Assembly (NCBI GenBank): GCA_963701085.1
Contig: OY969561.1
Span: 128,001 to 192,000 of the forward strand
Direction of reading: 5' to 3'
DNA: 64,000 bases
Source of the DNA: an uncultured bacterium
Lineage (GTDB): Bacteria; Babelota; Babeliae; Babelales; Vermiphilaceae
Shown: positions 1 to 64,000 of the stretch, in pieces
Layout of the letters: every line of letters begins with the position of its first letter
How positions within the stretch are numbered: the first letter of the stretch is position 1
Position numbers and translations under genes: made by a program
Notes under the pieces: model-generated
Databases searched by the model: none
Told to the model about the DNA's origin: nothing
The model's input: the letters and a program-made list of their open reading frames with translations, nothing else

Positions 1-107
1 GATGCTCAATCCAGATCAGTTGTTATATAAAGATAGACCATTGGCAGCACGTTTAGAATTAGGTGCACCGATGAATGTGCAGTTTTTTTTGAATGATGAG
101 AGTCCTG

Positions 108-872
108 ATGCGTAAAAAAGTTATTTTTTCTTTACTTATGATTACTACTGCATTGCATGGCATGGAAATTGTAGTAGATAAAAAAAATTGTTCTTTTGAA
201 GCTGTAACAGACAAGAAAATAAATTATCTTTTTGAAGTTGCTGCTGATCCTGAAAAACAATTTACTCAAGAAGATTTTATTGATCCGTCGTATGTTAATA
301 TGTCTTATCATATTGTTACACATGGTGATAATTGGACAAAGTATACCCCTCATACTTTGTTATCTATGGCAAGTCGGGAAGCTCAGTTAAGTAAAATACA
401 AAAACTTATTGTAGCTGGAGCTGATTGTAAAAATGAAATTAATAATAATGTCCTGTTGAAAATGGCTGCCAAAAGGGGAAAAATAAAGCATCAAGATGTT
501 AAAGAAAAATGTTTTGCCATTATAAAGTTGTTACTTGAACATGAAGCAGATCCAGACTATCATTCATGGAAATTTGGGCCTACAGCGGTAATGATTGCTG
601 CATGTTATCAGGATAAAGAATTAGTCAGGCTATTATTGTGTAAATATAATGCAAAAATTGATTTTCATGACATTATTAAACTGTCTAAAGAACATAAAGA
701 AATTTCAGAGATGGATCAATTATATGCTAAAAAAATGCATAAACACTTTGTTGCAAGAAATACGGTTCGTTGGTGGTCTACGTATAAATGTAAACCCGAT
801 ATGATATTTGACATGCAAACAGGAGAGCCAATTTGCTGGTTTAAAGAAGTGATTAAGGAAATTGGAAAATAG
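108..872 (+). CDS. Secreted ankyrin-repeat protein
   Basis: Signal peptide MRKKVIFSLLMITTALHG|ME; ankyrin motifs (LIVAGAD, LLLEHEADPD, TAVMIAA...LVRLLL). Start moved to ATG 108, which overlaps the stop of an upstream ORF at 113-115. Confidence 0.8.
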   Translation: MRKKVIFSLLMITTALHGMEIVVDKKNCSFEAVTDKKINYLFEVAADPEKQFTQEDFIDPSYVNMSYHIVTHGDNWTKYTPHTLLSMASREAQLSKIQKLIVAGADCKNEINNNVLLKMAAKRGKIKHQDVKEKCFAIIKLLLEHEADPDYHSWKFGPTAVMIAACYQDKELVRLLLCKYNAKIDFHDIIKLSKEHKEISEMDQLYAKKMHKHFVARNTVRWWSTYKCKPDMIFDMQTGEPICWFKEVIKEIGK

Positions 873-1364
873 TTATGAATAAAAAAATAATGATTTTTTC
901 CATTCAAGTAACAGTTGCGGTGGATAGCAGGTAATAGTTTTTATGTTAGGTTGATATCGCTTTCTATGATCATTGAGCAATGTTTCAGTCGCGTATTTTA
1001 AATGTCTATAATGTCCGTCTGAATGTGAGTCCTTACACTCTCGGTACCATTCTCGTTCGCGGTCTTTTTGTTGTTGTTCCCATTTTGCTTTATTTTTTTC
1101 AGCTTCTTTTGCTGCCCGTTGATGCATTTCGTTAAGTTCATCCGATGAAAGTTTTGGAAATTGATTGTAGTATTCTATGTTTTTTTGTCGATCAGTTTTG
1201 TTTTTTTGTTGATCAGCTTTAAGCTTTTTGCATTGCATTTGTTCAAACCAATGGCGCAATTCAGGAGTTCCAATACAGGTTTGCAGGCCAGGCACATGTT
1301 GTGCCGCAAAAGATGGAATGCTGTGTGCGATAAGACATGCGGCAATGATTGCTATCTGTTTCAT
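873..1364 (-). CDS. Secreted hypothetical protein
   Basis: Signal peptide ending SFA; extended -10 (TGCTATAAT on minus strand, 1411-1419) upstream. Confidence 0.6.
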   Translation of the reverse strand: MKQIAIIAACLIAHSIPSFAAQHVPGLQTCIGTPELRHWFEQMQCKKLKADQQKNKTDRQKNIEYYNQFPKLSSDELNEMHQRAAKEAEKNKAKWEQQQKDREREWYRECKDSHSDGHYRHLKYATETLLNDHRKRYQPNIKTITCYPPQLLLEWKKSLFFYS

Positions 1365-1459
1365 AAAAAAATGATCTTTCTTTGTGGTGTATAAATATTG
1401 GTTTTTTAGTATTATAGCATACCAATAAGCAGAATATTACTTTTTTTGAGGAGCAGTAA

Positions 1460-2284
1460 ATGAAAATTCAGAATCTTTTTTTTGGATTGTGTGCATCAGT
1501 GATGGTTGCATCAGAAATATCTGCAATGCAACTTGTTACAAAACGAGTGCCATGTCTTACTTCACAAAGTTTAAAAAAATACAAGTCATTTCAAATTCCA
1601 ATAGGTAACTCTAGTCTTACTTTTCATGGCGATGAAGTACCTGTACATATACAAGAAATTTATGATGAGATTAAAGATATTGGTGCGATGAAATGTGCAA
1701 ACAAATATCTTACTGATCCAGGCATAAATGGAGACGTGTGCAACTCAGATATATGCTGCGGTAGGGCATTTTTTTTGGCTATGCAAAAAAACATACAAGC
1801 GCAACAAGAAATGAACGCAATAAAAGATAGATTTTTGAAGAGCCTTGGAAAAAAAGGTAGGTGTGTATATCTGGAAGATATTAAAGAAAAATATATACAG
1901 TTAGCTAAATATAGAGTTCTTTTGAATGAATTTTGTGGTAAAGCAGATTGGCAGAAGCGTTTAAAATTATATGTGATGATTAATAATATAAACGTTTGTT
2001 TATTCAATCAGGCTCAGGTGATTATAGAGGATAGTTTTGAGCGTTGGAAGCAGGATAATTTTAAAATGACTCCTGAAATAGAAAGTGTTCATTCAATACG
2101 AGCGGATATTAATGAATGGCATAAAAATGAACAGGAATATAGTGATGAGATTGTGGATGAGCAATCAAAAGCAAACTATCAAAGAATAGCTTTGGTTAGA
2201 AATGGTATTATGACATATAAATTAAGTCGCATTGATGAAGAATATAAGTTGCTGCATTGTGGTAATAAACCAACAAGGGAATAG
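1460..2284 (+). CDS. Secreted hypothetical protein, Cys-rich segment; paralog of 2288..2968
   Basis: GAGGAG RBS; signal ...EISA|MQLVTKRVP; shared Y-D-x-I/V-x-x-I-G-x-x-x-C...C-x(2-3)-C-C segment. Confidence 0.75.
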   Translation: MKIQNLFFGLCASVMVASEISAMQLVTKRVPCLTSQSLKKYKSFQIPIGNSSLTFHGDEVPVHIQEIYDEIKDIGAMKCANKYLTDPGINGDVCNSDICCGRAFFLAMQKNIQAQQEMNAIKDRFLKSLGKKGRCVYLEDIKEKYIQLAKYRVLLNEFCGKADWQKRLKLYVMINNINVCLFNQAQVIIEDSFERWKQDNFKMTPEIESVHSIRADINEWHKNEQEYSDEIVDEQSKANYQRIALVRNGIMTYKLSRIDEEYKLLHCGNKPTRE

Positions 2285-2287
2285 AAA

Positions 2288-2968
2288 ATGAAGTACAAGA
2301 ATATTTTTTTTGGATTGTGTGCATTGATGGTAATTGCATCAGAAATGTGCGCAATGCAACTTGTTACTCGGCGAGTGCCAAAATCTATGCATCAGATAAA
2401 TATTATGAATTCCATGTTGCAAAAAAGAAAATATTATGAGGAAGCTGGTGAGATTGTTGCAGGAGCGATGATGATTTTACCAGTGGCTTATCTGATCGGA
2501 CCAGTAGCTGGTGTTATGTACTGTATTACTATATCCGCTTTGTGTGAGGGTTCGCATAGAGTTTATAATGCAACAAAGTATGCGATAAATCCAAAGAAAT
2601 TTACTGCTAATACCCTCTATGATCAAGTTGCAACAATTGGTAGTGAAAGATGTTCTACTGCTTATATAAAAAAAGAAGAGTGTCAAAATGTATGTTGTTG
2701 CAAGCATCTCGATCCAAATGATACTCAGAAAAAAAGAGCTGAACTTTTCTATGATATTAATCAGGAACGTAATTTTTTAATTGATGTAAAATATGGTTTG
2801 CAAAGGTTACGTGGTAAGAAAGAAGAAGCAAAATTATTGTTTATTCAAAATAAAATTGATGCTCAAGGATATGCAAAAGTGATAGGCTTGCTTGATCATA
2901 AAAAAGATTGTTATATAAAGCAGCATGCTCTTTTTGAAAATCAGTGTGAATTGATATTAAAAGAGTAA
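2288..2968 (+). CDS. Secreted hypothetical protein with a hydrophobic segment; paralog of 1460..2284
   Basis: Near-identical leader ...EMCA|MQLVTRRVP; internal hydrophobic stretch; CQNVCCC motif. Confidence 0.75.
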   Translation: MKYKNIFFGLCALMVIASEMCAMQLVTRRVPKSMHQINIMNSMLQKRKYYEEAGEIVAGAMMILPVAYLIGPVAGVMYCITISALCEGSHRVYNATKYAINPKKFTANTLYDQVATIGSERCSTAYIKKEECQNVCCCKHLDPNDTQKKRAELFYDINQERNFLIDVKYGLQRLRGKKEEAKLLFIQNKIDAQGYAKVIGLLDHKKDCYIKQHALFENQCELILKE

Positions 2969-3084
2969 AGAAGAGATGTATAATACCCTCGGTCTTACCT
3001 ATTGGTGAGAACAAGGGCTTTTTATTTATGGATAAGAAAATCAAATTTTTTGACTTTATGGATAGGTTCTAAAAAATAAGACAA

Positions 3085-3330
3085 TTATTTTGGATCAGTC
3101 ATGAGAATTCGACTCAGTTTTTTCTCACGTTCTCTTTTGATTTCTATTGTCTTTTCCCGTTCTTTCGCTCTTTTATTTTTAGTGGTTGGACTGTAAGAAA
3201 CTTTGATAGTTTTTTTGTCATTGTTTTTGTTGGGCATTGGAATTTCAGAATTATTCATTGCATGAATGGTCATAGTAGATAGGCAGAAAAATAATAAGAA
3301 AATATTTGTTCTTTGTGTCATCATCATCAT
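3085..3330 (-). CDS. Small secreted basic protein
   Basis: Signal ...TIHA|MN; Lys/Arg-rich remainder; AAGGA RBS. Confidence 0.55.
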   Translation of the reverse strand: MMMMTQRTNIFLLFFCLSTMTIHAMNNSEIPMPNKNNDKKTIKVSYSPTTKNKRAKEREKTIEIKREREKKLSRILMTDPK

Positions 3331-3399
3331 CCTTTGGAAGAGTATTCTATTTTATTATGAGAATAGTAGTATATCGTTTAAATCTATTGCAATCAAAGA

Positions 3400-4527
3400 T
3401 TAAAGTTTTTTTGTTTTATCATTCCAGGGCGCTATTTTACTGAGATAAAAAAATGTTTTTGCACCTTTGCTGAGCAACAGGTCTATTATGTCTCGCACGG
3501 TTTCAGGAGGATATTTATCCTTGTTACCATTGAGTAATCTTTTTGCACTATCGAGTGGAGTTTCATTCTTTAAATTTTTTATATTGAGGCAAATGTTGGG
3601 TGAGGAAAGAAGGAGAGTTACCATGGTTAGATCGCCATTTTTTACCGCAGTGTTCAGTGGTGAATTACGATTTTCAGCACATAAATTGACTTTAATATCA
3701 GGATGTTTAAGAAGTATTTCAGCAATATGATAATGTTTGTGCTGAACAGCGGCGTGTAGTGCGGTAAATTCTGCACGGCATAGATGATTGAGAGTAGATG
3801 GATATGCTTGTAACAATAGTCTTGTTATGGCGCTGCGGTTATGGAGAACAGCAAAATATAATGGTGTAGATGTGCACCATCTAGGAGAATCCAAGAACGG
3901 TATTATTTGAGGGTCTTTAAGAAGCCGTTCAATAATATGAGTGTGCCCATTAAATATTGCGATGTGTAAGATAGGATGGTCGTTGTATGTAAGGTAATGC
4001 TGTTCGTTCTCTTTACTTGTTAAATAATCATTTAATAAGGGCAAATCTCCCATATATACCGCTTGCGCATAGATTGGAGGTTTTTCTGCATCTGATTGAG
4101 CATTATATTCTTTTAATAACGTGATGAGGCGTTTATTCTGTTGGTCCATTGCTATATTAAGCGGTAGCATTTTCAAAAATGGTGAGGAATGGTTTGGCCT
4201 TGCTCTGTATTGTAATAAATTTTCTACGGCAGCTGCATTGCCATAATGCGTTGCGCAGAATAGTCCAAATTGAAGGTCTTTTTTGGACAATATAAGTGGT
4301 GAATGTGCATAAATGTCGTGACTGATTCTTTTACTGAATTTTTCCAGTTTTGTGCATGTTCTCGCCAGAACATTTTTTGATTTGTCTGTGCAGCACGCAA
4401 TAATTTTGTGCCACATATCATTGGGTAGTTCAGTATAGGGAGTAATAACTTGTGGTTCCATGCATATGATCGGGATTATCGTAAAAAGAGCATATGCTAC
4501 GGCATTACAAGAGATTAGTTTTTTCAT
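3400..4527 (-). CDS. Secreted F-box-like + ankyrin-repeat protein
   Basis: Signal ...IIC|ME; ELPNDMWHKII...LARTCTKL is F-box-like; several ankyrin repeats (TPLYFAV, TALHAAV, SPLNTAV, TPLDSA). Confidence 0.85.
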   Translation of the reverse strand: MKKLISCNAVAYALFTIIPIICMEPQVITPYTELPNDMWHKIIACCTDKSKNVLARTCTKLEKFSKRISHDIYAHSPLILSKKDLQFGLFCATHYGNAAAVENLLQYRARPNHSSPFLKMLPLNIAMDQQNKRLITLLKEYNAQSDAEKPPIYAQAVYMGDLPLLNDYLTSKENEQHYLTYNDHPILHIAIFNGHTHIIERLLKDPQIIPFLDSPRWCTSTPLYFAVLHNRSAITRLLLQAYPSTLNHLCRAEFTALHAAVQHKHYHIAEILLKHPDIKVNLCAENRNSPLNTAVKNGDLTMVTLLLSSPNICLNIKNLKNETPLDSAKRLLNGNKDKYPPETVRDIIDLLLSKGAKTFFYLSKIAPWNDKTKKL

Positions 4528-4556
4528 AGATAGCAGATAAAGAAAAGCTTGGCAGG

Positions 4557-5009
4557 TTATTTATTTTGGTGCATGCGTGAATGGATAATATAATCCATAG
4601 AATAAATACCGCTTCCTGCAAAGAAAAAACCGGCAACAACAGCTAAGCAGGTGCATGCAAATGCCCATACAGAAAAAACATCACCACGTTGCAGGTGAAA
4701 TTTTATTGCGACAATAAACAGCCACATTAATGGTAGTGACGCAATGCGCGTCCATAAACCAAGAATATATGCAATGCCGCCACAAAGTTCTGTTAATGCT
4801 GCTGCATATCCCCACAGCACGTATCCATGAGTAAAGCCAAAAAACGACATTGCACTGCCGATTTGTGTAATGTTTGCTGTTCCAGAGATTAATTTGTTGT
4901 ATCCAAAGATAAGAAAAATTATGCCAAAGCTTATGCGGGTTATTGTTAATCCTAGATGTTGTAATGCAGGAGAGTCATGCATTGTCCATGCTACTATTCT
5001 TTTACACAT
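4557..5009 (-). CDS. DoxX family membrane protein
   Basis: RI..G.IF...GY.KL, ELCGG...ILGL.TRIAS and GSG.YS.D motifs; four TM segments. Confidence 0.85.
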   Translation of the reverse strand: MCKRIVAWTMHDSPALQHLGLTITRISFGIIFLIFGYNKLISGTANITQIGSAMSFFGFTHGYVLWGYAAALTELCGGIAYILGLWTRIASLPLMWLFIVAIKFHLQRGDVFSVWAFACTCLAVVAGFFFAGSGIYSMDYIIHSRMHQNK

Positions 5010-5093
5010 ATCAATCCTTTTTTTATGATTAAATTTTCTTGGCTAGCATAGCACCCTTCAGTATGTTTTTGAAACAAAAATGAGAGAGGGATT

Positions 5094-5591
5094 TTAATAA
5101 TTGTTTAATAATTCCATTAAGCTTGGTTTGTAGGTAAAGGTTGAGTGTAGTTCGATATATTCACCTTTGGTGTCTACTTTATGCCAATAGCATGTGTAGT
5201 TTCCAAGATAATTAGTGGGTAAGGTGATATGCCAGACGTCATCTTTTTTTTCTGATTTTTGCTCTGGTACATAACCATATACTGTTTCTTGTTTTTGAAT
5301 TAAGTTCATAATAAAAGTGGCAAGTTCATCTGTTTGGTCTTTTCTGATTTTTGTAGTAATTATAAGACATGGAATTTCTTCGTTGTTATTTGTATTTTTG
5401 TTGATTTTTGTAGTTTTTTTTGATTTGGTAGGCTTTTCTATTATATTGAAAATTGCTTCTCTGCCGAGTTCATTTACTTTGTCTAAAAAAATAAGTTTTT
5501 CCATTTCAGTGAGTTGGGCCTCGAACCACATTCCTTGTGCTGAATATGATGAGAGTAAGAAAATGAATAATAATACTATGGTATGCTTCAT
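5094..5591 (-). CDS. Secreted hypothetical protein; paralog of 7356..7751
   Basis: Signal ...SAQG|MW; conserved GNYTxYWHK...L...LNN C-terminus. Confidence 0.75.
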   Translation of the reverse strand: MKHTIVLLFIFLLSSYSAQGMWFEAQLTEMEKLIFLDKVNELGREAIFNIIEKPTKSKKTTKINKNTNNNEEIPCLIITTKIRKDQTDELATFIMNLIQKQETVYGYVPEQKSEKKDDVWHITLPTNYLGNYTCYWHKVDTKGEYIELHSTFTYKPSLMELLNNY

Positions 5592-5633
5592 GAATTTCCT
5601 TTTTTGGTGAGCATAGCAATAGTGTTGTAAAAT

Positions 5634-5690
5634 TTAAAAAGAAATCGTGAAAATTGATCATCTACGATCAACTTCACGATTTCTTTTTAA
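5634..5690. terminator. Long hairpin with A/T tails (intrinsic terminator-like)
   Basis: 18-bp perfect inverted repeat TTAAAAAGAAATCGTGAA plus inner TTGATC/GATCAA. Confidence 0.6.
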
Positions 5691-5694
5691 TCTT

Positions 5695-5739
5695 GCGCGC
5701 TCGTCCTGAACTTGTTGAAGGATATCTTCGAGTGCGCTC
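5695..5739. repeat. Palindromic repeat type A, partial (left arm plus core)
   Basis: GCGCGCTCGTCCTGAACTTGTTGAAGGATATCTTCGAGTGCGCTC matches the copy at 18269. Confidence 0.85.
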
Positions 5740-5742
5740 ATT

Positions 5743-6927
5743 TTATTTTATATCATGCTTGGATTCAGGCATTACAATTTTAACTCCTGTTTGTGTGCTA
5801 ACAAATAATTGAGGCTCACCTTCATATTCATCATATGCCATGCAATGTATTATTGGTTCATTAAGTATGCTATTGATGATAAAAGGTTTATCTGTGGTAA
5901 GATCCCATATATTCACCACAGCATCCTTATCTCCGCAGGAGAACAACTGTGTTCCAGCATCATTTTCTTGAATGCATTTTATTGAATTGGTACTTTCAAG
6001 TGTATGTATACTTTCTTGCATATTGCGCATATCCCATATTTTTATTGTTTTATCCCATGATGACGAATAAAACTATCTGTCCTTTTTGCTTTTTGCAAGA
6101 GCAGTTACCGCACGGCCATGAGGGTTAAGAGCATAGATGCATTTCCCTTCACGCATGTCATAGACAAGTATGGGGCCATTGTACAATAGACCACCCATTC
6201 CTCCTGCTGCATATATCATATGAGTATCTGCTAATAATCTCCAAGGAGTTGCGTTGTCATACCTTTGTGGTAATGCTTGTTTGCATGATTGTGTAGTAAC
6301 ATCCCATATTTTTATTTCTCCTTGATTAGCTAAAGAACAAAGATCGCCATGTGGGTTTTCCGATAAGGCACTAAAATAACAACGATCAGGCAATGTACCT
6401 TTGCATTCATGAGAATTTGTATCCCATATTTTAATCATGCTGTCTTTTGCAGCTGTATACACAAATGATCCGTTCTTATTTGCAATTGCACATGTAATTT
6501 TTTGGGCGCGGTCATGACGATCAGTATGGAGAGTATCAATTTTTTTGGTAATAATTGTACCATCTATGGTGTTTGATATATCCCATATATACATGTCATC
6601 ATCAACCATCCCGTATAATTTATGTTTGGTTTTTATGAGAATATGTGGCGATTGTTCTACTTTCCAGTGGTTATGTATAAAAGAACGTTTAACATCATTG
6701 GTAAAATCATCATTCATACATGTACTTATTGTTTCTATGGATTTGAGAGCATTAGTGCGTTGTTCATCATAAGTTTTCCCATAGCCCGTTGTTATTTGGT
6801 GTTTGCATAAGGCATAGAGTGTTGGTATTTTGTTTTTCGCGCTATCTGATGATTTGTCCATTCCATTAGTTGCATATGATGATAGTAATACAATGAAGAG
6901 TGTGAATAATGTGATAGTATGCTTCAT
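5743..6927 (-). pseudogene. Secreted BC-box-like + WD40-repeat protein interrupted by one in-frame TAG (6073-6075)
   Basis: Signal ...TNG|MD; IPTLYALCKHQI; WD40 repeats (IKIWD, VNIWD). The frame continues through TAG as KDR*FYSSSWDKTIKIWDMRN into ORF 5743..6030. Confidence 0.75.
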
Positions 6928-6936
6928 AGTTTTTTT

Positions 6937-7326
6937 TTATTCTTTGTCTGGATAATTAAATGCATTTCCAAAGTGTGCCCGATATGATTTTTTTTGTGTT
7001 TTTGTTGTGTTAGATCTGCTTTGTTTCATTGCTTCATGTTGTTCAAGAAGAGCTTCAGCTTCTTTATTTTTACAAGCAATCGCTTCGCTGAGTATTACTA
7101 ATTTCTTTACTTGTTTCACTTCTTCTTCAGTTGCGTTAGCTTTTTTATGAGCGTCTGTGGGTTGTTGTTGTGGCAAGCAATTAATTTTTTTTGGTATTTG
7201 TATCGTTGTAAAGCGTGTTGTTGTAATGACGTTGCGAGGTGATTTTTTAATGCAGAGCATAGCACACGCTTTTGTTGTAGGTAATAAAGAAATGAATAGT
7301 ATAAGAATATTGTTTTTTATGCGCAT
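6937..7326 (-). CDS. Secreted hypothetical protein
   Basis: Signal ...ACA|ML followed by a basic, Thr-rich segment. Confidence 0.65.
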   Translation of the reverse strand: MRIKNNILILFISLLPTTKACAMLCIKKSPRNVITTTRFTTIQIPKKINCLPQQQPTDAHKKANATEEEVKQVKKLVILSEAIACKNKEAEALLEQHEAMKQSRSNTTKTQKKSYRAHFGNAFNYPDKE

Positions 7327-7355
7327 TGTTTCTTTCTTATATCATTTTAAAATGA

Positions 7356-7751
7356 TTATTGATTATTTAACACATCCAATAAACTGTTTTTATCATAAAA
7401 ATTCGCTTCTAGTTTAATGTAGGCACCATTGTGGCCAATTTTGTGCCAATATTGTGTGTAATTACCTATATAGCCTCGCTTTGCTATTTTATGAGAAGTA
7501 CGTTGTGTTTCTAGCTCATTGATTGTTGTAATAATAAGCTGTGCCAATGGGTCCTTTGATTGAGGATAGATATCCCACGTAATATATTGCGGTTCTATTG
7601 GTTCTTTGATGTGTTGTAAAGCAGTTGATGTGCCAATGCGATTAACTTCGCGTAAAAAAATGTGCTCTTCTATTTCGCTTAAAGATTTATGCATTCCGTG
7701 TGATGTAATAGTAGTGAAAAGTAAACAGAAAAATAGTTGCATATTCTTCAT
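7356..7751 (-). CDS. Secreted hypothetical protein; paralog of 5094..5591
   Basis: Start reassigned to MKNMQLFF (7751); signal ...TSHG|MH; GNYTQYWHK motif. Confidence 0.7.
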   Translation of the reverse strand: MKNMQLFFCLLFTTITSHGMHKSLSEIEEHIFLREVNRIGTSTALQHIKEPIEPQYITWDIYPQSKDPLAQLIITTINELETQRTSHKIAKRGYIGNYTQYWHKIGHNGAYIKLEANFYDKNSLLDVLNNQ

Positions 7752-7839
7752 CGGAGGCCCTTTTTTTTGATGATAAGTGTAAAAAAAACGTTTGTTTATC
7801 TTAGCAATTTGGGATAAAAATGCAACGTGAGGGTAATTA

Positions 7840-8448
7840 TTATGGAAAATCGGCCCGATATGATTCACACCAGGGCATTGTGTGGAAGCTACTTCTATGA
7901 CCAGGTTTTGTTTTTGTAGCATACCATTCAAGTTGACTAATAATGTCATTATATTTAAGTGTTTTTGCGAGTGAAATTGCATTTGTTATGATCTCGCTGT
8001 TATGTGCAGGGTATTCTATGTCTAAAAGCCACATGATAAATTTTTTATTGTTTTGTGTAATGCCGTAAGTAAAGACGCTATTTTTGCATAAAGGTTCTAA
8101 TTGGGTATTCTTTAGGTATAATTTTTGTGCTATGTTTTTCAGAATTGGTTCGTCATTGTTGTAGAGTTCATACATTTCTTCATCTATCGCGAGAGCTCCT
8201 TTTTTGTGCCATTCAAGCATTAGATCTTTATTGCCGGCTTTACATGCTTCTCTATAGTGTTTATTCAAAAATGTTTGTGGATTGACAAGTTGAGCGTATT
8301 TTTTATTGGTAAGTCTTAATGCATTTTTTGAGAGTCGGTTGAGGCGCGGGCTTATAGTATACACAATGATATCATGTGGCATTTTTTCCATGGCGTGAAT
8401 CGTTATGCTTGGTAATAATGCCAGGCATAGTAAAAATTTATGGTGCAT
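7840..8448 (-). CDS. Secreted F-box-like protein with degenerate ankyrin-like repeats
   Basis: Signal ...TIHA|ME; MPHDII...LSKNALRLTNKKY is F-box-like; AAGGA RBS. Confidence 0.65.
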   Translation of the reverse strand: MHHKFLLCLALLPSITIHAMEKMPHDIIVYTISPRLNRLSKNALRLTNKKYAQLVNPQTFLNKHYREACKAGNKDLMLEWHKKGALAIDEEMYELYNNDEPILKNIAQKLYLKNTQLEPLCKNSVFTYGITQNNKKFIMWLLDIEYPAHNSEIITNAISLAKTLKYNDIISQLEWYATKTKPGHRSSFHTMPWCESYRADFP

Positions 8449-8615
8449 GTTGCTTTCCTTGGTGTGGGGAAAAATAGGCTTATTTAAATGTTATGTGCTA
8501 TGAGTATACAGATAAAAAGCCTGTTGTTAAGGGGTTTATGTGCAATTTTTGTACATATTTTAGTGCGATTGCTTATTTTTTGTCATACTTATAAAAATTA
8601 CCATAAAGGAACCTT

Positions 8616-9359
8616 ATGAATACAGTTCTGTTAAAGATAAAAAACATAAAAAAAAGATACGATACTAAAGAGGCGTTGAAGGGCGTCTCTCTTGATATTT
8701 ATAAGGGTGAAATTTTAGGATTACTGGGTGTAAATGGTGCGGGTAAAACTACGTTGTCATCAATTATTGCAACATTACATCCGCCAACAGAGGGTGATAT
8801 TGAATGTGATGGTGTATCAATTTATTCTGATGTTGCAACGTATCGTTATAAGATCGGCTTCTGTCCACAAAAGCCAAATTTGGATTCAGCGCTGACGCTA
8901 GAGCAGAATTTACGATTGTCTGGTAGTTATTATCAGATGACATGTGAAGAAATAGATGCGCGTCTTAAACTTTTGGTTGAGCAGTTTGAATTGCAAGAAT
9001 ATTTGCATCAAAAAGCGAATGTTTTATCCGGTGGTTATAAGCAGCGTTTTATGATTGCGCGTGCATTAATGCATAATCCACAGCTTGTTATTTTGGATGA
9101 GCCAACCGTTGGTCTTGATCCGCATATCAGACGGCAGTTGTGGCAACAGATTAAAGATTTAAAAAAATTAGGTGTTACGGTTATTTTAACAACGCATTAT
9201 CTTGATGAGGCTGAACAATTATCGGATCGTGTGTGCGTGCTTGATAATGGGTTGATCAAGTTGATTGATACACCAGACAAATTGAAAGCTGATTTTAAAA
9301 TGAATAATCTTGAAGATGTATTTATTGCGTTAATGAGTGATGTGCCTAATCGGGAGTAA
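8616..9359 (+). CDS. ABC-2 type transporter ATP-binding protein
   Basis: Walker A GVNGAGKT, LSGG signature, ILDEPTVGLD, TTHY. Confidence 0.95.
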   Translation: MNTVLLKIKNIKKRYDTKEALKGVSLDIYKGEILGLLGVNGAGKTTLSSIIATLHPPTEGDIECDGVSIYSDVATYRYKIGFCPQKPNLDSALTLEQNLRLSGSYYQMTCEEIDARLKLLVEQFELQEYLHQKANVLSGGYKQRFMIARALMHNPQLVILDEPTVGLDPHIRRQLWQQIKDLKKLGVTVILTTHYLDEAEQLSDRVCVLDNGLIKLIDTPDKLKADFKMNNLEDVFIALMSDVPNRE

Positions 9360-9369
9360 AGGAATTTTT

Positions 9370-10161
9370 ATGTATAATAATATTTTTCGGTTTGCAGATA
9401 TTTTTTGCAAGTTAGTGAGAACGCGGTTTTTTATTACACGTCAAGAGCTTGTTGGTAAAACTATCAATCTTTATATTTGGGTGTTTTGTTCATTGGTGGT
9501 GATGGGTTATATTATGCAATCTTTTGGGCTTGCATCCAATTATGGTTGTTTTCAGTTGGCAACAGTTATTGGCACGGTAGGGCTTTTTGAAGTCTATGGT
9601 AATGCGCTTAGAAGTATTGTTGATTTTGAGGGAGATCGGCATATTGGTTATTATCTTACCTTGCCCGTGCGCCCGGCAGTTGTTTTGTTGAGTATGATTA
9701 GTTCCTATGTATTGATGGGAATTTTACTCAGTTTATTAGTGTTACCTTTTGGCGCACTCATTCTTTTTAATAGTTTTTGTGCTGCCGATGTTTCATGGTT
9801 AAAGTTTGCGATTATATTGGTACTGGCCAATATTTTTTATGGGGCATTTACAATAGCAGTTACTTCACACGTGGGCGCGTTATCAAAAATGGAAAATATT
9901 TGGTCACGCTTTATTTTTCCTCTCTGGTTTATGGGAGGATTTCAGTTTTCGTGGGTATCAATCTACAAACTTTCATCGCCGTTGGCATATGTTTTGTTGT
10001 GTAATCCTATCATGTTTATTATGGAAGGTACGCGTGCTGCATTGTTGGGGCCACAGGATTGTTTGCCGTGGGGTGTCTGTTGTGTAGCATTGTGTGGCTT
10101 TACTGTTGCATGTTGGTTTTATGCATATTACAAGGTGAAGCGCTTGCTTGATTTTGTATAA
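9370..10161 (+). CDS. ABC-2 type transporter permease
   Basis: About six TM segments, NP...EG.R motif; follows the ATPase. Confidence 0.85.
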   Translation: MYNNIFRFADIFCKLVRTRFFITRQELVGKTINLYIWVFCSLVVMGYIMQSFGLASNYGCFQLATVIGTVGLFEVYGNALRSIVDFEGDRHIGYYLTLPVRPAVVLLSMISSYVLMGILLSLLVLPFGALILFNSFCAADVSWLKFAIILVLANIFYGAFTIAVTSHVGALSKMENIWSRFIFPLWFMGGFQFSWVSIYKLSSPLAYVLLCNPIMFIMEGTRAALLGPQDCLPWGVCCVALCGFTVACWFYAYYKVKRLLDFV

Positions 10162-10168
10162 GATTATT

Positions 10169-10201
10169 GAGGGGCACTCGCATAGAGTGTCTCTTTTTTT
10201 T
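10169..10201 (+). terminator. Intrinsic terminator
   Basis: GGCACTC/GAGTGTC stem followed by a T tract. Confidence 0.7.
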
Positions 10202-10296
10202 ATTGCATCGAATGTGTTATTGATTGTTTTTGTTATATTGCTTTTGAATATGAATTATAGTGCAGTGTGAAGTTGAGAAGATGGAAGATGGGAATA

Positions 10297-10893
10297 ATGA
10301 AAACCAACAGAGTATCTATTTATTTTTTTTTGACGATAGTCATATCTTTTGTGCAGCCGTTGCACAGCATGGAGAATGCAACAACTATGTCTGTAAATGA
10401 ACGCCTTGCATGGCAGATTGTGCTGATGCATGGGGTTGCATTGTTCAATTATGAAATGATTGATTCTTTAGTTGTGAGCAAAAATCATGATGCAATTTTA
10501 CGCAGTACTGCTGAATGCAGAAAACAATTTTTTATGCAAAAACATCCACACTTCAAAGAAGTAAACGATCTTGAATGGAATACATATGGTACTGCTTGTG
10601 CTAAAGTGCAATGGGGTAAAAAATTAAATAGACAACAGATCCCATTGATGACTTTTTTGGAATTTCCAGCTTTGCTCAAAGCTTTTTTGAATTCAACAGT
10701 CATAGTGTTTGATAGCTATGACAAAACATATGCCCTCGAAGGTGTAGAAATTCATAAAAACTATCAGAAATGGAAACAATATTTTTCTACACCACAATAT
10801 ACTTCATTTAATGATTTGCCAAAATTTATACGTAAAGCAATTGTTGGGCGTTATAAGGCGCAATATGAACTGAGGAAGAAAATTATTTGTTGA
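10297..10893 (+). CDS. Secreted hypothetical protein
   Basis: Signal ...LHS|ME; C-terminal FNDLPKFIRKAI motif. Confidence 0.65.
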   Translation: MKTNRVSIYFFLTIVISFVQPLHSMENATTMSVNERLAWQIVLMHGVALFNYEMIDSLVVSKNHDAILRSTAECRKQFFMQKHPHFKEVNDLEWNTYGTACAKVQWGKKLNRQQIPLMTFLEFPALLKAFLNSTVIVFDSYDKTYALEGVEIHKNYQKWKQYFSTPQYTSFNDLPKFIRKAIVGRYKAQYELRKKIIC

Positions 10894-10983
10894 GTTGTTT
10901 TGGATAAATGATCTTGCTTATGTGTAAAGTGATTGTGTATACATGCGATAGAGGTTGTTAAAATTTTTATCCATTGGAAACTT

Positions 10984-12168
10984 ATGAAACGTTGGTTGAA
11001 TAGAAATATGATTGGTTTTTGTTCAGCCAGCTTTTTTGGTGATTGGTGCCATGAAATGAGCACGGGTATTTTGCCAATGTTTGTTGCGCAGTTAGTAGGC
11101 CCAATGTATGCACCGCTTGTACTTGGATCAATTCAGGGATTTGCCGATGCAGGCGCTACCGCTACAAAATTATTATCTGGATGGCTTGCTGATCGAGTTC
11201 CTTTTTATAAACCATTTTTAATTGTTGGCTATGGAATTGCAGGGTTCTTTCTTGCATTAATTGGAGCCGCGCATTCAATAGGGATGGTGTTTGTCTGTAA
11301 AATAGCGGCATGGCTTGCAAAGGGCATCAGGGAACCAATGCGTGATACCTGGATTGCTAAAATTGTTCCACCCATGTTTTATGGACGTGCTTTTGGTTTG
11401 CAGCGGGCATGGGATACGTTGGGTGCATTAATTGGTCCAGTATCGGTATTTTTTTTATTAAAGATGAACTTCTCATTACCATCAATTTTTTTCTTATCTT
11501 CTATTCCTGCGGCATTTTCTGTTCTTTCCATCGTGTTTTTGACGCAAGAAGAAAAGCGAGAAACAAATCGCGCTCATGCGCTTCATTTTGTTGAGCAGAT
11601 TAAAATGTTGCCATCAGATTTTATTGTTTTTTTATGGATAATGTTTTTATTTGGTCTTGGGAATTTTAATCAAGCATTACTTATTTATCGTGTTCAGGAT
11701 TTGTTGGGGTATGAGCATTCATTTTTGGTTGCAACAACAAGTGGCGTCTTGTTGTATGCATTTTTTAATATTGTTCGTGCTTGTAGTGAATTTGGCATGG
11801 GTGCTTTGAGTGATTACGTGAACAGGAAACTGTTGTTAGCACTTTTTGGCTTTGGGTTCTTTGGAATAACCGCGCTTGGTTTTATGGTGGAAACAACCAA
11901 TCTGTGGTTTTGGTTGATCTTTTTTGGATGCGCTGGGTTAAGCGCTGGTACGGTAAAAGCATTGGAAAAGGCCCATGCAGCATTTATTTTGCCCGAGTCT
12001 ATCCGTGGCACTGGATTGGGGTTGTTGCAATCAGTTGATGGGGTTGGTGATCTGCTTTCGAGCATTATTGTTGGTGGGCTTTGGACGATATTTTCCCCAT
12101 TTATTGGCCTTTTTTATGCATTTGCGCTAAGCTTAATAGCAATGATATGTTTAATTGTCAAAAAATAA
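10984..12168 (+). CDS. MFS transporter
   Basis: About 12 TM segments; GWLADR and GALSDYVNRK motif-A-like loops; GRAFG..RAWDT.GA. Confidence 0.9.
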   Translation: MKRWLNRNMIGFCSASFFGDWCHEMSTGILPMFVAQLVGPMYAPLVLGSIQGFADAGATATKLLSGWLADRVPFYKPFLIVGYGIAGFFLALIGAAHSIGMVFVCKIAAWLAKGIREPMRDTWIAKIVPPMFYGRAFGLQRAWDTLGALIGPVSVFFLLKMNFSLPSIFFLSSIPAAFSVLSIVFLTQEEKRETNRAHALHFVEQIKMLPSDFIVFLWIMFLFGLGNFNQALLIYRVQDLLGYEHSFLVATTSGVLLYAFFNIVRACSEFGMGALSDYVNRKLLLALFGFGFFGITALGFMVETTNLWFWLIFFGCAGLSAGTVKALEKAHAAFILPESIRGTGLGLLQSVDGVGDLLSSIIVGGLWTIFSPFIGLFYAFALSLIAMICLIVKK

Positions 12169-12200
12169 TCTGTTTACTGTTTTGATTGAGGTTGCAACTG

Positions 12201-12677
12201 ATGCAAGAGATAAATGTTTTAATAGAAATCCCAAAAAGCTCGCTCGTAAAGTACGAAATTGATAAAGATACGGGATTGCTCGTTGTTGATCGTTTTATTT
12301 ATACTGCCATGGGTTATCCATTTAATTACGGGTATTTGCCAAATACTAAATCTAAAGATGGCGATGCTGTTGACGTTATGGTTGTTTCCACCTATCCAGT
12401 GCAGGCGGGTTCTATATTGCCATCACGCGTGATTGGTATGCTTGAGATGGAAGATGAAGCAGGGATTGATAATAAAATCATTGCCGTGCCAACCAAAAAA
12501 GTTGATCCATTTTATGCAAGCATTCAAGACCTTTCTGATTTGAATGAAGCGACCAAAAATTTAATTAAGCATTTTTTTGAGAATTATAAAGACATTGAGC
12601 CAGGTAAATGGACTAAGGTTAAAAATTTCCTTGGCAAGGAAGATGCATGGCGAGAAATAGACGAAAGTATGCTATAA
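12201..12677 (+). CDS. ppa: Inorganic pyrophosphatase (family I)
   Basis: IEIP, KYE.DK, YPFNYG, DGDAVD, DEAG.D.K, HFFENYK motifs. Confidence 0.95.
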   Translation: MQEINVLIEIPKSSLVKYEIDKDTGLLVVDRFIYTAMGYPFNYGYLPNTKSKDGDAVDVMVVSTYPVQAGSILPSRVIGMLEMEDEAGIDNKIIAVPTKKVDPFYASIQDLSDLNEATKNLIKHFFENYKDIEPGKWTKVKNFLGKEDAWREIDESML

Positions 12678-12705
12678 CAAAATTTACAAATGCAGATATG
12701 CTTCT

Positions 12706-12773
12706 CGCGCTCATTCTGAACTTGTTGAAGAATTAAAGCGCGCTTAACCCTTCAACAAGTTCAGGGTGAGCGC
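12706..12773. repeat. Palindromic repeat type A (both arms)
   Basis: CGCGCTCATTCTGAACTTGTTGAAG...CCCTTCAACAAGTTCAGGGTGAGCGC. Confidence 0.9.
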
Positions 12774-12789
12774 ATTTGGAAAAGTGATA

Positions 12790-13776
12790 ATGGTTAAAGT
12801 GTTTTGTGTAGTTATGTCCCTTCTAGTGCACATGCACGTTTTTGCGCAGCAAGAAATGGTTTCTTGTGCCTCACAATCATTCCATTTGGTTGATAAACAA
12901 CGTAAAGAATTTTATACAGATGATCAAGCGCATCCATGGCGTGAATTAATGGTGCGTGTGTGGTATCCAGCAGATGGTACCGATATACATAAGATATCAG
13001 ATAAGCAACGGTACTACCCGCTGCTTATTTTTTCGCATGGATTGGGCGGTGTATTTAATGGTGATAGTTATGCAACGCTGTGTGAGGCGTGTGTAAAAGC
13101 GGGGTATGTTGTAGCTACAATTTCCCATTCCTATGCATGCAAGCCGGTACAATTTTCTGATGGCCGCATAACAACTCATTCATGGTGGAATGTTGTACCG
13201 GGGTATCTGTCAGGTCGAGAAATGGATGTGTGGGAAGCCGATGTTGAATATGTGCTTAATCAGTGTGAGAAATATACACAGGATGAGCGCTCATTCTTAT
13301 ATAACAAACTTGATTTGAATAGAATTGGCATGTTTGGCCATTCATATGGTGGTGCAGCGGCAGTTCAAATGTGCCGTAAAGATCATCGTATTAAAGCGGC
13401 GATTAATCTGGATGGGCCATTGCGTGGTAATGATGCAACAGCACCATTTAATAAGCCATTACTTTTTATTATTGCGGCACCACTTTCCTATAACAATGCA
13501 TTAATGAAAGATGCAGCAATAGTTAATGATGTTGGTTGGTCACGATGTATGTATTCTCGCGAAATTTCCGTTATTAATGCATTTGCTCAAGCAATGAATA
13601 ATAATGTCTACAAAGTTGTAATAGATGGCATTCGTCATACTACATTTTCTGATGAAATATGTGCGCAACATACACTCTTGGATGATTTTTTGATTGATCC
13701 TTGCGTAGCACATACCATTATCAATTCATATGTAATTGATTTTTTTAATGAGTACTTAAAAGGAATGGAGTTTTGA
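12790..13776 (+). CDS. Secreted alpha/beta hydrolase (PAF-acetylhydrolase/dienelactone hydrolase-like)
   Basis: RELMV.VWYP, PL.IFSHG, GHSYGG nucleophile elbow, INLDG, H.TFSD. Confidence 0.85.
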   Translation: MVKVFCVVMSLLVHMHVFAQQEMVSCASQSFHLVDKQRKEFYTDDQAHPWRELMVRVWYPADGTDIHKISDKQRYYPLLIFSHGLGGVFNGDSYATLCEACVKAGYVVATISHSYACKPVQFSDGRITTHSWWNVVPGYLSGREMDVWEADVEYVLNQCEKYTQDERSFLYNKLDLNRIGMFGHSYGGAAAVQMCRKDHRIKAAINLDGPLRGNDATAPFNKPLLFIIAAPLSYNNALMKDAAIVNDVGWSRCMYSREISVINAFAQAMNNNVYKVVIDGIRHTTFSDEICAQHTLLDDFLIDPCVAHTIINSYVIDFFNEYLKGMEF

Positions 13777-15026
13777 TGAAAATAATTTTTAATGCAGCAC
13801 TTTTTTTGTTTATATCATATAACGCACAATGCATGGATATTACCCATTGCCCAAAAAATAGTAAAGAAGACGAATTTATTATGTGTATGGCGTCGATGCT
13901 GACGGTATGTAATAAGGTATATTCACAAGAAGAGTTTGAGATGTTTTGTCGTCAAAATTGGAACAATAACAAGGCTATGCGTCAAAATTTTAAAAGTTTT
14001 CTTCGTAATCCACAACCCATTACAAGTCATGAGGATGCGGTTGTTGGGAATGAATTTGTGGCGGACATGGTGCCGCATATGATGGTGTTTAATAAACATG
14101 GATGGTCAAAAGGAGATTGTGAGGCGGTTGCACGTCTACTTTGGTACAACGATGTAAAATTTCGTAGGGAATATAAAAAATCGAAACAGACATTGGTCGG
14201 GCATAGAACATTGGACAATCTCTCTGAGCACACACTTAATATAATTGGAGCATTCACCAAAAGATCTGGCAAAGATACGTTACGATGCGTTAATAGAACG
14301 CTTAACCAAAAAATAATATCACAAGATGAGTTGTATGAGCGCTATAATGAAGCAAAGAAATTAATAAATACATATTTTAAAAAAACAGAAATGAATCGAT
14401 TGTTGTGCTACAGCAGATTTACCCCCGAGCTAAAGTATGAAATGCTTGAGGCTATTAAACATAACAATGCTCCATTCATACGATATTTTTTGAGAAAATA
14501 TGATTTTACTAATGTAGATTTGTACCATTACCTTGCAGCTGCCATCAAGAGCGGTAATAGCGCTGATATATTAAAAATGTTAATTGCAGTAGGCGTTATA
14601 AATCGTATTGATCGCAGTAGTGTTACTGTATTGCAGCATGCGGTAATTAAAGGAAAAATAGAGTTGGTTAGGCAGCTTGTTGCGCATCCAGGTGTTGATA
14701 TAAATCAACAAGATGAATGGGGTAGGACTGCTTTGTTTTTGGCTGTAGAAAACATAAAACCGTTTGATCAATTATCATATGATATGATTAAAGTTCTTCT
14801 TGATGCTGGTGCAGATCATGAGATTGCTGCTATTTACAGGGACAGGACTCCGCTTGATATGGCTAATAGAATCGTTGCTCGGAAATCAAAAAAACCGTAT
14901 TGTAAAATGCATGACTGGTCTATTTTTAGAAAAAGGCGAGCTCTTTGTGAGGCTAAATCAGATCCTAAGCTTGTGTATCCTATTCATCTCATTCAACAAG
15001 CGATAGATAAGAAGTGTGGTATTTAA
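13776..15026 (+). CDS. Secreted ankyrin-repeat protein with internal F-box-like segment
   Basis: Signal ...AQC|MD; LDNLSEHTL..I.......LRCVNRTL; ankyrin motifs (DINQQDEWGRTALFLA, LLDAGAD, TPLDMA). Confidence 0.8.
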   Translation: MKIIFNAALFLFISYNAQCMDITHCPKNSKEDEFIMCMASMLTVCNKVYSQEEFEMFCRQNWNNNKAMRQNFKSFLRNPQPITSHEDAVVGNEFVADMVPHMMVFNKHGWSKGDCEAVARLLWYNDVKFRREYKKSKQTLVGHRTLDNLSEHTLNIIGAFTKRSGKDTLRCVNRTLNQKIISQDELYERYNEAKKLINTYFKKTEMNRLLCYSRFTPELKYEMLEAIKHNNAPFIRYFLRKYDFTNVDLYHYLAAAIKSGNSADILKMLIAVGVINRIDRSSVTVLQHAVIKGKIELVRQLVAHPGVDINQQDEWGRTALFLAVENIKPFDQLSYDMIKVLLDAGADHEIAAIYRDRTPLDMANRIVARKSKKPYCKMHDWSIFRKRRALCEAKSDPKLVYPIHLIQQAIDKKCGI

Positions 15027-15052
15027 TTCAACCTCCACAAGAATGATAGATG

Positions 15053-15808
15053 TTATTTTATACATTCATACACGATAGTGTAATCCTGCGCAGATGGTGT
15101 GCTGTTGTGGTCATATGCAGCAACACGTTTTATCTGTGAAAATCCTACTTCTTGAAGCAATGCGTCCATCTCTGTCGGATAGTAGAGTTTAATCTGAAAG
15201 TATTCCATTTCTGTTTTTACTATTTCTGTTTTATCAATGAGTTCGTAGCGGCAAATTACTGTTGCAATAGAGTTTTCTATGGGTAATGGCAGGGTGCTGC
15301 ACATAATGATGTTACCATCTTGTTTTTTGTACGCTTTTCCTTGCCACATGTTAGTTCTTGCAGGAACGGCATAAACCGTTTCAAGATCAAAAACAAATGT
15401 GCCGCCATCTTCTAGGAGTGAATATATTTTTTGTAAACACATTGTAATGTGTGCAGGGTCAAGAAAGAGACAAAAAGAGCTGTCCGGGATAAAAATAAGA
15501 TTGTATTGTCTGTTTACTGGAACACCTTCCAAAAACTGTTCCCATACATGTGGGGTAAGATTTTTTTGTGAACATTTAGTGCGTAGTGCTTGCAGCATGA
15601 ATGGTGATGCATCAAAACCTTCTACATTAAATCCTTCTGCCAGGTAGGGAATGAGGTAGCGTCCGCTGCCACACATTGGCTCTAAAATTGGTCCCTCTGC
15701 TTGTGCAATATAATGGCGAAAAAAAGCATATTCTTCGATAGAAGCTTTTGGTTTATCAAGGTCAAAAAATTCAGTACAAAGGTCCAGGTAGAGGGTTGGT
15801 TTTTGCAT
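15053..15808 (-). CDS. Class I SAM-dependent methyltransferase
   Basis: ILEPMCGSGR motif I, GFDAS, L...GTFVFD. Confidence 0.9.
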   Translation of the reverse strand: MQKPTLYLDLCTEFFDLDKPKASIEEYAFFRHYIAQAEGPILEPMCGSGRYLIPYLAEGFNVEGFDASPFMLQALRTKCSQKNLTPHVWEQFLEGVPVNRQYNLIFIPDSSFCLFLDPAHITMCLQKIYSLLEDGGTFVFDLETVYAVPARTNMWQGKAYKKQDGNIIMCSTLPLPIENSIATVICRYELIDKTEIVKTEMEYFQIKLYYPTEMDALLQEVGFSQIKRVAAYDHNSTPSAQDYTIVYECIK

Positions 15809-15826
15809 GGGTTACTCGTATTTTAT

Positions 15827-15864
15827 GTGCGCTTTAACCCTTCAACAGGTTCAGGGTGAGCGCG
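15827..15864. repeat. Palindromic repeat type A, right arm only
   Basis: GCGCTTTAACCCTTCAACAGGTTCAGGGTGAGCGCG, near-identical to the 3' half of the 12706 copy. Confidence 0.85.
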
Positions 15865-15876
15865 GGGAAGGATTCG

Positions 15877-18216
15877 TTACAGTCGTTGTACAAATTGTGC
15901 AACGATTTTTTTTACACCAATTTTAAATTTAATCTCCAAATGTATGTCGCCCGATGCCTTTTCTTCAATATCTTGAATTGTGCCGATACCATATTTTGCA
16001 TGCTTTACTGGCTGATTTTTTTTCCACACTGATGTGCTTTGTGTTTTTATTTCTGGTATAGCAGCATGTTGTTTTTTTGCACCCTTCGATACACCCCTAC
16101 CGGGGCACTCAGGGCGAGCGGTTTTAGAGAATTTGTTTGTTGATATATCATTAGAAAAAGAGGGCCTGCCCGCCGAAGCCTCGGCGAAGGAGGGAATATA
16201 GATATCAGAGGTTTTTTGAAGTTTTTCACCGAACCAGTCCGCACAAAATTGATGCACTTGTGCGACGCTCCAGTATGAGCAATCTTCCAGTGGTATCAGA
16301 TGTGGCGGTATTTCATGTAAAAAGCGTGAAGGTAATTGATCAATCATTTGTCCGTATGAATAACGGTGTTTTGTGTAAGAAATAAGCAGATGTTCTTTGG
16401 CACGTGTTATTCCTACATAAAACAGTCTTCGTTCTTCTTCAAGTGCATCATTAGAATTAAGGGAGCGTGTTGTTGGGATGATGCCTTCTTCAACTCCTGG
16501 TAAAATCACTAAATCAAATTCTAAACCTTTTGCGGCATGGAGAGTCATAAGAGAAACCGCATGTGTATCTCTGTTTTGTTTGCTCATTTTGTCTTGCATG
16601 AGTGCAACTTCATCAAGAAAAGCGGTAATGGTTGTGATGTTATTTGTCTCGAAGTGTTTTACCGCGTCTAATAGTTCTTTAATGTTGTCTAAGCGCGCCT
16701 GTGCTTCTTGTGGTTCATCATTGTTTTTTATGTAGCTAAGATAGCTTGCACGCACAATAATTTCTTCAAGAGCTTTACTTGGTAGCGTTGTTGGTTCAAG
16801 GCCTTTGAGGATTCCAGCAAAGCTAATGAGAGTTTCTGTTTTTGCTCTGCCCAGGCTACCGTCTGCCATACATTGTTTAATAATATCGCGCCATGTTGCA
16901 AATGGTTCATTGGCCCATCGTGTGTAAAAGTCACTTTCGAATTTATCGCCCAGTCCGCGCGTAGGAACATTAATGATTCGGAAAAAAGAGGTTCTATCAA
17001 AGGGGTTGGCGATAATTTTAAGATACGCGAGTAAGTCTTTAATCTCTTTGCGTTCATAAAATTGAATACCACCAATAATGCGATAAGGAATGGAATCTTT
17101 GAGTAGTGCTTCTTCCAGTGCGCGTGATTGTGTATGTGTGCGGTATAATATGCCAACGTTATTGAGACCATATTTGGACTTTGCAACCAACAATAATTGT
17201 GCAATTGCGCGTGCTTCTTGATACTCAGTGAGGCAGAGAAGTTTTTGTATTCTGTTATTTCCTTTTTTTTCTGACCACAATGTTTTAGGTGTTCGGCAGC
17301 TGTTGTTTTGTATGGTGTGATTTGCGATGGTCAGTATCGGTTGTACAGAACGATAATTTTGTTCAATCGTGATGATGGTGGTGCCAGGGAAGACTTTTTT
17401 AAAGTTTGCCATGTTGGTCACTGTTGCACCTCGCCACGAATAAATTGACTGATCCTCATCGCCTACAGCGCAGACAGAATCTATTGCGAGAGTATCATCA
17501 ATTAGTGACATTGCTTTAAGGAGTTCATGCTGGACTACGTTGGTGTCTTGGTACTCATCAACCAAGATGTGGCGAACTTTTTCTTGAAACCTATTTTTTA
17601 TAACATTGTTTTTTTGAAATAGGCGCAATGTTTCTAGTAATAGGTCATCAAAATCAAGTGCTTTTGAGGCTTTTTTTTCTGTTTCATACGCATTAAAAAT
17701 ATCGGTAAGCATTGGGTGCGTTAAATGTTCCGTTGCTGGGTGTGATGGATCAACGGTATGATTTTTCATCTGAGAAATCTGATACGCCGTATTTTTTGGC
17801 GTGAACTGTTTTTGCAATCCATTGCGCTGTAAAATTGCCTGAAGCATTTTTTGTTGATCATCGCTATCTAAAATTGAAAAAAATGGATTGATCAGATGTT
17901 CCTGATGTTTTTTCAGTAATTGTACACAATAGGAATGGAATGTACCGATAAACGGAAGATCGGTACGATCGCCTAAAAAAGATGCAATGCGTTCACGCAT
18001 TTCAGTTGCAGCTTTGTTGGTAAAAGTAAGCGCCACGATTGATGATGCAGCAACACCTTTGTTTAACATTAAGTGGGTAATGCGCGCGGTGATAACACGT
18101 GTTTTTCCTGAGCCGGCGCCAGCTACAACAAGGACTGATCCTGCTTCATGGTGTACAGCTTGTTTTTGAGCATTGTTGAGATTGTTTTGTAGAAAATTAT
18201 TAAAAGAGTCGCGCAT
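15877..18216 (-). CDS. pcrA: UvrD/PcrA superfamily 1 DNA helicase with C-terminal Tudor-like domain
   Basis: AGAGSGKT, TFTNKAA, VDEYQD, QNYRS, TLHAAKGLEF, EERRLFYVGITRA; C-terminal V.H.KYG.GT. Confidence 0.95.
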   Translation of the reverse strand: MRDSFNNFLQNNLNNAQKQAVHHEAGSVLVVAGAGSGKTRVITARITHLMLNKGVAASSIVALTFTNKAATEMRERIASFLGDRTDLPFIGTFHSYCVQLLKKHQEHLINPFFSILDSDDQQKMLQAILQRNGLQKQFTPKNTAYQISQMKNHTVDPSHPATEHLTHPMLTDIFNAYETEKKASKALDFDDLLLETLRLFQKNNVIKNRFQEKVRHILVDEYQDTNVVQHELLKAMSLIDDTLAIDSVCAVGDEDQSIYSWRGATVTNMANFKKVFPGTTIITIEQNYRSVQPILTIANHTIQNNSCRTPKTLWSEKKGNNRIQKLLCLTEYQEARAIAQLLLVAKSKYGLNNVGILYRTHTQSRALEEALLKDSIPYRIIGGIQFYERKEIKDLLAYLKIIANPFDRTSFFRIINVPTRGLGDKFESDFYTRWANEPFATWRDIIKQCMADGSLGRAKTETLISFAGILKGLEPTTLPSKALEEIIVRASYLSYIKNNDEPQEAQARLDNIKELLDAVKHFETNNITTITAFLDEVALMQDKMSKQNRDTHAVSLMTLHAAKGLEFDLVILPGVEEGIIPTTRSLNSNDALEEERRLFYVGITRAKEHLLISYTKHRYSYGQMIDQLPSRFLHEIPPHLIPLEDCSYWSVAQVHQFCADWFGEKLQKTSDIYIPSFAEASAGRPSFSNDISTNKFSKTARPECPGRGVSKGAKKQHAAIPEIKTQSTSVWKKNQPVKHAKYGIGTIQDIEEKASGDIHLEIKFKIGVKKIVAQFVQRL
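16082..16121. repeat. Palindromic repeat type B inside pcrA (encodes ARPECPGRGVSKG)
   Basis: CCCTTCGATAC-ACCCCTACCGGGGC-ACTCAGGGCGAGCGG; near-identical to the intergenic copy at 29814. Confidence 0.9.
16165..16194. repeat. Palindromic repeat type C inside pcrA (encodes PSFAEASAGR)
   Basis: CCTGCCCGCCGAAGCCTCGGCGAAGGAGGG, 30 nt. Confidence 0.9.
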
Positions 18217-18268
18217 TATTTCTGCCTTGCTGCTTGTTTTACATAGTATGAATTATTTTTATCTTATT

Positions 18269-18344
18269 GCGCTCGTCCTGAACTTGTTGAAGGATGTCTT
18301 CGAGCGCTCGAGGAAAACCCTTCAACAGGTTCAGGGCGAGCGCG
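18269..18344. repeat. Palindromic repeat type A (complete)
   Basis: GCGCTCGTCCTGAACTTGTTGAAGG-core with CGAGCGCTCG-CCCTTCAACAGGTTCAGGGCGAGCGC. Confidence 0.95.
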
Positions 18345-18385
18345 GGAAAGTATATAGAGAATAAGTGCAATGTTTTAAGTTTATA

Positions 18386-18428
18386 CCCTTCGATACTTTT
18401 TTGAAACAAAAAAACTCAGGGCGAGCGG
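18386..18428. repeat. Palindromic repeat type B
   Basis: CCCTTCGATAC-TTTTTTG AAA CAAAAAA-ACTCAGGGCGAGCGG. Confidence 0.9.
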
Positions 18429-18460
18429 AATGGCGGAATTACGTTTAAAGAGGCAGGGTG

Positions 18461-18919
18461 TTATACCATTTCCTCATATGATTTTTCTTCAGTAATGTAA
18501 GACCCAAGTAACGCGTCAATCTGTTTTTTAATCATGCAGCGTTTATCGTTAGTAATGTAAACACTTCGGGCAATTGCAATAAATTCATCATCAAATTCTT
18601 TGTTGCGTTCTTTGATGCGTATTGCATCTTCAATGTCCCATAACGCTTCATTAACTTTTTTTAACAATGTTTGCAGTTGCGGTACATCCAAGCGATTACC
18701 AACACACTCACCATATGTTTTTTGTAATGATGCGAGTTCGGTGCGCACATTTTTTAATTTTTCTTCATGAGTAATGCGTTCCGATTTGATCGTCAAAATA
18801 GTAATTTTATCAATCAGTTCGCCATAAGAAATTGCGGCAGTCACCGTGTTGCAATTAATATGTGTGGTTGCGAGTATGCTTGCAAAAAATAGACCAGAAA
18901 AAAAATGTATCTGCTTCAT
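18461..18919 (-). CDS. DUF6165-like protein with N-terminal signal-like extension
   Basis: IS.GELIDKITIL.IK...I, VNEALWDIED.IR, ARSVY..ND.R, EEKSY motifs recognised from memory. Confidence 0.75.
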   Translation of the reverse strand: MKQIHFFSGLFFASILATTHINCNTVTAAISYGELIDKITILTIKSERITHEEKLKNVRTELASLQKTYGECVGNRLDVPQLQTLLKKVNEALWDIEDAIRIKERNKEFDDEFIAIARSVYITNDKRCMIKKQIDALLGSYITEEKSYEEMV

Positions 18920-19084
18920 GATTCTCCTTAATTAATCACGTAACCTTTTTTCTGTGTTAGTCGTACAAAAAATTAAAAATAAAGTAAAGCGGAGAGCGAT
19001 CTATAAATTTTTATATTGATATTTTTGGTATATCGATATAGAGTATGGCGGTGAAATATCAATTCTTAAAAAAAAGGTTTTCTC

Positions 19085-19567
19085 ATGAATACATTTCGTA
19101 CCGTTTCTCGTGTTTTAGTTGTGTCAGCAGTCGCTTTTGTTGGTAATGCAACAGCTGCTTGTCCTCTTTTTGAAAGTAAATTATGTGGTTTGGTTGGACA
19201 GAATAAAGCAACTATTGCGAGTGCTTTTACTGCAGATAAGATGTTTGATAAAAATGACCATTTTAAAAAAGCATTTATGGGAACAGTAGGATATGCAGCA
19301 GATCATCCCAAGTCTGATATAAATTTTGCGGAACGTCTTGCTGTTGATTACATAATTCGTAGAGCGAGTGATGCAATTGGGTTGGATGGATTACGCAATG
19401 CAGCATTAAAACAATGTGATGTGTTACCAGAAGGTATGATAAGGGATACCGTTAATTCAGCGGTACAAGGGGCTGCAGAATTGGTTACACATTCAGAAAT
19501 GCTTACACTTTTGTCGATGGAGTATGTAATACTACCTTTTTTTGCTGCTAAAAAGACCGGCAACTAA
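19085..19567 (+). CDS. Secreted protein, tandem paralog 1 of 4
   Basis: Signal MNTFRTVSRVLVV...ATA; CDxLP...VTHxE motif. Confidence 0.75.
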   Translation: MNTFRTVSRVLVVSAVAFVGNATAACPLFESKLCGLVGQNKATIASAFTADKMFDKNDHFKKAFMGTVGYAADHPKSDINFAERLAVDYIIRRASDAIGLDGLRNAALKQCDVLPEGMIRDTVNSAVQGAAELVTHSEMLTLLSMEYVILPFFAAKKTGN

Positions 19568-19587
19568 TTTTATAGTGATGTGATGTA

Positions 19588-19617
19588 AAGAGAGGTTGTA
19601 AAAAGCCTCTCTTTTTT
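19588..19617 (+). terminator. Intrinsic terminator
   Basis: AAAGAGAGGTT...AGCCTCTCTTTTTT. Confidence 0.7.
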
Positions 19618-19646
19618 TGATCTATTTTATAAAAAAGGATTTTTTA

Positions 19647-20174
19647 ATGAATACATTTTGTACAGTTTTGCGTGTTTCAGTTGTATTAGTAGTTGCATGC
19701 GTAAGCAATGTAAATGGTGACAATGGATCAAGTAAGAAGTTCAGTCAAACGTTGAATCAGGGATTTAAATTTGCTGTTACAACAACACATGATAGTAAGT
19801 TTATGATTGCGGGTACTTTCCTTGCAGACCATGCAGAAAATAGTATTCTCGGAAAGGCAGCTGTAGAAACCGCTGGTTATGCGCTCGATTCAAGCAAGTG
19901 TAATTTATCTGATGTTGACTTTGAAAACGTTGGCAAACATTTTATCATAAATTATGGCATTCGCAGAGTTGGTAATGAGTTGAATAGCAGAGGTTACACG
20001 CTTGACCCCATCGTCAACGCATGTGATCAGTTGCCAGCCGGTGTCAGCGCTGTTGTTAATCCTGTGGTAAAACCGCTTATACAAACGGTTACTCATCCTG
20101 AAGCGCTTACCCTTGCCGCTTTATATACATTGAATAATTTTGTTATTCCTTATCTTGAGAGTGGCAAAGAATAA
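19647..20174 (+). CDS. Secreted protein, tandem paralog 2 of 4
   Basis: MNTFCTVLRV...; KAAVETAGYA, NYGIRR, CDQLP, VTHPE. Confidence 0.75.
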   Translation: MNTFCTVLRVSVVLVVACVSNVNGDNGSSKKFSQTLNQGFKFAVTTTHDSKFMIAGTFLADHAENSILGKAAVETAGYALDSSKCNLSDVDFENVGKHFIINYGIRRVGNELNSRGYTLDPIVNACDQLPAGVSAVVNPVVKPLIQTVTHPEALTLAALYTLNNFVIPYLESGKE

Positions 20175-20255
20175 TGGAGCCTTTAAAGACTCGCAAATTT
20201 TCTGTTTTATGGTATTTTGTTTATAGGGTATAACCATTATAAACAAAGGTTTTTT

Positions 20256-20800
20256 ATGAATTTCTTAGGGATAATGTATCGAGTTTTAGTCGTTTTGGCG
20301 GTGGTGGTTGTTGGTAATACAAGAGCGAGTGAAAGGTTTAATAAAGCTAGTGATTATGATTTTTTCAAAGTCGACCAGGTAAACTTTTGAATGATAATAG
20401 ATGCACTTTAATGGGCAGTGTTTTTGTAAATAAGATGATTAATAAAGATGATCTTCTTACAAAGGCAGCTGTAGAAACAACTTTTTATGCATTAAATAAT
20501 GCATCTTTGGAAATGGGTCAGTGGATCTTGTGGATATTGATCTTAAAGATGCCGCAGAACATTTTCTATTGAATGTTGCTATTCGTAAGGCTGGTCAAGA
20601 GTTTGGGAAAAAGAGTAATCACGCTTGATGCTGCGGCAAAAAAATGTGATGGGTTGCCAGTGCCGGCAGGCGTTAAGTATTATCTGGATCCTGTAGTAAG
20701 AGAAGTCGCAGAGCAAACTACAGAGCCTGAGATGCTCATGTTTATTACTTGGAAGCTAATGCCAATGGTTGTTAGTATGCTAGCTTCAAAAAAATCGTAA
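20256..20800 (+). pseudogene. Tandem paralog 3 of 4, broken by several frameshifts (or sequencing errors)
   Basis: Leader MNFLGIMYRVLVVLAV at 20256; KAAVETTFYA and CDGLP...TTEPE lie in different frames. Confidence 0.7.
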
Positions 20801-20861
20801 CCGCTCAAATCAATTTTGGTACGTCATCATTATAATATAAGTGTTATTAACAAAGGTTTTT

Positions 20862-21425
20862 ATGAGTTTTTTAGGGACAATGTATCGAGTTTTAGTCGTT
20901 TTGGCGGTAGTGTTTGTGAGTAATACAAGAGCAGTAGAGCTGCGCAATTGCGCCAAACCAGTGTTTATGGGTGTAGGGTCTGTTCTGATTAATGAGAAGA
21001 AAGCTACTGAGTTATTTGGTGAAGAATATATTTCTGCTCGTAAGCAGGTTATTATCGGTAAGGCTGTTGCAGGAGCATTGGCTAATACAAGTAGTGATTC
21101 TTTGGCTACATTTCGTATTATTATTAAAGGTGAAGATGGCCTTGAAATTGAAAATTGGTTTGCTAAAGAAACTAGAGATAGAGTTACCGTAGTAGAAAAC
21201 TCTGCAATTGTAGGATATGTTGCTGTTAATGGTGCCTTACGATTTGGAGGCGATTATTTTTCTTTTGATGAAAAATTTATTGATAAAAAATGCGATGAGT
21301 ATTTGCCAGAGAATGTAGCATGGGTTGCCAAACCAGTAGCGACTTTTATTGTTGATCTTGCGTATGATTATGTCACTGTTCAATTGGTAAAAGGTTTTAT
21401 AGGTGGTAGTAATAAGGCAGATTAA
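20862..21425 (+). CDS. Secreted protein, tandem paralog 4 of 4
   Basis: Leader nearly identical to that at 20256; KKCDEYLPE...KPV motif. Confidence 0.7.
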   Translation: MSFLGTMYRVLVVLAVVFVSNTRAVELRNCAKPVFMGVGSVLINEKKATELFGEEYISARKQVIIGKAVAGALANTSSDSLATFRIIIKGEDGLEIENWFAKETRDRVTVVENSAIVGYVAVNGALRFGGDYFSFDEKFIDKKCDEYLPENVAWVAKPVATFIVDLAYDYVTVQLVKGFIGGSNKAD

Positions 21426-21449
21426 TAATTATTTTTTGCTATAAATAGT

Positions 21450-21480
21450 AAGAGGGGCTTGTTTCAGGCCCCTCTTTTTT
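21450..21480. terminator. Terminator between convergent genes
   Basis: AAGAGGGGC...GCCCCTCTTTTTT. Confidence 0.75.
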
Positions 21481-21485
21481 GCGTT

Positions 21486-22964
21486 TTATTGTTTGCTAAC
21501 AAGTTCTTGTAGTGCAATGCGCACATTTTCCATAACACCATCATAATCGAATGGTTTTTGTTGTTTAAAAATGCGTAATCCTGGATACCAGTATGAATCA
21601 GTGCGGTGGCAGATCCAGCGCCAATCAGCGGTAGCATACGGATGCAGTAGCCATACTTGTGTACCAAGTCCGCCAGCAAGATGTGTCATTGCGGTATCAA
21701 CCGTGATGACCAAATCAAGATTTTTAATCAGTGCTGCCGTATCCATAAACGGTCCTGATTGTTCATCAAAATTATCAAAAACGTGGAGCTGAAAATCTGA
21801 TGGTAATGTGCTTAGTTGTTCAACGCCATCATATTTTTGCAAATTATAAAAACTAACGCCATCAATTGTGCTCAGGGGTGCAAAGTTTTGTAGTGGAACT
21901 CCGCGGCGAGCAATAGGCAACTTTGATGGAATGTCATTATGGAGATCTGCTTGCCAACAGATGCCAACTTTAAAATTGGTGTCAGTGGCAAGTTGTTGTT
22001 TCCAATAGGCAACAAGTGCTGGGTCTGCAAAAAGATACGGAATATTGTGTGGTACGGTAGTATCATTATCGCCGAAAATTGCGGGTAAACTCATGAGTGT
22101 TGCATCAGCGTTATATTCTGGTAGCGCTGCGCCGCATGGGATCAGTTGGTCAATATAGTTGCAGCGAGAAAGCAGTGGTATGAGTGGTTTTTGACATGCA
22201 ACAATAACATCCGCACCCATATTTTTTAAACATTCTGCATAGCGTACAAAATTGAGTGTGTCACCAAGGCCACCTTCGGGGCGTAACAGAATTTTTTTAT
22301 ATGATACTGCATCGTCATGCAACAGTTGGCGTAATGCATCACCATTTTTCCCGCTTTGTGTAAGATAGCGGCTGTGCTGCTTCCATCCATTTTCAAAATC
22401 TCCCTTGGTAATGTAGGCAAAACCAAGACCAAGTTGTGCTGCTTGATATTCGGGATTTGTTTGAATGATCTGTTGATAGAGTTCAATTGCGGTATCGATA
22501 TCACCTATTGTTTTATAGGTGAATGCTTTGTTATAGCGTGCTGGTAATGCTTGTGGGTTGAGGGTGATGGTAGCATCAAATGCGGCGATCGCTTTTTCTC
22601 CTTGACCAATAGCAAGATAGCAACAACCAAGATTGAATAGTGCTGAGATGTTGTATGGTTCGTTATGTATTATTTCTTCATAGCAAGAAATTGCATCAGC
22701 GAACTGTTCATTTTTTTGATATTCCATTCCTGTTTCAAGGGATGGGATTGCGTGGATGTGGATGTGAATAAGCACAGTGTCGTTATTATTCTCGCGCTCG
22801 CCCTGAACTTGTTGAAGGGTTTCTTTGAGCGCTCGAAGACATCCTTCAAGCCGTCCTTCGCCGAGGCTTCGGAGGCCAGGCGGGTGTTTACTGCTGAGCA
22901 ATGTCGAAGCATCAGGACGAGCGGAGGAGAAAATACAAAAAAGTTTGATATTATTTTTTTTCAT
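21486..22964 (-). CDS. TPR-repeat glycosyltransferase family 9-like protein with repeat-derived N-terminal insert
   Basis: TPR repeats; EGGLGD..FVRY, KVGICWQ, F.DTAA....LDLVITVDT...HLAG.LG, DWRW, WYP..R.F.Q. Confidence 0.85.
   Translation of the reverse strand: MKKNNIKLFCIFSSARPDASTLLSSKHPPGLRSLGEGRLEGCLRALKETLQQVQGERENNNDTVLIHIHIHAIPSLETGMEYQKNEQFADAISCYEEIIHNEPYNISALFNLGCCYLAIGQGEKAIAAFDATITLNPQALPARYNKAFTYKTIGDIDTAIELYQQIIQTNPEYQAAQLGLGFAYITKGDFENGWKQHSRYLTQSGKNGDALRQLLHDDAVSYKKILLRPEGGLGDTLNFVRYAECLKNMGADVIVACQKPLIPLLSRCNYIDQLIPCGAALPEYNADATLMSLPAIFGDNDTTVPHNIPYLFADPALVAYWKQQLATDTNFKVGICWQADLHNDIPSKLPIARRGVPLQNFAPLSTIDGVSFYNLQKYDGVEQLSTLPSDFQLHVFDNFDEQSGPFMDTAALIKNLDLVITVDTAMTHLAGGLGTQVWLLHPYATADWRWICHRTDSYWYPGLRIFKQQKPFDYDGVMENVRIALQELVSKQ
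22793..22924. repeat. Composite repeat: type A with type C (22850-22880) and type D (22886-22911) nested in its right arm, inside a CDS
   Basis: TCCTTCAA|C insert|CGGGT|D insert|TCAGGACGAGCGG; about 132 nt; host ORF stays open. Confidence 0.9.
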
Positions 22965-24835
22965 TATTTTTCCCTATATGTTTTGCGAGTTCAACAGCAA
23001 CTTCTTTAATCATAGATTGCCAATCACCTGGCGTAGGTTGTTTGAATAGGCGAGTGATGTTTGGATACCATGGAGAATCATTGCGATCTATCATCCAGCG
23101 CCAATCAGCAGGGTTCGGGAGCATAATCCATGTTGGTGTGCCAAGCCCACTTGCAAGATGGCTGATTGATGTATCAACCGTGATAATAAGATCGAGATTT
23201 TTTATTACCGCAGCAGTATCCATAAAACGACCATTGCTCTGATCAAAATCACCATCAAACGTGATAATGCGCATGCCTTCTGGTAAATCCTTAAGTTGAT
23301 CGGTGCCGGTTGTTTTTTGCAGGCTGTAAACAGTTACGCCGGGAACGTTGCAAATAGGTGCAAACTCTTTTGGATGTACTGATTTTTGGGCAACGGTTGC
23401 GCGTAATAATGGTGTTGCATAGTTATCATTTCCTTGCCAACAGATGCCAATTTTAAAGTTTTTATCCGCGGATAATTTTTGTTTCCAATCAGCTACTAAT
23501 TTTTCATCAGCATAAAGGTATGGAATTTCACAGGGAACAGTATCAAGGCGTGTTTTCAGAACATACGGTAATGATAACAATGGTGAATGAACATCAAAGT
23601 GTGGGGGGGTGTCATCGAGTGAAATCACTTGATCGATATGTTTGCAACGTTTCATGAGGGTGACGAGTGGTTTTTGTACTGCAGCAATAACAATGCCATT
23701 TTTTTCTTTGATCAATTTCGCGTAACGAATAAATTGAAACGTATCGCCAAGCCCTTGTTCTGCGTGAATTAAAATTGTTTTGCCTTGTAAATCTGATCCA
23801 TCCCAGCGTGGTTCAGAGTAGCTGCGCAATGATCCTTGAGAAGGGCGGTCTGTAGCGCCATTCATATCCATGCCATCCGCGTTCAAAATCGCCGATTACA
23901 AGATACGCAAGGCCGCGACTAAAGAGTGCCTCTGCATGGTTGGGATTAAGCTCGAGTACTTTATTATAGTAAGGGAGTGCTTGATCCAAGTAACCAAATT
24001 TTTTGTAAGTGAATGCAATGTTGTATAAAATTGATGGATTGTTTGGTAGTTGACGGTTAAGATCTTGGTATATTGCGAGTGATTCATCAAGTCTGTTGAC
24101 GGTGTTATAAACATTAGCAAGTTCAAAGGTTAAGTTGATATGGCCTGGTTCAAGGGTAAGCCCATCAGTAATAATATTAAGTGCTTGATTAAAAAGATGT
24201 TTATCATTGTAAACGCGTGCAAGTAATAGACGCGTGTCAGGGTCATTGGGGTTAAGAATGAGTGCTTGTTTAAATGGTTCAATTGCATCGCCTGCTTGTT
24301 TGACATCCGTCATTACTTTGCCAATTTGAATGTATGCACGATAGTGATCTTTTTTATGCTGAATTGTTTTTTTATACGCATATAACGCCTCAGAATATTT
24401 TTTTGCATAATAGAGTGCTTGACCAAGATTGAAAAATATCTGTGCGCAGGTGGGATTTAATGCAAGTGCTTGTTTGTAAAATGCAATTGCTTCATCATAC
24501 TGTTCTGCGGTAAAAAGGCCATTTGCATGTTTGCTGAGTGCTTCAAAAGATTGGTAGTCGATATATGAGTGTGGTTGTGGTTTTTTGAGATAATTTTCTA
24601 TTGCGGTAAACGTAACTTGTTTGTTTGCATTGCAAAGGGATGTAGTGAGTAGTAGAAGGATTACCCTTCGATACATTCTCCTGTGGAGAACACTCAGGGC
24701 GAGCGGGAAGAGAAATATATTATTCTTAAGGATTGCGGTAAATTCTAGCCCGCTCGTCCTGAGTGCCACCGTAGGTGGTGTATCGAAGGATGGTGCGGAA
24801 GAAAAACGTAGAATAGTTTGTTTAGTTGTATTCAT
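22951..24835 (-). CDS. TPR-repeat glycosyltransferase family 9-like protein, split by a 1-nt frameshift near 23850
   Basis: TPR repeats to GWHGYEWRY (ORF 23813..24835), then WDGSDL.GK.I...EQGLGD (ORF 22951..23886). Confidence 0.85.
24664..24790. repeat. Two type B repeats in inverted orientation (24664-24707, 24749-24790) inside the 5' end of a CDS
   Basis: CCCTTCGATAC-ATTCTCC TGT GGAGAAC-ACTCAGGGCGAGCGGG and a reverse copy with a CCACC/GGTGG inner stem. Confidence 0.9.
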
Positions 24836-24915
24836 AAAAAACTCCTTTTTTGTGCGCTTCTATTTCTGCTTTGTTATACACAAAAAAGGAGTTTTAATCA
24901 ATTTGATTAATAGTC

Positions 24916-24944
24916 TTTACCCATTTGCCCATTTGTGGTATGAT
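24916..24944 (+). promoter_or_regulatory. Sigma70-like promoter of the TA pair with tandem CCCATTTG repeats
   Basis: TTTACC-17 nt-TATGAT with TG at the extended -10; CCCATTTG at 24920-24927 and 24928-24935. Confidence 0.55.
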
Positions 24945-24965
24945 GTGTTATAAGAGGTACCAATT

Positions 24966-25226
24966 ATGAAAAAAGAAACAAAATACGTAAAAATAGATTC
25001 CCGTAATCGTATTACCATACCAAAAAAGCTATCTGAGGGCATGTCTCATCTGTATGAGATATATGAGAAAGATGGGAAGATTATTCTTGAGCCAGTTTAT
25101 GAGGTTCCTAAAGAAGAAAAATGGTTGTTTGATCCTAAAAATAGGGCAATCGTTGATGAACTTAAGGCAGCACTCAAAGAAAAGGCTCACATAAGAATAG
25201 ATTTAAGCCAATTTGAAGAAGAATAA
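24966..25226 (+). CDS. AbrB/MazE/SpoVT-like antitoxin
   Basis: KIDSRNRITIPK...GKIILEP swapped-hairpin pattern; precedes a toxin-like gene. Confidence 0.8.
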   Translation: MKKETKYVKIDSRNRITIPKKLSEGMSHLYEIYEKDGKIILEPVYEVPKEEKWLFDPKNRAIVDELKAALKEKAHIRIDLSQFEEE

Positions 25227-25229
25227 TTA

Positions 25230-25526
25230 ATGACTTTTATATTGGAATATTCGGACACAGCGGCGAGACATTTTATGAGTCTCAAGGCTGATTCTTCGAA
25301 ACATAGAATTTTCAAGGACGTTGTTAAAGCTTTGCGGTACATGGAAAGTAATTTGCGGCATCCATCTTTAAACACTCATGAATACCATACTCTTAAAGGT
25401 CCTGGCGGTGAAAAGGTATTTGAGTCATATGCCCAACAAAAAACGCCTGGAGCATATCGAATATTTTGGCACTATGGTCCTGGTAAAAATATCATTTCAA
25501 TATTAGCAATTATACCTCATCCTTAA
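25230..25526 (+). CDS. RelE/ParE-superfamily toxin
   Basis: HPSL.TH, FESY, AYRIFWHY, I.AI.PHP; 3 nt downstream of the antitoxin. Confidence 0.75.
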   Translation: MTFILEYSDTAARHFMSLKADSSKHRIFKDVVKALRYMESNLRHPSLNTHEYHTLKGPGGEKVFESYAQQKTPGAYRIFWHYGPGKNIISILAIIPHP

Positions 25527-25573
25527 AATTTGATTACAAAACACGATCAAAGAAAAATCAAAACAATTGGCTA

Positions 25574-25621
25574 AAAAAAAGTGTTGTATAGTACTTGCAA
25601 GTACTATACAACACTTTTTTT
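25574..25621. terminator. Perfect 48-bp palindrome between convergent genes (bidirectional terminator)
   Basis: A7-GTGTTGTATAGTACTTG|CAAGTACTATACAACAC-T7. Confidence 0.7.
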
Positions 25622-25633
25622 AATAAAATCAAT

Positions 25634-26743
25634 TTACAGTTCGCTTGGCGTCCACTTATTAATATATTCAACAAGAGGCGCAATGCTTTTTTTTGTAAGG
25701 GATGAAACAACAACGTGTGGCTCGTATTGTTCAATGGCTCCCGCTAAAAGCGTTGTATCAATTTTGTCGGCCTTGTTAAATACATAGAGTATTGGTGTTT
25801 CAATATTGAGGTCTTCAAGGATGTCGTTAACAACATGGATATGGTTTCGCCAGCCTGTATCGGCAATATCAACAACATGTAATAATAAATCAGCATAATG
25901 TAATTCTGAAAGTGTTGATTTAAATGCGTCAATTAATCGTGGAGGGAGTTGTTGAATAAATCCAACGGTATCAGAAATGGTACCCTTTTTTGTGCCATGA
26001 ATAAACAGTGAGCGTGTTGTTGTATCAAGGGTTGCAAACAGTTTATCTTCCGCCAAAACATTACTGTTGGTCAGTATGTTTAATATGGTTGATTTACCCG
26101 CGTTGGTATATCCAATAAGACAGACATTGGGCTCATTGTTGTTCAAGCGTTGTTTGCGGCGTGTTTCGCGCGCACTGTGCATTTTTGCAAGATGTCTTTT
26201 GATTTGTAAAATACCATCTTCAATATGACGGGTTTCTTTTTCTTTTGCCGTTTCACCAAAGCCGCCACGAACACCAATGGCGCCACATTGTTGGCCAAAA
26301 TGGATACCGCGACCAGAAAGGCGTGATTTTTTATGCTGTAGTTGAGCGATGGCAACTTGGAGCTTACCTTCTGCGGTATGAGCTGATTTTTCGAAAATTT
26401 CTAAAATAAGTTCAGTTCTATCAAAAATGTTACAATCAAATAATTCTCCCAAATTGCCGGCTTGGCGTGAAGAAAGAGGTTCAGATATAATTACCTGCTC
26501 AATTCCGTTTTCATCGCAAAATAACTTAATTTCATCTCGTTTACCCTTGGTTAAAAAATAACCAGGATCAATGGTACGAATTTTTATATTAAGCTCTTCA
26601 GCATCACGGACACCATTGGTGCGTGCTAAGTTACGAAATTCTTCAAAATAGGATTCCGTATTAGCAACATGATTTTGTGGCGATTGTACGCCCAGAAGGA
26701 GGGTTTTTGGGTAGACTACCGTAGAGGTTGCTTGTCTTTTCAT
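25634..26743 (-). CDS. hflX: GTPase HflX
   Basis: DRTELILEIF, GYTNAGKST, LFATLDTT, DTVGFI, NKAD. Confidence 0.95.
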   Translation of the reverse strand: MKRQATSTVVYPKTLLLGVQSPQNHVANTESYFEEFRNLARTNGVRDAEELNIKIRTIDPGYFLTKGKRDEIKLFCDENGIEQVIISEPLSSRQAGNLGELFDCNIFDRTELILEIFEKSAHTAEGKLQVAIAQLQHKKSRLSGRGIHFGQQCGAIGVRGGFGETAKEKETRHIEDGILQIKRHLAKMHSARETRRKQRLNNNEPNVCLIGYTNAGKSTILNILTNSNVLAEDKLFATLDTTTRSLFIHGTKKGTISDTVGFIQQLPPRLIDAFKSTLSELHYADLLLHVVDIADTGWRNHIHVVNDILEDLNIETPILYVFNKADKIDTTLLAGAIEQYEPHVVVSSLTKKSIAPLVEYINKWTPSEL

Positions 26744-26809
26744 GATTTTTTGCCTTATTTAAAAAAAGTGCTGCGCACTTTTCATCGTATTAAGCTTGTA
26801 TGTGTTTCC

Positions 26810-26954
26810 CGCGCTCGCCCTGACCCTTCGGCAAGCTCAGGAGTAAACACCTGCCTTGAGAACTTGCAGTGCCTGCCGAAGCCTTGGCGAAGGCAGGTTG
26901 AAGGGTTTCTTAGAGCGCTCGAAGAGATCCTTCAACAGGTTCAGGACGAGCGCG
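26810..26954. repeat. Composite repeat: type A with type D (26824-26848) and a type C-containing insert (26854-26897) nested in its left arm
   Basis: CCCTGA|D|ACCTG|insert with C|TTGAAGGG-core-CCTTCAACAGGTTCAGGACGAGCGCG. Confidence 0.9.
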
Positions 26955-26981
26955 AAAAGGCAAGAATGATCGGGTTGTCTA

Positions 26982-27727
26982 TATTCTTCTTTGTAATTAT
27001 AGCATAAGTATCAAAAAAATGTAGCGAGGGAACCATGAAAGTGGATTTGTTGATTAGCCAATATAGTTTTTAAGCAATTCTATAATTTTATTATAGTTGA
27101 CTATCGCTAACATAGTTAGGGCTAAGGCAATAATTGAAAATTTCATTGATTGCTGTTTTTGTGATTGTTGTTTCTGTTCCAATTTCTTTAAATATTCTCC
27201 AGGTGTTGCTTCATTTATTGATTGTCGGTAATGTTTCAAAAACTCATGATCTGTTAATTTTTGATTTTTCCAATAAGGTATATTGTCTAGAAGTGGAAGG
27301 AATGATTGATTTTTTTCTATAACGAGCATTTTAATGGCTTCCATATCCTCTATCATTGTACCACTCATTACTCTTATCTGTGTATAGTCAATAAAGTCAG
27401 ATAAAATGTCGTTTCTCATGGTAGGATATCCTTGAGTATTCATTAAGACTTTTGCACGATTTAAGCTACAACTAGTTTGATTTTTGATATATTTTACATA
27501 CTCAGTTATTTCCTTGGCATTCTTGGAATTTATTAGTTCATCAATATACTCATTGGTTGTTTTAAGGGAATCGTTTCTAATGCTCAGGTGCGGATTAAAT
27601 GGCTTGATTTGGTTTTCAGATGCTATAGTGATAAATCCTATATTTATTGTCAATAGAGCGATAAGATAATAATAGTTCATAAAATCCTCATTGTTAATTT
27701 TGATTATTCTTCTTTGTAATTATAGCA
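26982..27727. repeat. Perfect 23-bp direct repeat (26982-27004 and 27705-27727) flanking an orphan gene
   Basis: TATTCTTCTTTGTAATTATAGCA twice; its reverse complement begins TGCTATAAT (extended -10). Confidence 0.9.
27054..27680 (-). CDS. Secreted or membrane-anchored hypothetical protein
   Basis: N-terminal signal, C-terminal TM segment, GAGGA RBS. Confidence 0.7.
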   Translation of the reverse strand: MNYYYLIALLTINIGFITIASENQIKPFNPHLSIRNDSLKTTNEYIDELINSKNAKEITEYVKYIKNQTSCSLNRAKVLMNTQGYPTMRNDILSDFIDYTQIRVMSGTMIEDMEAIKMLVIEKNQSFLPLLDNIPYWKNQKLTDHEFLKHYRQSINEATPGEYLKKLEQKQQSQKQQSMKFSIIALALTMLAIVNYNKIIELLKNYIG

Positions 27728-27884
27728 CAGATGTGCTCAATGGTATAGGCGGATATGGTTAGGCTGGGGTTGGATTTTTCATCTTTTTCTTTTTCCAATG
27801 TTTTTTTTAGAAAAAGTCTGATATTTGTGCTAGGATAGACGCATAAAAATAAGCAAATTCTTTTTCCTTAAAAGGGCTTTTGGT

Positions 27885-29177
27885 ATGTTTGATTTTCTTT
27901 CACAAAAATTTTCATCATTGTTTTCTGGTCTTGAAAGTACTAAAAAATTAACAGAACAGAACATTCAAGAAGCGCTTGAGGCGGTGCAAGAGGCGCTGTT
28001 GGAGGCCGATGTTCCGTATGGTGTGGTGCAAACATTCATTGCATCAGTAAAAAAGGATGTTGTTGGGCAGAAAATAGTGGGGGCGTTAAAGCCAGCAGAG
28101 CAGTTAATGACGGTGGTTCAGCGTAAGATTGTTGATTTTCTTGGTGGTGATGATGCAACATCGTCATTTTCATTTCCGTCAACCGTGATGGTTATGGGGC
28201 TGCAAGGTTCAGGAAAAACAACGACCATTGGTAAGTTGGCGTATAAAATTAAAAAAGATGCTGAAAAAAATAATATCACTCAAAAAATTCTTGTTGGTTC
28301 AATAGATTTTTATCGTCCGGCAGCAATAGATCAACTTGAAGTGCTTGCACGTCAGGTTGATGTTTCTTTTTACCGTGCACAAAGCACTGATCCAGTTGTG
28401 GCAGCAAAAGAGATTTTTTCTTTTGGCCACAACAATGGCTACCATGTTATTTTGCTTGATACTGCGGGTCGCTTGCACATTGATAATACCATGCTGCAGG
28501 AGTTGCAAGAAGTTGATGCGCTGCTGCGTCCTGCGTATAAAATGTTAGTTCTTGATGCAATGACAGGGCAAGAGTCGCTGGCGGTGGCAAAAGCCTTTGA
28601 TGATACAATAGGATTTCATGGGGCTGTTTTGACTAAGATGGATAGTGATACACGCGGTGGAGCGGCATTTGCATTCCGTTTTGTGTTAAAAAAGCCGATT
28701 GTTTTTGTTGGTGAAGGTGAAAAAGTTACCGATCTTAATACTTTTTATCCTGATCGTGCGGCAGAGCGTATTCTTGGTATGGGCGATATTCGCACCTTAA
28801 TGGAGCGTGCAGAAGAGAAGATTTCTGCTGCTGAGCAAGAAAGGGCGGAAAAGGCGCTTAATTCAGGAACATTCTCATTGCAAGACTTCGCCAATCAGAT
28901 GGCAATGATGAATAAGTTAGGTTCTCTTTCACAATTATTGAAATATATGCCAGGTTTGGGCGCAAAAATTTCTCCTGAAATGATTCAAAGAGGAGAAGTT
29001 GAATTGGTTAGATTCCGTGCAATTATTTCTTCCATGACATTAAAAGAGCGTCTCAATGCCAATATTCTCAATAATTCAAGAATGGAACGGGTTGCAAAAG
29101 GGGCGGGGGTGGCTGTTCCGGATGTGGCTAAGCTATTGAAACGCTTTGAAGAAGCGAAACAATATGTTAAGCTATAA
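27885..29177 (+). CDS. ffh: Signal recognition particle protein Ffh
   Basis: ALLEADV, GLQGSGKTT, DTAGR, TKMD, M domain SMT.KER. Confidence 0.95.
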   Translation: MFDFLSQKFSSLFSGLESTKKLTEQNIQEALEAVQEALLEADVPYGVVQTFIASVKKDVVGQKIVGALKPAEQLMTVVQRKIVDFLGGDDATSSFSFPSTVMVMGLQGSGKTTTIGKLAYKIKKDAEKNNITQKILVGSIDFYRPAAIDQLEVLARQVDVSFYRAQSTDPVVAAKEIFSFGHNNGYHVILLDTAGRLHIDNTMLQELQEVDALLRPAYKMLVLDAMTGQESLAVAKAFDDTIGFHGAVLTKMDSDTRGGAAFAFRFVLKKPIVFVGEGEKVTDLNTFYPDRAAERILGMGDIRTLMERAEEKISAAEQERAEKALNSGTFSLQDFANQMAMMNKLGSLSQLLKYMPGLGAKISPEMIQRGEVELVRFRAIISSMTLKERLNANILNNSRMERVAKGAGVAVPDVAKLLKRFEEAKQYVKL

Positions 29178-29255
29178 AATAAGTTTGGCCTTATTAAAGG
29201 CCTCGTTAATAAGAAGATATGTACATATTTTTCAGTTTTAGTAAGGATACTTTCT

Positions 29256-29573
29256 ATGGCAGTTAAAATTCGTTTGTCCCGTATTGGAACAACAAATCGA
29301 CCTTTCTATCGTGTTATAGCAACTGATGCTCGTAACAAAAGAGATGGTGAGATTCTCGCAAATGTTGGTACTTTTGATCCGATCAATGGTTCTGTAATTC
29401 AATTCCATGAAGATATTTATCAGGCATGGTTGGCTAAGGGTGCAATTGCGACAGATTCAGCAAAAAAAGTTTATCGTTTGTACAAAAAATCTGGTACATC
29501 GACCATAGCTCCCGCTGCAGCTGTAGCAAAAGAATCTGTTCAAGCAGAAAAAACTGCAGAAGAAGCAGTATAA
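29256..29573 (+). CDS. rpsP: 30S ribosomal protein S16
   Basis: MAVKIRL.R.G...RPFYR...RDG. Confidence 0.95.
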   Translation: MAVKIRLSRIGTTNRPFYRVIATDARNKRDGEILANVGTFDPINGSVIQFHEDIYQAWLAKGAIATDSAKKVYRLYKKSGTSTIAPAAAVAKESVQAEKTAEEAV

Positions 29574-29582
29574 GGCGATAGC

Positions 29583-29813
29583 ATGATAAAAGAATTGGTC
29601 ACTTTTGTAGTGCAGCAATTGGTTTCGCATCCACAAGACGTTGTCGTGAGTGTTACTGAAAAAGATGATATAAATCTTTTTGAAATCAAAGTATCACCAG
29701 AAGACCGAGGACGTGTTATTGGAAAAGAAGGGCATACAATTAAATCATTGCGTGCTTTGATTGATGTAGCATCACCTTATGGAAAAAAAGTTTCACTTGA
29801 ACTGTCTCGGTAA
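29583..29813 (+). CDS. khpA: KH-domain RNA-binding protein
   Basis: D.GRVIGKEG.TI..LR; position after rpsP. Confidence 0.9.
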   Translation: MIKELVTFVVQQLVSHPQDVVVSVTEKDDINLFEIKVSPEDRGRVIGKEGHTIKSLRALIDVASPYGKKVSLELSR

Positions 29814-29852
29814 TCCTTCGATACACCCCTACGGGGCACTCAGGATGAGCGC
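29814..29852. repeat. Palindromic repeat type B
   Basis: TCCTTCGATAC-ACCCC TAC GGGGC-ACTCAGGATGAGCGC. Confidence 0.9.
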
Positions 29853-29860
29853 AAAATATA

Positions 29861-31165
29861 ATGAATATATCAATTCTTACTGTTTGTGATCAGTTATATG
29901 AGCCATTTGTGCATACCAGTTTGGTTGGACGTGCGCAAGAAAAAGGGATTGTACATATCGATGTACAATCGTTTTTTACGTATGTACAGCCAAAATCGCG
30001 CATTGATGCGCCTACTTTTGGTCCCGGAGCAGGGATGCTTATTCGTCCTGATGTTGTTCAAAAGGCAATAGAGGATAAAGAGGCTCGTTATGGTAAGGCA
30101 TTTAAGATTTTCTTTTCGCCCCGTGGTGAAAAAATGGATCAGCGTGTCTTTGAAACTATTGCAGCTCGAGCTCAGGAGTTGGGCCATTTGATGATTATAC
30201 CTGCGCGATATGAAGGAATGGATGCGCGTGTAGAAGACGAATACGCAGACATGATTTTATCCGTGGGTGATTTTGTTATTATGGGTGGCGATGTTCCGGC
30301 AATGTTACTCATTGAAGGCGTGCTACGCTTAATGCCTCAGGTTGTAGGTAAAGAAGAATCAGTGTGCCGTGAATCGTTTAACGGTCCGTTCGTTGATTTT
30401 CCATCATATACTGAGCCTGTTGAGTGGAAGGGTAAGCGAGTTCCTGACGTGCTTCGTTCCGGTAATCATGCAGCTATTGAAAAATGGCGCAGTGAACATT
30501 CGGTACAAAAGACCGTACGGGAGCATTTTTTATGGTTACGCTCTCAGGCACTTACTGATAATGATAAAAAGTTAGCGCGTCAGTATATTCCTTCTCATTA
30601 TGTCGCTCTTATGCACAGCGATGTGCTTGTTGGGCAAGAGAGAAAGCCTGGTTTTACATCGGTGACATCTATTGATATTCATGATATTGCACGGTCATCA
30701 AAGACGTATGGTGTAAAAGAATTTTTTATTGTAACACCATTGCTTGATCAGCAAAAAATTGTTCAAAAGATGCTTGATTTTTGGAAAAAAGGAATTGGGT
30801 TTGAGTACAATAGGTGTCGTTATGATGCCATTCAATTGGTACAGCTTATTGAATCTCTGAATGAAGTTATTAAAAAAATAGAAGAACGTGAAGGTAAAAA
30901 GCCGCTTGTTGTGGCAACATCAGCTCAGCTCGGTGATGCACAGCAGGTTGTTTCTTTTTATGACCAAAAAAAGGTATGGGCAAGTGATAGGCCGGTATTG
31001 ATGATTTTTGGTACAGGCCAGGGGCTTTCGCCATCAATCATTGAGCAATGTGATTATCTTTTATTGCCGATTGATGGGTTTTCTGAGTTTAATCATTTAT
31101 CAGTACGATCAGCCGTTGCGATTATTCTTGATAGGTGGCTTGGGGTTAGCCCACAACGAGCTTGA
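29861..31165 (+). CDS. trmD: tRNA m1G37 methyltransferase TrmD fused to a second SPOUT-like RNA methyltransferase domain
   Basis: FGPGAGM, RYEGMD.R, SVGDFV..GG, L.SGNH; C-terminal D.HDIARS..TYG, FGTG.GL, FNHLSVRSA.AI.LDR. Confidence 0.9.
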   Translation: MNISILTVCDQLYEPFVHTSLVGRAQEKGIVHIDVQSFFTYVQPKSRIDAPTFGPGAGMLIRPDVVQKAIEDKEARYGKAFKIFFSPRGEKMDQRVFETIAARAQELGHLMIIPARYEGMDARVEDEYADMILSVGDFVIMGGDVPAMLLIEGVLRLMPQVVGKEESVCRESFNGPFVDFPSYTEPVEWKGKRVPDVLRSGNHAAIEKWRSEHSVQKTVREHFLWLRSQALTDNDKKLARQYIPSHYVALMHSDVLVGQERKPGFTSVTSIDIHDIARSSKTYGVKEFFIVTPLLDQQKIVQKMLDFWKKGIGFEYNRCRYDAIQLVQLIESLNEVIKKIEEREGKKPLVVATSAQLGDAQQVVSFYDQKKVWASDRPVLMIFGTGQGLSPSIIEQCDYLLLPIDGFSEFNHLSVRSAVAIILDRWLGVSPQRA

Positions 31166-31216
31166 GGTAATATCATTTTTGGGTTATATTTAAAAATATT
31201 TATATGAACACGATGT

Positions 31217-31246
31217 GCCCTTCCGAAACTTTAGTAAAAGTAGGGC
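31217..31246. repeat. Degenerate type C repeat upstream of rplS
   Basis: GCCCTTCCGAAACTTTAGTAAAAGTAGGGC resembles CCGAAGCTTTAGCGAAGG. Confidence 0.5.
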
Positions 31247-31261
31247 GAAAGAGGATCTCGC

Positions 31262-31684
31262 ATGAAAGCAGCATTTTACACAAAAGAAACGATTCGCAGT
31301 ATTGGTATGAAAAACCGTGAACTTCCAACATTTGGAATTGGTGACACGGTTGTTGTATCGCAAAGTATTAAAGAAGCAGGAAAAGAGCGCTTACAAGCAT
31401 TCCAGGGCAATGTCATTGCAATTCACAAAAAAGGCGTATCGAGCACCTTTATTGTGCGTAAAATTGCTGACAATTCAATTGCCGTAGAACGTATTTTTCC
31501 TTTCTTTTCACCGCTTATTAAAGAAGTAAAAGTACTTGGTAAAGGTGATGTTCGTCGTGCTAAGTTATATTACCTTCGTAAAAGAGTTGGTAAAGCAGCA
31601 CAAGTTAAGCAAGTTGTTGAAACAAAAGCTTCAATTGCAAAACGCAAAGCAGATCAAAAAGCGACTGTTGCTGCGTCTGAGTAA
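31262..31684 (+). CDS. rplS: 50S ribosomal protein L19
   Basis: GDTV.V, KERLQ.F.G, VERIFP..SP, VRRAKLYYLR. Confidence 0.95.
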   Translation: MKAAFYTKETIRSIGMKNRELPTFGIGDTVVVSQSIKEAGKERLQAFQGNVIAIHKKGVSSTFIVRKIADNSIAVERIFPFFSPLIKEVKVLGKGDVRRAKLYYLRKRVGKAAQVKQVVETKASIAKRKADQKATVAASE

Positions 31685-31686
31685 TT

Positions 31687-32172
31687 ATGAATCCTATCAG
31701 AGGGGATTTGGTAGTCGTACGTTGCGTTATGATTATGTTTTGTTTGCTTTTTTCCTCTTGCACAAAACAACAATCATGTCGGCAAAAAAAAGGTATTGAA
31801 CAATTGCGTGATACAGCTCAAGAAGATTATCTTGATACTGTTATTCAGCAGGAAGCAATGCTCGTCGATGTTCCAATTCCCCTTTATGATGAACGCATTA
31901 TCCCATCATTTTCTCATGCTCCTGAATCCGATACATTAACTTTTGGTTATAAAAGTCCATTATCTCGCGAACAAGCAATTGATTTTTTTCTCAATCAGAT
32001 GGAACGATTAGGGTGGAAACATCTTGTCATTTTTGAAGGTGTTGAATCATTATTGCAGTTCGAAAGTCCCGATCGCTATTGCACTGTTGTTATAAAAAAT
32101 TCTGACATCTCATCATCAAGCACATGCATTTTTATCTATATAAAAAGAGCAAGCACGGATGCTTGCTCTTGA
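31687..32172 (+). CDS. Putative lipoprotein
   Basis: Lipobox-like FSSC; D.PIP and QMERLGW motifs. Confidence 0.55.
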   Translation: MNPIRGDLVVVRCVMIMFCLLFSSCTKQQSCRQKKGIEQLRDTAQEDYLDTVIQQEAMLVDVPIPLYDERIIPSFSHAPESDTLTFGYKSPLSREQAIDFFLNQMERLGWKHLVIFEGVESLLQFESPDRYCTVVIKNSDISSSSTCIFIYIKRASTDACS

Positions 32173-32204
32173 TAGTGGGTTTAGGATGGAGAGTTATGAT
32201 GAAT

Positions 32205-32564
32205 TTATCTTTTGCGCAGTTGTTTTTGTAACACGCTTATTTCTTCTTTTAATGCCTCATTTTCATCCATACAGTCTTCAAGTTGTTGTTTTATTGAACG
32301 ATGTTTTCGGCGTGCTTTGCGCGCTTGTTGTGTTTCATAATTATCATAATCGTATCTGCGACGACTACTTGCTACCATTGAACCAACTGCAAGTCCTCCT
32401 AGAGCACCATAGGCCGCTCCTCTGCCGCCACCAGCGAGTCCGCCAATTGCAGCACCAGTTAGGACAGGGGTTGTGATATCTCTACCATAATCACAATGAG
32501 TTGGGAGGTTAGCAAAGCCTAAGCAGCTGAAAAGAAAAAAAGTAACTTTTTTCATGTTTTTCAT
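32205..32564 (-). CDS. Small secreted glycine-zipper protein
   Basis: Signal; GAAIGGLAGGGRGAAYGALGGLAVG; coiled-coil tail. Confidence 0.75.
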   Translation of the reverse strand: MKNMKKVTFFLFSCLGFANLPTHCDYGRDITTPVLTGAAIGGLAGGGRGAAYGALGGLAVGSMVASSRRRYDYDNYETQQARKARRKHRSIKQQLEDCMDENEALKEEISVLQKQLRKR

Positions 32565-32578
32565 ATGTGTAGTTCCTT

Positions 32579-32878
32579 TTATTCTCTATTTCTTGCTCGT
32601 GCAGCACGTCTTTCTTCGCGTCGAGCTTCACGCTCGTTTCTTCTCTCTTCTCTTCTTTCTCTTCCACCAAATAATCCGCCAACAACACCAGTAGTAACAT
32701 CAGCCGCACCTTCAACAGTACGTTCGGCCGCATAACCAGTATCTTCAACAACATCGCCTACATTGTAACCTGGTCTAATTCCGTGATGGTAAACACCAGC
32801 TTCATCATACCAACCAGCAGATACAGCCGAAACAGTTGCTATAGCAACGAATAATGCGATTAGTTTTTTGTTCATCAT
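32579..32878 (-). CDS. Small secreted protein with Arg/Glu-rich tail
   Basis: Signal ...VSA; RREERRNEREARREERR. Confidence 0.7.
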   Translation of the reverse strand: MMNKKLIALFVAIATVSAVSAGWYDEAGVYHHGIRPGYNVGDVVEDTGYAAERTVEGAADVTTGVVGGLFGGRERREERRNEREARREERRAARARNRE

Positions 32879-32904
32879 GAGTGGACTCCTTCAATTAATA
32901 CGGT

Positions 32905-33219
32905 TTATGAATTCTTCAATCTTCGATCTTCTTTTTTTCTTTGAATCTTTTCTTGTTTCTCTTGATATTTTCTTTGAGATTCTCTTCTTTGGTCTTCTCT
33001 TTTTTGTTGAGCTTTTCTCTCTTTATCTTTTAATTCGCGAGACGCTTCTTTTCGCGCCTGCGTGTCTTGTGGCTCATCGGAAAATCTACCGAGAGTTGCG
33101 ACATCAAGAGCTTCTGTAACAATATCTTCATGCCAGTTGCCGTATTGGTCATAGTACGCAGATGCAACTGAGACACCTGCGAGGGCAATGAGAACAATAA
33201 GACTATTGATATTCTTCAT
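32905..33219 (-). CDS. Small secreted protein with charged tail
   Basis: AAGGAG RBS; signal ...ASA; YDxxGxWH motif shared with its neighbour. Confidence 0.7.
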   Translation of the reverse strand: MKNINSLIVLIALAGVSVASAYYDQYGNWHEDIVTEALDVATLGRFSDEPQDTQARKEASRELKDKERKAQQKREDQRRESQRKYQEKQEKIQRKKEDRRLKNS

Positions 33220-33345
33220 GTACTATCTCCTTTATTTATAGAGTATTTTGTATTCTCTTTTATAATACAGATAGAAATATAACAATAGCAATAGTTTAAT
33301 TGTTTTTTTTTAAAAAAATATTAAATGAGCGATTGGATCGTCTTT

Positions 33346-34800
33346 TTACTCAGCAATTTTGTGGGCGATAAGATGCATTTTTCCTGCTCCAAGGAATAAA
33401 ATAAGGTCATTTTTGGCGGCAGATCGTTCTATTGCCTGTTTTATTTGCGTGAAATCATCTTCAAATGGGACATATTGAATAATAAAGGGGGGGTTGAGGG
33501 CTGTCAGTTCTTGTACAAACCGTTCGCTGGTGATTGTTGGGATGGGATACTCTCCGGCGGAGTAAATATCGGTAAAAATGAGGGTGTCGATAGCGCTTGT
33601 GGCAAAGGTGGTGAGAAAATCATTCCATAATTTTTGGGTACGAGTGTAGCGGTGTGGCTGAAATACCACGATGAGTTTATTATGTGCTCGTTTACGAGCG
33701 ACCTTCAGTGTATATTCAATTTCTTTTGGATGATGACCATAGTCATCAAAGATTTCAGCGCCTTTGTAGGTGCCATGGAATGAAAATCGTCGCTCAACAC
33801 CACCAAAAGTGGCTAAGCTCTTTGCAATTATTTCAAAAGAGATTTCAAGTTCTTGCGCAAGTGCAATTGCTGCTAATGCATTATAAACGTTATGCAAGCC
33901 GGGCATTGGTAGCATGATAGTGCCAAGCGGGGTGAGATTATTTTTTGTGTGTACGGTAAACAGTGAGTGATCAGCGTTGAGAATGATATCCTGTGCATAA
34001 AAATCTGCGTGCCTGTCCGCCCCTTCGACGGAGCTCAGGATAAACTCCGCTTTAGCGAAGGAGGATTCTATGCCGTATGATATTGTTTTAACATGGTCAA
34101 GGGGCATGAGCGAGCGTATGTTTTCGTCATCAATACATACAATTGCTTTGCCATCAACAGGAAGATTGTTAAGGAATTGTTTAAAACATTGTTTGATATC
34201 ATCTAAGTCAGTGTATGTTTCCAGGTGTTCCAAATCAATATTGGTGATGACTGCAAGCGTTGCATGTAGTTGTAAAAAAGAGCGATCACTTTCATCAGCT
34301 TCAGCGACCAAAAAATCACCTTTGCCCATGCGAGCGTTAGATGAAAGATTTTTTAATTGTCCGCCAATGACAACAGTCGGATCCATTTTTGCTTCAATTA
34401 AGATGTGGGAGATGAGAGAGGTTGTTGTTGTTTTTCCATGCGATCCAGCAATTGCTATGCTATATTTTGTGCGCATAAGTTCCGCGAGCATGCATGCGCG
34501 GGAAATTGTTGGAATGCCACGCGCTTGAGCTTGTGCAATTTCCGCCGTTACTGCCGGAATTGTGGTGGCATACATGGGGATGTAGACAAGGGTATCAATG
34601 GTTGCATCATTACACTCAATTGAGTTGTTGCCTTTATATACCGTGCAATCGAGACTTCTCAGCTGCGCAACGGTATCCTGCTCAGTATCAGGATCACATC
34701 CAGAAATGGTGTAACCACTTTGCTTTAAGATGGTGGCTATACCACTCATTCCTATTCCGCCAATACCAACAAAATGAATGTGTGATTTTTTTGTATACAT
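33346..34800 (-). CDS. murC: UDP-N-acetylmuramate--L-alanine ligase with 18-aa repeat-derived insert
   Basis: IHFVGIGGIGMSG, GSHGKTTT, EADESD.SF, DDYGHHP.E, FQPHRYTRT. Confidence 0.95.
   Translation of the reverse strand: MYTKKSHIHFVGIGGIGMSGIATILKQSGYTISGCDPDTEQDTVAQLRSLDCTVYKGNNSIECNDATIDTLVYIPMYATTIPAVTAEIAQAQARGIPTISRACMLAELMRTKYSIAIAGSHGKTTTTSLISHILIEAKMDPTVVIGGQLKNLSSNARMGKGDFLVAEADESDRSFLQLHATLAVITNIDLEHLETYTDLDDIKQCFKQFLNNLPVDGKAIVCIDDENIRSLMPLDHVKTISYGIESSFAKAEFILSSVEGADRHADFYAQDIILNADHSLFTVHTKNNLTPLGTIMLPMPGLHNVYNALAAIALAQELEISFEIIAKSLATFGGVERRFSFHGTYKGAEIFDDYGHHPKEIEYTLKVARKRAHNKLIVVFQPHRYTRTQKLWNDFLTTFATSAIDTLIFTDIYSAGEYPIPTITSERFVQELTALNPPFIIQYVPFEDDFTQIKQAIERSAAKNDLILFLGAGKMHLIAHKIAE
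34012..34065. repeat. Type C repeat with a nested type D repeat, in frame in murC
   Basis: CCTGTCCGCC[CCTTCGACGGAGCTCAGGATAAACTCC]GCTTTAGCGAAGGAGGA = 54 nt = SSFAKAEFILSSVEGADR. Confidence 0.9.
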
Positions 34801-34888
34801 AGAAGTGCTTTGCATCTAAAATATGTTAATCTATTCATTAATTTATATGTTTTTAAAAACACTGCAACGTGAGATGGAGATGCTATTT

Positions 34889-35708
34889 ATGAAAAAATAT
34901 AGTGGAGTATTGTTATTGTTTATTGTTCAAAATATTTATGCAATGGAATTGGATCCCTTTGATAGATGTATCGAATATGATGGTAAATGTCAGTTAGTTG
35001 CCAAGTATTTGTATAAATATCCCAAAGGAAAAAATAAGAACGAAGCATGGCAAATTGAACGTTTTTTGGAAGATACGATATCAGAATGTGTAACTATTTT
35101 GCCATGGCAGGTCAAAAAATATAAAAATATTTTAGCAACTAAGGACGCCGAAGAATATTTGCATGCTATCTATAAAGAGGAACTTTCACAGGATTTAAGG
35201 CAGAAGATTTTTACACAAGCATTATCTTATTCGGCCGAAGACTATTATGCTACTCATAATAGTCTTCAATTTTTAGAGAAATGCCAACCATGGGGTCTTC
35301 CACGTTATAATTCTTCTGCCATAAAAAATTTTTACAAACCATATTTTTTGGCTGAGATACATGAAGAAGATGTTTGTATGCATTTTTCCGGTTTAGATGA
35401 TAATGTGCCAAAGAGTACAAGACTTCAACACAGTTAAACTTGTTAATACTGCAGGACAGCTTGTTAACAGATGCTCGGTTGGTTATGACTGTGAGATGAA
35501 ATTAATAAGAAAATTAATTTCTTTTTTGGATAAAAAAGATGAAAGAGTAAATAAGTTTAAAATAATGTTTAATCATTACATTGAACAACTTTCTCAGATA
35601 AATGAGGAAGAAAATGGTGTTAACATGTTTACTTTCCTTCTCAGCCAGTTTAAAGATTTAACAAAGCATATTGTATATCTTTATACAGGAAGAGATCGAT
35701 TAACATAA
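34889..35708 (+). CDS. Secreted hypothetical protein, probably one gene split by a frameshift near 35400-35437
   Basis: Signal MKKYSG...IYA|ME; overlapping ORF 35397..35708 has no obvious RBS. Confidence 0.55.
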
Positions 35709-35711
35709 AAA

Positions 35712-36104
35712 TTACAGCATCTCTCGTAATTTACGCAATTTATCCTTTAGATCGATAATTTGCTGCGAGAGGTGTTCAATTTTATCATGTTCAAGAGTAT
35801 TGATGATTGTTTTTTTGGGTTCATCCATGGTTGTTTTTTGTGAAGCAATGATAGATTCACCTTTTGCTGATATCTTTTCTCTCAGTTTCTTTTTTGCTCC
35901 GGAAATGGTGAAGCCTTCTTCGTAAAGAAGTCGTTTGATTAATTCAAATCTTTTAAGATCATTTTCGTCATAGAAGCGTTGGCTGCCTTGAGAGCGCTTT
36001 GTTTTTATACTAAATTCTTTTTCCCAAAAACGTACAACGAAGCGTTCAACTTCAAGTTTAGTTGCGAGTTCACCAATGCGGAATTTTCTTTTTTGCATTT
36101 TCAT
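35712..36104 (-). CDS. MerR-family HTH transcriptional regulator
   Basis: FRIGELA..L.V...V.RFWEKEF, R.Y...D, LLYEEGFTI.GAK. Confidence 0.9.
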   Translation of the reverse strand: MKMQKRKFRIGELATKLEVERFVVRFWEKEFSIKTKRSQGSQRFYDENDLKRFELIKRLLYEEGFTISGAKKKLREKISAKGESIIASQKTTMDEPKKTIINTLEHDKIEHLSQQIIDLKDKLRKLREML

Positions 36105-36224
36105 AATAAATCTTCCTTTTTTTATTTTTTCATAGCTTTTAAGTTGTGGAGTGCGCTAGATGAAAGATCTTTTTCATGGTATCATTAATGTGATAAATTA
36201 GTCAATTTTTATGAAGGTGCCGGT

Positions 36225-37763
36225 ATGAATGTTAAAGACTTGGTTTTGCCAATTGGTTTGGCGATTGTTAGTGTGTTTGCGTTGAATTATTTTTTTCCTG
36301 GTAGCACGTCAAAAGAAGGTGTTGAATCAACGTTTATTGCTCCGCGTGAAAAGAAAGAGTATAAGCCGCTCAATGTAGAAGTTGATTTTTATGATCAAAA
36401 GCGCACTGCTCAGCCGCGCATAACAGATTGTGAAACAGATTGGGCATATATAAGTTTTTCAACTGATGGCGCATCTCTTGAAAGTATAGATTTTAAAAGA
36501 GAATCTAATGGTCATATTAAAACTATTCGTACTATTTTTCCGGTAGCAGATACAGAACGAGAAAATAGATGTCTTTTGGTGGCATTACAGAATGCAACAC
36601 CGTTTTTTTACACCCTATTATCATCAGAAGAAAATGATACTAGTTATGAGTTGATTTATGTTGGAAGTAATGATGAATGTGTGGTGCAAAAAAGGTTCGA
36701 TATTGATAAACATAGACCAAAAATTGATTTATCAATTGAAGTTGCGCCAAAAAATGGTAATAATTCTCACATAGAACCACGCGTTTTCTTTCCCGCACCT
36801 CTCATGCCAGATCTTAAAGAAACAGATGTTATTTCATCAATTGTGATTGATCAGGCTGATCTGTTTGCAAAGAAGCAAGTATCTCAACTTGATGTTCATC
36901 GTGGATGGTTTAATCCGGCGTTATTTGGTGCTGACAATCGTTATTTTATTCATTCATTGATTAATGATGAAAATCATTTTGCTCAACGAGCATATTACAA
37001 GCTTGAAGAGAGAACACATTTATTTTCAATTCTTGAAGGCCCAACGGTTACTGAAAAAACGTCATGGATGTTGTCTTTCTATTTTGGACCTAAGGAACTC
37101 AGTGCATTGGCGGCGGTTGATACACGTTTAGAAAAAACATTGGATTATTCTGGCATGCTTTCATCGCTTGCTAAATTGATGCTCTATCTTTTGAACTGGC
37201 TTTATAAATTCTTCCACAATTATGGTTTAGCGATCATCGCGCTGACATTGCTGATTCAGGTTTGTTTATTGCCGGTTTCTTTGCGCAATAATGAAGAAAA
37301 ATTTAAAAAACAGCAGCAGGAATATCAAAGACAGTTGGCGTTAATTGAACAACGTTTTGCGGGACAACCAGAAAAACTGCTTGCAGAGCGTACTGAATTG
37401 ATTCGGAAAAATGGGTTGCCGGGTATTGGTTGTTTGCTGCCACTATTGATTCAGTTGCCAATTTTTTTTGCATTAAGTCGCGTGCTTTCCAGTTCATTTG
37501 AGTTGTATCAGGCGCCAATGTTATGGATTTCTGATCTTTCTTTGCGTGATCCATATTTTATACTTCCTGTGTTGGTTACGCTTATGATGCTCATGCAAGA
37601 TATGAAAGGTGATGCTCAACAACGTATGAGTAAAATTGCAATGGCATTTGTGTTTGGTGCGATTACATCAAGTTTTGCAGCAGGGCTTACGCTTTATATT
37701 CTTATGGGTAGAGTTTTTGGTTTTATTCAAGCAAAAATTATGACTTATTTTAAATTGGTATAA
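36225..37763 (+). CDS. yidC: Membrane protein insertase YidC
   Basis: YFGPK, NYGLAII.LT, GCL.PLLIQ.PIF.AL, WI.DLS..DP. Confidence 0.9.
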   Translation: MNVKDLVLPIGLAIVSVFALNYFFPGSTSKEGVESTFIAPREKKEYKPLNVEVDFYDQKRTAQPRITDCETDWAYISFSTDGASLESIDFKRESNGHIKTIRTIFPVADTERENRCLLVALQNATPFFYTLLSSEENDTSYELIYVGSNDECVVQKRFDIDKHRPKIDLSIEVAPKNGNNSHIEPRVFFPAPLMPDLKETDVISSIVIDQADLFAKKQVSQLDVHRGWFNPALFGADNRYFIHSLINDENHFAQRAYYKLEERTHLFSILEGPTVTEKTSWMLSFYFGPKELSALAAVDTRLEKTLDYSGMLSSLAKLMLYLLNWLYKFFHNYGLAIIALTLLIQVCLLPVSLRNNEEKFKKQQQEYQRQLALIEQRFAGQPEKLLAERTELIRKNGLPGIGCLLPLLIQLPIFFALSRVLSSSFELYQAPMLWISDLSLRDPYFILPVLVTLMMLMQDMKGDAQQRMSKIAMAFVFGAITSSFAAGLTLYILMGRVFGFIQAKIMTYFKLV

Positions 37764-37765
37764 GT

Positions 37766-38368
37766 ATGTTAGAAGAGTTGCCGACGCTTGCGCATTTGTT
37801 AAAAGTATTGCAGCAGGTTCCTTATCTTGCTTCAAAGAATTTGTATCGTGTAGCAGCACATTTTTTGGAAATGCAGCCACAGCAAATAGCGCAGTTTTGT
37901 GCAGCCTTAGAAGTTGCAAAACAAAGGCTTAAAAAGTGCGAAAGCTGTTTTTATTGGCAAGAGGTATCTACACCTTGTATATTTTGTTCATCATCAAAAC
38001 GTGATCAAACAATGGTGTGTGTTGTTGAGACGTGGCAAGAAATACTTGCGATAGAAAAAACACGTGGATATCTTGGCGTATACCATGTACTTGGTGGTTC
38101 AATCTCTCCGCTTGAAGGTGTTAGCGCTGACGATTTGACGATTGATCAACTGTTGGTGCGTGCTGAAAATGGGATTGTAAAAGAGTTAATTTTGGCGACC
38201 AATCAGACTCCTGAGGGTGAGGCGACTGCTACGTATATTGCGCGTAAATTAAAGGGTAAAAATATTATTATTTCTTGTTTAGCGCGCGGATTGCCGGTTG
38301 GTTCATCACTTGAAGGTATGGACCGCTTAACCGTATTTAAAGCCTTATCAGAGCGGCGTCCATTTTAA
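37766..38368 (+). CDS. recR: Recombination mediator RecR
   Basis: C4 zinc finger, CVVE, YHVLGG.ISP, ILATN.T.EGEATA.Y, LARGLPVG. Confidence 0.95.
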   Translation: MLEELPTLAHLLKVLQQVPYLASKNLYRVAAHFLEMQPQQIAQFCAALEVAKQRLKKCESCFYWQEVSTPCIFCSSSKRDQTMVCVVETWQEILAIEKTRGYLGVYHVLGGSISPLEGVSADDLTIDQLLVRAENGIVKELILATNQTPEGEATATYIARKLKGKNIIISCLARGLPVGSSLEGMDRLTVFKALSERRPF

Positions 38369-38387
38369 TAATAAAATTTTTAAAGGT

Positions 38388-39791
38388 ATGTTTATGAAAT
38401 CAGATTTTTTTGGTGGCTTAGCGCCACGCACGGAGCAGCTTTCTGTTTATTCGTTACGAAGAAAAGAGCTTGTTGAATCAATTAAATTAGCGTTTCCGCA
38501 AATTTCGCACGGTATGGTTGTGTTGTTTGCAGCCTTTGAACAAGGTAGTGAGCGGTTTAGACAAGATAAAACATTTTTTTATTATACCGGTGTGAATGAG
38601 CCGGGAACGGCATTGGTGATTGATTTGGCGGGAAAATCAACATTGTATATTCCTAATTGTTTTGAGAAACGCGCGCAATGGATGACGTTGCCAGCAGCTT
38701 TGGTTAACCGTGATGCAAAGGCGCTTGGTGTTGATGCGGTTGAATTGCTGGGTGATGAGTGTGAAACATATGAATTAAATCCCTATTTCTCTGAACATGA
38801 ATATGCGCACATGATTGCACGTATGAAAAATGTTATTGCACGCGGCGGGTCACTGTTTTCAACGGCGCCAAATAATGGCCATGAATATGTAAACACTCGT
38901 TTTACGTTTGATCATTTACAAAAATTTATTTCTGACGTACAGAAGTCTATTGTGGATATTTCATCGATTATAGCGAGTAGCAGGCGACGCAAAGATGTTG
39001 GTGAAATAGAACATGTTTATCGTGCGATAGAGATTACTGAGCTTGCACATGAGTCGGCAGTTCAGGCTATTAAGCATGAGGCTTTGGAGGCGGAAGTCCA
39101 GGCTTCTTTAGAGTATATGATGATAGCATCTCATGCGCGACCAGCATTTCCAAGTATTGTAGCCAGTGGTAAAAATGGTACGGTGCTGCATTATAATCAA
39201 AATAGTGGCACGCTCAAAAATGGTGATCTTTTGGTTGTTGATATTGGGGCTGAGTTTAATAATTATTGTGCCGATTTGACGCGCACTTACCCAGTATCAG
39301 GGGCGTTTACCAAACGCCAGAAGGAATTGTACAACATTGTTCTTGAAACTCAAACTTACATTGCATCGCTTGCAAAACCTGGCATCTGGCTTAAAAATAA
39401 AGATAAAGCTGAACAATCTCTTCATCATTTAGCGGTTAAATTTCTAGCCAAGCGTGGCTATGACAAATATTTTCCGCATGGAATTGGACATTTTCTTGGC
39501 CTTGATGTGCATGATGTTGGTGATTATTCTCTCCCTCTTCAAGAAGGAGATGTTATTACGATTGAGCCAGGGATTTATATTGCTGCAGAAAATATTGGAA
39601 TTCGTATTGAAGACAATTACTGGATTACCAAAGAAGGTGCTATTTGTTTGAGTGAGCATCTGCCTAAAGAAGCAGATGATATTGAGGCTGTTGTGCAGCA
39701 AGCTCTCCGTGGTGAAACTGATGATGAAGATGATGACGAGTATGAAGATGATGAAGATTTTGATGACGAAGAAGATGATGTGTTTAATTAA
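38388..39791 (+). CDS. pepP: Xaa-Pro aminopeptidase (M24B) with acidic C-terminal tail
   Basis: FRQ...F.Y.TG, DIGAE..Y.ADLTRT, HGIGHFLGLDVHD, TIEPG.Y, GIRIED. Confidence 0.9.
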   Translation: MFMKSDFFGGLAPRTEQLSVYSLRRKELVESIKLAFPQISHGMVVLFAAFEQGSERFRQDKTFFYYTGVNEPGTALVIDLAGKSTLYIPNCFEKRAQWMTLPAALVNRDAKALGVDAVELLGDECETYELNPYFSEHEYAHMIARMKNVIARGGSLFSTAPNNGHEYVNTRFTFDHLQKFISDVQKSIVDISSIIASSRRRKDVGEIEHVYRAIEITELAHESAVQAIKHEALEAEVQASLEYMMIASHARPAFPSIVASGKNGTVLHYNQNSGTLKNGDLLVVDIGAEFNNYCADLTRTYPVSGAFTKRQKELYNIVLETQTYIASLAKPGIWLKNKDKAEQSLHHLAVKFLAKRGYDKYFPHGIGHFLGLDVHDVGDYSLPLQEGDVITIEPGIYIAAENIGIRIEDNYWITKEGAICLSEHLPKEADDIEAVVQQALRGETDDEDDDEYEDDEDFDDEEDDVFN

Positions 39792-39806
39792 AGATTAGGA
39801 CGTCCT

Positions 39807-41369
39807 ATGCAGTTAACATGGCTTTCTTTATTACCCCCGCTGGTTGTTGTTGGCGCAGTATGCATTACGCATCACCTGAATCTTTCGCTCGCAATGGGCA
39901 TTCTTTGTGCCTCATTGATTGTAACTCAGGGTCAGTTGTTACCCGCATTAATGATGTGTGGGCAGAAGTTTGTGAACCATGTTTCTGATAGTGATTATAT
40001 TTATTTATATCTTTTGCTTATCACCATCAGCTCACTGATCACGTTGCTTACGGTGACGGGTAGTGCCGCTGGTTGTGCGAGCATTATTGGTAAAAAAATT
40101 CGCACAAAGCGGAGTGTGGAAATGTCAGCAATTATGCTTTCGTTCTTGCTGAGTATTGATGATTATTTAAGTATTTTGACCGTTGGTTTTGTGATGCGGC
40201 CCATCGCGGATAGACTTGCGGTAGCGCGAACAAAGCTTGCATATATTGTGCGTTCATTAGCAGGGCCTTTGGTAATCATTATGCCCATATCAACATGGGC
40301 GGCAGCAGTGCTTGCGCAGCTTGATAATGCAGGAATTCATTTAAACGCGCCGAATAAAATTGTAGCAGATCCGTTTTATGTGTATCTCAAAACGATTCCA
40401 TTTACCTTTTATTCAGTGCTTGTTGTGTTTTCAGTGTGGTTTGTGGTGACAACACGCATTGGGTATGGTTTAATTGCGCGCGATGAGCACAAGGCTGTTG
40501 CCGTTGAGGATGCATCGCACGGTGAATTGGTCACAGGTAATAATCAGCACTCACTTATAGAGTTGTTGATGCCCATTGCTATTCTGATTGGTGGTGTATT
40601 TATTGGCATATTATATGTTGGTAAGTACCATCTTTTTGGTGGTAACAATTCCTTTTTTCAGGCATTTAGGGAAAATGATAAAACGTTTTTAATTTTGTTC
40701 TTATCAGGGTTATGCGCGTTTAGCGCAAGCTTATTCCTTTCACTTTACAAGAAAATGGTTGCTGTTCTGCAGGTGCCTGCAATAGTATGGGAAGGGGTAC
40801 GGTTGATGCAGTCTTCCATTATTATGGTTATGTGCGCGTCTATTCTGGGTAACTTTTTACGACTTAATTTGTATACCGGTGATTATGTTGCCTATTTGTT
40901 GTTTGGCACAGCACCATTGTATTTGATTCCGGTACTTTTATTTGTCACTTCATTAACGATAACATTAACAACCGGATCTGCATGGGGAACTTTTTCAATA
41001 TTGATTCCTATTACGACGCAGATGCTCATTTCATTTTTACAGCTTGAAGCGCCGGTGATGCTTGATCAGATGCCTATTTTGTTTCCGGCATTAGGGGCAG
41101 TCCTTTCGGGAGCGGTATGCGGAAATCATATTTCTCCTTTTTCAGAAACAACCGTGATGACGGCAACAAGTACCGGAATAGCGCCATTGGACCATGCGCG
41201 AACTCAGTTTGGGTATGTGGTGCCGGTGGTCGTTGGTTCCTTTGTGGCGTTTATTGTGGCAGGGTTGATGATTGACAACGGGTTATTAGTGAGTTTCTGT
41301 GTTTCAATTGGTGCTGGTATTGGTGTAAATGTCCTGTTATTATGGGCAGGGAATAAGTTTTTCAAATAA
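39807..41369 (+). CDS. NhaC-family Na+/H+ antiporter-like transporter
   Basis: SLLPP, IDDY, PISTW, TGSAWGT, GAV.G.H.SP.S.T motifs. Confidence 0.85.
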   Translation: MQLTWLSLLPPLVVVGAVCITHHLNLSLAMGILCASLIVTQGQLLPALMMCGQKFVNHVSDSDYIYLYLLLITISSLITLLTVTGSAAGCASIIGKKIRTKRSVEMSAIMLSFLLSIDDYLSILTVGFVMRPIADRLAVARTKLAYIVRSLAGPLVIIMPISTWAAAVLAQLDNAGIHLNAPNKIVADPFYVYLKTIPFTFYSVLVVFSVWFVVTTRIGYGLIARDEHKAVAVEDASHGELVTGNNQHSLIELLMPIAILIGGVFIGILYVGKYHLFGGNNSFFQAFRENDKTFLILFLSGLCAFSASLFLSLYKKMVAVLQVPAIVWEGVRLMQSSIIMVMCASILGNFLRLNLYTGDYVAYLLFGTAPLYLIPVLLFVTSLTITLTTGSAWGTFSILIPITTQMLISFLQLEAPVMLDQMPILFPALGAVLSGAVCGNHISPFSETTVMTATSTGIAPLDHARTQFGYVVPVVVGSFVAFIVAGLMIDNGLLVSFCVSIGAGIGVNVLLLWAGNKFFK

Positions 41370-41419
41370 GTGGTATGTTTTTAATCGTGGTAAAAACAAG
41401 GTTAAATAGCGTATTTTTA

Positions 41420-41448
41420 TTGACCGTATTATAAATATTAGCTACTTT
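41420..41448 (+). promoter_or_regulatory. Sigma70-like promoter for rplM
   Basis: TTGACC-17 nt-TACTTT. Confidence 0.5.
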
Positions 41449-41515
41449 AGAACAAAGAGCCCCACTCTTAAAAAATTGATTACAATAATACTGTTTCACA
41501 TAAAGGTGATGATTT

Positions 41516-41974
41516 ATGAGTATGAATAAAGCGTTTTATCCACGCAAAGAAGATGTAGCAGCTGGATGGTGTCATATTGACGCTAATGGTAAAGTACTAG
41601 GTCGTTTGGCTACGTTTGTTGCTGATAGATTGCGCGGCAAAGATAAGCCACACTATACACCTCATACTGATTGTGGTGATTATGTTGTGATTACTAATGC
41701 TGAAAAAATCTTCCTTTCTGGCGACAAGTGGGAAGGTAAAGAGTATGTTACGGTATCTGGTTGGCAGGGTGGAAAGAAAGAAGTTTCTGCTAAAGATTTG
41801 CACAAAAAACACCCAACACATCTTATTGAGTTGGCTGTTAAGCGTATGTTACCTAAAAACAAGCTCAGCAGACAAATCATTAAAAAGTTAAAAATATATG
41901 CTGGATCAGAACATCCTCATGTTGCACAAAGCCCAACAGTAGTTGAATTAGAAATTCAAACACCGCGTGGCTAA
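41516..41974 (+). CDS. rplM: 50S ribosomal protein L13
   Basis: IDA.G.VLGRLA, GK.KP.YTP..DCGD, AV.RMLPK, HPH.AQ. Confidence 0.95.
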   Translation: MSMNKAFYPRKEDVAAGWCHIDANGKVLGRLATFVADRLRGKDKPHYTPHTDCGDYVVITNAEKIFLSGDKWEGKEYVTVSGWQGGKKEVSAKDLHKKHPTHLIELAVKRMLPKNKLSRQIIKKLKIYAGSEHPHVAQSPTVVELEIQTPRG

Positions 41975-41995
41975 GCAATAGTAAATAGTTATATC

Positions 41996-42030
41996 AAAAA
42001 AGAGCACTTCTTGAAAAGTGCTCTTTTTTT
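41996..42030 (+). terminator. Intrinsic terminator after rplM
   Basis: AAAAAAGAGCACTT...AAGTGCTCTTTTTT. Confidence 0.8.
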
Positions 42031-42226
42031 GCGTTGAATGGCTACTTTGACATCATCAGTATGAATTTTTTGGTGCGTATTACCTGGAATGTTTTAAAAA
42101 ATTATTGCAATCTGAATAAGTTATTTGCTAATTTCAAGGTACGTAGAGGCCTCTACGGTAAAATAAGAGGCATAGTGCATGGTGCAGTATGCTTCAAAAA
42201 AACGTTTTCATAAAAAGGAGAAAAAA

Positions 42227-42616
42227 ATGAAGACAAATATACAAAAAAGGCTGAATATTGGTTTATGTATTGCAATAATTATGATTCTTGCTGGTTCGAC
42301 AGTGTCATACGGAATGGATATGAAGCTTTGGTCAGAAAGAGATAAAAAGATAGCTGCATTAGGAGTTATTGACCTTGAAATGTTTAGTAGATGGGTTGAA
42401 TTGCCACATTTATATGCAGGCACATCGGAGAATAATCCCCTTTTATGGATTGTACAGAAAGCTAGTGATAAACAACTAGATCTTTTTGTGCGTATGAGTA
42501 AGGAGGGGCGGAATTTCAAGATCATCGGATATGGTGACGATCTTGATGCCTTCCAAAAGTTACCTAAACATGTAAAATCATATCTATCACACGTTTTTGG
42601 CTACACTATGCAATAG
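42227..42616 (+). CDS. Secreted hypothetical protein
   Basis: AAGGAG RBS; signal ...SYG|MD; C-terminal FQKLPKHVKSYL. Confidence 0.7.
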   Translation: MKTNIQKRLNIGLCIAIIMILAGSTVSYGMDMKLWSERDKKIAALGVIDLEMFSRWVELPHLYAGTSENNPLLWIVQKASDKQLDLFVRMSKEGRNFKIIGYGDDLDAFQKLPKHVKSYLSHVFGYTMQ

Positions 42617-42621
42617 TTATG

Positions 42622-42658
42622 AAAAAAAGGCAGGATTTGAAGAATCCTGCCTTTTTTT
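42622..42658. terminator. Bidirectional terminator
   Basis: AAAAAAAGGCAGGATT...AATCCTGCCTTTTTTT between convergent genes. Confidence 0.8.
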
Positions 42659-42671
42659 ACGTTTAAATGAT

Positions 42672-43823
42672 TTATCGCAAATTAAAGAATGTAAGCACTG
42701 AATCAATATAAGGGCTTATGAGGCGGTTGGTATCATTGATGCTTAAATAAATGAATAAGATGATAAACATGATCCAGGTTGCGATGTGGATGTATTCGCG
42801 AATCTTGTATGGTATAGGGCGACGAATTATGGCTTCTATTGAATAAAATAATATTTGGCCGCCATCGAGTATAGGGAGTGGAATAAGATTAAGGACAGCC
42901 AAATTTATGCTGATTAGTGCCAAAAGAAGAAGAAAGATTTGCCATCCAGCGGTAGCGCTTTTGACGGTCATGGCGATGATCATGATTGGGCCACCAATTT
43001 TCTTTACACCTGTTCTGGTGAATAAGAGGCTAAATCCGAAAAAAGTGTCTCTTATCCAATTGTTGCATGTTGTGATGCCAAGAGAGACAGCTTCCGTGAA
43101 AGAGTGAGAAGGGGTTGGTACAGAATCAAATTCAACACCAAGAACACCAATTGATTCAATTTCGGTTTCTCTGCTGCCAATAAGAATGGTTTTTACAAAT
43201 CGTTCGCCATCGCGTTCGATTACAAGAGTCGCTTGTCTCAGCGCAAGAGGTTGAATTATCTGCTGAATTTCTTGTAGGTTGTGTCCAACTTCTTTTTCAT
43301 TGATCGATACAATGCGATCTCCCATGCGTAACCCACCCTTTTCTGCTGCAGATTGAGGGTGAATTGCTGAAATGATGGGGCGATGCGGCATGAGAGGGGT
43401 TTTAGGTATGCCTGTCATGAATAAAATAATCATGGTGACATAGGCGAAAAAGAGATTAAAAAGGATGCCGCCAAGCATAACGCATAGTTTTTGATAGAAG
43501 GGCTTGCTTGCAAAAGAACCTTCATCACTGGCAAAGGCTTCTTTTTGTTCGCCTTGGCCAACTTCAGCTGCCCCTGCTATTTCAACGTAGCCACCAAAAG
43601 GGATTGCTGAAAGGCAAAACTCGGTTTCACCTATTTTTTTTGTCAAAATTCTGGGGCCAAACCCGAGAGAAAATGAAGGTATACGAATTTTAAAAAGCTT
43701 AGCAAATAGAAAATGCCCAAGTTCATGGAAGCCGATAAGAAATCCCATCCCAAAAAATCCAAGCAGAATAAAAAAAAGTTGTTGTACAATCAGTGCCAGA
43801 TGTGAAAAATACGGTATAGCCAT
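42672..43823 (-). CDS. rseP: RIP metalloprotease RseP (M50, PDZ)
   Basis: HELGH, FS.GFGP, P.GGYV, PDZ domain, NL.P.P.LDGG. Confidence 0.95.
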   Translation of the reverse strand: MAIPYFSHLALIVQQLFFILLGFFGMGFLIGFHELGHFLFAKLFKIRIPSFSLGFGPRILTKKIGETEFCLSAIPFGGYVEIAGAAEVGQGEQKEAFASDEGSFASKPFYQKLCVMLGGILFNLFFAYVTMIILFMTGIPKTPLMPHRPIISAIHPQSAAEKGGLRMGDRIVSINEKEVGHNLQEIQQIIQPLALRQATLVIERDGERFVKTILIGSRETEIESIGVLGVEFDSVPTPSHSFTEAVSLGITTCNNWIRDTFFGFSLLFTRTGVKKIGGPIMIIAMTVKSATAGWQIFLLLLALISINLAVLNLIPLPILDGGQILFYSIEAIIRRPIPYKIREYIHIATWIMFIILFIYLSINDTNRLISPYIDSVLTFFNLR

Positions 43824-44153
43824 ATAAATAGTCCTTTTGTAGGTGATAAAAGTGTAAAAAAACTGTTTTGCTAATTGTGCAAAAATAAGCTATCATTAAT
43901 AATAATATAAGTCTATTGCTTCTTATCTAGGGCGAATTCGTTTTGTGGATAGAGATCAATTGAATTGTTGAAAAAAGCTGGGTGTAGTATGCTTTTCTGG
44001 CGCTGACTATGAATTATTTTCTTGAAAAAATTCACAAAGAGGGTAAAATAGCAATTAGTCAACTTGAGTGCATTGTGTAGCGCGTCGGATTAAAAGTTGC
44101 GATTATATAATAAAATTATTTTTTATAACGTGATAATATAAGGGTTTGTGTAC

Positions 44154-44546
44154 ATGCCAACGATTAATCAATTATGTCGATTTGGTAGAGATAAAATTAA
44201 GGCGAAACCAAAAAGTCCTGCTCTTAGAAGAGGGTTGTTTCTTAAGGGGCCATTCGCAAAAGGGGTTTGTACCCGAGTTTTTACTACGACGCCTAAAAAA
44301 CCTAACTCTGCGCTTCGAAAAGTTGCTCGTGTTAAGTTAACTACAGGTATCGAAGTAACCGCGTACATACCAGGCGAAGGTCATAATTTGCAAGAGCACT
44401 CTGTGGTTCTTGTCCGTGGTGGTCGCGTTAAGGATTTACCTGGTGTTAAATATCATATCGTGAGAGGCACATTGGATTGTGCAGGCGTAGATAAAAGAAG
44501 ACAAGGCCGTTCTCGTTATGGCGCTAAGCGTCCAAAGAATAAATAA
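44154..44546 (+). CDS. rpsL: 30S ribosomal protein S12
   Basis: [28 protein letters not shown]. Confidence 0.97.
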
Positions 44547-44557
44547 GGGATTTACAT

Positions 44558-45040
44558 ATGCCAAGGCGTAGGCAAGTCGAATTTATAAGAGAAGTTGGTG
44601 TGGATCCAAAATTTGGATCAGCATTGGTTCAAAAACTCATTAATGTTGTTATGAAATGTGGCAAAAAAAATTGCGCAAGAACAATCGTTTATGAAGCGAT
44701 GGATTTGCTCGTAAAGAAAACAAATGGCGATGATAAAAAAGCATTAGAGCTTTTCAATCGTGCGTTTGAGCAAGTCGCTCCTTTCATTGAAGTTCGTTCA
44801 CGCCGTGTTGGTGGTAGTACTTACCAGATCCCTCGCGAAGTGAGTGAAAAGCGTAGAAAAGCGTTGGCATTTCGTTGGCTTGTTTCATCTGCAAGAACCC
44901 GTTCTGATAAAACAATGGGCTTGCGTCTTGGGCGTGAGCTTTTAGATGCAAGTGAACTTAAAGGTGGGGCGGTAAAGAAAAGAGCAGATGTTCAACGTAT
45001 GGCGGATGCAAATAGAGCATTCTCTCATTATGCATGGTAA
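44558..45040 (+). CDS. rpsG: 30S ribosomal protein S7
   Basis: SRRVGG.TYQ.P, ANRAFSHY. Confidence 0.97.
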   Translation: MPRRRQVEFIREVGVDPKFGSALVQKLINVVMKCGKKNCARTIVYEAMDLLVKKTNGDDKKALELFNRAFEQVAPFIEVRSRRVGGSTYQIPREVSEKRRKALAFRWLVSSARTRSDKTMGLRLGRELLDASELKGGAVKKRADVQRMADANRAFSHYAW

Positions 45041-45052
45041 GAGAGGATCGTT

Positions 45053-47134
45053 ATGTCAGTGAAACAATATCCGTTAGAGCGATACAGAAATATTGGTATT
45101 GCGGCTCATATTGATGCGGGTAAGACAACGGTTACAGAACGTATTTTGTTTTACACTGGTATTTCCCATAAAATTGGTGAAGTGCATGAGGGTGAAGCAA
45201 CTATGGACTGGATGGAACAGGAGCAAGAGCGCGGTATTACTATTACTGCGGCAGCAACTACCAGTTTCTGGAAAGATCATCAAATCAATATCATAGATAC
45301 CCCAGGGCATATTGACTTTACTATTGAAGTTGAGCGTTCCTTGCGTGTTCTTGATGGTGTGGTAGCTGTCTTTTCCGGCGTGGAAGGTGTTCAGCCGCAA
45401 TCTGAAACAGTATGGAAACAAGCTAATCGTTATAAAGTTCCACGTATTGTGTTTGTTAACAAGCTTGATCGTATTGGTGCTGATTACTTGCGAACTCTTC
45501 AGGGTATTAAAGCAAAGCTTGGTGCTAATGTTGTTGCGATGCAAATGCAAGTTGGTATGTCGGAAGATTTTACTTCTATCATTGATATTTTGACCCGAAA
45601 AATGGCTGTTTTCAAAGGTGAAAATGGCGAGATTACTGAATGGGTTGATGTTCCGCATGAGTATCAGGACAAGATGGAAGAATTGCATGCTAAGATAGTT
45701 TTGGCAGCATGTGATTTGGATGAAACTTTGGCTGAAAAATATCTCATGGAGGAAGAAATTACGCTTCCTGAAATAAAAGCTGCATTGCGTAAAGGTGTTG
45801 TTGAACTTAAAGTTGTACCAGCTTTTTGTGGATCTGCTTTTAAAAACAAAGGTGTTCAACTTTTGTTAGATGGTGTTGTTGATTATTTACCATCTCCTCT
45901 TGATGTTCCTGCAATCGAAGGTACAAACACCGATACGGGTGAAAAATTTCCTATTACATCTGATCCTAATGGACCGTTTTATGCTCTTGTGTTTAAAATA
46001 ATGGCAGATCCGTTCGTTGGGGTTTTAAACTTTGTTCGTGTTTATTCAGGTGAATTAAAAGCGGGTTCTTATGTGTATAGTGTAAGAACTGGCGAAAAAG
46101 AACGTGTGAGTAGATTGCTTAAAATGCATGCAAACAAACGTGAAGAAATTACCAGTGTAAGAGCGGGTGATATTGCAGCGGTTGTTGGTATTAAAGATGC
46201 GCAAACTGGGGATACGTTGTGTATAGATAAAGCTCCTGTTGTGCTTGAATCTATTACTATTCCGACTCCGGTAATTTCTACTTCTGTTGAGCCGAAAAGT
46301 AAAGCTGATTATGAGAAAATGACTCTTTCATTGCGTAAAATGATGCAAGAGGATCCATCTTTTAGATTTTCTTATAATGAAGAAACTGGGCAAACCGTAA
46401 TTTCTGGTATGGGTGAGTTGCATTTAGAGATCGTTGTTGATCGCTTACGCAGAGAACACAAAGTTGAAGTTGTTCAAGGTAAGTTGCAAGTTGCTTACAG
46501 AGAGACTGTTCTCAAGTTAGCTGATGCAGAAGGCAAATTTGTTCGTCAATCTGGTGGTCGCGGTCAATTTGGTCACGTTTGGATAAAAATGGAACCAATG
46601 GAGCGTGGCAAAGGATTTGAGTTTGTTAATGGTGTTGTTGGTGGGGCAATTCCGAGAGAATTTATTCCTGCTGTTGAAAAAGGTGTTCGTGAAACATTGA
46701 ATGCCGGTGTATTGGGTGGATATCCAGTTGTTGATGTTAAAGTTACCCTGTACGATGGCTCATATCATGATGTTGACTCTTCTGAAATAGCGTTTAAAGT
46801 TGCCGCTTCAATGGCATTTAGAACGGCTATGAATCATGCGTCACCTGTGTTGCTTGAGCCAATTATGATGGTTAACGTTTATACACCAGATGAGCATATT
46901 GGTGATGTTATTGGGGATCTTAATTCTCGTCGTGGACGTATTTTGGACTCTAAAACAGAATTTAATCAGCAAATAATTTCGGCAGAGGTGGCTCTTGGAG
47001 AGATGTTTGGTTATTCAATAACTCTTCGATCAATGACTAAAGGAAGAGCTAGCTATGACATGGAGTTCTTGTGTTATAGAGAAGTTCCTAAAAACGTACA
47101 AGATGCAATAGTTGCAAAGAATAAAAAAGAATAG
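45053..47134 (+). CDS. fusA: Elongation factor G
   Basis: [33 protein letters not shown]. Confidence 0.98.
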
Positions 47135-47163
47135 TTTCTGTGTTAATCGTAGGAGTATAAACG

Positions 47164-48354
47164 ATGGCAAAAGGCGTATTTGAACGTAAAAAACCGCATG
47201 TGAATGTTGGTACCATCGGCCACGTTGATCATGGTAAAACAACGTTGACCGCTGCAATTACCTCTGTTCAGGCTAAAAAAGGTTATGCTGAAGCACGCGC
47301 ATTTGATCAGATTGATAACGCACCAGAAGAAAAAGCACGTGGTATTACCATTGCTACTTCACACGTTGAATATGAAACTGATAAGCGTCACTATGCGCAT
47401 ATTGACTGTCCAGGACATGCTGACTATGTAAAAAACATGATCACAGGTGCAGCTCAAATGGATGGTGCGATATTGGTTGTTTCTGCTGCTGATGGTGCGA
47501 TGCCACAAACTCGTGAACATATTATTTTGGCAAAAGAAGTTGGCGTGCCAGCTCTTGTTGTTTTCCTTAATAAAGTGGACATGGTTGATGATGTGGAAAT
47601 GGTGGATATGGTTGAAGAAGAAATTCGTGACTTACTTAAAAAGTACAATTTCCCAGGAGACACGATTCCAGTTATTAGAGGCTCAGCTCTTAAGGCGCTT
47701 AATGGGGATACAAGTGATCTTGGTGTACCTGCAATTGAGCGATTGATGAATGCTCTTGATAACAACATTCCAGATCCAGTTCGTGAAATTGATAAACCAT
47801 TCTTGATGCCAGTTGAAGGCGTGTTTTCAATTGCTGGTCGTGGTACAGTAGCTACTGGTCGTATTGAAACTGGTAAAGTTAAAGTTGGTGAAGAAGTTGA
47901 ATTGGTTGGTCTTCATGATACAGTCAAAACAACAGTTACCGGCGTTGAAATGTTTAGAAAGCTATTGAATGAAGGTTTAGCTGGCGATAACGTTGGCTTG
48001 CTTCTTCGTGGTACTAAAAAAGAAGATATTGAACGTGGTATGGTTATTGTAAAACCAGGCAGTATTAAGGCGCATAAAAAATTCCGTTGTCATGCATACA
48101 TTTTGACAAAAGATGAAGGCGGAAGACATAGTGCATTCTTAACAGGATATCGTCCTCAGTTCTATTTCAGAACAACAGACGTAACCGGTATTGTTTCATT
48201 GCCAGCTGGCCGTGAAATGGTAATGCCAGGAGACACTGTTGACCTTACGGTTGAATTGATTTCAAAAATAGCAATGGATAAAGATCTTCATTTTGCTATT
48301 CGTGAAGGTGGTAGAACAGTTGGATCCGGTGTTATAACTGAAATTTTAGACTAA
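47164..48354 (+). CDS. tuf: Elongation factor Tu
   Basis: [28 protein letters not shown]. Confidence 0.98.
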
Positions 48355-48369
48355 AACGTTAGGTGATCG

Positions 48370-48675
48370 ATGAAAAAACAATGTATTAGGCTTAAATTGC
48401 AATCATTCGATCATCGTTTATTAGATAAAGCGGTCAAACAAATTGTTTTGACTGCAAAAAGAACAGGCGCTCAGTTAATGGGCCCTGTTCCTCTTCCTAA
48501 TAAACGACGATGTTTTACCGTATTGCGGTCTCCTCATATAGACAAAAAATCACGTGAGCAATTTGAGCTAACAACTCATAAGCGTATTCTTGATATTATC
48601 TCTCCGTCAGATAAAACTATGGATTCCCTTATGAAGCTCAATATTTCCTCTGGTGTAGATGTGGAAATTAAGTAA
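48370..48675 (+). CDS. rpsJ: 30S ribosomal protein S10
   Basis: GPVPLP, RSPH..K.SREQFE. Confidence 0.97.
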
Positions 48676-48684
48676 GGGTATTAA

Positions 48685-49302
48685 ATGGCAACAGGAATAT
48701 GGGGTCGAAAAATTGGAATGACACAGGTTTTTGCAAATGATAAAGTGGTGCCTGTCACCGCAATTGATGTTGCAGGATGGTATGTCACCAATATAAAAAC
48801 AGTGGAACGAGATGGTTACAATGCTCTTCAAGTGGGCAAAGTGAAAGATCGTTATAAAGCTGAAAAGCATAGTAAAGAGTGGATTAAAAAGCCACATCAA
48901 TATTATAGTTTTGTTCGAGAAATTCCTCTAGAAACAGCGACAACTGATTTTACCGTTGGTAAACATATTGATTTTTCACAATTAGTAAAACTTGGTGAAA
49001 AAGTTGATGTGCGTAGCAAAACAATAGGTAAGTCATTTGCTGGTGTTGTAAAACGTCACAGATTTGCTGGTCCTCCCGCTAGTCATGGTTCAACAATGGG
49101 TAATCGCCCAGGTTCTATTGGTTGCTTGGTGAAAAGCGGCCAGGTTATAAAAGGCAAAAGACTTCCGGGGCATATGGGTTGCGACAATCAGATGATGAGG
49201 AATTTAGAAATAGTCATGGTGGAAGCAGAAACCAAAACGTTATTAGTAAAAGGCTCAATTCCTGGTAAAGCGGGATCATTGGTCTTTGTACGTAAAGCGT
49301 AG
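48685..49302 (+). CDS. rplC: 50S ribosomal protein L3
   Basis: G.KIGMTQ, DGY.A.Q, PASHG, PGHMG. Confidence 0.95.
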   Translation: MATGIWGRKIGMTQVFANDKVVPVTAIDVAGWYVTNIKTVERDGYNALQVGKVKDRYKAEKHSKEWIKKPHQYYSFVREIPLETATTDFTVGKHIDFSQLVKLGEKVDVRSKTIGKSFAGVVKRHRFAGPPASHGSTMGNRPGSIGCLVKSGQVIKGKRLPGHMGCDNQMMRNLEIVMVEAETKTLLVKGSIPGKAGSLVFVRKA

Positions 49303-49309
49303 GTGAATA

Positions 49310-49963
49310 ATGAGTAATAAACAGACGATTAATAATTCCATGACAAATAAGCTACATGCAGTTGCTGCGCAGGAGTTAGATTTTGATACGACTGCATTTA
49401 CAAAGGCAACACCAGCTTCATTTTCAACATGGGTTCGTGTATTAGCTAAAAATTGGCGACAAGGTACGGTTGCGTGTCAGGGGCGTTCAGATGTTGCCTA
49501 TACAAATCGTAAGCCATGGAAGCAAAAAGGAACAGGACGTGCGCGTGCTGGTTCTGCGCGATCACCACTTTGGAAGGGTGGCGGTGTTATTTTTGGTCCG
49601 CAAGCCCGTGTAAGAACAGTAAAAATGGGCAGACAGATAAAACGTAAAGTTTTGTTGTCCATGCTGGTGAATAATCTTGATCAAAAAAATGTAGTTTGTG
49701 CTGATTGGGAGCTTTCTAGTGAGCAACCAAAAACGGCCCAAGCTCAAGAGCTTGTGAATACTGTGGGGCTTGCAAACAAAAAGATTATTTTGTTTGTTGC
49801 GCCTTATGATTTTCATTCAGCTTTATCATTTGCGAACATTCCAAATGTTCGTCCTTTATCATTTGATCAGGCAAATGCATATGATCTAGCCAATAGTGAC
49901 TGCTGGTTGTTTTTGAAAAAGGATTTTGATCACTTCAAAGAAATGGTGTCACAATGGGTTTAA
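49310..49963 (+). CDS. rplD: 50S ribosomal protein L4
   Basis: KPWKQKGTGRARAGS.RSP.W.GGG..FGP. Confidence 0.95.
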   Translation: MSNKQTINNSMTNKLHAVAAQELDFDTTAFTKATPASFSTWVRVLAKNWRQGTVACQGRSDVAYTNRKPWKQKGTGRARAGSARSPLWKGGGVIFGPQARVRTVKMGRQIKRKVLLSMLVNNLDQKNVVCADWELSSEQPKTAQAQELVNTVGLANKKIILFVAPYDFHSALSFANIPNVRPLSFDQANAYDLANSDCWLFLKKDFDHFKEMVSQWV

Positions 49964-50283
49964 ATTTAAATATACATGAGATTATTAAAGGACCGGTTGT
50001 TTCAGAAAAAGCAACATTGCTTAATCAGAAATTAAATAAATTGGTTCTAAAAGTACATCCACAAGCAAATAAAATGCAGATTAAAGAAGCATTGCAGCGT
50101 TTGTTTAATGTTAAAGTAGAAAAAGTGAACACTTTAAATCGTGTAGGCAAATCTCACAGAGTGCGTCGTACGATTATAGAGGGTTCAACAACAAAACGTG
50201 TTTTTGTAACTCTTAAAGAAGGTTATTCTATTGACATTTTTGGTCAAAAAGGAAAACCTGCTGCACCAAAAGATGCAGAGTAG
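49954..50283 (+). CDS. rplW: 50S ribosomal protein L23
   Basis: P..SEK, ANK..IK.A...LF.VKV..VNT. Confidence 0.95.
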   Translation: MGLNLNIHEIIKGPVVSEKATLLNQKLNKLVLKVHPQANKMQIKEALQRLFNVKVEKVNTLNRVGKSHRVRRTIIEGSTTKRVFVTLKEGYSIDIFGQKGKPAAPKDAE

Positions 50284-50334
50284 AGTTAACGCGTTTTTTT
50301 TTAAGTTTTTTAATGAGAAAGATACAGGGCTCCA

Positions 50335-51162
50335 ATGGCCATAATAAAACGAAAACCACGAAATTCTTCACTGCGCTTTCAATCGTTTGTAAGCTCAAGT
50401 GATATTACGACAACAACACCACACGCAAGTTTGGTTACTGGATTGCAAAAAAGATCCGGTGGTCGTAATACCTATGGAAGAATCACAACGCGTCACCGTG
50501 GTGGCGGTGCTGATAAAAAATATCGCATTATTGATTTCAAGCGTACGGATCGTGACGTTTTGGGTAAGGTTACTACAATTGAATATGATCCAAATCGTAA
50601 TGTTCGTATTATGCTTGTTTCATATGCTAATGGTTCAAAAAAATACTTGCTTAAGCCAGAGAATATTACTGTAGGCGATACAGTTACGGCAAGTGAGACA
50701 GCTGATGCCAAAGTTGGTAATGCGATGCCTCTCAAAAATGTGCCAGATGGATTTATGGTTCACAATGTTGAAGTTCGTCCAGGATCAGGCGGAACGTTTG
50801 CGCGTAGTGCGGGTGTTTCTGCTCAAATCGTTGGTAAAACTGATGGTCTTGTGACCTTGAAAATGCCTTCAGGCGAAATTCGTATGGTGCTTGATGGATG
50901 TTGGGCAACTATCGGACAGCTTGGCAACGCTGATTTTAAGAATATTACATGGGGTAAAGCCGGTCGTATTAGACATTTAGGATTTAGGCCTTCCGTTCGT
51001 GGTATGGCTATGAATCCAGTTGACCATCCCCACGGTGGTGGTGAAGGTCGATCTAAGTCTGGTTCGCATCCAAGAACTCCATGGGGTAAAGGTTGCAAAG
51101 GTACACGTACGCGCAGAGTGCGTAATGTGAATCATTTAATTATAAAGAGAAGAAAACCATAA
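50335..51162 (+). CDS. rplB: 50S ribosomal protein L2
   Basis: EYDPNR, AMNPVDHPHGGGEG. Confidence 0.97.
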   Translation: MAIIKRKPRNSSLRFQSFVSSSDITTTTPHASLVTGLQKRSGGRNTYGRITTRHRGGGADKKYRIIDFKRTDRDVLGKVTTIEYDPNRNVRIMLVSYANGSKKYLLKPENITVGDTVTASETADAKVGNAMPLKNVPDGFMVHNVEVRPGSGGTFARSAGVSAQIVGKTDGLVTLKMPSGEIRMVLDGCWATIGQLGNADFKNITWGKAGRIRHLGFRPSVRGMAMNPVDHPHGGGEGRSKSGSHPRTPWGKGCKGTRTRRVRNVNHLIIKRRKP

Positions 51163-51179
51163 GGTTAACGGGGTAAGAT

Positions 51180-51461
51180 ATGGCACGGTCTGCAAAGAAG
51201 GGTCCATACGTACAAGATTCGTTGGCACAAAAAGTTGCTAAAGCTAAGGATGGTGGAAAACGCGAAGCTATTAAAACATGGTCTCGTAGAAGTTTAATTA
51301 CACCTGAATTTGTTGGATTGACTTTTGCAGTACACAACGGAAAGAAATTCATTTCAGTTTTTGTGACTGAAAATATGGTTGGACACCGTTTAGGGGAATT
51401 TTCCCCAACAAGGACCTTTAGATTACATAGTGGTCAGCGCAAAGCTGGTATGACCGCGTAA
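51180..51461 (+). CDS. rpsS: 30S ribosomal protein S19
   Basis: [23 protein letters not shown]. Confidence 0.97.
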
Positions 51462-51558
51462 GTTTAAGGTTGTCACTTGTTAATCTTTACGATACAATAA
51501 GAATAAGGTTCAAGCGATATAGATATATGAATCTTAAGTAACTAGTTGAGGTTTGCTG

Positions 51559-51906
51559 ATGCAATTTAGCGCAAAAAATAGATTTTTAGGTATTTCTCCC
51601 TTTAAGTTACGTCCATTTGCAGATGTGGTTCGTGGCAAAAATGTGGAGCAAGCAATTAGATGGCTTTCCACGGTAACGGTAAAGCGCTCAGTGCCAATCA
51701 GAAAAATGATTGAATCGGCAGCAGCTAATGCTAAGGATCTTCATAATATTGCTATGTCTGATTTAAAAATTACTGATATACGTATTGATGGTGGTCCTAT
51801 GTATAAATATTACAAACCGGGAGCAATGGGTCGGTCAAATCCTTATCGTAAGAGATTCAGCCATGCAAGTGTTATTTTAGAACCTTGTACAAAGAAGAAG
51901 GATTAA
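51559..51906 (+). CDS. rplV: 50S ribosomal protein L22
   Basis: ISP.K.R..AD.VRGK, SA.ANA; operon position. Confidence 0.93.
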
Positions 51907-51907
51907 G

Positions 51908-52546
51908 GTGGGACAAAAGGTACATCCTATAGGATTTCGTTTAGGAATATATCGTTTTTGGGATTCTCGTTGGTTTGCTCAGGGCAATAAGTATGGTAAA
52001 CTTCTTATAGAAGATATGACCATCAGAAGATATTTGAAATCTGCTCTTGAAAAAGCCGAAGTGTCTCGTATTGAAATAGAAAAAGCAGCAGACAGTATTC
52101 GTATTATTATTCACTCAGGTCGTCCTGGTCATGTTATTGGTAAGAAAGGTCAAGAAATTGAAACCCTTCGCAACCAGCTTTCTGCTCTGTTGAAAAAACA
52201 AAATATTGAAATTTCAGTACAAGAAGTAGCCAAGCCAGAGCTCGATGCTGTTTTGATAGCTCAAAATATAGCAACACAGCTTGAACAAAGAGTGAGTTAT
52301 AAGCGAGCTATGAAGCGAGCTGCTCAAACAGTTATGCGTGGTGCGGCTAAAGGTATAAAAATTTGTTGTTCTGGCAGACTGCAAGGCGCTGAGATTGCTC
52401 GTAGAGAGTGGACTCGCGTTGGATCTGTTCCTCTTCATACATTGAGAGCTGACATTGATTACGGTCGAGCAGAAGCAAAAACAACTTACGGTATGATTGG
52501 TGTTCAGGTTTGGGTGTGTAAAGGCGAGTATCAACATATCCGATAA
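51908..52546 (+). CDS. rpsC: 30S ribosomal protein S3
   Basis: [38 protein letters not shown]. Confidence 0.97.
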
Positions 52547-52571
52547 TGTTTTTAAAATACGAGATTAAATT

Positions 52572-53011
52572 ATGTTGATGCCAAAAAAAATAAAATTTAG
52601 AAAAGTTCAAAAGGGTAAATTAAAAGGTTTATCAAAGGGTGCTCGAACAGTTTACTTTTGGGGAATATGGTTTAGAAGCGGTTGAACCAAGTAGAGTTGT
52701 CGGCACAACAAATTGAAGCGATGCGTGTAACGTTGTCGCGTCATTTGAGAAAAATTGGTGAATCATTTCTCCGAGTTTTCCCTGATAAACCAGTTACCAA
52801 AAAACCTGCCGAAACCCGAATGGGTAAAGGTAAGGGGAATCCAGAAGTTTGGGTTGCTGCGGTAAAGCGGGGCCGTATTGTATGTGAAGTTTCTGGTGTT
52901 GATGAAGTGTTGGCGCGAAAAGTGTTGAAGCTTGCTGCATATAAGCTTCCAATGAAAACACGCGTGGTTAAAAAAGGCCAGGAATCAGTCAATAAAAAAG
53001 GCCAAGAATGA
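52572..53011 (+). CDS. rplP: 50S ribosomal protein L16, frameshifted near 52650-52680
   Basis: [11 protein letters not shown] at 52572; [17 protein letters not shown] in another frame. Confidence 0.9.
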
Positions 53012-53048
53012 ACCAATGATCACGAAGTAACTATTTAGAGTTGATGCT

Positions 53049-53267
53049 ATGAAACAAATGGGATTTATGCAGAAGATTCAACAATTATCGGTTGAAGATT
53101 TGCAAAAAAAGTTGGATAGTACAAGGCAAAATCTTTTTGGGTTGCGCATTAATTCGGCGTCAACACAGGTTAAAGATTATTCTCAGTACAAAAAACTACG
53201 CAAACAGGCCGCACGCATTTTGACTGTTATGCAGTCAAAAGTAGCTGGGTCTATGGTGAGCAAATAA
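53049..53267 (+). CDS. rpmC: 50S ribosomal protein L29
   Basis: LF.LR...RK..ARILT; operon position. Confidence 0.9.
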   Translation: MKQMGFMQKIQQLSVEDLQKKLDSTRQNLFGLRINSASTQVKDYSQYKKLRKQAARILTVMQSKVAGSMVSK

Positions 53268-53530
53268 TGAATGAGGTTTCCATGGAAATAAAAGCTGAAA
53301 AAACAAAACAGCTTTTTGAAGGCAAGGTTGTTTCTGACAAGATGGATAAAACTATTGTTGTTGAAACGGAGCAAACATATATTCATCCTAAGTTTCGTAA
53401 GATTTTAAGAAAAACAAAATCTTACAAAGTTCATGATGAAAAAAATGAAGCAAAAATTGGTGATGTTGTTAGATTCTATCAATGTCGTCCATTGGCAAAA
53501 ACAAAATATATGTATCTTGCTCAATCGTAA
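53267..53530 (+). CDS. rpsQ: 30S ribosomal protein S17
   Basis: G.VVSDKMDKTIVV, HDE.N, RPL.KTK. Confidence 0.95.
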   Translation: MNEVSMEIKAEKTKQLFEGKVVSDKMDKTIVVETEQTYIHPKFRKILRKTKSYKVHDEKNEAKIGDVVRFYQCRPLAKTKYMYLAQS

Positions 53531-53565
53531 CTGGTAGTAAATCATAAAACAAGAGGTATTTTGGT

Positions 53566-53931
53566 ATGGTTCAAAAAGAATCGTATCTTGAGGTAGCTGA
53601 TAATTCTGGCGCAAAAGCATTACAGTGTATCCATATAATTGGTAGCACGCGCAAGCGCTATGCTTATTTAGGTGATACTATTAAATGCGCAGTAAAAAAA
53701 GCTATTCCAGGTGGCATGGTAAAAAAAGGTGATGTTGTTGAGGCGGTAATTGTACGAACAAAAAAAGAATTTCGTCGTGCAGATGGCAGTTATATTCGTT
53801 TTAGCGAGAATGCAGCTGTTATTATTAAGCAAGGTGAAATAATTGGAACGCGAATTTTTGGTCCAATTGCGCGTGAATTGCGAACGCGTGGATATGCTAA
53901 AATTTCGTCTTTGGCTCCAGAAGTTTTGTAA
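53566..53931 (+). CDS. rplN: 50S ribosomal protein L14
   Basis: VADNSGA, GTRIFGP.AREL, SLAPEVL. Confidence 0.97.
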
Positions 53932-53945
53932 TAAAGGTATTATTC

Positions 53946-54261
53946 ATGATAGCGCGCATTAAGAAAAATGACATAGTACATGTCTTGTCGGGAAAAGATA
54001 AAGGAAAGCAGGGCGCTGTAATTGCAATTTTGCCTAAAAAAGGTAAAGTTATGGTTAAGGGTGTTGCTGTTGCTACACATCATGTGAAGCCACGTCGAGC
54101 AGGAGAACCTGGTGGCATTCGTAAAGAAGAAAGTTTTATTGACATGTCTCATGTTATGCCGGTTTGTTCTTCATGTAAAAAGCCATCTCGTGTTAATAGC
54201 AAAGCAGTTAGACACGGGAAAAAGTGCGCGAGTGTGCAATCGGTGTAAGGAAATTTTTTAG
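53946..54261 (+). CDS. rplX: 50S ribosomal protein L24, apparent frameshift near the 3' end
   Basis: KK.D.V.V.SGKDKGK.G; the C-terminal RVC.RC lies in a shifted frame. Confidence 0.9.
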
Positions 54262-54282
54262 AAAAGCAGTGGAACTTGCATT

Positions 54283-54826
54283 ATGAACAAATCACGATTG
54301 GCGATAAAATATAATGATGAAATCCGTCCTCAGTTGCAAAAGCAACTTGGCTTTGGATAACATCATGATGGTGCCTAAACTTTTAAAAATTGTTTTAAAT
54401 GTTGGTGTAAAAGAAGCTGTTTCTGATTCAAAGGCACTTCAGGAATCAGTTGACGTATTGGCAAAAATTGCAGGTCAGCGCGCCGTCAAGCGTCTGGCTC
54501 GTAAATCTATAGCAGGATTTAAATTCGTGAAGGCATGGCGATTGGTGCGATGGTAACATTGCGCGGGACCATGATGTATGAGTTTTTAGATCGCCTTATT
54601 ACTTTAGCATTGCCTAAAGTACGAGATTTCCAAGGTCTTCCAACCAAAATTAGATGGAAGAGGTAGTTACAATATTGGAATAAAAGATTGGACTATTTTT
54701 CCTGAAGTTGAGTTTGAACTTGGAAAAAAAACGCATGGTATGAATATCACTATCCAAACATCTGCCCATAAAGATGAACATGGATTGGCGTTATTGCAAG
54801 CGTTTAATATGCCATTTAGAAATTAA
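54283..54826 (+). CDS. rplE: 50S ribosomal protein L5, several frameshifts
   Basis: VP.L.KIV.N.GV, A.KSIAGFK, VTLRG..MY.FL.RL, LP.VRDF.G and IFPE occur in successive frames. Confidence 0.9.
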
Positions 54827-54856
54827 AAAATTAAGTGCATTTATGTCAGGATTAAG

Positions 54857-55042
54857 ATGGCAAGAAAAGCATTAATTGAGAAAACAAATAGAACACCAAA
54901 ATTTGCAGTTAGAGCGTATAATCGTTGTGAGCTTTGCGGTCGTGCGCGTGCATATTTTAGGTTGTTTAGAATGTGTCGTATGTGTTTTAGAAAAAATGCG
55001 CTAGAAGGATTACTTCCAGGCGTTAAAAAAACAAGTTGGTAA
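54857..55042 (+). CDS. rpsN: 30S ribosomal protein S14, zinc-binding type
   Basis: 61 aa; RCxxCGR...CRxCFR...PG..K.SW. Confidence 0.95.
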
Positions 55043-55053
55043 AGGGGTGACTA

Positions 55054-55452
55054 ATGTCAGTTGATTCAATTGCTGATTTTATAACAATCATCCGAAATGG
55101 TGTAATGGTTTCTAAGTCATTTGTTACTGCGCCATATTCAAAAATGCGTCATTCTATTGCGCAAATTTTGAAAAGTGAAGGTTTCATTCATGATTTTGTA
55201 ATTGTTAATACAGATTCAGATGTAAAAAAAATGCTCAAAGTTGTTTTAAAGTATGTTGATGGTGAAGCTGCAATTCATCAAATTCAACGAGTGAGTAAAC
55301 CGGGGCGTCGTGTGTATGCTGGCAGCCAAAAAATTAAGCCGGTTATTGGGCAACTTGGTATATCAATATTAACAACAAGTCGTGGTGTCATTGCTCATCA
55401 GAAAGCAAAAAAACTTTCTGTGGGTGGTGAAGTCATTTGTACCGTTTGGTAA
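55054..55452 (+). CDS. rpsH: 30S ribosomal protein S8
   Basis: D.IAD..T.IRN, SKPGRRVY, TS.G, GGE. Confidence 0.97.
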   Translation: MSVDSIADFITIIRNGVMVSKSFVTAPYSKMRHSIAQILKSEGFIHDFVIVNTDSDVKKMLKVVLKYVDGEAAIHQIQRVSKPGRRVYAGSQKIKPVIGQLGISILTTSRGVIAHQKAKKLSVGGEVICTVW

Positions 55453-55464
55453 AGGAATACGCAC

Positions 55465-56029
55465 ATGTCAAAAATTGGTAGAAAGCCGATAAAAATCGAT
55501 GGTGTTAAGGTAGAGATTAAAGGTCATGAGGTTCATTATAAAGGACCAAAGGCTTCTGGTGTTTATCATTTACCTTTAGAATTGGATGCGCAGATTAAAA
55601 ATACTGAATTGTATGTACTCCTACTCATAGCAGAGATGATATCGACAAAAAACAGTTGCGTAATATTTATCGCGAATGGGGTCTTCATCATGCGTTGCTC
55701 GCAAATGAATTGACTGGTGCATCTAAAGAATTTGAAAAATTACTTGAAATTAATGGTTTGGGTTATAAGGCAGCACTTGCTGGTAAAAAAATTATTTTGA
55801 CTCTTGGCTATAGCCATAAAATTGAAAAAGATGTACCTGCTGGCATATCTGTTGAAATAGATAAATCTGGTCAAAAAGTAAAAGTAAAATCTTTTGATAA
55901 GAGTCTTGTAGGACAGTTTTGCAGTGAAATAAGAAGAATTGCGTAAGCCAGAGCCATATAAAGGTAAAGGTATTAAACTGCAAACAGAAGTTATTTTCCG
56001 TAAATCTGCCGGCAAAGGTAAGAGAATAA
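55465..56029 (+). CDS. rplF: 50S ribosomal protein L6, several frameshifts (end approximate)
   Basis: MSKIGRKP, G.GYKA, LGYSH and PEPYKGKGI are spread over three ORFs. Confidence 0.9.
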
Positions 56030-56043
56030 AGCGTAGGAATATG

Positions 56044-56401
56044 ATGGCTATACATAAAAAAGATCGAATTACGCGCAGCTCGCAGAGCATTGCGTGTTCG
56101 CGCAAAAGTGAAACGTTATGGTATGCCGCCACGCGTTTCAGTTTTTAGAAGTTTGAAGCATATGTATGCTCAGATTATTGATGATATGAATCAACATACT
56201 ATTGCTTCATGTTCTTCACTTGAAATGGACAATGTGACAGGTGATAAGAGTGCAATGGCACATGCAATTGGTCTTGAGCTTGCAAAGCGTGCAAAGGCAA
56301 AAGGTGTTGATGCGGTTGTGTTTGATAGAGGTCGCTTTAAATTTCATGGTAGGGTGAAAGCCCTCGCTGACGGCTTGCGTGAAGGTACATTGAAGTTTTA
56401 G
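56044..56401 (+). CDS. rplR: 50S ribosomal protein L18, apparent 5' frameshift
   Basis: PR.SVFRS.KH.YAQII, VVFDRG...HGRV.ALA. Confidence 0.9.
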
Positions 56402-56424
56402 TAGATATAGCAGGAAATTAAAGT

Positions 56425-56964
56425 ATGACAATGAATAGAGAAAAAGAAGTCAACAGAGAAGACAGCAGAGATAAAAAGGATTCTGCTTTTATTGATCACG
56501 TGGTAAGTTTACGTCGTGTTACCAAGGTTACTAAAGGTGGAAAACGTTTTTCATTTGCTGCTTTTGTCGTTTCTGGTGATAAACAAGGCAAGGTTGGACT
56601 TGGTCTTGGTAAAAGTCGCGAAGTTTCTATGGCCATTGCAAAAGCTACTAATAGAGCTCGTAAAAGAATGATTGAAGTTGCTCGACGTGGCTCAACTATT
56701 CCTTATGATGCAGTAGGTAAGCATGGAGCAAGTAGAGTTGTTGTTCGTCCGGCATCTAAAGGTACCGGTAATATTGCTGGTGGAGCTGTGCGTGCTATAA
56801 TGGATGCGGCAGGGGTTGAAGATGTTTTAACTAAGTCTGTCGGGTCTAGTAATGGTATTAACGTAGCAAAAGCAACAATGAATGCTTTGGCGCAATTACG
56901 TTCAGCAGATCGTTTGGCTATGTTGCGTGGAAAAACAGTTCAAGAATTGATCAAAGGATCGTAA
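56425..56964 (+). CDS. rpsE: 30S ribosomal protein S5
   Basis: RVTKV.KGG.R..F, PA..GTG.IAGG. Confidence 0.97.
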
Positions 56965-57434
56965 TGTTTAGCTTAGACAATTTGCAATCATCTGGAAAAA
57001 AACGAAAAAGAGTTGGTCGTGGCGGAGCGCATGGTGGAACATCTGGTCGCGGTCATAAAGGACAAAATGCTCGTTCAGGCGGTCCAAAAGGTCGTGGATT
57101 TGAGGGTGGACAAACTCCATTGCAACGTCGACTTCCAAAGCGTGGATTTACTAATGCTAAGTTTTCTAAAGAAGTTTCATTAGTGAATTTAAGCAGTTTA
57201 GAGCGAGCATTTGTTGACGGTGAAGAAGTAAATGTTCAGGTACTCACTCAAAGAGGTCTTATAAAACCTAAAAAAAGTGAGCAACGTGATTTAAAAAAAG
57301 GAACTATTGTTAAAATACTTGGCGATGGTGAATTAAGTAAGAAATTAACAGTTTCTGCTTATGCATTTAGCGCTTCAGCGATTCAAGCAATAGAAAAAGT
57401 TGGTGGTAAGGCACTTATAATAAAGGAGTTGTAA
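56964..57434 (+). CDS. rplO: 50S ribosomal protein L15
   Basis: [31 protein letters not shown]. Confidence 0.97.
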
Positions 57435-57437
57435 ATA

Positions 57438-58764
57438 GTGGTGCTCCTCAGAAACTTTCTTAACATGTTTAATATCCCTGAATTGCGTAAAAAAATTATT
57501 TTTACGTTTGGGAATATTAGTAATCTATCGATTAGGTAATCACATACCAGTGATTGGCGTTGATATTGACAAGCTTTTACAAATGATGAATCAGAGTACG
57601 GGTCTAAGTGGTTTTTTTTCATACATAGATCTTTTTTCTGGGGGGAACTTACGACAATGTACTTTATTTGCTCTTGGTATTAGCCCATATATTACGGCTT
57701 CTATTATGATGCAATTTTTAACCCTTTCTCTACCTACCCTTGAGCAATTAAGTAAAGAGGGTGAGTATGGCCGTAAGATTATTAATCAATACACGCGATA
57801 TTTGACAGTCCTTGTAGCAATGGTTCAGAGCACAGGGTTTGTGTTTCTTCTTGAGCGATATGGGTTAGTTATTGATCCGTGGATTGGCTCAAGAATTTTA
57901 TTTGTCATCTCATTGTCTGTAGGCACGGTGTTCGTCATGTGGCTGGGGGAACAAATATCGATCTTTGGCATTGGCAATGGAACGTCAATGATCATTTTTG
58001 CTGGAATTGTTGCCCGTTTTCCTGATGATATCATCAAAGTATTGGGTGCTGTTCAAGAAGGATACTTAGACATTATGATTGGTATTCTTATATTCGCTAT
58101 AGTTCTTGCTATGGCGGCAGCTATTGTTTTCCTTGAAAAGGGAGAGCGTAAGATTCCTGTTCAGTACGCACGGCGAGTTATTGGTAATAAGACATATGGT
58201 GGGCAAAGTACGTATATACCATTTAAGATTAATCCTGCGGGTGTTATGCCGGTCATTCTTGCGAGTGCTATGCTGAATATACCAATGTTCGCATTGACAA
58301 TGCTTGCTATGAAATGGCCGTTTTTTAAATCAGTATCAGAAAGTTTGACACCGGGAGGATTGGCCCACGGTATTTTAGATTTTTTTCTTATTATTGGTTT
58401 TTCATTTTTTTATACAGCTTTGGTTTTTAATCCTGAAGAGCTTGCGGATAATATCAAAAAGGGTGGTGGTTTCATTCCTGGGATTCGTCCTGGTAAGCAA
58501 ACAGCTGATTTCTTTAGCTATATATTGACCCGTATCGGGTTAGTTGGAGCTTTCTATCTTGCTGCTCTTGCGCTTGTTCCAAGTATAATTCATTGGCTTT
58601 TAGCGATGCCTTTTTATTTATCAGGAATTTTGAGCGGTACGGCATTATTGATTGTTGTTGGCGTGGCGAATGAAACGGCAGCCCAGATTGAGTCATATTT
58701 GATTGAGCATCGTTATGAAGGCTTTTTGGCTTCAGGTAGATTAAAAGGTAGGGGCGGACGTTGA
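57438..58764 (+). CDS. secY: Preprotein translocase SecY, 1-nt frameshift near 57508
   Basis: IPELRKKI.FT upstream of the shift; LGI.PYITASI, GIGNG.S, PGIRPG..T, GT.LLI.VGV. Confidence 0.95.
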
Positions 58765-59444
58765 ATCAGGCAACTAATGTATTTATTTTTATTGGGCCTC
58801 CAGGCGCTGGAAAAGGATCTCTTGCGAGCCTTTGCGTAAAGCATTTTGATTGGTTACAAATTTCTACCGGAAATTTGTGTAGAAAACATATTGCTGAACA
58901 AACAAAAATAGGCAAAGAAATAGATTTAATTCTCAAATCTGGTAAATTAATAGAAGATGACCTTATAACTTTCATGGTTTTTGAATGGTTTAATGAGAAT
59001 GTTGATAAGTCATCGGGTATTATTTTTGATGGATATCCTCGAACGGTGGCTCAAGCTCAGGCATTTGATGCTATGCTGAAGGCACAGTTTCCAGCGGTGA
59101 GAGTACGAGTTATTTTGTTTAATCTTGATGATGATGTAGTTGTTAATAGATTATGTTCTCGTTATGTATGTCAAAATAAAGAGTGTCAGGCGGTTTATTC
59201 GCTTTCTCCTCACTCGGATCTTGCACCAGTTGAAACAACAGTATGTGATTTGTGCTCGGGCGTTCTTGGTAGAAGAGATGATGATAATGAGATAGCGGTA
59301 AGAAATCGTCTTGAGATTTATCATCGGCATGAGCAGCAATTGATTAGCTTTTATCAAGACAATGGTATTGAAATAATCACGTTGGATGCACGTAAGCCAT
59401 TGCGTGAAGTGTTTGAGAAATTTGTGCATATTGTAGGCGAATAA
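58761..59444 (+). CDS. adk: Adenylate kinase
   Basis: GPPGAGKG, ISTG, DGYPRT, zinc lid, R.DD. Confidence 0.95.
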   Translation: MNQATNVFIFIGPPGAGKGSLASLCVKHFDWLQISTGNLCRKHIAEQTKIGKEIDLILKSGKLIEDDLITFMVFEWFNENVDKSSGIIFDGYPRTVAQAQAFDAMLKAQFPAVRVRVILFNLDDDVVVNRLCSRYVCQNKECQAVYSLSPHSDLAPVETTVCDLCSGVLGRRDDDNEIAVRNRLEIYHRHEQQLISFYQDNGIEIITLDARKPLREVFEKFVHIVGE

Positions 59445-59459
59445 TAAATACGTAGATAT

Positions 59460-60242
59460 ATGATTCATATAAAAGATAAGCTTTCAATTCAAAAAATGGC
59501 CCAAGCCGGCTCTTTATTGTCTGATATTTTGGCTTCAGTAGAGCAGTTGGTTAAGCCAGGTGTTTCTACCGCTGAAATTGATGCGTGGATTGAATTGCAG
59601 TTAAAGGCAAAAGGGTTAGTCTCCAGCGTTAAGGGATACATGGGATATCGTCATGTCAGTTGTATTTCTGTCAACGATGTTGTTGTCCATGGAGTTCCTC
59701 GAGCCGATTGTTTTTTGAAATTGGGCGATTTGGTAAAAATTGATGTATGTGCTTCCTGGAATGGTTATTGTGCTGATATGGCACGAAGCTTTTTTGTTGG
59801 TCAACCATCCGATGTTGCGCAAAAGTTGGTTGATGTAGCGCATCTGGCGTTGAAAAAAGGAATTGATCAGGCGCGTGTGGGCAATAAATTGTCTGATATT
59901 TCAGCAGCAATACAGGAAGAAGTTGAAAAACATGGATTTGGTGTTGTGCGTGATTTTGCCGGACATGGGATTGGCAAAGACATGCACGAGGCTCCTGAGA
60001 TACTAAATTATGGAAAGCCTGGTAGAGGTCCTGTGTTGCGTGAAGGAATGACATTTGCAATTGAACCGATGATAACGGCTGGTAAATATCATGTATACGT
60101 TGCTGATGATGGGTGGACGGTTAAGACGGTTGATCATAGTTTGGCGGCACATGTAGAAGATACCATAGTTGTTACGAGTGCGGGACCAGTTATTTTAACA
60201 AGCAAGAGTTCTGAACAGCACAATAATACGAGTGTTTCATGA
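59460..60242 (+). CDS. map: Methionine aminopeptidase type I
   Basis: C.SVN.V..HG.P, GHGIG..MHE.P, IEPM, AH.E.T. Confidence 0.95.
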
Positions 60243-60463
60243 AGCAAAAAGAAGAAGTTATACGAGTCGATGGAGTTGTGAAAGAAACATTGCCTAATGC
60301 AATGTTTCGAGTAGAAATTGAAGGCGGACATGTTGTGTTAGGGCACGTGTCAGGTAAGATGCGGATGCATTATATTCGTATTTTACCAGGTGATAGAGTT
60401 GCGTTAGAATTGTCTCCGTACGATCTAACACGTGGAAGAATTGTATTGCGATACAAGGATTAA
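60239..60463 (+). CDS. infA: Translation initiation factor IF-1
   Basis: [31 protein letters not shown]. Confidence 0.97.
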
Positions 60464-60478
60464 GGCGAGAGGTTTATC

Positions 60479-60595
60479 ATGAAAGTTCGGACATCAGTAA
60501 AAGCTATTTGTAACGAGTGTCGTATTATTAAGCGCAAGGGCGTTGTTCGTGTGATTTGCAATAAGAGCCCTAAGCATAAACAACGACAAGGTTAG
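60479..60595 (+). CDS. rpmJ: 50S ribosomal protein L36 (missing from the ORF track)
   Basis: Manual translation [38 protein letters not shown]. Confidence 0.95.
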
Positions 60596-60611
60596 TAAGG
60601 GAACGTAGATT

Positions 60612-60995
60612 ATGGCCAGAATTGAAGGTGTTAATTTACCAGCAAATAAACGAGTAGAATATAGTCTACCGTATATTTTTGGAATAGGTCTTGCGGGTGC
60701 GCAAGATATTTTGACTAAGCTTAGTATCAATTTTGATACACGAGTAAAAGATTTGTCTGATGCTGAAATAGCGGCAATTCAAAAAGAAATTACTGACAAC
60801 TATAAAGTTGAAGGTGAGTTGCGCAAAGAAATTACGTTGAATATTAAGCGTCTACAAGAAATTGGTTCTTACAGAGGGTTGCGTCATAAACGTGGATTGC
60901 CGGTTCGTGGCCAACGTACAAAAACAAACGCACGTACACGTAAGGGTCCAAAGAAAAACCCAGTAGCGCTTAAACGTAAAGTAACCAAGAAATAA
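60612..60995 (+). CDS. rpsM: 30S ribosomal protein S13
   Basis: [22 protein letters not shown]. Confidence 0.97.
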
Positions 60996-61019
60996 TAACG
61001 CAGTAAGGGTTTTCATTAC

Positions 61020-61403
61020 ATGGCTTACAAGAAAAAACCAAAAAAACAAAAACAAAAAATAGCATCAGCTATTGCGCATGTTAAATCAACATTTAACAAT
61101 ACCATTGTTTCAATTACAACAATGGAAGGCGATGTGCTGTTTTGTTCAAGCGCGGGACGCTTAGGATTTAAAGGGTCTCGTAAGAGTACTCCCTTTGCGG
61201 CATCGCAAATCGCATCTACCTTGGCAAAGGAAATGCAGCTCGTTGGAGTTAAAAATTTGGAAGTGAATATGCAAGGACCGGGATCTGGTAGAGATTCGGT
61301 TGTTCGTGCTTTCCAATCTGCAGGTATGACTGTTTCAATGTTGCGTGATGTTACACCATTACCACATAACGGCTGCCGAGCTCCTAAAAAACGACGTGTA
61401 TAA
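61020..61403 (+). CDS. rpsK: 30S ribosomal protein S11
   Basis: [30 protein letters not shown]. Confidence 0.97.
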
Positions 61404-61436
61404 AAGTTAATAATTTTTTTAGTGGGATAAAATGCC

Positions 61437-61988
61437 ATGGCAGTTGCAAGAGAAGAATCAACCGAAAAACAACAACAAAAAGCTCCGAGAAGAAAACTTT
61501 CCGAATATGGAAAGCAACTTCAAGAGAAGCAAAAAGTTAAAGAAATGTACGGATTGCGCGAGCGTCAGTTTAAACGTTTCTTTGCGGTAGCAAGTAAACA
61601 ACGTGATGGTGGGCCAGGTGAAAACTTGTTAAGCCTTCTTGAACGAAGATTAGACAATGTTGTCTATAAATTAAAAATGGCTACAACGCGTACACAAGCG
61701 CGTCAAGTCATTACGCACGGACATGTTCTGGTTAATGGGAAGAAAGTTTATTCTCCTTCCTTTTTAGTATCATCAGAAGATGTCATTTCGCTTTCTGAAC
61801 GTGTATCAAAAATGGAAACATTCTTGAAAGACGTTGTTGAAAAAAGAATGAAAATTGGCATTAAGGTGCCAGATTGGTTGGAATTAGACAAGAAAGACAG
61901 AATTGGTCGTGTTCTTCGTCTTCCAGTGCGTGCCGATATTCAAGTGCCAATCGTAGAGCATTTGATTGTAGAATTGTATTCTAAGTAA
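61437..61988 (+). CDS. rpsD: 30S ribosomal protein S4, short N-terminus
   Basis: SEYG.QL.EKQK...YG..ERQF, LERRLDN.V, ARQ...HGH, IVELYS. Confidence 0.95.
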   Translation: MAVAREESTEKQQQKAPRRKLSEYGKQLQEKQKVKEMYGLRERQFKRFFAVASKQRDGGPGENLLSLLERRLDNVVYKLKMATTRTQARQVITHGHVLVNGKKVYSPSFLVSSEDVISLSERVSKMETFLKDVVEKRMKIGIKVPDWLELDKKDRIGRVLRLPVRADIQVPIVEHLIVELYSK

Positions 61989-62023
61989 TAGATAGTTGAA
62001 AGTCCAGGCAAGCAGGAGGTTGA

Positions 62024-63064
62024 ATGACTAAGAATAGGGAATACAAACCACTTATCATTCCGCATTTGAAATGGGAAAAAAAGACGTTAAGTGAAACCTG
62101 CGGCGAATTAGTAGTTCAACCGCTTGAACCAGGTTTTGGAATAACGATTGGAAATTCGTTACGAAGAATTTTGCTCAGTGGCGTCGAAGGGTCTGCAATA
62201 ACATCAGTGATTATCAAGGGTGTTAATAATGAATTTTCAGCAATCCCTGGTGTTGTTGAAGATGCTATGCAGGTTGTTCTTAATATTAAGAATATTGTCA
62301 TTCGCAATAAAGAAGGCAAACCCGGAAAAATGCGTGTGATAAAAAAAGGCGAAGCTGAAGTACGTGTAACTGACATTGTTGCAGATGATCACCTTGAGTT
62401 AATCAATAAAGATTATGTCTTTGCGCATGTTGCTTTTGATGGCGAACTTGATATTGAGTTTTTTGTTGAATCCGGACGTGGATATCAGCAAGCTCAATGG
62501 CCAGTAGATAAGCCTTATCAAGATGATTTTCGAATTTATTTGGATGCAATGTTTTCTCCAATACGTAAAGTTATGTTTGATGTTGAAAAAACACGTGTTG
62601 GTGAAGCTATTGATTACGATAAACTTATTTTTCGTATTTATACAAATGGATCTGAAAATCCTGTTGATGCATTACATTATGCGGTTTCAGTTCTTCGTAC
62701 TCAGCTAGAACATTTTCTTGAAAGCACTGAAATTCCATTTAATGAAATATCTCGCCTTCCTGAAGAAAAAGTAGAAAAAATACCATTGAAGACAAATGAC
62801 GCAAGTCTTAAGGGCGTTCCTGTTGACTTGTTACTAAAACCAATTGAAGAGCTTGAGCTTTCTGTTCGAGCGCACAATTGCTTAATTAATGCTGGTATTA
62901 ATCGCGTTATCGATTTAGTTAACGTGGCTGAAGATGATGCACTGAAGATCAAAAATTTTGGTCGTAAGTCATTGAATGAAGTTAAAGAAAGCATGAAGGC
63001 ATTTGGACTTTCTTTTGGTATGAATATCAATGAAGAAAATGTTAAGAAGATCCTAGGTCAATAA
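62024..63064 (+). CDS. rpoA: RNA polymerase alpha subunit
   Basis: PLE.G.G.T.GN.LRR.LLS, DA.FSP, L.LSVRA.NCL, NFG.KSL.E. Confidence 0.97.
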   Translation: MTKNREYKPLIIPHLKWEKKTLSETCGELVVQPLEPGFGITIGNSLRRILLSGVEGSAITSVIIKGVNNEFSAIPGVVEDAMQVVLNIKNIVIRNKEGKPGKMRVIKKGEAEVRVTDIVADDHLELINKDYVFAHVAFDGELDIEFFVESGRGYQQAQWPVDKPYQDDFRIYLDAMFSPIRKVMFDVEKTRVGEAIDYDKLIFRIYTNGSENPVDALHYAVSVLRTQLEHFLESTEIPFNEISRLPEEKVEKIPLKTNDASLKGVPVDLLLKPIEELELSVRAHNCLINAGINRVIDLVNVAEDDALKIKNFGRKSLNEVKESMKAFGLSFGMNINEENVKKILGQ

Positions 63065-63065
63065 A

Positions 63066-63425
63066 ATGGTACATCAGAACGGTCGAAAAAAATTAAATCT
63101 TAAAGCACCTCATAGAAGAGCGATGCTCCGTAATCAAGCAATTCATTTGATTAACTACGGACATTTAGTTTCAACTAAAGCGCGTGTTAAAGAAACAAAA
63201 AAACTTGTTGAACGTGCGGTTACTATTGCACGTGAAGGTAACACGTTTAATGCACGTCGTCGTGTACACGCATTATTGCCATACGACGTAGATGCAGTTA
63301 TCAAATTATTTAAAGACATAGCTCCGCAATATGTTTCTCGTCCGGGTGGATATACTCGTATCATCCCTCTTGGTAAACGTATGAGCGATACCGCTACTGT
63401 CGCTCGTCTTGAGTGGGTTAAATAA
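63066..63425 (+). CDS. rplQ: 50S ribosomal protein L17
   Basis: HR.AML.N, RPGGYTRI; follows rpoA. Confidence 0.95.
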   Translation: MVHQNGRKKLNLKAPHRRAMLRNQAIHLINYGHLVSTKARVKETKKLVERAVTIAREGNTFNARRRVHALLPYDVDAVIKLFKDIAPQYVSRPGGYTRIIPLGKRMSDTATVARLEWVK

Positions 63426-63428
63426 AAT

Positions 63429-63692
63429 ATGGCTGATGAAGCTGTTAATCCTTTCTTAGACGAAAAAATTGAGCACATTAAAGACGTGCTCGAAAAGTTA
63501 CGCCCCGCCATCCTTAGTGATGGTGGGGATATTCATTTTGTACGTTTTGAAAATGGTACTGTTTTTGTTAAGCTGCATGGCGCATGCGTCAGCTGCCCTA
63601 TCTCCTTTATTACCCTCAAAATGGGCCTCGAAACTCAACTCAAAGAACAAGTCCCTGGCGTTGAATCCGTTGTCTCCGTTGACGATGAATAA
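63429..63692 (+). CDS. NifU/NfuA C-terminal domain Fe-S carrier
   Basis: RP....DGGD, L.GACxxCP.S..TLK.G.E. Confidence 0.9.
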   Translation: MADEAVNPFLDEKIEHIKDVLEKLRPAILSDGGDIHFVRFENGTVFVKLHGACVSCPISFITLKMGLETQLKEQVPGVESVVSVDDE

Positions 63693-63763
63693 ATAATACT
63701 TGTTTTTCCTTTTTTCTTTTTGACACATTCACATTGAAGTTGTTTATAAAAAAGGAAAAAAGT

Positions 63764-64000
63764 ATGAAAAATAGATTAATGATTATCTGCATCACCATGT
63801 GTGCTGTGTTGCAGATGTTTATTGCCGAAGGATATACGAGTCGCGAGGGATTCAGGTCAACAGCACAAATGAAAGAAAAAGAGTGGACTCCTGGGGTAAA
63901 TGATGCTTTGTTAACCGGGCAAAATGAACAGAGCGAGCTGAGTAATACAAGAAAAAACGCTCGATTAACTGGGCAGGCCGAAAAGGAAGAAAATGCTGAT
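63764..64000 (+). CDS. Secreted hypothetical protein, runs off the window end
   Basis: AAGGA RBS; MKNRLMIICITMCAVLQMFIA signal-like; frame open to 64000. Confidence 0.55.
   Translation, partial: MKNRLMIICITMCAVLQMFIAEGYTSREGFRSTAQMKEKEWTPGVNDALLTGQNEQSELSNTRKNARLTGQAEKEENAD

Follow-up and report, generated by a model that had tools for sequence, protein, structure and literature searches.

In the genome (1.2 Mb) of an uncultured Vermiphilaceae bacterium (Babelota), about 200-216 of the 1158 ORFs start with a Sec-type leader that ends in Ala, Gly, Ser or Cys and is directly followed by Met. Judging from sequence, this very probably reflects a translated, class- and lineage-specific signal-peptidase-site rule that is under selection. 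The trait had been described in a window of 64,000 nucleotides, i.e., positions 128,001-192,000 of contig OY969561.1 (GCA_963701085.1), forward strand, where an earlier note listed fourteen effector-like proteins with a leader followed by a second Met. The Met after the leader is real, but fourteen genes is an underestimate of a clade-level trait that involves about 200 genes in this genome.

Genes of the window with a leader followed by Met

All fourteen N-termini listed in the earlier note were recovered letter for letter, with ATG as the second Met codon at the place given, and eleven are indeed M-D/E/N/Q. Their description as effector-like holds by domain for four of them. Three are ankyrin proteins: 108..872 (+ strand; leader of 18 aa, MRKK...ALHG, then Met-Glu; Met codon 162-164; Ank_2, 3e-9; score of 25.4 on the box matrix), 3400..4527 (- strand; 22 aa ending in PIIC, then Met-Glu; Met codon 4459-4461; Ank_2, 1e-32; box score 15.8), which also has a weak F-box match (18.9 bits, below the cut-off), and 13776..15026 (+ strand; 19 aa ending in NAQC, then Met-Asp; Met codon 13833-13835; Ank_2, 2e-13; 20.8). 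The fourth, 6073..6927 (- strand; 22 aa ending in ATNG, then Met-Asp; Met codon 6859-6861; 22.3), matches WD40 families.

The description does not hold for the other ten, which match no Pfam or NCBIfam family. On the + strand, these orphans include 10297..10893 (24 aa ending in PLHS, then Met-Glu; Met codon 10369-10371; 22.2), 34889..35437 (18 aa, NIYA, Met-Glu; 34943-34945; 22.7) and 42227..42616 (29 aa, VSYG, Met-Asp; 42314-42316; 16.4). On the - strand are found 3085..3330, of 81 aa (leader of 24 aa, TIHA, Met-Asn; 3256-3258; 17.8), 5094..5591 (20 aa, SAQG, Met-Trp; 5529-5531; 12.2), 7840..8448 (19 aa, TIHA, Met-Glu; 8389-8391; 25.5) and 7356..7751 (19 aa, TSHG, Met-His; 7692-7694), whose leader was judged by eye alone, as the ORF caller dropped it and it has no box score. 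Three more are weaker members, with a charged residue between the hydrophobic core and the Met and box scores well below the 12-25 of the ten other scored proteins: 1460..2284 (+ strand; 22 aa ending in SEISA, with Glu in the c-region, then Met-Gln; Met codon 1526-1528; 1.5), its paralogue 2288..2968 (+ strand; 22 aa, SEMCA, Met-Gln; 2354-2356; -2.2) and 6937..7326 (- strand; 22 aa, TKACA, with Lys in the c-region, then Met-Leu; 7258-7260; 4.6). The paralogy of these two neighbours is supported by a direct repeat (D6, 1450-1552 and 2278-2380).

Between 1 and 43 kb, 14 of the 25 ORFs with a leader have Met directly after it, against a Met background of 2.16% (binomial p = 2e-17). Other ORFs with a leader, starting at 873, 12766, 18461, 19085, 19647, 20862, 31687, 32205, 32579 and 32905, lack it, in line with the earlier note. 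The ORF at 31687 has a Cys after its leader, in a lipobox-like context.

Shape of the junction

Genome-wide, cleavage sites were predicted with a crude -3/-1 rule of our own (not SignalP), residue +1 being left out of the scoring. Met is the commonest +1 residue, at 105 of 481 predicted leaders (21.8%; background 2.16%, p = 7e-71), while the adjoining positions show 0-5.8% Met, with 0% at -3 and -1, where the scoring table of the predictor bars Met. The predicted sites thus leave Met as +1 well over background, and do not bear out the concern that cleavage might mostly fall elsewhere. When -1 is left free and the first Met after the hydrophobic core is considered instead (n=260), Ala, Gly, Ser or Cys precedes it in 68% of cases and Asp or Glu follows it in 41%, versus 22% and 9%, respectively, at 5587 inner Met. 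Similarly, a box matrix score of at least 10 is reached by 153 of 1037 Met at residues 13-46, versus 9 of 5878 deeper Met. At a median length of 21 aa, the leaders comprise a basic n-region, then a hydrophobic core and a polar c-region. Sequence information is limited to -3..+2, as [LITV]-[HFY]-[AGSC]/M-E; among 200 ORFs with a leader and [AGSC]M, residue +2 is Glu in 87, Asp in 18, Asn in 12 and Gln in 6. A few members of the Met class are false positives (MurC, a short-chain dehydrogenase, a lipoprotein and a pilin-like protein).

Translation of the leaders

The inner Met could instead be the true start, with an untranslated leader, as the earlier note had considered, or an alternative start giving two products per gene, one exported and one cytosolic. 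Because Met has a single codon, codon usage cannot separate selection for ATG as a start from selection for Met. However, a Shine-Dalgarno-like 4-mer lies ahead of the leader start in 83 of 200 cases and ahead of the inner ATG in 3 of 200, the latter being under the background of 6.2%. With such a word at only 42% of leader starts, other modes of initiation must exist, a point that leaves this alternative some room. Against it, the leaders evolve as coding sequence (mismatch rates in 15 homologous pairs of 0.36 at the first, 0.28 at the second and 0.55 at the third codon position; chi-square p = 3e-8), homologues replace the Met by Ala or Ser and never by a GTG or TTG codon, and a -3/-1 pattern would be meaningless for initiation. 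Glu is, moreover, an atypical second residue at real starts, since it follows 43.5% of the inner Met versus 6.2% of the starts of leaderless ORFs (n=241). The box is also absent from equally AT-rich sister genomes under the identical pipeline. By these sequence criteria the leaders are genuine, translated Sec-type signal peptides, and initiation at the inner Met is extremely improbable.

A probable rule for one class of exported proteins

Once a leaderless ankyrin cluster is set aside, a leader followed by Met is present in 26 of 32 ankyrin ORFs; among WD40 ORFs it is present in all 10, and among F-box ORFs in 3 of 4. Taken together, 38 of 44 such proteins are in the Met class. The enrichment over envelope proteins that the earlier note had proposed to look for is strong for Met: within the first 400 kb, the class includes 13 of the 15 proteins with repeat domains and none of the 14 that belong to the envelope or to division (Fisher p = 2e-6). 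No box is present on the two copies of Omp85, OmpA, two secretins or LepB. The Met class also takes in secreted methyltransferases, other enzymes, among them SAM- and ATP-dependent ones, and many orphans. Exceptions to this partition are a PI3/PI4-kinase-like family and a C2H2 zinc-finger protein, whose leaders are not followed by Met. No Pfam signal family was matched among the 65 box proteins scanned, out of about 200-216.

This partition bears on the possibility of a general shift in signal peptidase I specificity, in which Met at P1' would make the best substrate for all exported proteins of the clade, as a true counterpart of the Q-rule of Bacteroidetes. A single signal peptidase I gene (LepB) was found with TIGR02227 and presumably handles all substrates, and in the clade LepB stands out by an unusual GSMETT motif and, for most members, by an insert measuring about 35 aa when aligned and about 77 aa by coordinates. 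Yet in this genome the proteins exported for envelope and housekeeping functions do without Met. In addition, motif and insert also occur in box-negative genomes, while the box-positive G028 lacks the insert. The trait does not track the form of the enzyme, as a "split" LepB is also present in the box-negative G016, G021, G024 and G029, and no column of the LepB alignment separates six positive from four negative sequences. We consider such a shift very improbable.

Distribution among relatives

Repeating the search in related genomes, as the earlier note had suggested, showed that the trait recurs. A leader followed by [AGSC]M[DE] is found in 106 of 719 leader-like ORFs from nine genomes (G000, G006-G010, G012, G017 and G028), and in none of 404 from twelve other genomes of the same order. 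Each relative was represented by a part of its genome (32-200 kb), with only 8-25 leader-like ORFs in some of the negative samples, and related genomes are non-independent observations. In four box-negative genomes, 14 of 15 ankyrin proteins have leaders and none has Met at +1; the apparent +1 residue in box-negative sister lineages is Gln, Ile, Asp or Asn. The Met rule is thus lineage-specific and patchy within one order, as a trait of one clade of Babeliales (Dependentiae/TM6).

Selection or descent

Common descent of the leaders is little apparent: the mature parts of the Met class fall into 138 BLAST clusters, 109 of them singletons, and leader identity between different clusters is 13%. 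Met-[DE] is nonetheless retained in 14 homologue pairs, and in methyltransferase paralogues down to 27% identity. Where Met is substituted in homologues, it is by Ala (five pairs) or Ser (one pair), with -1 and +2 unchanged, as expected for P1' of a signal peptidase I site; Met is therefore strongly preferred but, in contrast to the Cys of lipoproteins, not strictly required. Synonymous codons at -2, -1 and +2 mostly match genome usage, except that codons ending in C are moderately over-represented at -1 (GGC 40% vs 22%, GCC 18% vs 10%, TGC 60% vs 38%). Most of the signal thus seems to reside in the protein sequence.

Alternatively, leaders may have been added upstream of once-cytosolic genes, the Met being an old initiator kept by inertia and devoid of function. 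Leaderless homologues of a secreted methyltransferase (in G026 and G019) do begin with a Met that stands a few residues ahead of the shared conserved motif, and AT-rich upstream DNA would easily encode peptides rich in Lys, Ile, Leu and Phe. Such a relic would, however, not account for a Met far better conserved than its neighbours in paralogues of 27-57% identity, nor for the frequency of Glu next to it, given its rarity at real starts, nor for the small residue placed exactly ahead of it; leader-bearing ankyrin proteins of the sister lineages show no such relic either. This origin of the Met is quite unlikely.

Possible roles of the Met-Glu junction

In our best reading, signal peptidase I sites follow a Met-Glu rule that is specific to one class of substrates and analogous to the Q-rule. 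Signal peptidase I would cut between the small -1 residue (Ala, Gly, Ser or Cys) and Met, and as a result the mature protein would start with Met-Glu or, less often, Met-Asp, Met-Asn or Met-Gln. The rule would cover the host-directed secretome, i.e., the ankyrin, WD40 and F-box proteins, secreted methyltransferases, other enzymes and many orphans, and leave envelope and housekeeping exports outside, though one signal peptidase I presumably cuts both classes. The new N-terminus, or the box around the cut, could then be read as a tag on the bacterial side, during or after cleavage, and might tell apart proteins that remain in the periplasm and proteins that leave it, whether in vesicles or through a type II system, much as do the residues after the Cys of lipoproteins or the +1 Gln of Bacteroidetes. 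The earlier note had already advanced, as a hypothesis, +1 Met as the sorting tag of a two-step export route. No candidate machinery for reading such a tag or for export was found in this analysis. The bacterial-side tag is a tentative proposal, and we would give the whole explanation, Met-Glu rule and tag together, an even chance.

The earlier note had also suggested a function on the host side, where the Met-Glu/Asp/Asn/Gln start would be selected for its effect in the host cytosol, as a host-like, Met-retaining N-terminus of the NatB acetylation class that escapes the classical Arg/N-degron pathway. Methionine aminopeptidase leaves Met in place before Glu, Asp, Asn, Gln, Lys, His and Leu, and small second residues (Gly, Ala, Ser, Thr, Val, Cys, Pro) allow its removal. 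NatB acetylates Met-Asp/Glu/Asn/Gln starts, mostly on nascent chains, and in the classical Arg/N-degron pathway Met, Ala, Ser, Thr and Gly are stabilising and Gln, Ile, Asp and Asn destabilising. In agreement with a host-side role, the rule is restricted to proteins whose expected site of action is the host, including SAM- and ATP-dependent enzymes that could not work in the periplasm, 123 of 200 box proteins are M-D/E/N/Q, and residues permitting Met removal occupy +2 in only 27 of 200, their proteome share being about 37%. However, since Ala, Ser, Thr and Gly would stabilise equally well, the N-degron argument leaves the choice of Met over Ala or Ser unexplained, and the apparent +1 residues of ankyrin proteins in the sister lineages, destabilising by that rule, suggest that N-degron avoidance is no general constraint. 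The preference of NatB for nascent chains also counts against a host-side role, and enrichment at +2 concerns Glu itself (8.2-fold) rather than the whole D/E/N/Q class (Asp 1.8-fold, Asn 1.2-fold). A host-side function is thus rather unlikely.

Comparison with known systems

The closest parallel to the Met-Glu rule is the Q-rule, by which Bacteroidetes proteins expose Gln at +1 after signal peptidase I cleavage, which is converted to pyroglutamate (PMC5837995, PMC10653852). As far as these sources describe it, it is likewise a genome-wide statistical rule, with a strongly preferred +1 residue of Sec/signal peptidase I substrates that is specific to a lineage and absent from related ones. It differs in the residue, which in the box-positive Babeliales is Met with Glu at +2, in its scope (most exported proteins, versus one host-directed class) and in being phylum-wide rather than patchy within one order. 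No enzyme that would modify the new N-terminus in the way of glutaminyl cyclase was found in this analysis, and to our knowledge none has been described.

Lipoprotein signals, with their lipobox, +1 Cys and sorting by the residues after it, are similar in that a short box with [LIV] at -3, a small -1 and a near-invariant +1 residue lies across the cleavage site, and in that the first mature residues decide, or for the Met box would decide, the later destination. The Met box, however, has no Cys and hence no thiol lipidation, its Met is replaceable in homologues, and the expected enzyme is signal peptidase I, not II. The SVM signal peptide of phytoplasmas (Pfam SVM_signal) and the PEXEL of Plasmodium, whose cleavage leaves a defined, acetylated x-E/Q/D start, are, like the Met junction, N-terminal export elements that an intracellular parasite places on numerous unrelated proteins directed to its host. 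In contrast to these, the leaders of the Met class are not one conserved sequence, the junction alone being conserved, and this class uses the bacterial Sec system and has no RxL-type motif.

The same kind of leader-bearing ankyrin secretome has been reported for two cultured Dependentiae, of the same phylum, Babela massiliensis and Chromulinavorax destructans, in which signal peptides are present on 44% of coding sequences and no secretion system other than type II was found (PMC4378268, PMC6561590). Among ankyrin proteins, they occur on 79 of 126 in B. massiliensis (PMC4378268) and on 78% in C. destructans (PMC6561590). The main texts of these two papers do not mention a Met after the leader, and the word "methionine" occurs in neither. 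In the small intracellular bacterium studied here, roughly a sixth of the genes code for secreted proteins with an export leader that stops right before a Met, mostly with Glu next. This lineage-specific mark of host-directed proteins, located at the leader junction, is therefore larger than first described.

A Met Residue After the Leader, in the Window and Genome-Wide

The genome under study (hereafter G000) is a single contig of 1,198,634 bp with 37% G+C, from a member of the Babeliales, which are obligate intracellular parasites of protists. An earlier note had described 14 window proteins, with starts from 108 to 42227, as sharing a hydrophobic leader that ends in a small residue (-1) and is directly followed by a second Met (+1), an arrangement referred to here as the box. 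All 14 N-termini read on the sequence as they had been written, ATG stands at the coordinates computed for each second Met, and the next residue (+2) is indeed Asp, Glu, Asn or Gln in 11 of them. The remark that other secreted proteins lack this Met is equally borne out, with ten further leader-bearing ORFs between 1 and 43 kb that do not have it; 14 of 25 leader-bearing ORFs with the Met is well above the Met background of 2.16% (p = 2e-17). The label "effector-like" finds support in four of the 14, which have eukaryote-like Pfam domains (ankyrin for starts 108, 4527 and 13776, WD40 for start 6927), and none in the remaining ten, which match neither Pfam nor NCBIfam.

The WD40 gene, which carries a Met-Asp box (window 5743-6927, minus strand), apparently reads on past one TAG into ORF 5743-6030, which also matches WD40 in the family search, giving a 397-aa frame with a single TAG; the locus holds either two genes or one that is split or decaying. 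Four small secreted paralogues lie in tandem at window 19058-21425 (starts near 19085, 19647, 20256 and 20862); their leaders are conserved even as DNA, in the form of direct repeats D1 and D2, and end in the classical junctions A/A, G/D and A/V, the slash marking the predicted cut, with no Met. The window also encodes, at 38388-39791, an M24-type aminopeptidase-like protein with a long Asp/Glu-rich acidic C-terminal tail, which is unusual for a bacterial housekeeping peptidase. Finally, a dispersed palindromic element with a G+C content above that of the genome and a core of roughly GCGCTCGTCCTGAACTTGTTGAAGG ... CCTTCAACAGGTTCAGGGCGAGCGC is found at 5678-5738, 12697-12783, 15836-15873, 18250-18353, 22775-22849, 24725-24762 and 26897-26970; it occurs in both orientations, between genes and at times inside long reading frames (giving peptides such as LRSLGEG or FAEASAGR), and looks like a REP- or MITE-like repeat.

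Genome-wide, our own caller gave 1158 ORFs covering 87% of G000, of which 531 begin with a leader-like stretch, membrane anchors and some false positives being counted among them. With a crude home-made cleavage predictor that follows a -3/-1 rule and is blind to +1, Met is the commonest residue at +1, being present in 105 of 481 predicted sites (21.8%), and accounts for 0-5.8% of residues at flanking positions, the 0% at -3 and -1 reflecting the exclusion of Met there by the scoring table. A leader followed by [AGSC]M is present in 200 ORFs, where the Met mostly lies at residues 18-27 and is followed by Glu (87), Asp (18), Asn (12) or Gln (6). When the -1 residue is left free and the first Met past the hydrophobic core is simply taken (n = 260), Ala, Gly, Ser or Cys precedes it in 68% of cases and Asp or Glu follows it in 41%, versus 22% and 9%, respectively, at 5587 inner Met residues; in this set, position -1 is occupied by Ala (62), Gly (60), Ser (36), Thr (20) or Cys (18), and position -3 by Leu, Ile, Ser, Thr, Ala or Val.

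A matrix was then built on the 105 boxes of the M[DE] type, and is thus partly trained on the sequences that it scores: 153 of 1037 Met at residues 13-46 reach a score of at least 10, versus 9 of 5878 deeper ones. It adds 16 ORFs that are absent from the first classification, bringing the box ORFs to about 216 of 1158, and it scores poorly three of the 14 window proteins (starts 1460, 2288 and 7326), which have a charged residue in the c-region. The information of the junction spans -3 to +2 only, roughly [LITV]-[HFY]-[AGSC]/M-E, with noise from +3 onward. What was noticed in the window is thus confirmed, and the box is carried by about one sixth of the genes of G000.

Class of Signal Peptide

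Signal peptides of the Sec pathway cleaved by signal peptidase I (SPI) combine a basic n-region, a hydrophobic h-region and a polar c-region over about 15-35 residues. Box leaders have this architecture, with a median length of 21 aa (interquartile range 19-24), an n-region net charge of about +1.7, an enrichment of Ser, Thr, Asn, Gln and Pro at -4 and -6, and a hydrophobic core that matches the one in the classical leaders of G000; they also satisfy, by our own -3/-1 heuristic, the rule of a small -1 and a small or aliphatic -3 residue. A separate targeting route, as judged from leader hydrophobicity and charge, found no support: box and non-box leaders are alike in both.

Other known classes were rejected in turn. 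Lipoprotein signals, cleaved by SPII, have an invariant Cys at +1, where all 14 window proteins have Met; one false positive of the box class, at G000 1166148, is a true lipobox (LLPGC/M). The twin-arginine motif that defines the n-region of Tat signals is found in none of the 14 leaders. Class III signals of type IV prepilins are cut after Gly and before the hydrophobic stretch, with Phe or Met at +1 and Glu at +5; here, Met lies beyond that stretch and Glu occupies +2, and true pilin-like proteins (e.g., ...GFSLIELMVVV) are encoded by separate genes in G000. The SVM-type signal of Phytoplasma, a single conserved leader on unrelated mature proteins, was dismissed too, as box proteins share no single conserved leader. 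None of the Pfam signal families matched in the 65 proteins scanned of the 200-216 or so that carry the box.

Translation of the Leader

One could argue that the inner Met is the real start codon, or an alternative one, behind a leader that is not translated. Several observations speak against this. Shine-Dalgarno-like 4-mers precede the leader start in 83 of 200 ORFs and the inner ATG in 3 of 200, for 6.2% at deep inner Met codons. Over the 15 codons before the Met in 15 homologous pairs (4 of which are not true box proteins), mismatch rates at codon positions 1, 2 and 3 are 0.36, 0.28 and 0.55 (p = 3e-8), a pattern indicating that the leader sequence is translated. Glu and Asp make up 6.2% and 3.3%, respectively, of second residues in 241 leaderless ORFs, versus 43.5% and 9% after the box Met, and a small residue at -1 is meaningless for translation initiation. 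In addition, the same pipeline returns a box count of zero for sister genomes whose G+C is no higher (30-33%), so that the pattern is not an artefact of AT-rich upstream DNA. Lastly, homologues in which the Met is swapped have Ala or Ser instead, the usual +1 residues of SPI sites, and retain the -1 and +2 residues. Taken together, these six lines of evidence indicate that the Met is not the true start; the start-codon reading, one of those that the earlier note had named as overturning its proposal, fits the data poorly, and we give almost no credence to it. The box is therefore a translated Sec-type leader with a canonical SPI site, Met at P1' (+1) and Glu at P2' (+2).

Proteins Carrying the Box

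A Pfam scan of the first 400 kb of G000 covered 51 of 55 Met-class ORFs and 107 of 113 other leader-like ORFs, the remainder crossing locus borders. The Met class comprises 11 ankyrin proteins, one WD40 and one F-box protein, as well as a SAM methyltransferase, PLD, HIT/CwfJ-like, AAA ATPase and alpha/beta hydrolase proteins, two weak hits, 29 proteins without a family, and two false positives (MurC and a short-chain dehydrogenase). The non-Met class includes a penicillin-binding protein, DivIC, MreC, SecD, FtsW, HtrA, FtsH-like, S49, M48, thioredoxin, Cache and collagen/S74 fibre proteins, along with glycosyltransferases, a nuclease, a lipase and a peptidase A4; it also holds one ankyrin and one WD40-like protein which, by eye, do carry the Met. 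Exceptions with a leader and no Met are a C2H2 zinc-finger protein and a PI3/PI4-kinase-like family.

In a whole-genome family search, Ank_2 matches were found in 42 ORFs, ten of which are leaderless pieces forming one cluster. Leader and Met are present in 26 of the 32 ankyrin ORFs outside this cluster, in all ten leader-bearing WD40 ORFs and in three of four F-box ORFs, and the box is absent from the Omp85 (two copies), OmpA, two secretins and LepB (signal peptidase I) of G000; the proposed enrichment in ankyrin, WD40 and F-box proteins relative to envelope proteins thus holds. The leaderless cluster, located outside the window at G000:C1:513500-520800, consists of ten ankyrin ORFs or pieces in a row on one strand and is the chief exception to leader plus Met among ankyrin proteins; it may be a broken, very large ankyrin gene or a tandem array. 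Two small paralogous ankyrin proteins of 177-187 aa (G000:C1:442400-442963 and 927524-928120) have the classical junctions INA/D and VNA/S, with no box, and may be retained in the periplasm.

Distribution Among Relatives and the Case of Signal Peptidase I

Among 30 genomes of the same order, 20 were sampled at 32-200 kb each with an identical pipeline, and counts are given as leaders followed by [AGSC]M[DE] over leader-like ORFs. For G000 itself (first 400 kb), the count is 31/167. The box recurs in eight relatives: five of the same genus (G007, 18/98; G010, 9/89; G009, 8/49; G008, 6/47; G006, 5/48), two of the same family (G012, 8/80; G017, 13/66) and one of another family (G028, 8/75). It is found in none of the 12 others, namely G016 of the same family (0/40) and G021 (0/23), G024 (0/45), G029 (0/21), G023 (0/76), G020 (0/45), G022 (0/44), G030 (0/32), G027 (0/25), G026 (0/24), G019 (0/21) and G025 (0/8) of the same order. 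The pooled counts are 106/719 versus 0/404, from genomes that are related and not independent, several of the negative samples being small. These box-negative Babeliales were used as controls instead of a 50-kb piece of E. coli, whose five leader-like ORFs were too few.

Box-negative genomes do encode ankyrin proteins, with 43 Pfam matches in G016, 35 in G023 and 47 in G022. Of 15 complete ankyrin ORFs from such genomes, 14 have a leader and none has Met at +1, their junctions reading by eye A/Q, S/Q, G/I, A/D, C/N, G/D, A/S and A/A. The rule has thus been either derived or lost in some lineages, and is patchy across families as labelled.

A cause of the box was sought in signal peptidase I. 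LepB of G000 (TIGR02227) is encoded by one ORF (G000:C1:661030-662004), which the family model matches in two stretches. This split form was ruled out as the cause of the box, as G016, G021, G024 and G029 have it and lack the box. An alignment of six box-positive and four of ten box-negative LepB sequences has no column that separates the two groups; LepB of the box-positive G028 is without the insert seen elsewhere, and the LepB tree is resolved only within the genus. A clade-wide shift in peptidase specificity fits the data poorly and is very improbable. As to LepB itself, the insert, put at about 35 aa by the alignment and at about 77 aa by family-match coordinates, is present in most family members, the catalytic serine motif reads GSMETT, with Thr, in nine of ten aligned Babeliales sequences and the usual GSMEPT, with Pro, in G020, and the gene is duplicated in several members of the genus (G003, G004, G006, G009).

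Selection Versus Descent

The mature parts of the 200 box proteins fall into 138 BLAST clusters, 109 of them singletons. Leader identity between clusters averages 13% and reaches at least 50% in 19 cross-cluster pairs only, mostly of adjacent genes; this low identity rules out one common leader cassette. In a secreted methyltransferase family (G000 121673-122554), [small]-M-[DE] is kept, amid variable flanking residues, in at least 15 homologous ORFs of the genus and family that are 27-57% identical; Ala replaces the Met in four ORFs of G009, G008 and G003. In a second set of homologues, the Met is kept in 14 pairs and replaced by Ala in 5 (4 distinct subject ORFs, one of them ambiguous) and by Ser in 1. 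The box Met is hence a strong preference and not an absolute requirement.

Synonymous codons at -2, -1 and +2 largely match genome usage, C-ending ones being moderately over-represented at -1 (GGC 40% vs. 22%, GCC 18% vs. 10%, TGC 60% vs. 38%) and AGY codons making up 40% of Ser at -1 versus 34% genome-wide; the +2 residue is specifically Glu, rather than Asp, Gly, Ala or Val. On these grounds a motif at the nucleotide level (G at -3, G at +4), whether Kozak-like or of another kind, was rejected. Genome-like codons and a junction kept among divergent homologues together argue for selection, apparently mainly at the protein level; that the Met is instead a relic start codon, kept by inertia, fits the data poorly and is unlikely. 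The junction is thus under selection and specific to the host-directed secretome and to certain Babeliales lineages.

Relation to Known Systems and Possible Functions

Bacteroidetes follow a Q-rule, with Gln at +1 in most SPI substrates and a glutaminyl cyclase. The box resembles it in that both are lineage-specific +1 rules for SPI substrates (PMC5837995, PMC10653852). The box differs in being Met-Glu, in concerning one protein class only, and in having no known modifying enzyme. Membership in the Q-rule was ruled out, as the commonest predicted +1 residue is Met and the rule is limited to one class; Gln stands at 0.61 of background among residues after [AGSC] in the c-region window. To our knowledge, the box would be only the second lineage-specific +1 rule for SPI substrates, and the first to be confined to one functional class.

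The Dependentiae (TM6) are widespread, mostly uncultured, and parasitise protists. Genome papers on cultured members report signal peptides on 44% of coding sequences (PMC6561590), and also on most ankyrin proteins, with type II as the sole secretion system seen; Sec and type II are thus the only routes reported by which ankyrin-type proteins might be delivered (PMC4378268). No description of a Met-after-leader rule was found in the openly available full-text literature searched, and the Chromulinavorax, Babela and TM6 comparative papers do not use the word "methionine" in their main texts.

We infer that the predicted cleavage before the Met does occur, and that the exposed Met-Glu has a purpose. 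The favoured reading, held tentatively, is that of a tag read on the bacterial side: the trait is present in some lineages and absent from others, although ankyrin proteins are secreted in all of them, and this suggests that its reader is specific to the lineage. Ranked next, as possible but doubtful, is a role on the host side, where Met-Glu would provide a retained, NatB-type, non-degron Met start. This would fit the +2 residue spectrum, and by sequence 123 of the 200 box proteins, and 11 of the 14 in the window, would belong to the NatB substrate class (Met, then Asp, Glu, Asn or Gln), but it leaves unexplained why Met should be preferred over Ala or Ser, and why sister lineages have apparently "destabilising" starts. 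The interpretation first offered for the window, i.e., a host-like N-terminus or a sorting tag, is therefore supported in part: the leader is translated and the Met is linked to class and lineage, while the preference for Met over Ala or Ser is left unexplained by its host-side version. Going further along the bacterial-side reading, Met-Glu might, somewhat more speculatively, be an address tag for an undescribed second step, which would carry Sec-exported periplasmic proteins from the bacterium to the host cell and would have been gained or lost more than once within the Babeliales.

A simple sequence rule places about 200 proteins per genome, orphans among them, in one export class, and so offers a direct way to predict the host-directed secretome. 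It also points towards a hitherto undescribed recognition step, on the bacterial or the host side, and sister genomes with and without the rule provide natural contrasts for tracing the partner by comparative genomics. If the address tag is real, the host-directed secretome of these uncultured protist parasites, about one sixth of their genes, would be definable from sequence alone.

Follow-up and report, generated by a model that had tools for sequence, protein, structure and literature searches.

The window, the whole stretch of 64,000 nucleotides analysed here, carries GC-rich palindromic repeats between and within its genes, which include those for a pyrophosphatase, a methyltransferase, UvrD, RpsP, TrmD and a Mur ligase. 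The initial annotation had regarded these repeats as real, and a count of the tag TCAGGRYGAGCG confirmed it, with 14 exact matches in the window as against a mean of 0.00 and a maximum of 0 in 100 dinucleotide shuffles. A family member was found at every position where a copy had been listed except 31217, where a supposed degenerate type C copy matches no pattern. A pattern search found no member in the window past 34,065, so that the ribosomal cluster is indeed free of copies. The elements are collected in Table 1. Several of these sites border gene blocks (12766-15026, 24966-25526 and 27054-27680) that have no counterpart in sister genomes.

Table 1. Repeat elements of the window (window coordinates).
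Element	Position	Strand	Context and structure
Short unit, half of a type A doublet	5697..5738 (unit at 5705)	+	GCGCTC tag; intergenic
Type A doublet	12707..12773 (short units at 12715 and 12749)	.	Inverted, tags outward; intergenic, 3' of pyrophosphatase gene
Single short unit	15839..15863	-	Between methyltransferase and uvrD genes; unit also present in G006, site empty in G005 and G001
Long-loop unit (type B)	16083..16121	-	In frame in UvrD ORF, in linker from UvrD_C to tudor domain
C hairpin	16165..16195 (match at 16175)	.	Inside UvrD ORF; stem, GAA, GC, four-base loop, GC, GAA, stem
Type A doublet	18269..18343 (short units at 18277 and 18319)	.	Best-preserved copy; left and right ends of GIY-YIG element, joined at GAGCGC-GCTC; DNA fold -31.4 kcal/mol, z -9.5
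Long-loop unit (type B)	18387..18428	-	AT-rich inner stem; intergenic
Composite element	22794..22924	.	Tagged short unit (22802), central palindrome, C hairpin (22855), D-type unit (near 22893, tag GTTTAC), terminal inverted tag; overlaps dubious N-terminus of ORF 21486-22964
Two long-loop units (type B), tail to tail	24665..24789	24665-24706 -, 24750-24789 + (match at 24758)	Overlaps dubious N-terminus of ORF 23813-24835
Composite element	26811..26953 (short units 26825 and 26929, C hairpin 26878)	.	Reverse complement of 22794-22924 arrangement; ORF 26669-27007, probably spurious, created by the element; no protein family match in that ORF region
Long-loop unit (type B)	29815..29852	-	Between rpsP and trmD
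D-type unit and half C hairpin	34012..34065 (D unit near 34020)	-	Inside Mur ligase ORF

The repeats had been described as four separate types, but types A to D are arrangements of one tagged-hairpin family and not four elements. Read on one strand, the unit consists of a 5' tag CG(C/T)TC, a 5-bp covarying stem, a GA/GA internal loop, a closing pair that is either G-C or A-T and a loop of sequence CYTGT, in the layout 5'-CGYTC-stem-GA-G-CYTGT-C-GA-stem. Type A is two inverted units, type B has an enlarged loop with a second hairpin inside and type D is a unit with a different tag, while type C is a cousin hairpin that belongs to a third nuclease clade. The CTTC...TCAG core and the CGAGCG tail, rightly recognised earlier as shared, together form a single 24-nt box, of which each is one half. 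Covariation of the outer stem pairs is seen in 157 of 188 strict units, in which G.T wobbles are restricted to the tag strand. Partner units from other phyla (n = 54) showed 8, 20, 13 and 16 double changes at the four variable stem pairs; their covariation score was 0.393 vs. 0.153 for shuffled pairs, was reached by none of 500 shuffles and fell to 0.149 or less when the partner was slid. Nearest-neighbour folding of single units was no better than that of shuffles (z -0.4 to -2.95). No target-site duplication was resolved, the flanks showing only a pyrimidine-rich extension of the ends.

The family extends well beyond the window. In the 1.2-Mb genome, 271 tag sites were found at no more than one mismatch, and 188 units by the strict definition or 231 by a looser pattern; the reversed-pattern control gave 0 matches in all 41 genomes searched. 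By crude longest-ORF gene calls, 129 of the 188 strict units are intergenic, compared with about 12% of the genome. In the source genome the units favour neither strand relative to replication or transcription, an even strand use by which they differ from single-strand elements of the IS200/IS605 type.

The window had been said to hold no transposase, and this holds at a larger scale: a search for five families (Y1, rve, DDE_Tnp_1, TnpB and IS110) found none in the whole genome. There is likewise no GIY-YIG match at genome positions 128001-192000, the window. Elsewhere in the genome, GIY-YIG genes are physically associated with the hairpins, as had been thought possible. PF01541 has six matches in the whole genome, with five small genes (Pfam GIY-YIG E-values of 7.6e-18 and 1.6e-17), all outside the window, and the encoded protein consists of the catalytic domain alone, lacking any extension for DNA binding. 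An unbiased scan of 1139 ORFs looked for units within 130 nt on both sides, on the plus strand upstream and on the minus strand downstream. Six ORFs were bracketed in this way, four of which were GIY-YIG genes; the fifth small GIY-YIG gene has C hairpins as flanks. The five genes fall in three clades, each with one flanking hairpin type, A and B inverted and C on both sides. The A copies are 72-77% identical to one another, B is 54-57% identical to A, and C is 25-31% identical to the others. The nearest solved structures by sequence are the UPF0213 proteins 1zg2 (1.5e-13) and 1ywl (3.9e-11), followed by SLX1. When four copies of the GIY-YIG element were aligned, the similarity began and ended at the units, the gene segment had a 6-nt GAGCGC on either side, and type A proved to be the two ends of the element joined without the gene.

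The association recurs in other phyla, and hairpin type corresponds to nuclease clade. In relatives, which are non-independent samples, 18 of 30 homolog loci are bracketed by units and three further loci by variant inverted repeats, one of which, of 169 nt, matches the window composite. The Sphingomonadales have six of 12 loci fully bracketed and two half bracketed; the remaining four have other hairpins, with flanking inverted-repeat arms that contain a CGTTCG-like motif. Of 80 metagenomic loci 73 were evaluable, and a flanking inverted repeat scored at least 16 at 53 of these vs. 0 in shuffled controls, with the present unit on both sides at 39. Hairpin type clusters on the nuclease tree, requiring 13 changes, whereas shuffles need 23.9 on average and never fewer than 19. 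Genes and units do not always occur together. The flanked small GIY-YIG gene is absent from several unit-rich genomes searched, among them G005 (37 box matches, 0 gene matches), G042 (372 core copies) and G044 (69), and five relatives have the gene and no box matches.

Units have been gained and lost between congeners and in a near-identical strain. In the same-genus genome G006, the syntenic site is empty for 59 of the 63 intergenic clusters and 8 of the 10 intragenic clusters that could be evaluated. In contig X4 record 29, from the near-identical strain, the composite 22794..22924 is absent and 22754 is joined to 22966 with 52 other letters between, the flanks being otherwise identical at 0-1 mismatch. 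Copy numbers across one genus range from 0 to 124.

Copies also lie in frame within genes. Fourteen of 145 clusters are located 30 or more codons into an ORF, and eight were confirmed as in-frame inserts. Four coding sequences of the window had been proposed to carry such copies, and two of these hold up well. UvrD is longer by 12 residues at its type B copy, where the G006 ortholog has a gap, and the Mur ligase has a net 51-nt (17-codon) in-frame insert within its Mur_ligase_M domain that is missing from four relatives (G005, G006, G001 and G013). The other two are TPR ORFs in which the repeat-coded first 50-70 residues, approximately, have no counterpart in three sister genomes; these N-termini look like false extensions.

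Several known repeat classes were compared. Bacterial MITEs are similarly short and non-coding, look like internal deletions and have terminal inverted repeats in common with a gene-bearing element; here, however, the partner is no known transposase, no target-site duplication could be made out and the inverted repeats are themselves structured hairpins. Rickettsia palindromic elements (RPEs), likened here by description, are palindromic repeats of another lineage that also occupy small genomes of the intracellular type and lie in frame in conserved genes, adding peptide segments; we know of no nuclease gene flanked by them. The CGTC-tagged palindromic repeats (Di Nocera et al. 2013, PMC3733652) are a hairpin superfamily defined, like the present one, by a short conserved 5' tag, which is CGYTC here. 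The NTS likewise begins with CGTC (PMC11893778), and GTCGAA, TTCGAC, CGTTCG and CGAACG do not occur in the main text of PMC3733652.

The closest match is to the Ssn nucleases with their NTS/SRM hairpin repeats (Chenal et al. 2025, Nat Commun, PMC11893778). The suggestion that similar repeats may already be known was thus borne out: the nuclease-plus-hairpin architecture is known, and the present hairpins are a variant. Common to both are a single-domain GIY-YIG gene of about 94 aa between inverted hairpins of 20-50 nt, hundreds of scattered copies of these hairpins, an oriented hairpin with a conserved tag upstream, many nuclease/hairpin pairs each with its own specificity, enrichment in symbionts and an arrangement that has been compared to an IS. 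The two differ in sequence, the tag CG(C/T)TC and conserved TGA-G-CYTGT-C-GAA core contrasting with CGTC and ATTCCCGC...GCGGGAAT in Ssn, in the presence here of three nuclease/hairpin pairs in one small genome, and in the frequency of copies in genes, given as 2% for the NTS of N. meningitidis, compared with the 14 of 145 clusters above. TGTCGAA, TTCGACA and CGTTCG occur in none of 10 text supplements of that paper, and the sole Dependentiae genome reported there scores zero. Neither its published SRM search pattern nor its NTS consensus matched any of the 231 units, so that assignment to the Ssn systems would draw on architecture and modest protein similarity (34% identity, E 1e-10, between the nuclease and an NTS-flanked one). 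We consider it probable that the copies in the window, about 19 in number, are orphan hairpins cognate to a predicted set of Ssn-like nucleases.

It is possible, if unlikely, that the GIY-YIG genes are instead homing-type parasites of pre-existing palindromes that spread by another route. An empty doublet would be cut by the nuclease and then repaired from a copy that has the gene, which would in this way come to lie between the arms. Such a course would account for a gene that always lies exactly between two inverted arms with GAGCGC on both sides, for type A as the precise "empty" form and for unit-rich genomes that lack the gene; moreover, GIY-YIG enzymes are classic homing endonucleases (PMC1564403). 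However, the conserved tag is at the outer end of the arm, whereas a homing enzyme would need to cut at the centre, the protein lacks a DNA-binding extension, and the tested Ssn enzymes bind the hairpin on one strand of ssDNA and cut just upstream of it, with no action on dsDNA or RNA (PMC11893778). Somewhat less likely is a domesticated host system, in which the nuclease-hairpin pair controls the fate of ssDNA in recombination, uptake or repair and copy-number change is a by-product of recombination rather than transposition. SsnA/NTS modulates transformation in N. meningitidis and domestication was proposed by the authors (PMC11893778), and the bordering of gene blocks that sister genomes lack by several window sites is in keeping with it. 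However, a useful placement is hard to see for the eight in-frame clusters at gaps of G006 orthologs, and five nuclease genes of three clades in 1.2 Mb, together with the range of copy numbers in one genus, look selfish and not regulated.

It is improbable that the units are conserved as RNA elements, whether as small RNAs, as stabilisers of mRNA or as terminators. Their sequence does show RNA-like motifs, namely the GA/GA internal loop and loops of the CYUG type, and the nearest Rfam entry, RF02901 (AaHKsRNA41, Aggregatibacter sRNA 41), has two inverted GCUGAGCUUGCCGAAGC copies, the loop core, in its consensus. However, no Rfam family reaches its threshold for the units: those from other phyla score 18-34 bits against RF02901, which has a gathering score of 97 and describes one sRNA and no repeat family, and the window region has no match to it. 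Between co-directional genes the units are 42 sense vs. 44 antisense, and the indifference of the tested Ssn enzymes to RNA points the same way. A classical REP/BIME system with a lost or missed RAYT (Y1 HUH) transposase, the link first suggested, is the least credible reading: like REP/BIME/REPIN with RAYT, the present family has high-copy extragenic imperfect palindromes of alternating orientation with a conserved 5' tag, one small nuclease gene with inverted tagged hairpins on its two sides, orphan hairpins by the hundred that often form inverted doublets, and a predicted recognition of single-stranded hairpins, but the tag is CGYTC and not GTAG, RAYT is an HUH tyrosine transposase and the enzyme here is of the hydrolytic GIY-YIG superfamily, PF01797 has no match in this single-contig genome of 92.6% completeness (the control search was positive in 6 of 14 reference genomes), and in three unit-bearing genomes of other phyla 0 of 6 Y1 loci have a unit within 1.5 kb.

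DNA hydrolysis by GIY-YIG enzymes passes through no covalent intermediate, so that these enzymes are themselves unable to carry out strand transfer. The Ssn-like system favoured here would comprise very small single-domain GIY-YIG nuclease genes and hundreds of gene-less copies of their flanking hairpins; these nucleases would cut these hairpins, and nuclease activity together with host repair would spread them, as happens with an IS and its MITEs. The empty sites in G006 and in the near-identical strain, evidence for turnover that is new relative to the text of the Ssn paper (PMC11893778), support the initial proposal of a non-autonomous mobile family that, as the sequence comparisons show, is gained and lost and adds peptide segments to the proteins of this lineage.

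The host genome is a single contig of 1,198,634 bp with 37% G+C, of which the window spans positions 128001-192000, and the genes of the window encode ankyrin, WD40 and TPR proteins alongside housekeeping functions. The initial annotation had described four types of palindromic repeat (A to D) in this stretch and proposed that they form a mobile family; the observation proved to be real and the interpretation largely right. Elements were present at all of the listed coordinates that were read, bar 31217, and the type A arms were recovered together with their inverted partners when a repeat finder was applied to the window. The 12-nt tag and stem, TCAGGRYGAGCG, occurred 14 times in the window compared to 0.00 times in 100 dinucleotide-preserving shuffles. 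All of the window copies fall within 5.7-34.1 kb, and a pattern search of the window returned none in the ribosomal cluster, which had been reported to be free of copies. No Rfam family reached its gathering threshold in the window, and elsewhere there were sub-threshold matches only. A sub-threshold match to RF03531 (38.4 bits versus 65.2), a Clostridioides sRNA "included into helicase gene", was seen inside uvrD at window 16369-16458 on the minus strand and most likely represents conserved helicase coding sequence.

Genome-wide, the most frequent G+C-rich 11-mers are members of the hairpin family. The tag was located at 271 sites with at most one mismatch, and a contiguous 24-nt box, CCTTC(A/G)ACA(A/G)G(T/C)TCAGGRYGAGCG, at 126 of them. 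The tagged hairpins, termed units, numbered 188 by a strict definition and 231 by a looser one, in 145 clusters. The distribution of units between the lagging (103) and leading (85) strands of replication was counted as no bias, and no strand bias relative to transcription was found among the units of the genome.

Other sequence features were also seen in the window. A perfect 48-nt palindrome (24 + 24, without spacer) at 25574-25621 directly follows two small ORFs, 24966-25226, which has a weak MazE-like match, and 25230-25526. Three or four paralogous small genes, arranged in tandem at 19058-21425, have a common promoter-to-signal-peptide region (families D1 and D2, 64-89% identity). Two adjacent genes at 21486-23886 contain several 70-80% identical segments at a spacing of 1477-1483 nt (D5, D9, D15, D19), which are a tandem duplication of a Glyco_transf_9-like part. 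At 39720-39788, GAT/GAA codons with a 9-nt period encode an acidic Asp/Glu stretch.

The anatomy of the unit accounts for the repeat types. Read on the complementary strand, the unit is 5'-(G/C)CGCTC, R-Y-C-C-T, GA, R, CYTGT, Y, GA, A-G-G-R-T. The position following the tag forms a pair with the one following AGG; four combinations, GC/GT, GT/AT, AT/AT and AC/GT, account for 157 of the 188 strict units, and the loop-closing pair is A-T or G-C. The outermost pair among those 157 units is G.T in 115 and A-T in 42, and is therefore legal on the tag strand alone. Across the 188 units, G.T wobbles and A/G variation were confined to the tag strand. Type A consists of two inverted short units with their tags outward and a central palindrome between them. 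Type B is a unit with a second hairpin in its loop, the inner stems being of unrelated sequence and all pairing. Type D is a unit tagged GTTTAC, and TGTTTA occupies the tag position in 7 of the 188 units. Type C, a small hairpin in its own right, follows this plan too, in the order stem, GAA, GC, four-base loop, GC, GAA, stem. Two window composites of ~140 nt, 22794-22924 and 26811-26953, are mutual reverse complements, each a type A with a D unit and a C hairpin in the loop of one arm.

When folded as DNA, the type A doublet had an energy of -31.4 kcal/mol (z -9.5). Single units folded no better than shuffles (z -0.4 to -2.95), so that the structure of the unit rests on covariation. This was evaluated with 54 partner units from other lineages, whose stems had not been selected by the search pattern. 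The four variable stem pairs had 8-20 double changes, and the covariation score was 0.393 versus 0.153 in shuffles (reached in 0 of 500) and at most 0.149 when the partner was slid. Hammerhead and kink-turn readings of the GA/GA loop were considered from sequence only; both were dropped, the former as a misfit to the hammerhead core. Among the sequencing runs listed, no RNA run was found to contain the sequence.

An all-against-all comparison of 1139 crude ORF calls revealed a dispersed four-member family of ~100-residue proteins. Pfam scans of two of the proteins, one each from the A and B clades, identified a GIY-YIG domain (E 7.6e-18 and 1.6e-17, 64-65 bits) overlapped by weaker T5orf172 and MEDS matches; no second domain was detected. 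Five small GIY-YIG ORFs of 84-115 residues, scoring 56.6-66.5 bits versus a cut-off of 22.6, and one longer frame came from a genome-wide domain search. All of 16 sequences, drawn from two phyla, share the residues Y8, Y18, G20, R28, H32 and E66. NCBIfam returned nothing above cut-off for the small proteins, and the closest solved structures by sequence match to the PDB were two UPF0213 proteins, followed by SLX1. The initial annotation had anticipated that GIY-YIG genes might be flanked by the repeats; these exist, at loci outside the window, which itself contains none of them.

Small GIY-YIG genes of the host genome and the hairpins beside them
Feature	Genome coordinates	Flanking hairpins	Basis
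Small GIY-YIG gene	231631-231942	Bracketed by two inward-reading units	
Small GIY-YIG gene	339150-339440	Bracketed by two inward-reading units	
Small GIY-YIG gene	1091357-1091704	Bracketed by two inward-reading units	
Small GIY-YIG gene	1102879-1103169	Bracketed by two inward-reading units	
Fifth small GIY-YIG gene	~843858-844109	C hairpins on both sides	Domain search

In an unbiased scan, a bracket of inward units was found at 6 of the 1139 ORFs, four of which are GIY-YIG genes, and the opposite geometry at 5 ORFs. Alignment of four gene copies with 260-nt flanks showed that similarity starts and stops at the units. The GIY-YIG element is ~430 bp long, and its two ~39-nt ends joined at GAGCGC-GCTC (joint at the hyphen) give the type A palindrome, which thus resembles a MITE in comprising the left and right ends of a longer element. 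The flanking hairpins are short units at three gene copies, type B at one and C hairpins at one. The protein clades match the hairpin types: the A proteins are 72-77% identical to one another and 54-57% identical to the B protein, whereas the C protein reaches 25-31%.

The association of such genes with hairpins is already in print, in that Chenal et al. 2025 (PMC11893778) describe the Ssn family. According to the available portions of that paper, Ssn proteins are single-domain GIY-YIG nucleases of ~94 residues (cd10448); hairpin repeats named NTS, or SRM in a looser definition, flank their genes and are also present in hundreds of copies. The four homologs that were purified bound their own hairpin in single-stranded DNA, in one strand only, with cleavage upstream of the hairpin, and were inactive on double-stranded DNA or RNA. 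The same portions note a likeness to IS elements and RAYT/REP and leave the role outside Neisseria open. As far as this account extends, the present system is similar in its single-domain proteins (84-115 residues), in the bracketing of four of the five small genes by inverted units and of the fifth by C hairpins, and in its multicopy hairpin (188 to 231 units). It differs in the hairpin itself. The SRM pattern, as given there, had 0 matches in the genome versus 1-4 in five shuffled genomes and touched 0 of the 231 units, and the NTS consensus likewise had 0 matches. The unit motif strings were absent from ten text supplements of PMC11893778, and the only Dependentiae genome in the available part of that study is listed without NTS, SRM or SsnA. 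A Chloroflexota homolog with near-exact NTS copies on its flanks shares 34% identity (E 1e-10) with a nuclease of the genome. The window repeats are orphan hairpins of an Ssn-like nuclease system, of a hairpin class that the published motif misses.

Literature searches turned up nothing relevant on Dependentiae repeats, and queries with the repeat peptide and with 12-14-nt motif strings returned only unrelated papers, judged by title for the motif strings. Among the matches listed, no REP/REPIN paper mentioned GIY-YIG, no bacterial GIY-YIG was coupled to a MITE, and no paper on COG2827/UPF0213/YhbQ concerned repeats by its title. The terms "palindrom", "flank" and "inverted repeat" do not occur in the available text of Dunin-Horkawicz 2006.

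The hairpin extends far beyond the lineage. The exact 24-nt box was found at at least 126 loci in named genomes, including Chloroflexota, Sphingomonadales, Burkholderiales, Methylococcales, Acidobacteriota, Elusimicrobia and others, and units outside the lineage have the general form CG(T/C)TCG, followed by a stem of variable sequence, TGAGCYTGTCGAA and the matching stem half. Four genomes outside the close kin (G041-G044) contain 69-372 copies of the 13-nt core each. In the two of these that are Chloroflexota, G043 and G044 (reached via loci L020 and L033), the 13-nt core units lie in long one-strand runs, ~25 consecutive plus-strand matches in G043 and alternating blocks in G044; orientation in the window genome is even. 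Genome G045, reached via locus L125, is the same genome as G008 and was treated as a same-genus genome, not another phylum. Its record is titled as an uncultured Pseudomonadota MAG, yet the hit coordinates are those of G008, and the title may be a mislabel.

The pairing of gene and hairpin was also seen elsewhere. In relatives, 18 of 30 homolog loci of the small GIY-YIG gene were bracketed by units, and three more had inverted repeats of variant sequence, among them a 169-nt one corresponding to the window composite. Among 12 Sphingomonadales loci the gene was bracketed at 6 and had units on one side only at 2; the other 4 had other hairpins, with flanking inverted-repeat arms carrying a CGTTCG-like motif. 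One Chloroflexota gene was bracketed likewise. Of 80 metagenome loci fetched, 73 were evaluable; the gene was bracketed at 39, and a flanking inverted repeat scoring at least 16 was present at 53 versus 0 with shuffled flanks. On a tree of 107 homologs, built from a short alignment with many forks open and with labels shared among kin, hairpin type changed 13 times versus a shuffled mean of 23.9 and minimum of 19. Other small GIY-YIG genes of Chloroflexota and Sphingomonas (loci L154, L166, L159, L208 and L210) are flanked by different palindromes: near-exact NTS copies at L154, the CCCCGGCGAAAGCCGGGG type at L166 and the TCGAGCGAAGTCGAGA type at L208 and L210. One genome can therefore hold several nuclease/hairpin pairs.

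Copy numbers and sites vary among close relatives. Ten other genomes of the genus were searched for the 24-nt box, which nine of them carry (20 to 121 matches) and one lacks. Beyond the genus, it is present in 7 of 14 genera from the rest of the family and in 2 of 16 families from the rest of the order; the reversed box, used as a control, gave 0 matches everywhere. Over a syntenic 36-40 kb, the window genome has ~19 units and the relatives G005, G006 and G001 have 1, 5 and 0, respectively. The whole genome was then compared to that of G006, of the same genus, an intergenic cluster being evaluable if both flanking genes were matched and syntenic. Of 63 evaluable intergenic clusters, 59 were empty in G006 and 4 had a unit; a further 68 were non-evaluable. 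One intergenic unit is common to the window genome and G006 and absent in G005 and G001. At the strain scale, a 623-nt lake-metagenome contig matches window 22412-22754 and 22966-23193 with 0 and 1 differences, and 52 other letters replace the 211 nt that contain the composite (one contig, depth ~5). Other contig joints were not used on account of their 20-38-letter sides, which link different repeat copies. Three gene blocks of the window, 12766-15026 (a hydrolase and an ankyrin protein), 24966-25526 (two small ORFs) and 27054-27680 (a 208-residue ORF), had no match in the syntenic regions of G005, G006 and G001, and each adjoins repeat elements.

Clusters located at least 30 codons from either end of an ORF were scored as intragenic (n=14, from crude ORF calls). 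Four were non-evaluable, and 8 of the other 10 correspond to a gap of 9-44 residues in the G006 ortholog; of the 2 without a gap, one is a false pattern match. The Mur ligase insert, 51 nt or 17 codons, is absent in G005, G006, G001 and the further relative G013, and a segment encoded by type A is common to four proteins. Compared by insertion mode alone, this in-frame insertion into conserved genes resembles that of Rickettsia palindromic elements. Two TPR ORFs seemed to start inside repeats and align with sister genomes only from residues 50-71 on; their repeat-coded N-terminal extensions look false and would be annotation artefacts. Window ORF 26669-27007 (112 residues, without a family match and nearly all composite repeat) is probably not a gene and likewise an artefact.

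By homology with the purified Ssn enzymes, each nuclease clade most likely recognises its own tagged hairpin in single-stranded DNA and would then nick the DNA immediately 5' of the hairpin. The wobble pairs, limited to one strand, are compatible with recognition of one strand. We infer that the hairpins spread by nuclease activity because the gene-bearing and gene-less forms have common ends, because copy numbers and sites differ between congeners, and because the families searched yielded no other transposase. These families were Y1/RAYT (PF01797), rve, DDE_Tnp_1, the TnpB zinc ribbon and IS110, none of which had a domain match in the genome.

The main rival explanation treats the gene as a homing-type passenger of palindromes older than itself. 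Against spread by the nuclease it can be held that a GIY-YIG enzyme cannot join DNA and that some unit-rich genomes are without the gene. Moreover, no target duplication was seen in alignments of filled and empty sites, which fall in diverged sequence. The tag-side flanks of units are rich in T and C, as though the inverted repeat continued into them. The 41 relatives comprised 13 with units and gene, 6 with units only, 5 with the gene only and 17 with neither.

A step beyond spread by nuclease activity, and a rather doubtful one, is that the hairpins and Ssn-like nucleases constitute a truly mobile IS/MITE-like system with a GIY-YIG single-strand nuclease as its driver, a core conserved across phyla and peptide segments added. 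The CGYTC tag of the spreading hairpin, and the 13-nt core beside it, would have been retained across lineages as far apart as Dependentiae, Chloroflexota and Proteobacteria, and the system would have written new peptide segments into housekeeping genes. To our knowledge, no recognised insertion-sequence family has such a nuclease as its driving enzyme. The link to REP elements and RAYT transposases made in the initial annotation was not borne out, there being no PF01797 match in the genome and no unit within 1.5 kb of the six Y1 loci examined in other genomes that carry units. Phage carriage was set aside, as viral contigs contained only 2 relatives of the nuclease.

The repeat family of the window represents a second hairpin class beside NTS/SRM, distinct in sequence and very widespread, with the exact box at loci from Chloroflexota to Proteobacteria, and extends the Ssn-type system to a Dependentiae-like endosymbiont lineage. 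It accounts for annotation artefacts, such as the probably spurious 112-residue ORF and the N-termini of two TPR genes. Comparative evidence is provided for gain and loss of hairpins at the species and strain scale, a matter that PMC11893778, in its available portions, left open outside Neisseria, together with gene-less doublets that are the ends of nuclease elements and copies in frame inside essential genes. The three co-resident nuclease/hairpin pairs are candidates for new single-strand cleavage specificities.

Follow-up and report, generated by a model that had tools for sequence, protein, structure and literature searches.

Two palindromic repeats in the genome of an uncultured Vermiphilaceae bacterium carry additional small hairpins, D and C, at the same two positions of one arm, but in opposite arms relative to a shared core. 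How did the same two positions come to be filled on either side? A preliminary description offered two answers, insertion targeted to precise positions of sister hairpins or exchange of arms by recombination. Here, we analyze the 64,000-nucleotide stretch of DNA that contains both repeats (the window; contig OY969561.1, positions 128,001 to 192,000), together with the rest of the 1.2-Mb genome and related loci elsewhere. Coordinates are those of the window.

Type A palindromes are head-to-head dimers of a conserved hairpin

The repeats are built from an arm hairpin that consists of CGCTCG, a covarying 3-5 bp stem and a 13-nt loop (TGARCYTGTYGAA); two copies of this one conserved hairpin, joined head to head, make up the "type A" palindrome. 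Stems around 227 matches to the loop covary (TCC/GGA, 77; CCC/GGG, 47; TAC/GTA, 8; TTC/GAA, 7). For 96 partner hairpins sampled across phyla, pairing is 92.9% versus 72.4% when shuffled, with 104 double-sided changes versus 36.6, and none of 500 shuffles reached the observed values for pairing or changes. The genome contains 127 intact type A arms and 58 type B arms. Examples within the window include the following.

5696..5732, + strand: solo half-element consisting of an arm and half of a core
12706..12774, unstranded: type A palindrome whose core is of the other type, TTAAAGCGCGC
18268..18344, unstranded: plain 70-bp type A palindrome, for comparison (ssDNA fold -31.4 kcal/mol, z -8.3)
24663..24707, - strand: type B arm, with the same terminus and a variable small hairpin within the loop
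24749..24791, + strand: type B arm

Two copies carry nested hairpins in opposite arms

The two nested copies are composed as follows.

Copy 1
22793..22818, + strand: intact left arm, a hairpin with terminus CGCGCTCG, stem CCC/GGG and loop TGAACTTGTTGAA, supported by stem covariation
22819..22842, + strand: core, the 24-nt stretch between the arms, near-palindromic around GAGCGCTC
22843..22849, + strand: inner end of the right arm, CCTTCAA (sequence reading)
22850..22880, - strand: C unit, 31 nt, a hairpin with loop GAAGCCTCGGCGAA on the - strand
22881..22885, - strand: spacer ACCCG (CGGGT on the + strand), common to 9 other composite arms and found in 0/116 intact arms
22886..22911, - strand: D unit of type D2 (26 nt; stem TGC/GCA); reversed arm hairpin plus tail GTAAAC
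22912..22924, + strand: right terminus TCAGGACGAGCGG (sequence reading)

Copy 2
26810..26823, + strand: left terminus CGCGCTCGCCCTGA (sequence reading and terminus pattern search)
26824..26848, + strand: D unit of type D1 (25 nt; stem CCC/GGA)
26849..26853, + strand: spacer ACCTG (sequence reading)
26854..26897, + strand: C-containing piece, 44 nt, with the C hairpin proper at 26872-26897
26898..26904, + strand: inner end of the left arm, TTGAAGG (sequence reading)
26905..26928, + strand: core (core pattern search)
26929..26954, + strand: intact right arm (sequence reading)

D is the arm hairpin in reverse orientation, and C is a related hairpin with loop GAAGCCTYGGCGAA. Direct reading bears out the preliminary description of both arms: the left arm of copy 2 has D after CCTGA, the C-containing piece after ACCTG and then TTGAAGG, and the right arm of copy 1, reverse-complemented, has D, ACCCG, C and TTGAAGG in that order. 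The placement of D and C in the left arm of one copy and the right arm of the other is equally as described, since the core has the same orientation in both (+ strand, 0 mismatches), and the D units of the two copies differ from each other in sequence as well as in length, as do their C units. In both copies D and C sit within the arm loop, and CCTG precedes both insert positions of the arm. The spacer of copy 2 has the same letters as the intact arm's own, and its C hairpin is preceded by a 16-nt piece common to the G002, G005 and G007 composites plus 2 nt. Copy 2's ACCTG spacer and its D and C units, clearly unlike those of copy 1, would equally fit separate insertions.

The nested feature is real and far above chance at both loci. 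The core pattern has 3 matches in the window versus 0.00 expected from 100 shuffles, and the 14-nt terminus, allowing up to 2 mismatches, has 12 versus 0.09 expected from shuffles.

Composite arms share one layout and mix their modules

The arrangement terminus-D-spacer-C-TTGAAGG recurs with the same order, orientation and junctions in 13 arms here and in 17 arms of five sister species, the latter chosen by BLAST similarity to copy 2 and thus uninformative on the frequency of other layouts. D units with a GTRARC tail directly follow a terminus in 19 of 19 cases, and composite arms line up in a graded series of deletions within the piece before the C stem. Among the 11 composite arms of type A (TTGAA class), 10 have the spacer ACCCG, and they include both D types. 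The modules occur in mixed company: D1 and D2 combine with Ca and Cb in all four ways (4, 2, 4 and 2 arms), and one G002 element has two composite arms. Plain elements are themselves dimers of half-elements (TT, 7; CT, 19; CC, 3; n = 29). The shared layout, the mixing of D and C, the dimers of half-elements and the element with both arms composite together account for a composite arm on either side of the core.

The recurrence of D and C with the same junctions, along with the deletion series, points to common descent with reshuffled halves and modules, rather than to repeated targeted insertion. We read the nested hairpins at the two loci as an old composite arm that spread as a unit, with two separate precise insertions the less likely explanation. 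Of the two routes first proposed, exchange combined with common descent is favored for this pair, for which targeted insertion is not needed.

Hairpin units have entered genes and empty sites

Composite units have inserted recently into unique DNA, and hairpin units are also found in frame within genes.

16082..16119, - strand: type B arm, in frame within a UvrD-like helicase gene
16165..16194, + strand: solo C hairpin, in frame within the same helicase gene
34015..34065, - strand: composite hairpin unit of 51 nt within murC, in frame, absent from 9/9 orthologues found

The murC insert lies in the Mur ligase ORF at 33346-34815 and had been put forward as a third nesting. It does consist of a D-like unit (tail ATAAAC) between the halves of a C-type hairpin, but it is one of 7 genome copies of the same composite rather than a unique event. 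Orthologue sequences indicate that its in-frame arrival in murC is specific to this lineage. At the hflX-ffh site, filled here, the spacer is empty in 4 of 5 readable orthologous loci, and the fifth has a type B element. Movement is thereby dated twice, by a murC unit confined to this lineage and by an hflX-ffh site that is empty in four sister genomes. The copies read showed no consistent duplication at their target sites, in a comparison made short of a base-by-base alignment of empty with filled sites.

The short repeats share their arms with GIY-YIG nuclease genes

In this genome, inverted arms enclose each of the four full-length GIY-YIG ORFs of the family. These ORFs encode single-domain proteins of 96-111 aa with GIY-YIG as the only Pfam match (E values 6.6e-18 and 1.6e-17); the nearest solved structures are the UPF0213 proteins 1zg2 and 1ywl, and an NCBIfam search returned no family. 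The same arms are present on ORF-bearing copies of 386-394 bp and on copies of 67-72 bp, and an intermediate copy of 128 bp retains both ORF ends, which fits the expectation for an internal-deletion derivative. The most plausible reading of the ~70-bp forms is that they derive from GIY-YIG elements and lack the ORF.

Beyond this genome, related GIY-YIG genes from other phyla and from metagenomes are bracketed by the hairpin as well. The exact 23-nt arm is found in at least 123 stretches from many phyla, and all four of the closest GIY-YIG homologues, from Sphingomonadaceae and Dehalococcoidia genomes, are bracketed by the arm hairpin. Among 71 metagenome loci with enough flank, the hairpin is on both sides in 32, on one side in 25 and on neither in 14.

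An old composite arm as the probable source of both nested copies

The explanation that we consider probable, with some reservation, is that the repeats are MITE-like, ORF-less derivatives of GIY-YIG elements, among which an old D+C arm was copied as a unit and its modules reshuffled. Type A palindromes would be the ORF-less forms of small mobile units, each parent unit being a single-domain GIY-YIG gene (96-111 aa) between two inverted copies of the conserved hairpin. The D+C arm would have originated before the species split within the genus and been copied as a unit since then. Elements are dimers of exchangeable halves, and D and C modules have been reshuffled among copies, most likely through gene conversion or recombination among the many copies; two diverged versions of one composite arm would in this way have ended up to the right of the core at 22793 and to its left at 26810.

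What moves the repeats is a more speculative matter. The resident GIY-YIG nuclease may recognize the hairpins as ssDNA and drive their movement, with single-stranded loops as the preferred landing sites. It is conceivable, although we hold it to be rather doubtful, that Ssn-like GIY-YIG nucleases are the movers and that hairpins, dimers and composites are cut or copied as ssDNA and land preferentially in single-stranded sister loops and occasionally in genes such as murC. If so, this would be a nuclease-only, hairpin-into-hairpin mobility that explains Russian-doll repeats and possibly also orphan REP-like and RPE-like repeats without a known transposase. The orientation of C hairpins showed no bias by replichore (n = 42, Fisher p = 0.75), lending no support to a lagging-strand ssDNA route.

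A different account would make D and C small mobile hairpins, each inserted independently and in fixed orientation at the same two loop positions, targeted by a nuclease or transposase. Targeted nesting does exist in this genome: C-type hairpins sit in the loops of other hairpins at preferred sites, with CGA^AG as the site in 9 loops and a position following CCTG in 6 arms (listing read by eye). As such nesting of C recurs at precise sites, a second, independent insertion of C is conceivable. The preliminary description had named, as evidence against its own reading, descent of all composites from one ancestral arm together with random junctions elsewhere; these preferred sites show that the other junctions are non-random. 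Independent insertion would also suit the position of both D and C after CCTG, the unlike sequences and lengths of the inserts, and the capacity of hairpin units to enter unique DNA (murC, the helicase linker). It does not predict that D is never seen away from a terminus, that one composite layout with its deletion series spans six species, or that a derived spacer, ACCCG, is common to 10 composite arms with both D types and missing from every intact arm; moreover, the murC nesting belongs to a seven-copy family, so composites spread as units. We judge independent insertion to be unlikely.

Less probable still is that C and D are in-place expansions, through slippage or local duplication, of an ssDNA or RNA loop selected for a branched fold. 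D is a complete copy of the arm hairpin in reverse, a product that local slippage does not yield, and C hairpins with the same conserved loop stand alone in many unrelated places (117 loop matches, 77 of them with stems of at least 3 bp). The piece before C does repeat the C stem's 5' half, and the two covary (CCTGCC..CCTGCC, CCCGC..CCCGC, CCCAAC..CCCAAC), as such expansion would produce, and the 58 type B arms, in which a variety of small hairpins occupies a single fixed place in the loop, could have arisen similarly. Predicted folds keep the outer and inner stems and place D and C as side branches, so that a composite arm as a single strand is modeled as a branched hairpin, but the fold of copy 1 (z about -1.6) is only slightly better than those of its shuffles. 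No Rfam family matched in the window at the gathering score, and further Rfam searches gave only sub-threshold matches to unrelated families (miRNA, snoRNA, sRNA and similar). Finally, chance resemblance or an assembly artefact in a repeat-rich genome is extremely improbable. The genome is apparently uncultured and metagenome-assembled, and these repeats interrupt short-read contigs from public runs, but core and terminus counts greatly exceed those of shuffles, and the same composite layouts are present in independent assemblies of five other species.

Comparison with known systems

As far as published accounts describe them, REP/REPIN-RAYT repeats and BIMEs resemble the present repeats in being short hairpin repeats, mostly head-to-head dimers, that occur singly or in mosaics, and their presumed mover is a nuclease that recognizes the hairpin as ssDNA. 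Here, by contrast, there is no GTAG tag, and the associated gene, present in 4 copies, encodes a GIY-YIG nuclease and lies inside the repeat pair. A search for Y1 (RAYT/IS200) transposases (PF01797) gave 0 matches in this genome (92.6% complete, one contig), and a control search was positive in 6 of 14 known genomes. With that family, the REP/IS200 type, absent, the repeat-bracketed GIY-YIG gene is the obvious candidate mover, and the system could help settle what mobilizes REP-like repeats without a known transposase.

Rickettsia palindromic elements are not known to have a nuclease gene. These elements likewise are palindromic repeats of obligate intracellular bacteria and lie in frame within protein genes, in the account cited in PMC3733652; the repeats described here could help settle the origin of palindromic repeats inside essential proteins of intracellular bacteria. 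CGTC REPs, too, are widespread small palindromic repeats, mostly head-to-head dimers and sometimes within genes, and parts of the same paper (Di Nocera et al. 2013, PMC3733652) describe them as lacking a dedicated transposase. We rejected the arm hairpin as a CGTC REP: its stem is 3-5 bp long and its loop 13 nt, versus the CGTC tag, 8-9 bp stems, 4-5 nt loops and CCA tail given there. Separately, one distant GIY-YIG homologue (L144) is flanked by CGTC-tagged REPs.

Classical bacterial MITEs, for which QMITE1/2 of Coxiella serve as the example (PMC5896051, in part), are similar as short non-autonomous copies with inverted ends that derive from a longer coding element. The repeats here have inverted ends in common with a longer coding element, and the 128-bp copy is an internal-deletion intermediate. 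They differ in that no transposase of a known IS family came up (the search covered the Y1 type), the copies read show no consistent target duplication, and the ends are hairpins with covarying stems; the QMITEs themselves are set apart by their description, with sizes, direct repeats and a GTAG palindrome unlike those seen here.

The closest parallel is the Ssn/SRM system, in which Ssn nucleases are paired with NTS/SRM hairpin repeats. Features taken to define it include membership of the protein in CDD family cd10448 and site-specific cleavage of ssDNA beside the hairpin but not of dsDNA or RNA. According to the abstract and Results/Discussion sections of Chenal et al. 2025 (PMC11893778), Ssn nucleases bind a flanking hairpin in single-stranded DNA form and cleave on its upstream side, and 42% of homologues are flanked on both sides; the GIY-YIG/hairpin link is made for one hairpin type, with ssDNA cutting shown and repeat mobility not. 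Both systems comprise a single-domain GIY-YIG protein (~95 aa there, 96-111 aa here) whose gene is bracketed by inverted hairpin repeats, with many ORF-less copies genome-wide, and both extend across phyla. The GIY-YIG protein here has 35% identity over 79 aa (E 1e-11) to a homologue with SRM repeats on both sides, which is indirect evidence for membership in cd10448. The hairpins differ, the SRM having a long stem and short loop where the present one has 3-5 bp and 13 nt. The SRM pattern HGTCWYN(0-2)YYVSBRHN(0-5)WNVSBRGN(0-2)RNCYNB has 0 matches in the genome (0-4 in 5 shuffles), and a word search of 10 supplementary files of PMC11893778 found neither the strings TGTCGAAGG, CCTTCGACA and TTCGACAAGCTCA nor the names Babeliales and Dependentiae. 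The sections named above hold no description of nesting, palindromic 70-bp dimers or in-frame gene insertions. In architecture, the repeats here match the published Ssn/SRM system, but the hairpin is a different one. The nested composites mark loop positions that accept inserts and provide concrete substrates for a cleavage assay. This genome adds to the Ssn/SRM picture a second hairpin type, very widely distributed and tied to a sister group of the Ssn nucleases.

A family of hairpin dimers

The window covers positions 128001-192000 of a single 1,198,634-bp contig (37% G+C). The terminus GCTCGYCCTGA, with at most one mismatch, occurs 236 times in this contig; 128 occurrences are solo, and 54 pairs face inward at a distance below 450 bp. 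Thirty-one pairs span 67-72 bp and are plain type A elements, palindromes of two hairpin arms around a core. Another 16 span 125-139 bp and comprise composite type A elements and type B elements, whose arms share the terminus and carry a small variable hairpin in the loop; 4 span 386-431 bp, and 3 fall below 67 bp. A looser census gives 127 intact A arms and 58 type B arms, plus no fewer than 6 others bearing D, the arm hairpin in reversed orientation. Composite arms, with both D and a related hairpin, C, nested in the arm loop, number 13 by the layout terminus-D-spacer-C-T[TC]GAAGG and 11 in the looser census. Contigs from four public sequencing runs were of low depth and broke at the repeats, where the joints represent cross-mapping between copies.

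The 13-nt arm loop TGARCYTGTYGAA has 227 matches, and the three bases flanking it on each side covary: TCC/GGA (77), CCC/GGG (47), TCC/GGG (10) and TAC/GTA (8), with TTC/GAA (7), TGG/CCA (3) and TGC/GCA (3) as rarer pairs. In every one of 116 intact arms, loop positions 4 and 10 hold either A and T or G and C. Because both the stem bases and these loop positions covary, each arm is a hairpin, and the plain element is a head-to-head dimer of two hairpin halves. Every combination of halves is present among 29 plain dimers (TT 7, CT 19, CC 3).

Many type A copies also share a conserved stretch of ~30-35 nt outside the terminus (e.g., tagaacctatccctcaactaattttttcct; contig positions around 210513, 461271, 762283 and 865612, among others), and the repeated unit may therefore exceed the palindrome. 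At several positions, a block of terminus, D and a 19-nt spacer precedes a complete arm, so that the 13-nt terminus is directly repeated (contig 1156133-1156257, 210513, 211004, 762283 and 970658; L161-L163, loci of the sister genome G010); at 1156133 the block occurs in tandem.

Two composite copies with opposite composite arms

The window holds two composite elements:
26810-26954, + strand, copy 2: terminus CGCGCTCGCCCTGA, D (25 nt), ACCTG, a 44-nt piece, TTGAAGG, core and intact right arm
22793-22924, + strand, copy 1: intact left arm and core, then the composite right arm

Reverse-complemented, the right arm of copy 1 reads terminus, D (26 nt), ACCCG, C (31 nt) and TTGAAGG; in copy 2, the C hairpin forms the end portion of the 44-nt piece. 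The core pattern matches the + strand of both copies without mismatch (3 matches in the window vs. 0.00 expected), and the terminus matches 12 times in the window (0.09 expected). Direct reading with coordinates thus bears out the preliminary description, in which D and C occupy identical positions in opposite arms while the core keeps its orientation.

Both copies lie between genes: copy 1 is upstream of an ORF that contains TPR repeats and probably starts downstream of the element, and copy 2 is between hflX and an additional ORF preceding ffh. In predicted single-stranded DNA (ssDNA) folds, the outer and inner stems are kept and D and C form branches. The predicted fold of a plain copy has an energy of -31.4 kcal/mol (z -8.3) and that of copy 2 about -39 to -40 kcal/mol (z -5.3); the prediction for copy 1 reaches just z -1.6.

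Hairpins within hairpins

The C hairpin has freely covarying stems around a conserved 14-nt loop, GAAGCCTYGGCGAA, that resembles the arm loop; the loop has 117 matches, 77 of them with a stem of at least 3 bp. It stands alone in many places, beside tRNA 3' ends, and within the loops of other hairpins. By manual reading of the listing, nine copies occupy CGA^AG within E or C-type hairpin loops and six lie after CCTG in A-type arms, counts to be read knowing that a strict automatic context test labels most nested copies "solo"; one further copy lies inside a D loop. Nesting extends to three levels, with C in E in A, and one arm has C in C plus C in D. Unit E, about 63 nt long and containing GGGGTCCCC, occurs solo and within type A arms (contig 219596-219660; also 124479, 522767, 615121, 801602 and 951866); at 219596, a C hairpin lies in E and E in an A arm. 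C-type hairpins abut tRNA 3' ends at contig 56334-56369, 60318-60347, 100373-100404 and 242805-242824, with one stem half complementary to the terminal bases of the tRNA. Part of the C stem therefore seems to be derived from neighboring sequence.

D, the reversed arm hairpin, has covarying stems (CCC/GGA, TGC/GCA, TAC/GTA) and the tail GTAAAC. An unbiased search placed all 19 GTAAAC-tail units directly after a terminus. A second class, with the tail ATAAAC, has 7 copies, which lie within a C-type hairpin.

Composite arms probably descend from one lineage and are reshuffled

Targeted insertion and recombinational exchange of arms had both been put forward for the shared positions of D and C. 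The D+C layout recurs in 17 arms fetched from the sister genomes G002, G005, G007 and G008, at loci picked by similarity to copy 2 and thus not a random sample; G010 has D-bearing arms without C. The piece preceding the C stem duplicates the 5' half of that stem, and the spacing between the half-stem copies forms a series: 16 nt in G002, G005, G007 and copy 2, 7-15 nt in G008, and 2-3 nt in the remaining arms of this genome, including copy 1. Moreover, the spacer ACCCG is found in 10 of 11 TTGAA-class composite arms vs. 0 of 116 intact arms. The spacing series and the spacer indicate that copy 1 (type D2 with the short C form) and copy 2 (type D1 with the long C form) diverged within a single old lineage.

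Exchange between copies is called for by the combinations in which the modules occur and by their varied core partners. In this genome, the D1/D2 and Ca/Cb sequence types combine in all four ways (4, 2, 4 and 2 arms). Either half-core type, as well as the TTAAAGCGC core, can be attached to a composite arm, and one element of G002 has composite arms on both sides. With this pattern, two targeted insertions in copies 1 and 2 are no longer needed and become the less likely explanation.

Recent insertions, some in frame

Five of ten orthologous hflX-ffh loci were covered on the relevant side (L125, L128, L129, L132, L134). Four of them (G003, G004, G005, G008) have an empty spacer, and the fifth, in G010, has a type B element there. 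Since hflX and ffh are direct neighbors in these five sister genomes, copy 2 and the 208-aa ORF found between the two genes here (window 27054-27680, - strand) are lineage-specific additions.

Three inserts in the window lie in frame within coding sequence:
34015-34065, - strand: 51-nt insert (17 aa) in a Mur ligase (murC-like) ORF, 33346-34815
16082-16119: type B arm in the C-terminal linker of a UvrD-like helicase ORF, 15877-18216 (- strand)
16165-16194: solo C hairpin in the same linker

None of the nine orthologs recovered from the genus has the murC insert; no match was obtained in G002 (73% complete). A D-like ATAAAC unit does lie inside a C-type hairpin there, as had been described, but the nesting is not a single event, the insert being one of the 7 ATAAAC-tail composite copies in the genome. 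The nested unit therefore entered unique coding DNA in one piece. In the helicase, the linker varies among 11 genomes, some of which have other hairpin-derived peptide repeats.

A GIY-YIG nuclease gene between arms

Each of the four 386-431 bp copies contains one ORF of 96-111 aa between its arms, and Pfam identifies GIY-YIG in ORFs of these long copies (E 6.6e-18 and 1.6e-17). Genome-wide there are six GIY-YIG matches: the four arm-bracketed ORFs, a divergent 84-aa frame, and one in a 348-aa frame. A tblastn search and a Pfam scan of the genome returned no further close copies of the nuclease ORF, and NCBIfam has no family for the protein. The divergent frame (contig 843882-844097, - strand) lies beside two tRNA genes and an arm with D and without C. 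No Y1 (RAYT/IS200) transposase is present in this genome. A 128-bp copy retains both ends of the ORF region, and the 70-bp palindromes are for this reason best read as internal-deletion derivatives of ORF-bearing copies.

The hairpin and its nuclease across bacteria

Nine of the 10 other genomes in the genus contain a 17-nt arm core, compared with 2 of 14 from other genera of the family and 0 of 16 from other families of the order; its reversed control gave 0 in every genome set. The exact 23-nt arm is present in at least 123 stretches, and the matches listed include Sphingomonadales, Dehalococcoidia, Burkholderiales, Acidobacteriota, Planctomycetes, Cyanobacteria and a Babeliales MAG, among others. 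Partner hairpins at these loci, left unconstrained by the search pattern, have 92.9% paired cells vs. 72.4% when shuffled and 104 double-sided changes vs. 36.6; 0 of 500 shuffles reached the observed values, and slid controls were 31-52% paired.

Nuclease homologs number 967 at E <=1e-3. The closest carry the name Candidatus Babeliales, and identity is 55-64% for others, which come from several phyla. In many, the C-terminal tail is a translated arm. The long tail of P0060, a homolog from Pseudomonadota, consists of about five tandem arm translations, which suggests hairpin arrays directly 3' of the gene. Across three genomes from two further phyla, the hairpin brackets 4 of 4 best nuclease matches, and other inverted hairpins bracket three weaker ones. 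More distant GIY-YIG homologs lie between other inverted hairpins at L144, L145 and L146 (Dehalococcoidia, Sphingomonadaceae); at L144, repeats fitting the published SRM pattern, the hairpin repeat of Ssn nucleases, lie on both sides. Among 71 metagenome loci with at least 120 nt available on each side, a hairpin in bracketing orientation is present on both sides in 32, upstream alone in 10, downstream alone in 15, and on neither side in 14. Hairpins of opposite orientation are also frequent nearby (19 and 27 loci), as expected if ORF-less dimers adjoin the gene.

A proposed mechanism

To the observed anatomy, covariation, gene link, composite descent and reshuffling, and recent insertions, we add a tentative mechanism. 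By analogy with work on Ssn, the resident GIY-YIG nuclease may recognize the arm hairpin as ssDNA, and ssDNA-directed cutting would then be followed by copying from another repeat. Loops are the single-stranded parts of an extruded hairpin, and the proposal fits the mapped insert positions, all of which are in loops. The orientation of C hairpins has no replichore bias (n = 42, p = 0.75) and so lends the mechanism no support; no consistent target duplication was seen at the copies read, which counts against it or leaves it without support. Taken by itself, the nesting is largely unremarkable, given a family of repeats spreading as composites.

Comparison with known systems

Two named elements were considered as identities for the repeat and set aside: the Coxiella QMITE, characterized in its description by a GTAG palindrome, is a different element, and the motif name GEBRO did not appear in the papers listed by a library search. 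Rfam as a whole gave no matching family at threshold. In the bacterial literature on GIY-YIG proteins with palindromic or inverted-repeat elements, our search found nothing except Chenal et al. 2025 (PMC11893778). As reported there, Ssn proteins are single-domain GIY-YIG nucleases (CDD cd10448) whose target, a hairpin repeat (NTS/SRM), is bound as ssDNA in a single orientation, with cleavage a few bases upstream; the SRM is found in 71% of homolog regions and on both sides in 42%. The same account likens the repeat-gene-repeat layout to an insertion sequence, with no mobility demonstrated (PMC11893778). Repeats of this kind also appear in Di Nocera et al. 2013, under the name CGTC REPs and as "lacking a dedicated transposase."

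The published SRM pattern has 0 matches in this genome, and none of the 10 supplementary files of PMC11893778 that were searched contains TGTCGAAGG, CCTTCGACA or TTCGACAAGCTCA. The nuclease of this genome is 35% identical over 79 aa to a homolog with SRM on both sides. The architecture is the same as in Ssn/SRM, but the hairpin differs. What our analysis adds to the published work is a new, pan-bacterial hairpin in an Ssn-like GIY-YIG/hairpin system, together with extensive nesting and dated in-frame insertions.

Follow-up and report, generated by a model that had tools for sequence, protein, structure and literature searches.

On the minus strand of the window, by which we mean the whole 64,000-nucleotide stretch of DNA analysed here, positions 33346..34815 hold murC, a 489-aa open reading frame for UDP-N-acetylmuramate--L-alanine ligase whose identity is supported by Pfam, by the PDB, by AlphaFold2 and Foldseek, and by alignment. 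Judging from the sequence, translation probably starts at the Met at residue 6, which matches the start of its relatives (MYTKK...). The domains Mur_ligase, Mur_ligase_M and Mur_ligase_C all score above their curated Pfam cut-offs (E 2e-17 to 8e-29), in the order PF01225 (residues 12-118), PF08245 (122-320) and PF02875 (342-478), and the best 12 matches of a sequence search against the PDB are all MurC (E 8e-96 to 5e-45), rather than MurD, MurE, MurF or Mpl. This is the single MurC of the host genome (G000; one contig, 1,198,634 bp, 92.6% complete), with the next best match at E 7e-11. The genome also encodes MraY, MurG and PBPs, and its four Mur_ligase_M loci comprise MurC and three other Mur ligases; for Chromulinavorax, another member of the phylum, passages of PMC6561590 describe a complete mur pathway. 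One transpeptidase (PBP) match of the host, at G000:C1:2970-3855 (-), comes in two pieces with an internal TGA, possibly a PBP gene that has been broken or split.

Within murC, positions 34012..34065 (minus strand) hold a 54-nt composite repeat element, recognized by sequence, blastn and alignment, which lies in frame and codes for SSFAKAEFILSSVEGADR, residues 251-268 of MurC. The added peptide sits between SYGIE and HADFYAQDI, and the predicted protein reads ..SYGIESSFAK.. and ..AEFILSSVEGADR.. across the insert. The 54-nt string occurs once in the window, with a match in 0 of 100 shuffles, and its GC content, 59%, exceeds that of the remainder of murC (42%) and of the whole genome (37%), a foreign composition. 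The insert, as it stands in the assembly, is confirmed as real and as more than chance. Three of the six reading frames of the element are open, including the one used in murC; its exact fit to the frame needs no more than a length of 54 nt and a one-in-two chance, and with a unit length that is a multiple of three and an open frame the insert would be translated.

A sequence-only reading of this stretch had placed the element here, exactly in frame, had described it as a composite of C and D repeats, and had proposed that its removal restores SYGIE-HADFYAQDI. The position, the minus-strand frame and the translation bear this out, as does the internal structure. The two ends are C-type halves, CCTGTCCGCC at 34012..34021, which matches the left end of 30-nt C-only elements when compared with C-family copies and with window 16164-16194, and GCGAAGGAGGA at 34055..34065, assigned by comparison with the C family. 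They enclose a D-type core, CCTTCGAC-GGAG-CTCAGGATAAACTCCGC, at 34022..34050, which by sequence comparison is a variant of a widespread arm, CCTTCGACARGCTCAGGRYGAGCG. An inner 5-bp inverted repeat of the core (CGGAG/CTCCG) pairs 34029-34033 with 34045-34049, and a 6-bp inverted repeat pairs CGAAGG at 34056-34061 with CCTTCG at 34022-34027.

The murC insert is only weakly palindromic. Beyond these stems of 6 and 5 bp its hairpin is not significant against shuffles, the DNA fold of the plus strand having a minimum free energy of -8.7 kcal/mol (z -0.26; 81 of 200 shuffles equally good) and that of the minus strand one of -11.5 kcal/mol (z -1.59; 13 of 200). The description of the insert as the clearest protein-coding palindrome of the window is therefore not supported, and longer, far more palindromic in-frame elements are found in the genes for DprA, TilS, RecD2 and Ddl. 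The insert ends, CCTGTCCGCC and GCGAAGGAGGA, are not complementary, that is, terminal inverted repeats are absent, and inspection of the sequence showed no target-site duplication at murC or at the copies at 750398 and 901515 described below.

Repeat modules of the host genome

Comparison of the genome with itself gave 385 repeated regions, 62 kb in total, of which 153 (20-260 nt, at least 45% GC) make up our set of short elements. The long repeats are dominated by very large genes made up of collagen-like G-x-T triplet and NTA(V/I)G repeats (G000:C1:15426-25250 and 68256-71944). Window 19058-20932 holds three to four tandem paralogues with a near-identical upstream region and a signal-peptide-like start, MNTFRTVSRVLVVSAVAFVGNA....

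Repeat modules were defined by k-mer counts and inspection. They comprise an A-type arm, GCGCTCGYCCTGAACTTGTTGAAGG, with about 90 copies in the genome; a B type, CCTTCGATACA...CACTCAGGGCGAGCGG, with about 40 copies; a central palindrome, GAGCGCTCGAAGA; an F type unrelated to the others; and the 30-nt C type, with a consensus near GTGTCCKCCGAAGCYTTRGCGAAGGAGGA. Exact GCGAAGGAGG seeds of the C type occur 27 times, 16 of them in the C-only 30-nt form by a strict pattern and about 23 by eye. Clear long palindromes are found among the A- and B-type elements, for example at window 12707-12773, with 30-nt arms that are 87% complementary.

The murC insert consists of both ends of a C element around a D-type core that takes the place of the short C centre; compared with the C element, the centre GAA is swapped for 27 nt, which is not a pure insertion. 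Searched with blastn against its own genome, the insert has a 51/54 copy at G000:C1:750398-750451 (E 3e-18), a 44/46 copy at G000:C1:901515-901560 and further partial copies. The layout of C half, D core (ATAAAC) and C half recurs in 7 of the 34 arm matches of the genome, with composite copies in G000:C1 at 162023 (murC), 750418, 901527, 894028, 509288, 581344 and 1151802. Five or six further copies in G000 set other C-like stems around a ...GGATGAGCGG core, and the congener G003 has two composite copies with the same junctions.

These repeat elements habitually nest in one another. The composite at 1151796-1151802 encloses a whole further C element. At window 26805-26970, 22780-22934 and 18251-18361, the arms of A-type palindromes enclose the GAGCGCTCGAAGA palindrome, and the A-type palindrome at 26805-26970 also encloses a D-like arm and a C-type hairpin. 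C-type and composite elements also abut tRNA genes (G000:C1:56109-56387, 100349-100692, 608019-608087 and 326223-326300), and several of these copies stop within a few bases of the tRNA end.

Absence from relatives

MurC was found in 39 of the 40 related genomes searched. An alignment of 29 loci, 28 of them usable (including the host row, L001, and leaving out L017, a wrong ORF), lacks the insert segment in all 27 usable relatives' MurC rows. A second alignment joined the host sequence to its 118 best database matches; none of these 118 carries insert residues, and the span that counts 32 residues in the host counts 15 in 115 of them and 16 in the other three. The closest relative (P0002), with a MurC of 467 aa that is 94% identical, reads GIAYEADFYA at this site, without the insert, and the solved MurC sequences 6cau and 2f00 have a gap here.

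The gap that the sequence-only reading had expected in relatives is thus present, although not at the size of 18 aa it had given: the net gain of the host is 17 aa (51 nt). Relatives read SYGIE-HE-ADFYA, with two residues between GIE and ADF, so that excision of 54 nt would leave the MurC loop one residue short. A net 51 rather than 54 nt means either that there was no clean cut-and-paste into the relatives' sequence or that the ancestral loop differed by one codon; the MAFFT alignment of the DNA places the murC gap arbitrarily, and the insertion point is approximate.

Unrelated inserts of 10-74 aa are found in two neighbouring loops of 5 of the other 118 MurC sequences, and four of these five show the ARPE.../...FDTF signatures of B-type elements. 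With three different loops occupied in different species, the small β-sheet of the Mur ligase central domain can be seen as tolerant of insertion. Two related MurC sequences, P0020 and P0022, carry an insert of 24 aa just upstream of the host insertion site. It lies between copies of a repeat, (I/G)KTISY...IKTISY, that resemble an 18-nt target duplication left by another type of element.

Origin of the insert

We consider it highly probable that the murC insert goes back to one insertion of a ready-made 54-nt repeat, after the split from the relative with the 94%-identical MurC, and that it is translated, tolerated selfish DNA. On this model a dispersed, GC-rich and modular family, in which a C-type stem encloses a D-type core, would have supplied a pre-formed unit that entered murC once, later than that split. 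The unit would have lengthened the turn between two β-strands of the ATP-binding central domain by 17 residues, leaving the fold and the conserved residues untouched. It would since have persisted as tolerated selfish DNA, by analogy with the Rickettsia palindromic elements (RPEs) in Rickettsia genes, with selection retaining it solely because neither its length nor its frame harms the enzyme.

The sequence-only reading had instead proposed two successive insertions, both tolerated, with a 30-nt C element entering murC and a 24-nt D element later entering the C element. Nesting is real in this genome (a C element within the composite at G000:C1:1151796; window 26805-26970), C-only 30-nt elements are commoner than the composite, and if D cores enter C loops site-specifically, identical junctions could arise repeatedly. 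We nevertheless regard this history as unlikely at murC, because the roughly seven same-junction composites in G000 and the two in G003 indicate that the composite exists as a unit, indeed as a repeat family in itself, and because the replacement of the C centre GAA by 27 nt is not what a pure insertion into C would leave. The C-only state at the murC site, which that reading had anticipated as a 10-aa intermediate, is seen in 0 of 118 relatives. This absence, together with the recurrence of the composite, makes a single insertion the simpler reading.

Structural context and integrity of the enzyme

The AlphaFold2 model of MurC, computed from the 119-sequence alignment, has a pLDDT of 92.5 and a pTM of 0.92. 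Its best structural matches in Foldseek are 1p31, 1p3d and 2f00 (TMt 0.89-0.93), with the H. influenzae MurC 1p31_B at E 1e-50, TMt 0.93 and rmsd 1.9. The host protein thus shares the three-domain Mur ligase fold of canonical MurC (H. influenzae 1P3D, E. coli 2F00; TMt 0.89-0.93) and differs from it in being longer by 17 residues in one hairpin of the central domain. Inside the model, pLDDT falls below 50 only at residues 252-264, between strands 243-248 and 272-279, and the insert is accordingly predicted as a low-confidence loop joining two central-domain strands, consistent with the central-domain position that had been proposed for it. The low pLDDT is expected, because no other alignment row covers this segment, and is therefore not proof of a disordered surface loop. 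We take the flanking strands to be part of the small antiparallel sheet that borders the central domain of Mur ligases.

All 84 columns that are invariant across the 119 MurC sequences are kept in the murC product, among them G124, H126-T131, E172, D174-D177, H197, D357-Y359 and H361-P363, in agreement with the earlier view that the catalytic motifs are intact; we take the P-loop GxHGKTTT and the EADESD and DDYGHHP regions to be the conserved motifs of MurC. A possible reading is that the insertion has inactivated MurC, as a gene heading for loss, or that the insert has acquired a role of its own, for example as a new surface for interactions. In favour of this, Dependentiae depend on their hosts and carry reduced genomes, one PBP locus of G000 contains an internal TGA, and the insertions of relatives recur in loops of the same small sheet, which could mean tolerance or use. 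Both variants are nonetheless improbable, since the reading frame is unbroken, no conserved column is lost and the genome retains the rest of the pathway, and since the peptide is the translation of a repeat that also lies outside genes and in other frames, which implies no specific function. We infer an active MurC, a harmless loop exposed at the surface and a single event of insertion; short of experiment, a tolerated loop insertion in an essential enzyme is well supported.

In-frame elements in other genes

We counted an element as in frame when the frame is open for at least 60 codons before it and at least 30 codons after it, which applies to 29 of the 153 short elements. Seven of these were dropped: four lie in surface genes with collagen-like or tandem repeats, two overlap tRNA genes, and one falls in a frame of 149 codons. 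This leaves 22 elements in 21 long open frames. Fourteen of the 21 frames have Pfam matches above the curated cut-off, and the other seven may not be genes. The supported hosts are MurC, CysS, UvrD/PcrA, leucyl aminopeptidase, the FtsK N-terminus, DprA (with two elements), DnaX, TilS, the MutL N-terminus, iPGM, TruB, RecD2, peptidase M3 and Ddl. In eight of them (MurC, CysS, UvrD, DprA, RecD2, peptidase M3, Ddl and iPGM) domain matches lie on both sides of the element; the FtsK, MutL and iPGM frames stop soon after it and may be truncated. Within the window, a UvrD/PcrA-type helicase frame identified by Pfam (window 15880..18252, genome 143880-146252, minus strand) carries a B-type element in frame, ..ARPECPGRGVSKG.., between UvrD_C and tudor (window 16071-16125, genome 144071-144125).

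These inserts, too, are absent from most congeners. The 21-aa insert of peptidase M3 is absent in 9 of 9 congeners and the DprA insert of about 40 aa in 7 of 9; in the other two, the same loop holds different peptides that also derive from repeats (..HPELVE.., ..PFVLSL..SKD..). For CysS, 8 of 9 congeners lack the insert, and the ninth, G002, has a different insert at the same spot. Across the congeners G007, G003 and G002, the same DprA and CysS loops thus hold different repeat peptides, and such loops are either insertion hot spots or the sites of old inserts that are decaying differently. The MurC insert belongs to a pattern that runs through housekeeping genes across the genome.

This pattern bears on whether the repeat was misplaced into murC during assembly. 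A search of public runs matched 24 DNA runs, with no RNA run listed and the best run sharing 0.56 of words; the resulting contigs include 100%-identical murC fragments on either side of the insert and bridge neither junction, and those that cover 34011-34064 have other flanks, such as those of the 894020 copy, or come from other organisms. An artefact is still very improbable, given that the murC frame continues on both sides of the insert, that the murC copy is unlike all other copies in the genome (51/54 at best) and so is not a collapsed duplicate, that the genome is a single 1.2-Mb contig, and that similar in-frame elements lie in many genes and at other sites in independently assembled relatives. 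Removal of the insert before the mature enzyme forms, by RNA excision or protein splicing that would leave MurC unaltered, is scarcely credible: nothing beyond the short inverted repeats of the element favours it, an element of 54 nt falls far below the size of a group I or II intron or of an intein, Rfam at gathering score gives 0 matches in the whole window, the hairpin is no better than shuffles, and that the frame used is among the only three open ones fits selection on translation.

Relation to known repeat systems

The closest known analogue of the host elements is the RPEs. In R. conorii, according to passages of PMC10969869, 44 RPE insertions lie in genes, about half of them as in-frame fusions compatible with protein structure, and a part of PMC1166351 counts 728 RPEs in R. 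felis, 85 of them within ORFs. Both kinds are small dispersed repeats in the reduced genome of an intracellular bacterium, placed between genes and in frame within unrelated housekeeping genes, the hallmark of RPEs, and both encode extra peptide segments that fit the fold, with no transposase known. They differ in host phylum, which here is Babeliales/Dependentiae by the names on homologues, and in size, RPEs being about 100-150 bp, whereas our C type and composite measure 30-54 nt and our A and B types about 100-150 nt. Unlike RPEs, the host elements are also modules nested in each other, one arm of which is exactly shared with many phyla. Because the host phylum is different and the likeness described here is one of behaviour, we do not class the element as an RPE.

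Small intragenic repeats and MITEs (ERIC, BOX, Coxiella QMITEs) are described in passages of PMC10969869 as non-autonomous and able to make in-frame fusions, and the host elements are likewise non-autonomous small repeats that give in-frame fusions. We rejected a MITE for the murC insert on the lack of terminal inverted repeats and of a target-site duplication, with no parent IS or transposase found among the five transposase families searched. REPs and REPINs, which are mobilized by RAYT, share with the host elements their short GC-rich hairpin repeats, frequent inverted pairing and high copy number; REPs are extragenic by definition, however, whereas the host elements enter genes. This assignment was also rejected, in the absence of a RAYT partner: PF01797 (Y1/RAYT) has 0 matches in the 92.6%-complete, single-contig host genome, against matches in 6 of 14 control genomes. 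Matches to PF01548 (IS110), PF07282 (TnpB zinc-ribbon), PF01609 (DDE_Tnp_1) and PF00665 (rve) likewise number 0 in G000, and the control genomes responded.

Searches of the main texts of open-access papers returned nothing relevant for the repeat DNA and peptide strings and, among the papers listed, none linking Dependentiae or Babeliales to palindromic, MITE, REP or selfish-DNA elements. The TM6 comparative-genomics and Chromulinavorax papers contain 0 occurrences of 'palindrom', 'mobile element' and 'transposase'.

Distribution across genomes and phyla

A pattern for the C core is present in 13 of 41 related genomes, including 8 of 10 congeners. The pattern for the D/A arm is present in 20 of 41, namely in 9 of 10 congeners, 7 of 14 genomes from other genera of the family and 3 of 16 from other families; reversed-pattern controls gave 0 throughout in both scans. 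In a scan of prokaryote genomes, with a single genome for each species, the 24-nt arm CCTTCGACARGCTCAGGRYGAGCG, which in the host genome lies for example at G000:C1:56124, 279995 and 494247, was found exactly in at least 129 stretches. Among the matches listed are Chloroflexota/Dehalococcoidia, Sphingomonadales (including isolates), Burkholderiales, Acidobacteriota, Elusimicrobia, Thermodesulfobacteriota, Moraxellaceae and Dependentiae, and an inverted partner is often found near the arm in those records. By a rough estimate, the chance expectation for this arm in about 6e11 bases is well below 1. Our search of the main texts of open-access papers found no description of this sharing across phyla.

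A more far-reaching reading, which we put forward tentatively and to which we would give a minority chance, is that the murC insert is one visible part of a modular superfamily of short GC-rich repeats, undescribed so far and spread across phyla, whose members nest in each other, colonize coding sequence in reduced Babeliales genomes and repeatedly remodel loops of essential enzymes without a recognisable transposase. If true, it would call for horizontal spread or for recognition by machinery common to many bacteria. The sharing of the arm across phyla may be a more interesting lead than the MurC insert, and if it reflects a common mobilizing or recognizing machinery, it would be the broader finding.

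Discussion

The murC insert adds a new instance, from a new phylum, to a kind of event already known, the in-frame insertion of a selfish repeat into a protein gene. It offers a clean and recent case, with an empty allele in a 94%-identical relative and a host gene that encodes an essential, single-copy enzyme. It also carries a warning for annotation, in that peptides such as SSFAKA.., ..ARPELVEG.. and ..PFDTF.. in the proteins of this clade are translated repeats and not domains. Together with the elements in other housekeeping genes, it brings an unrelated obligate intracellular lineage, the Dependentiae/Babeliales, into the range of in-frame selfish DNA within protein genes, which has been described mainly in Rickettsia.
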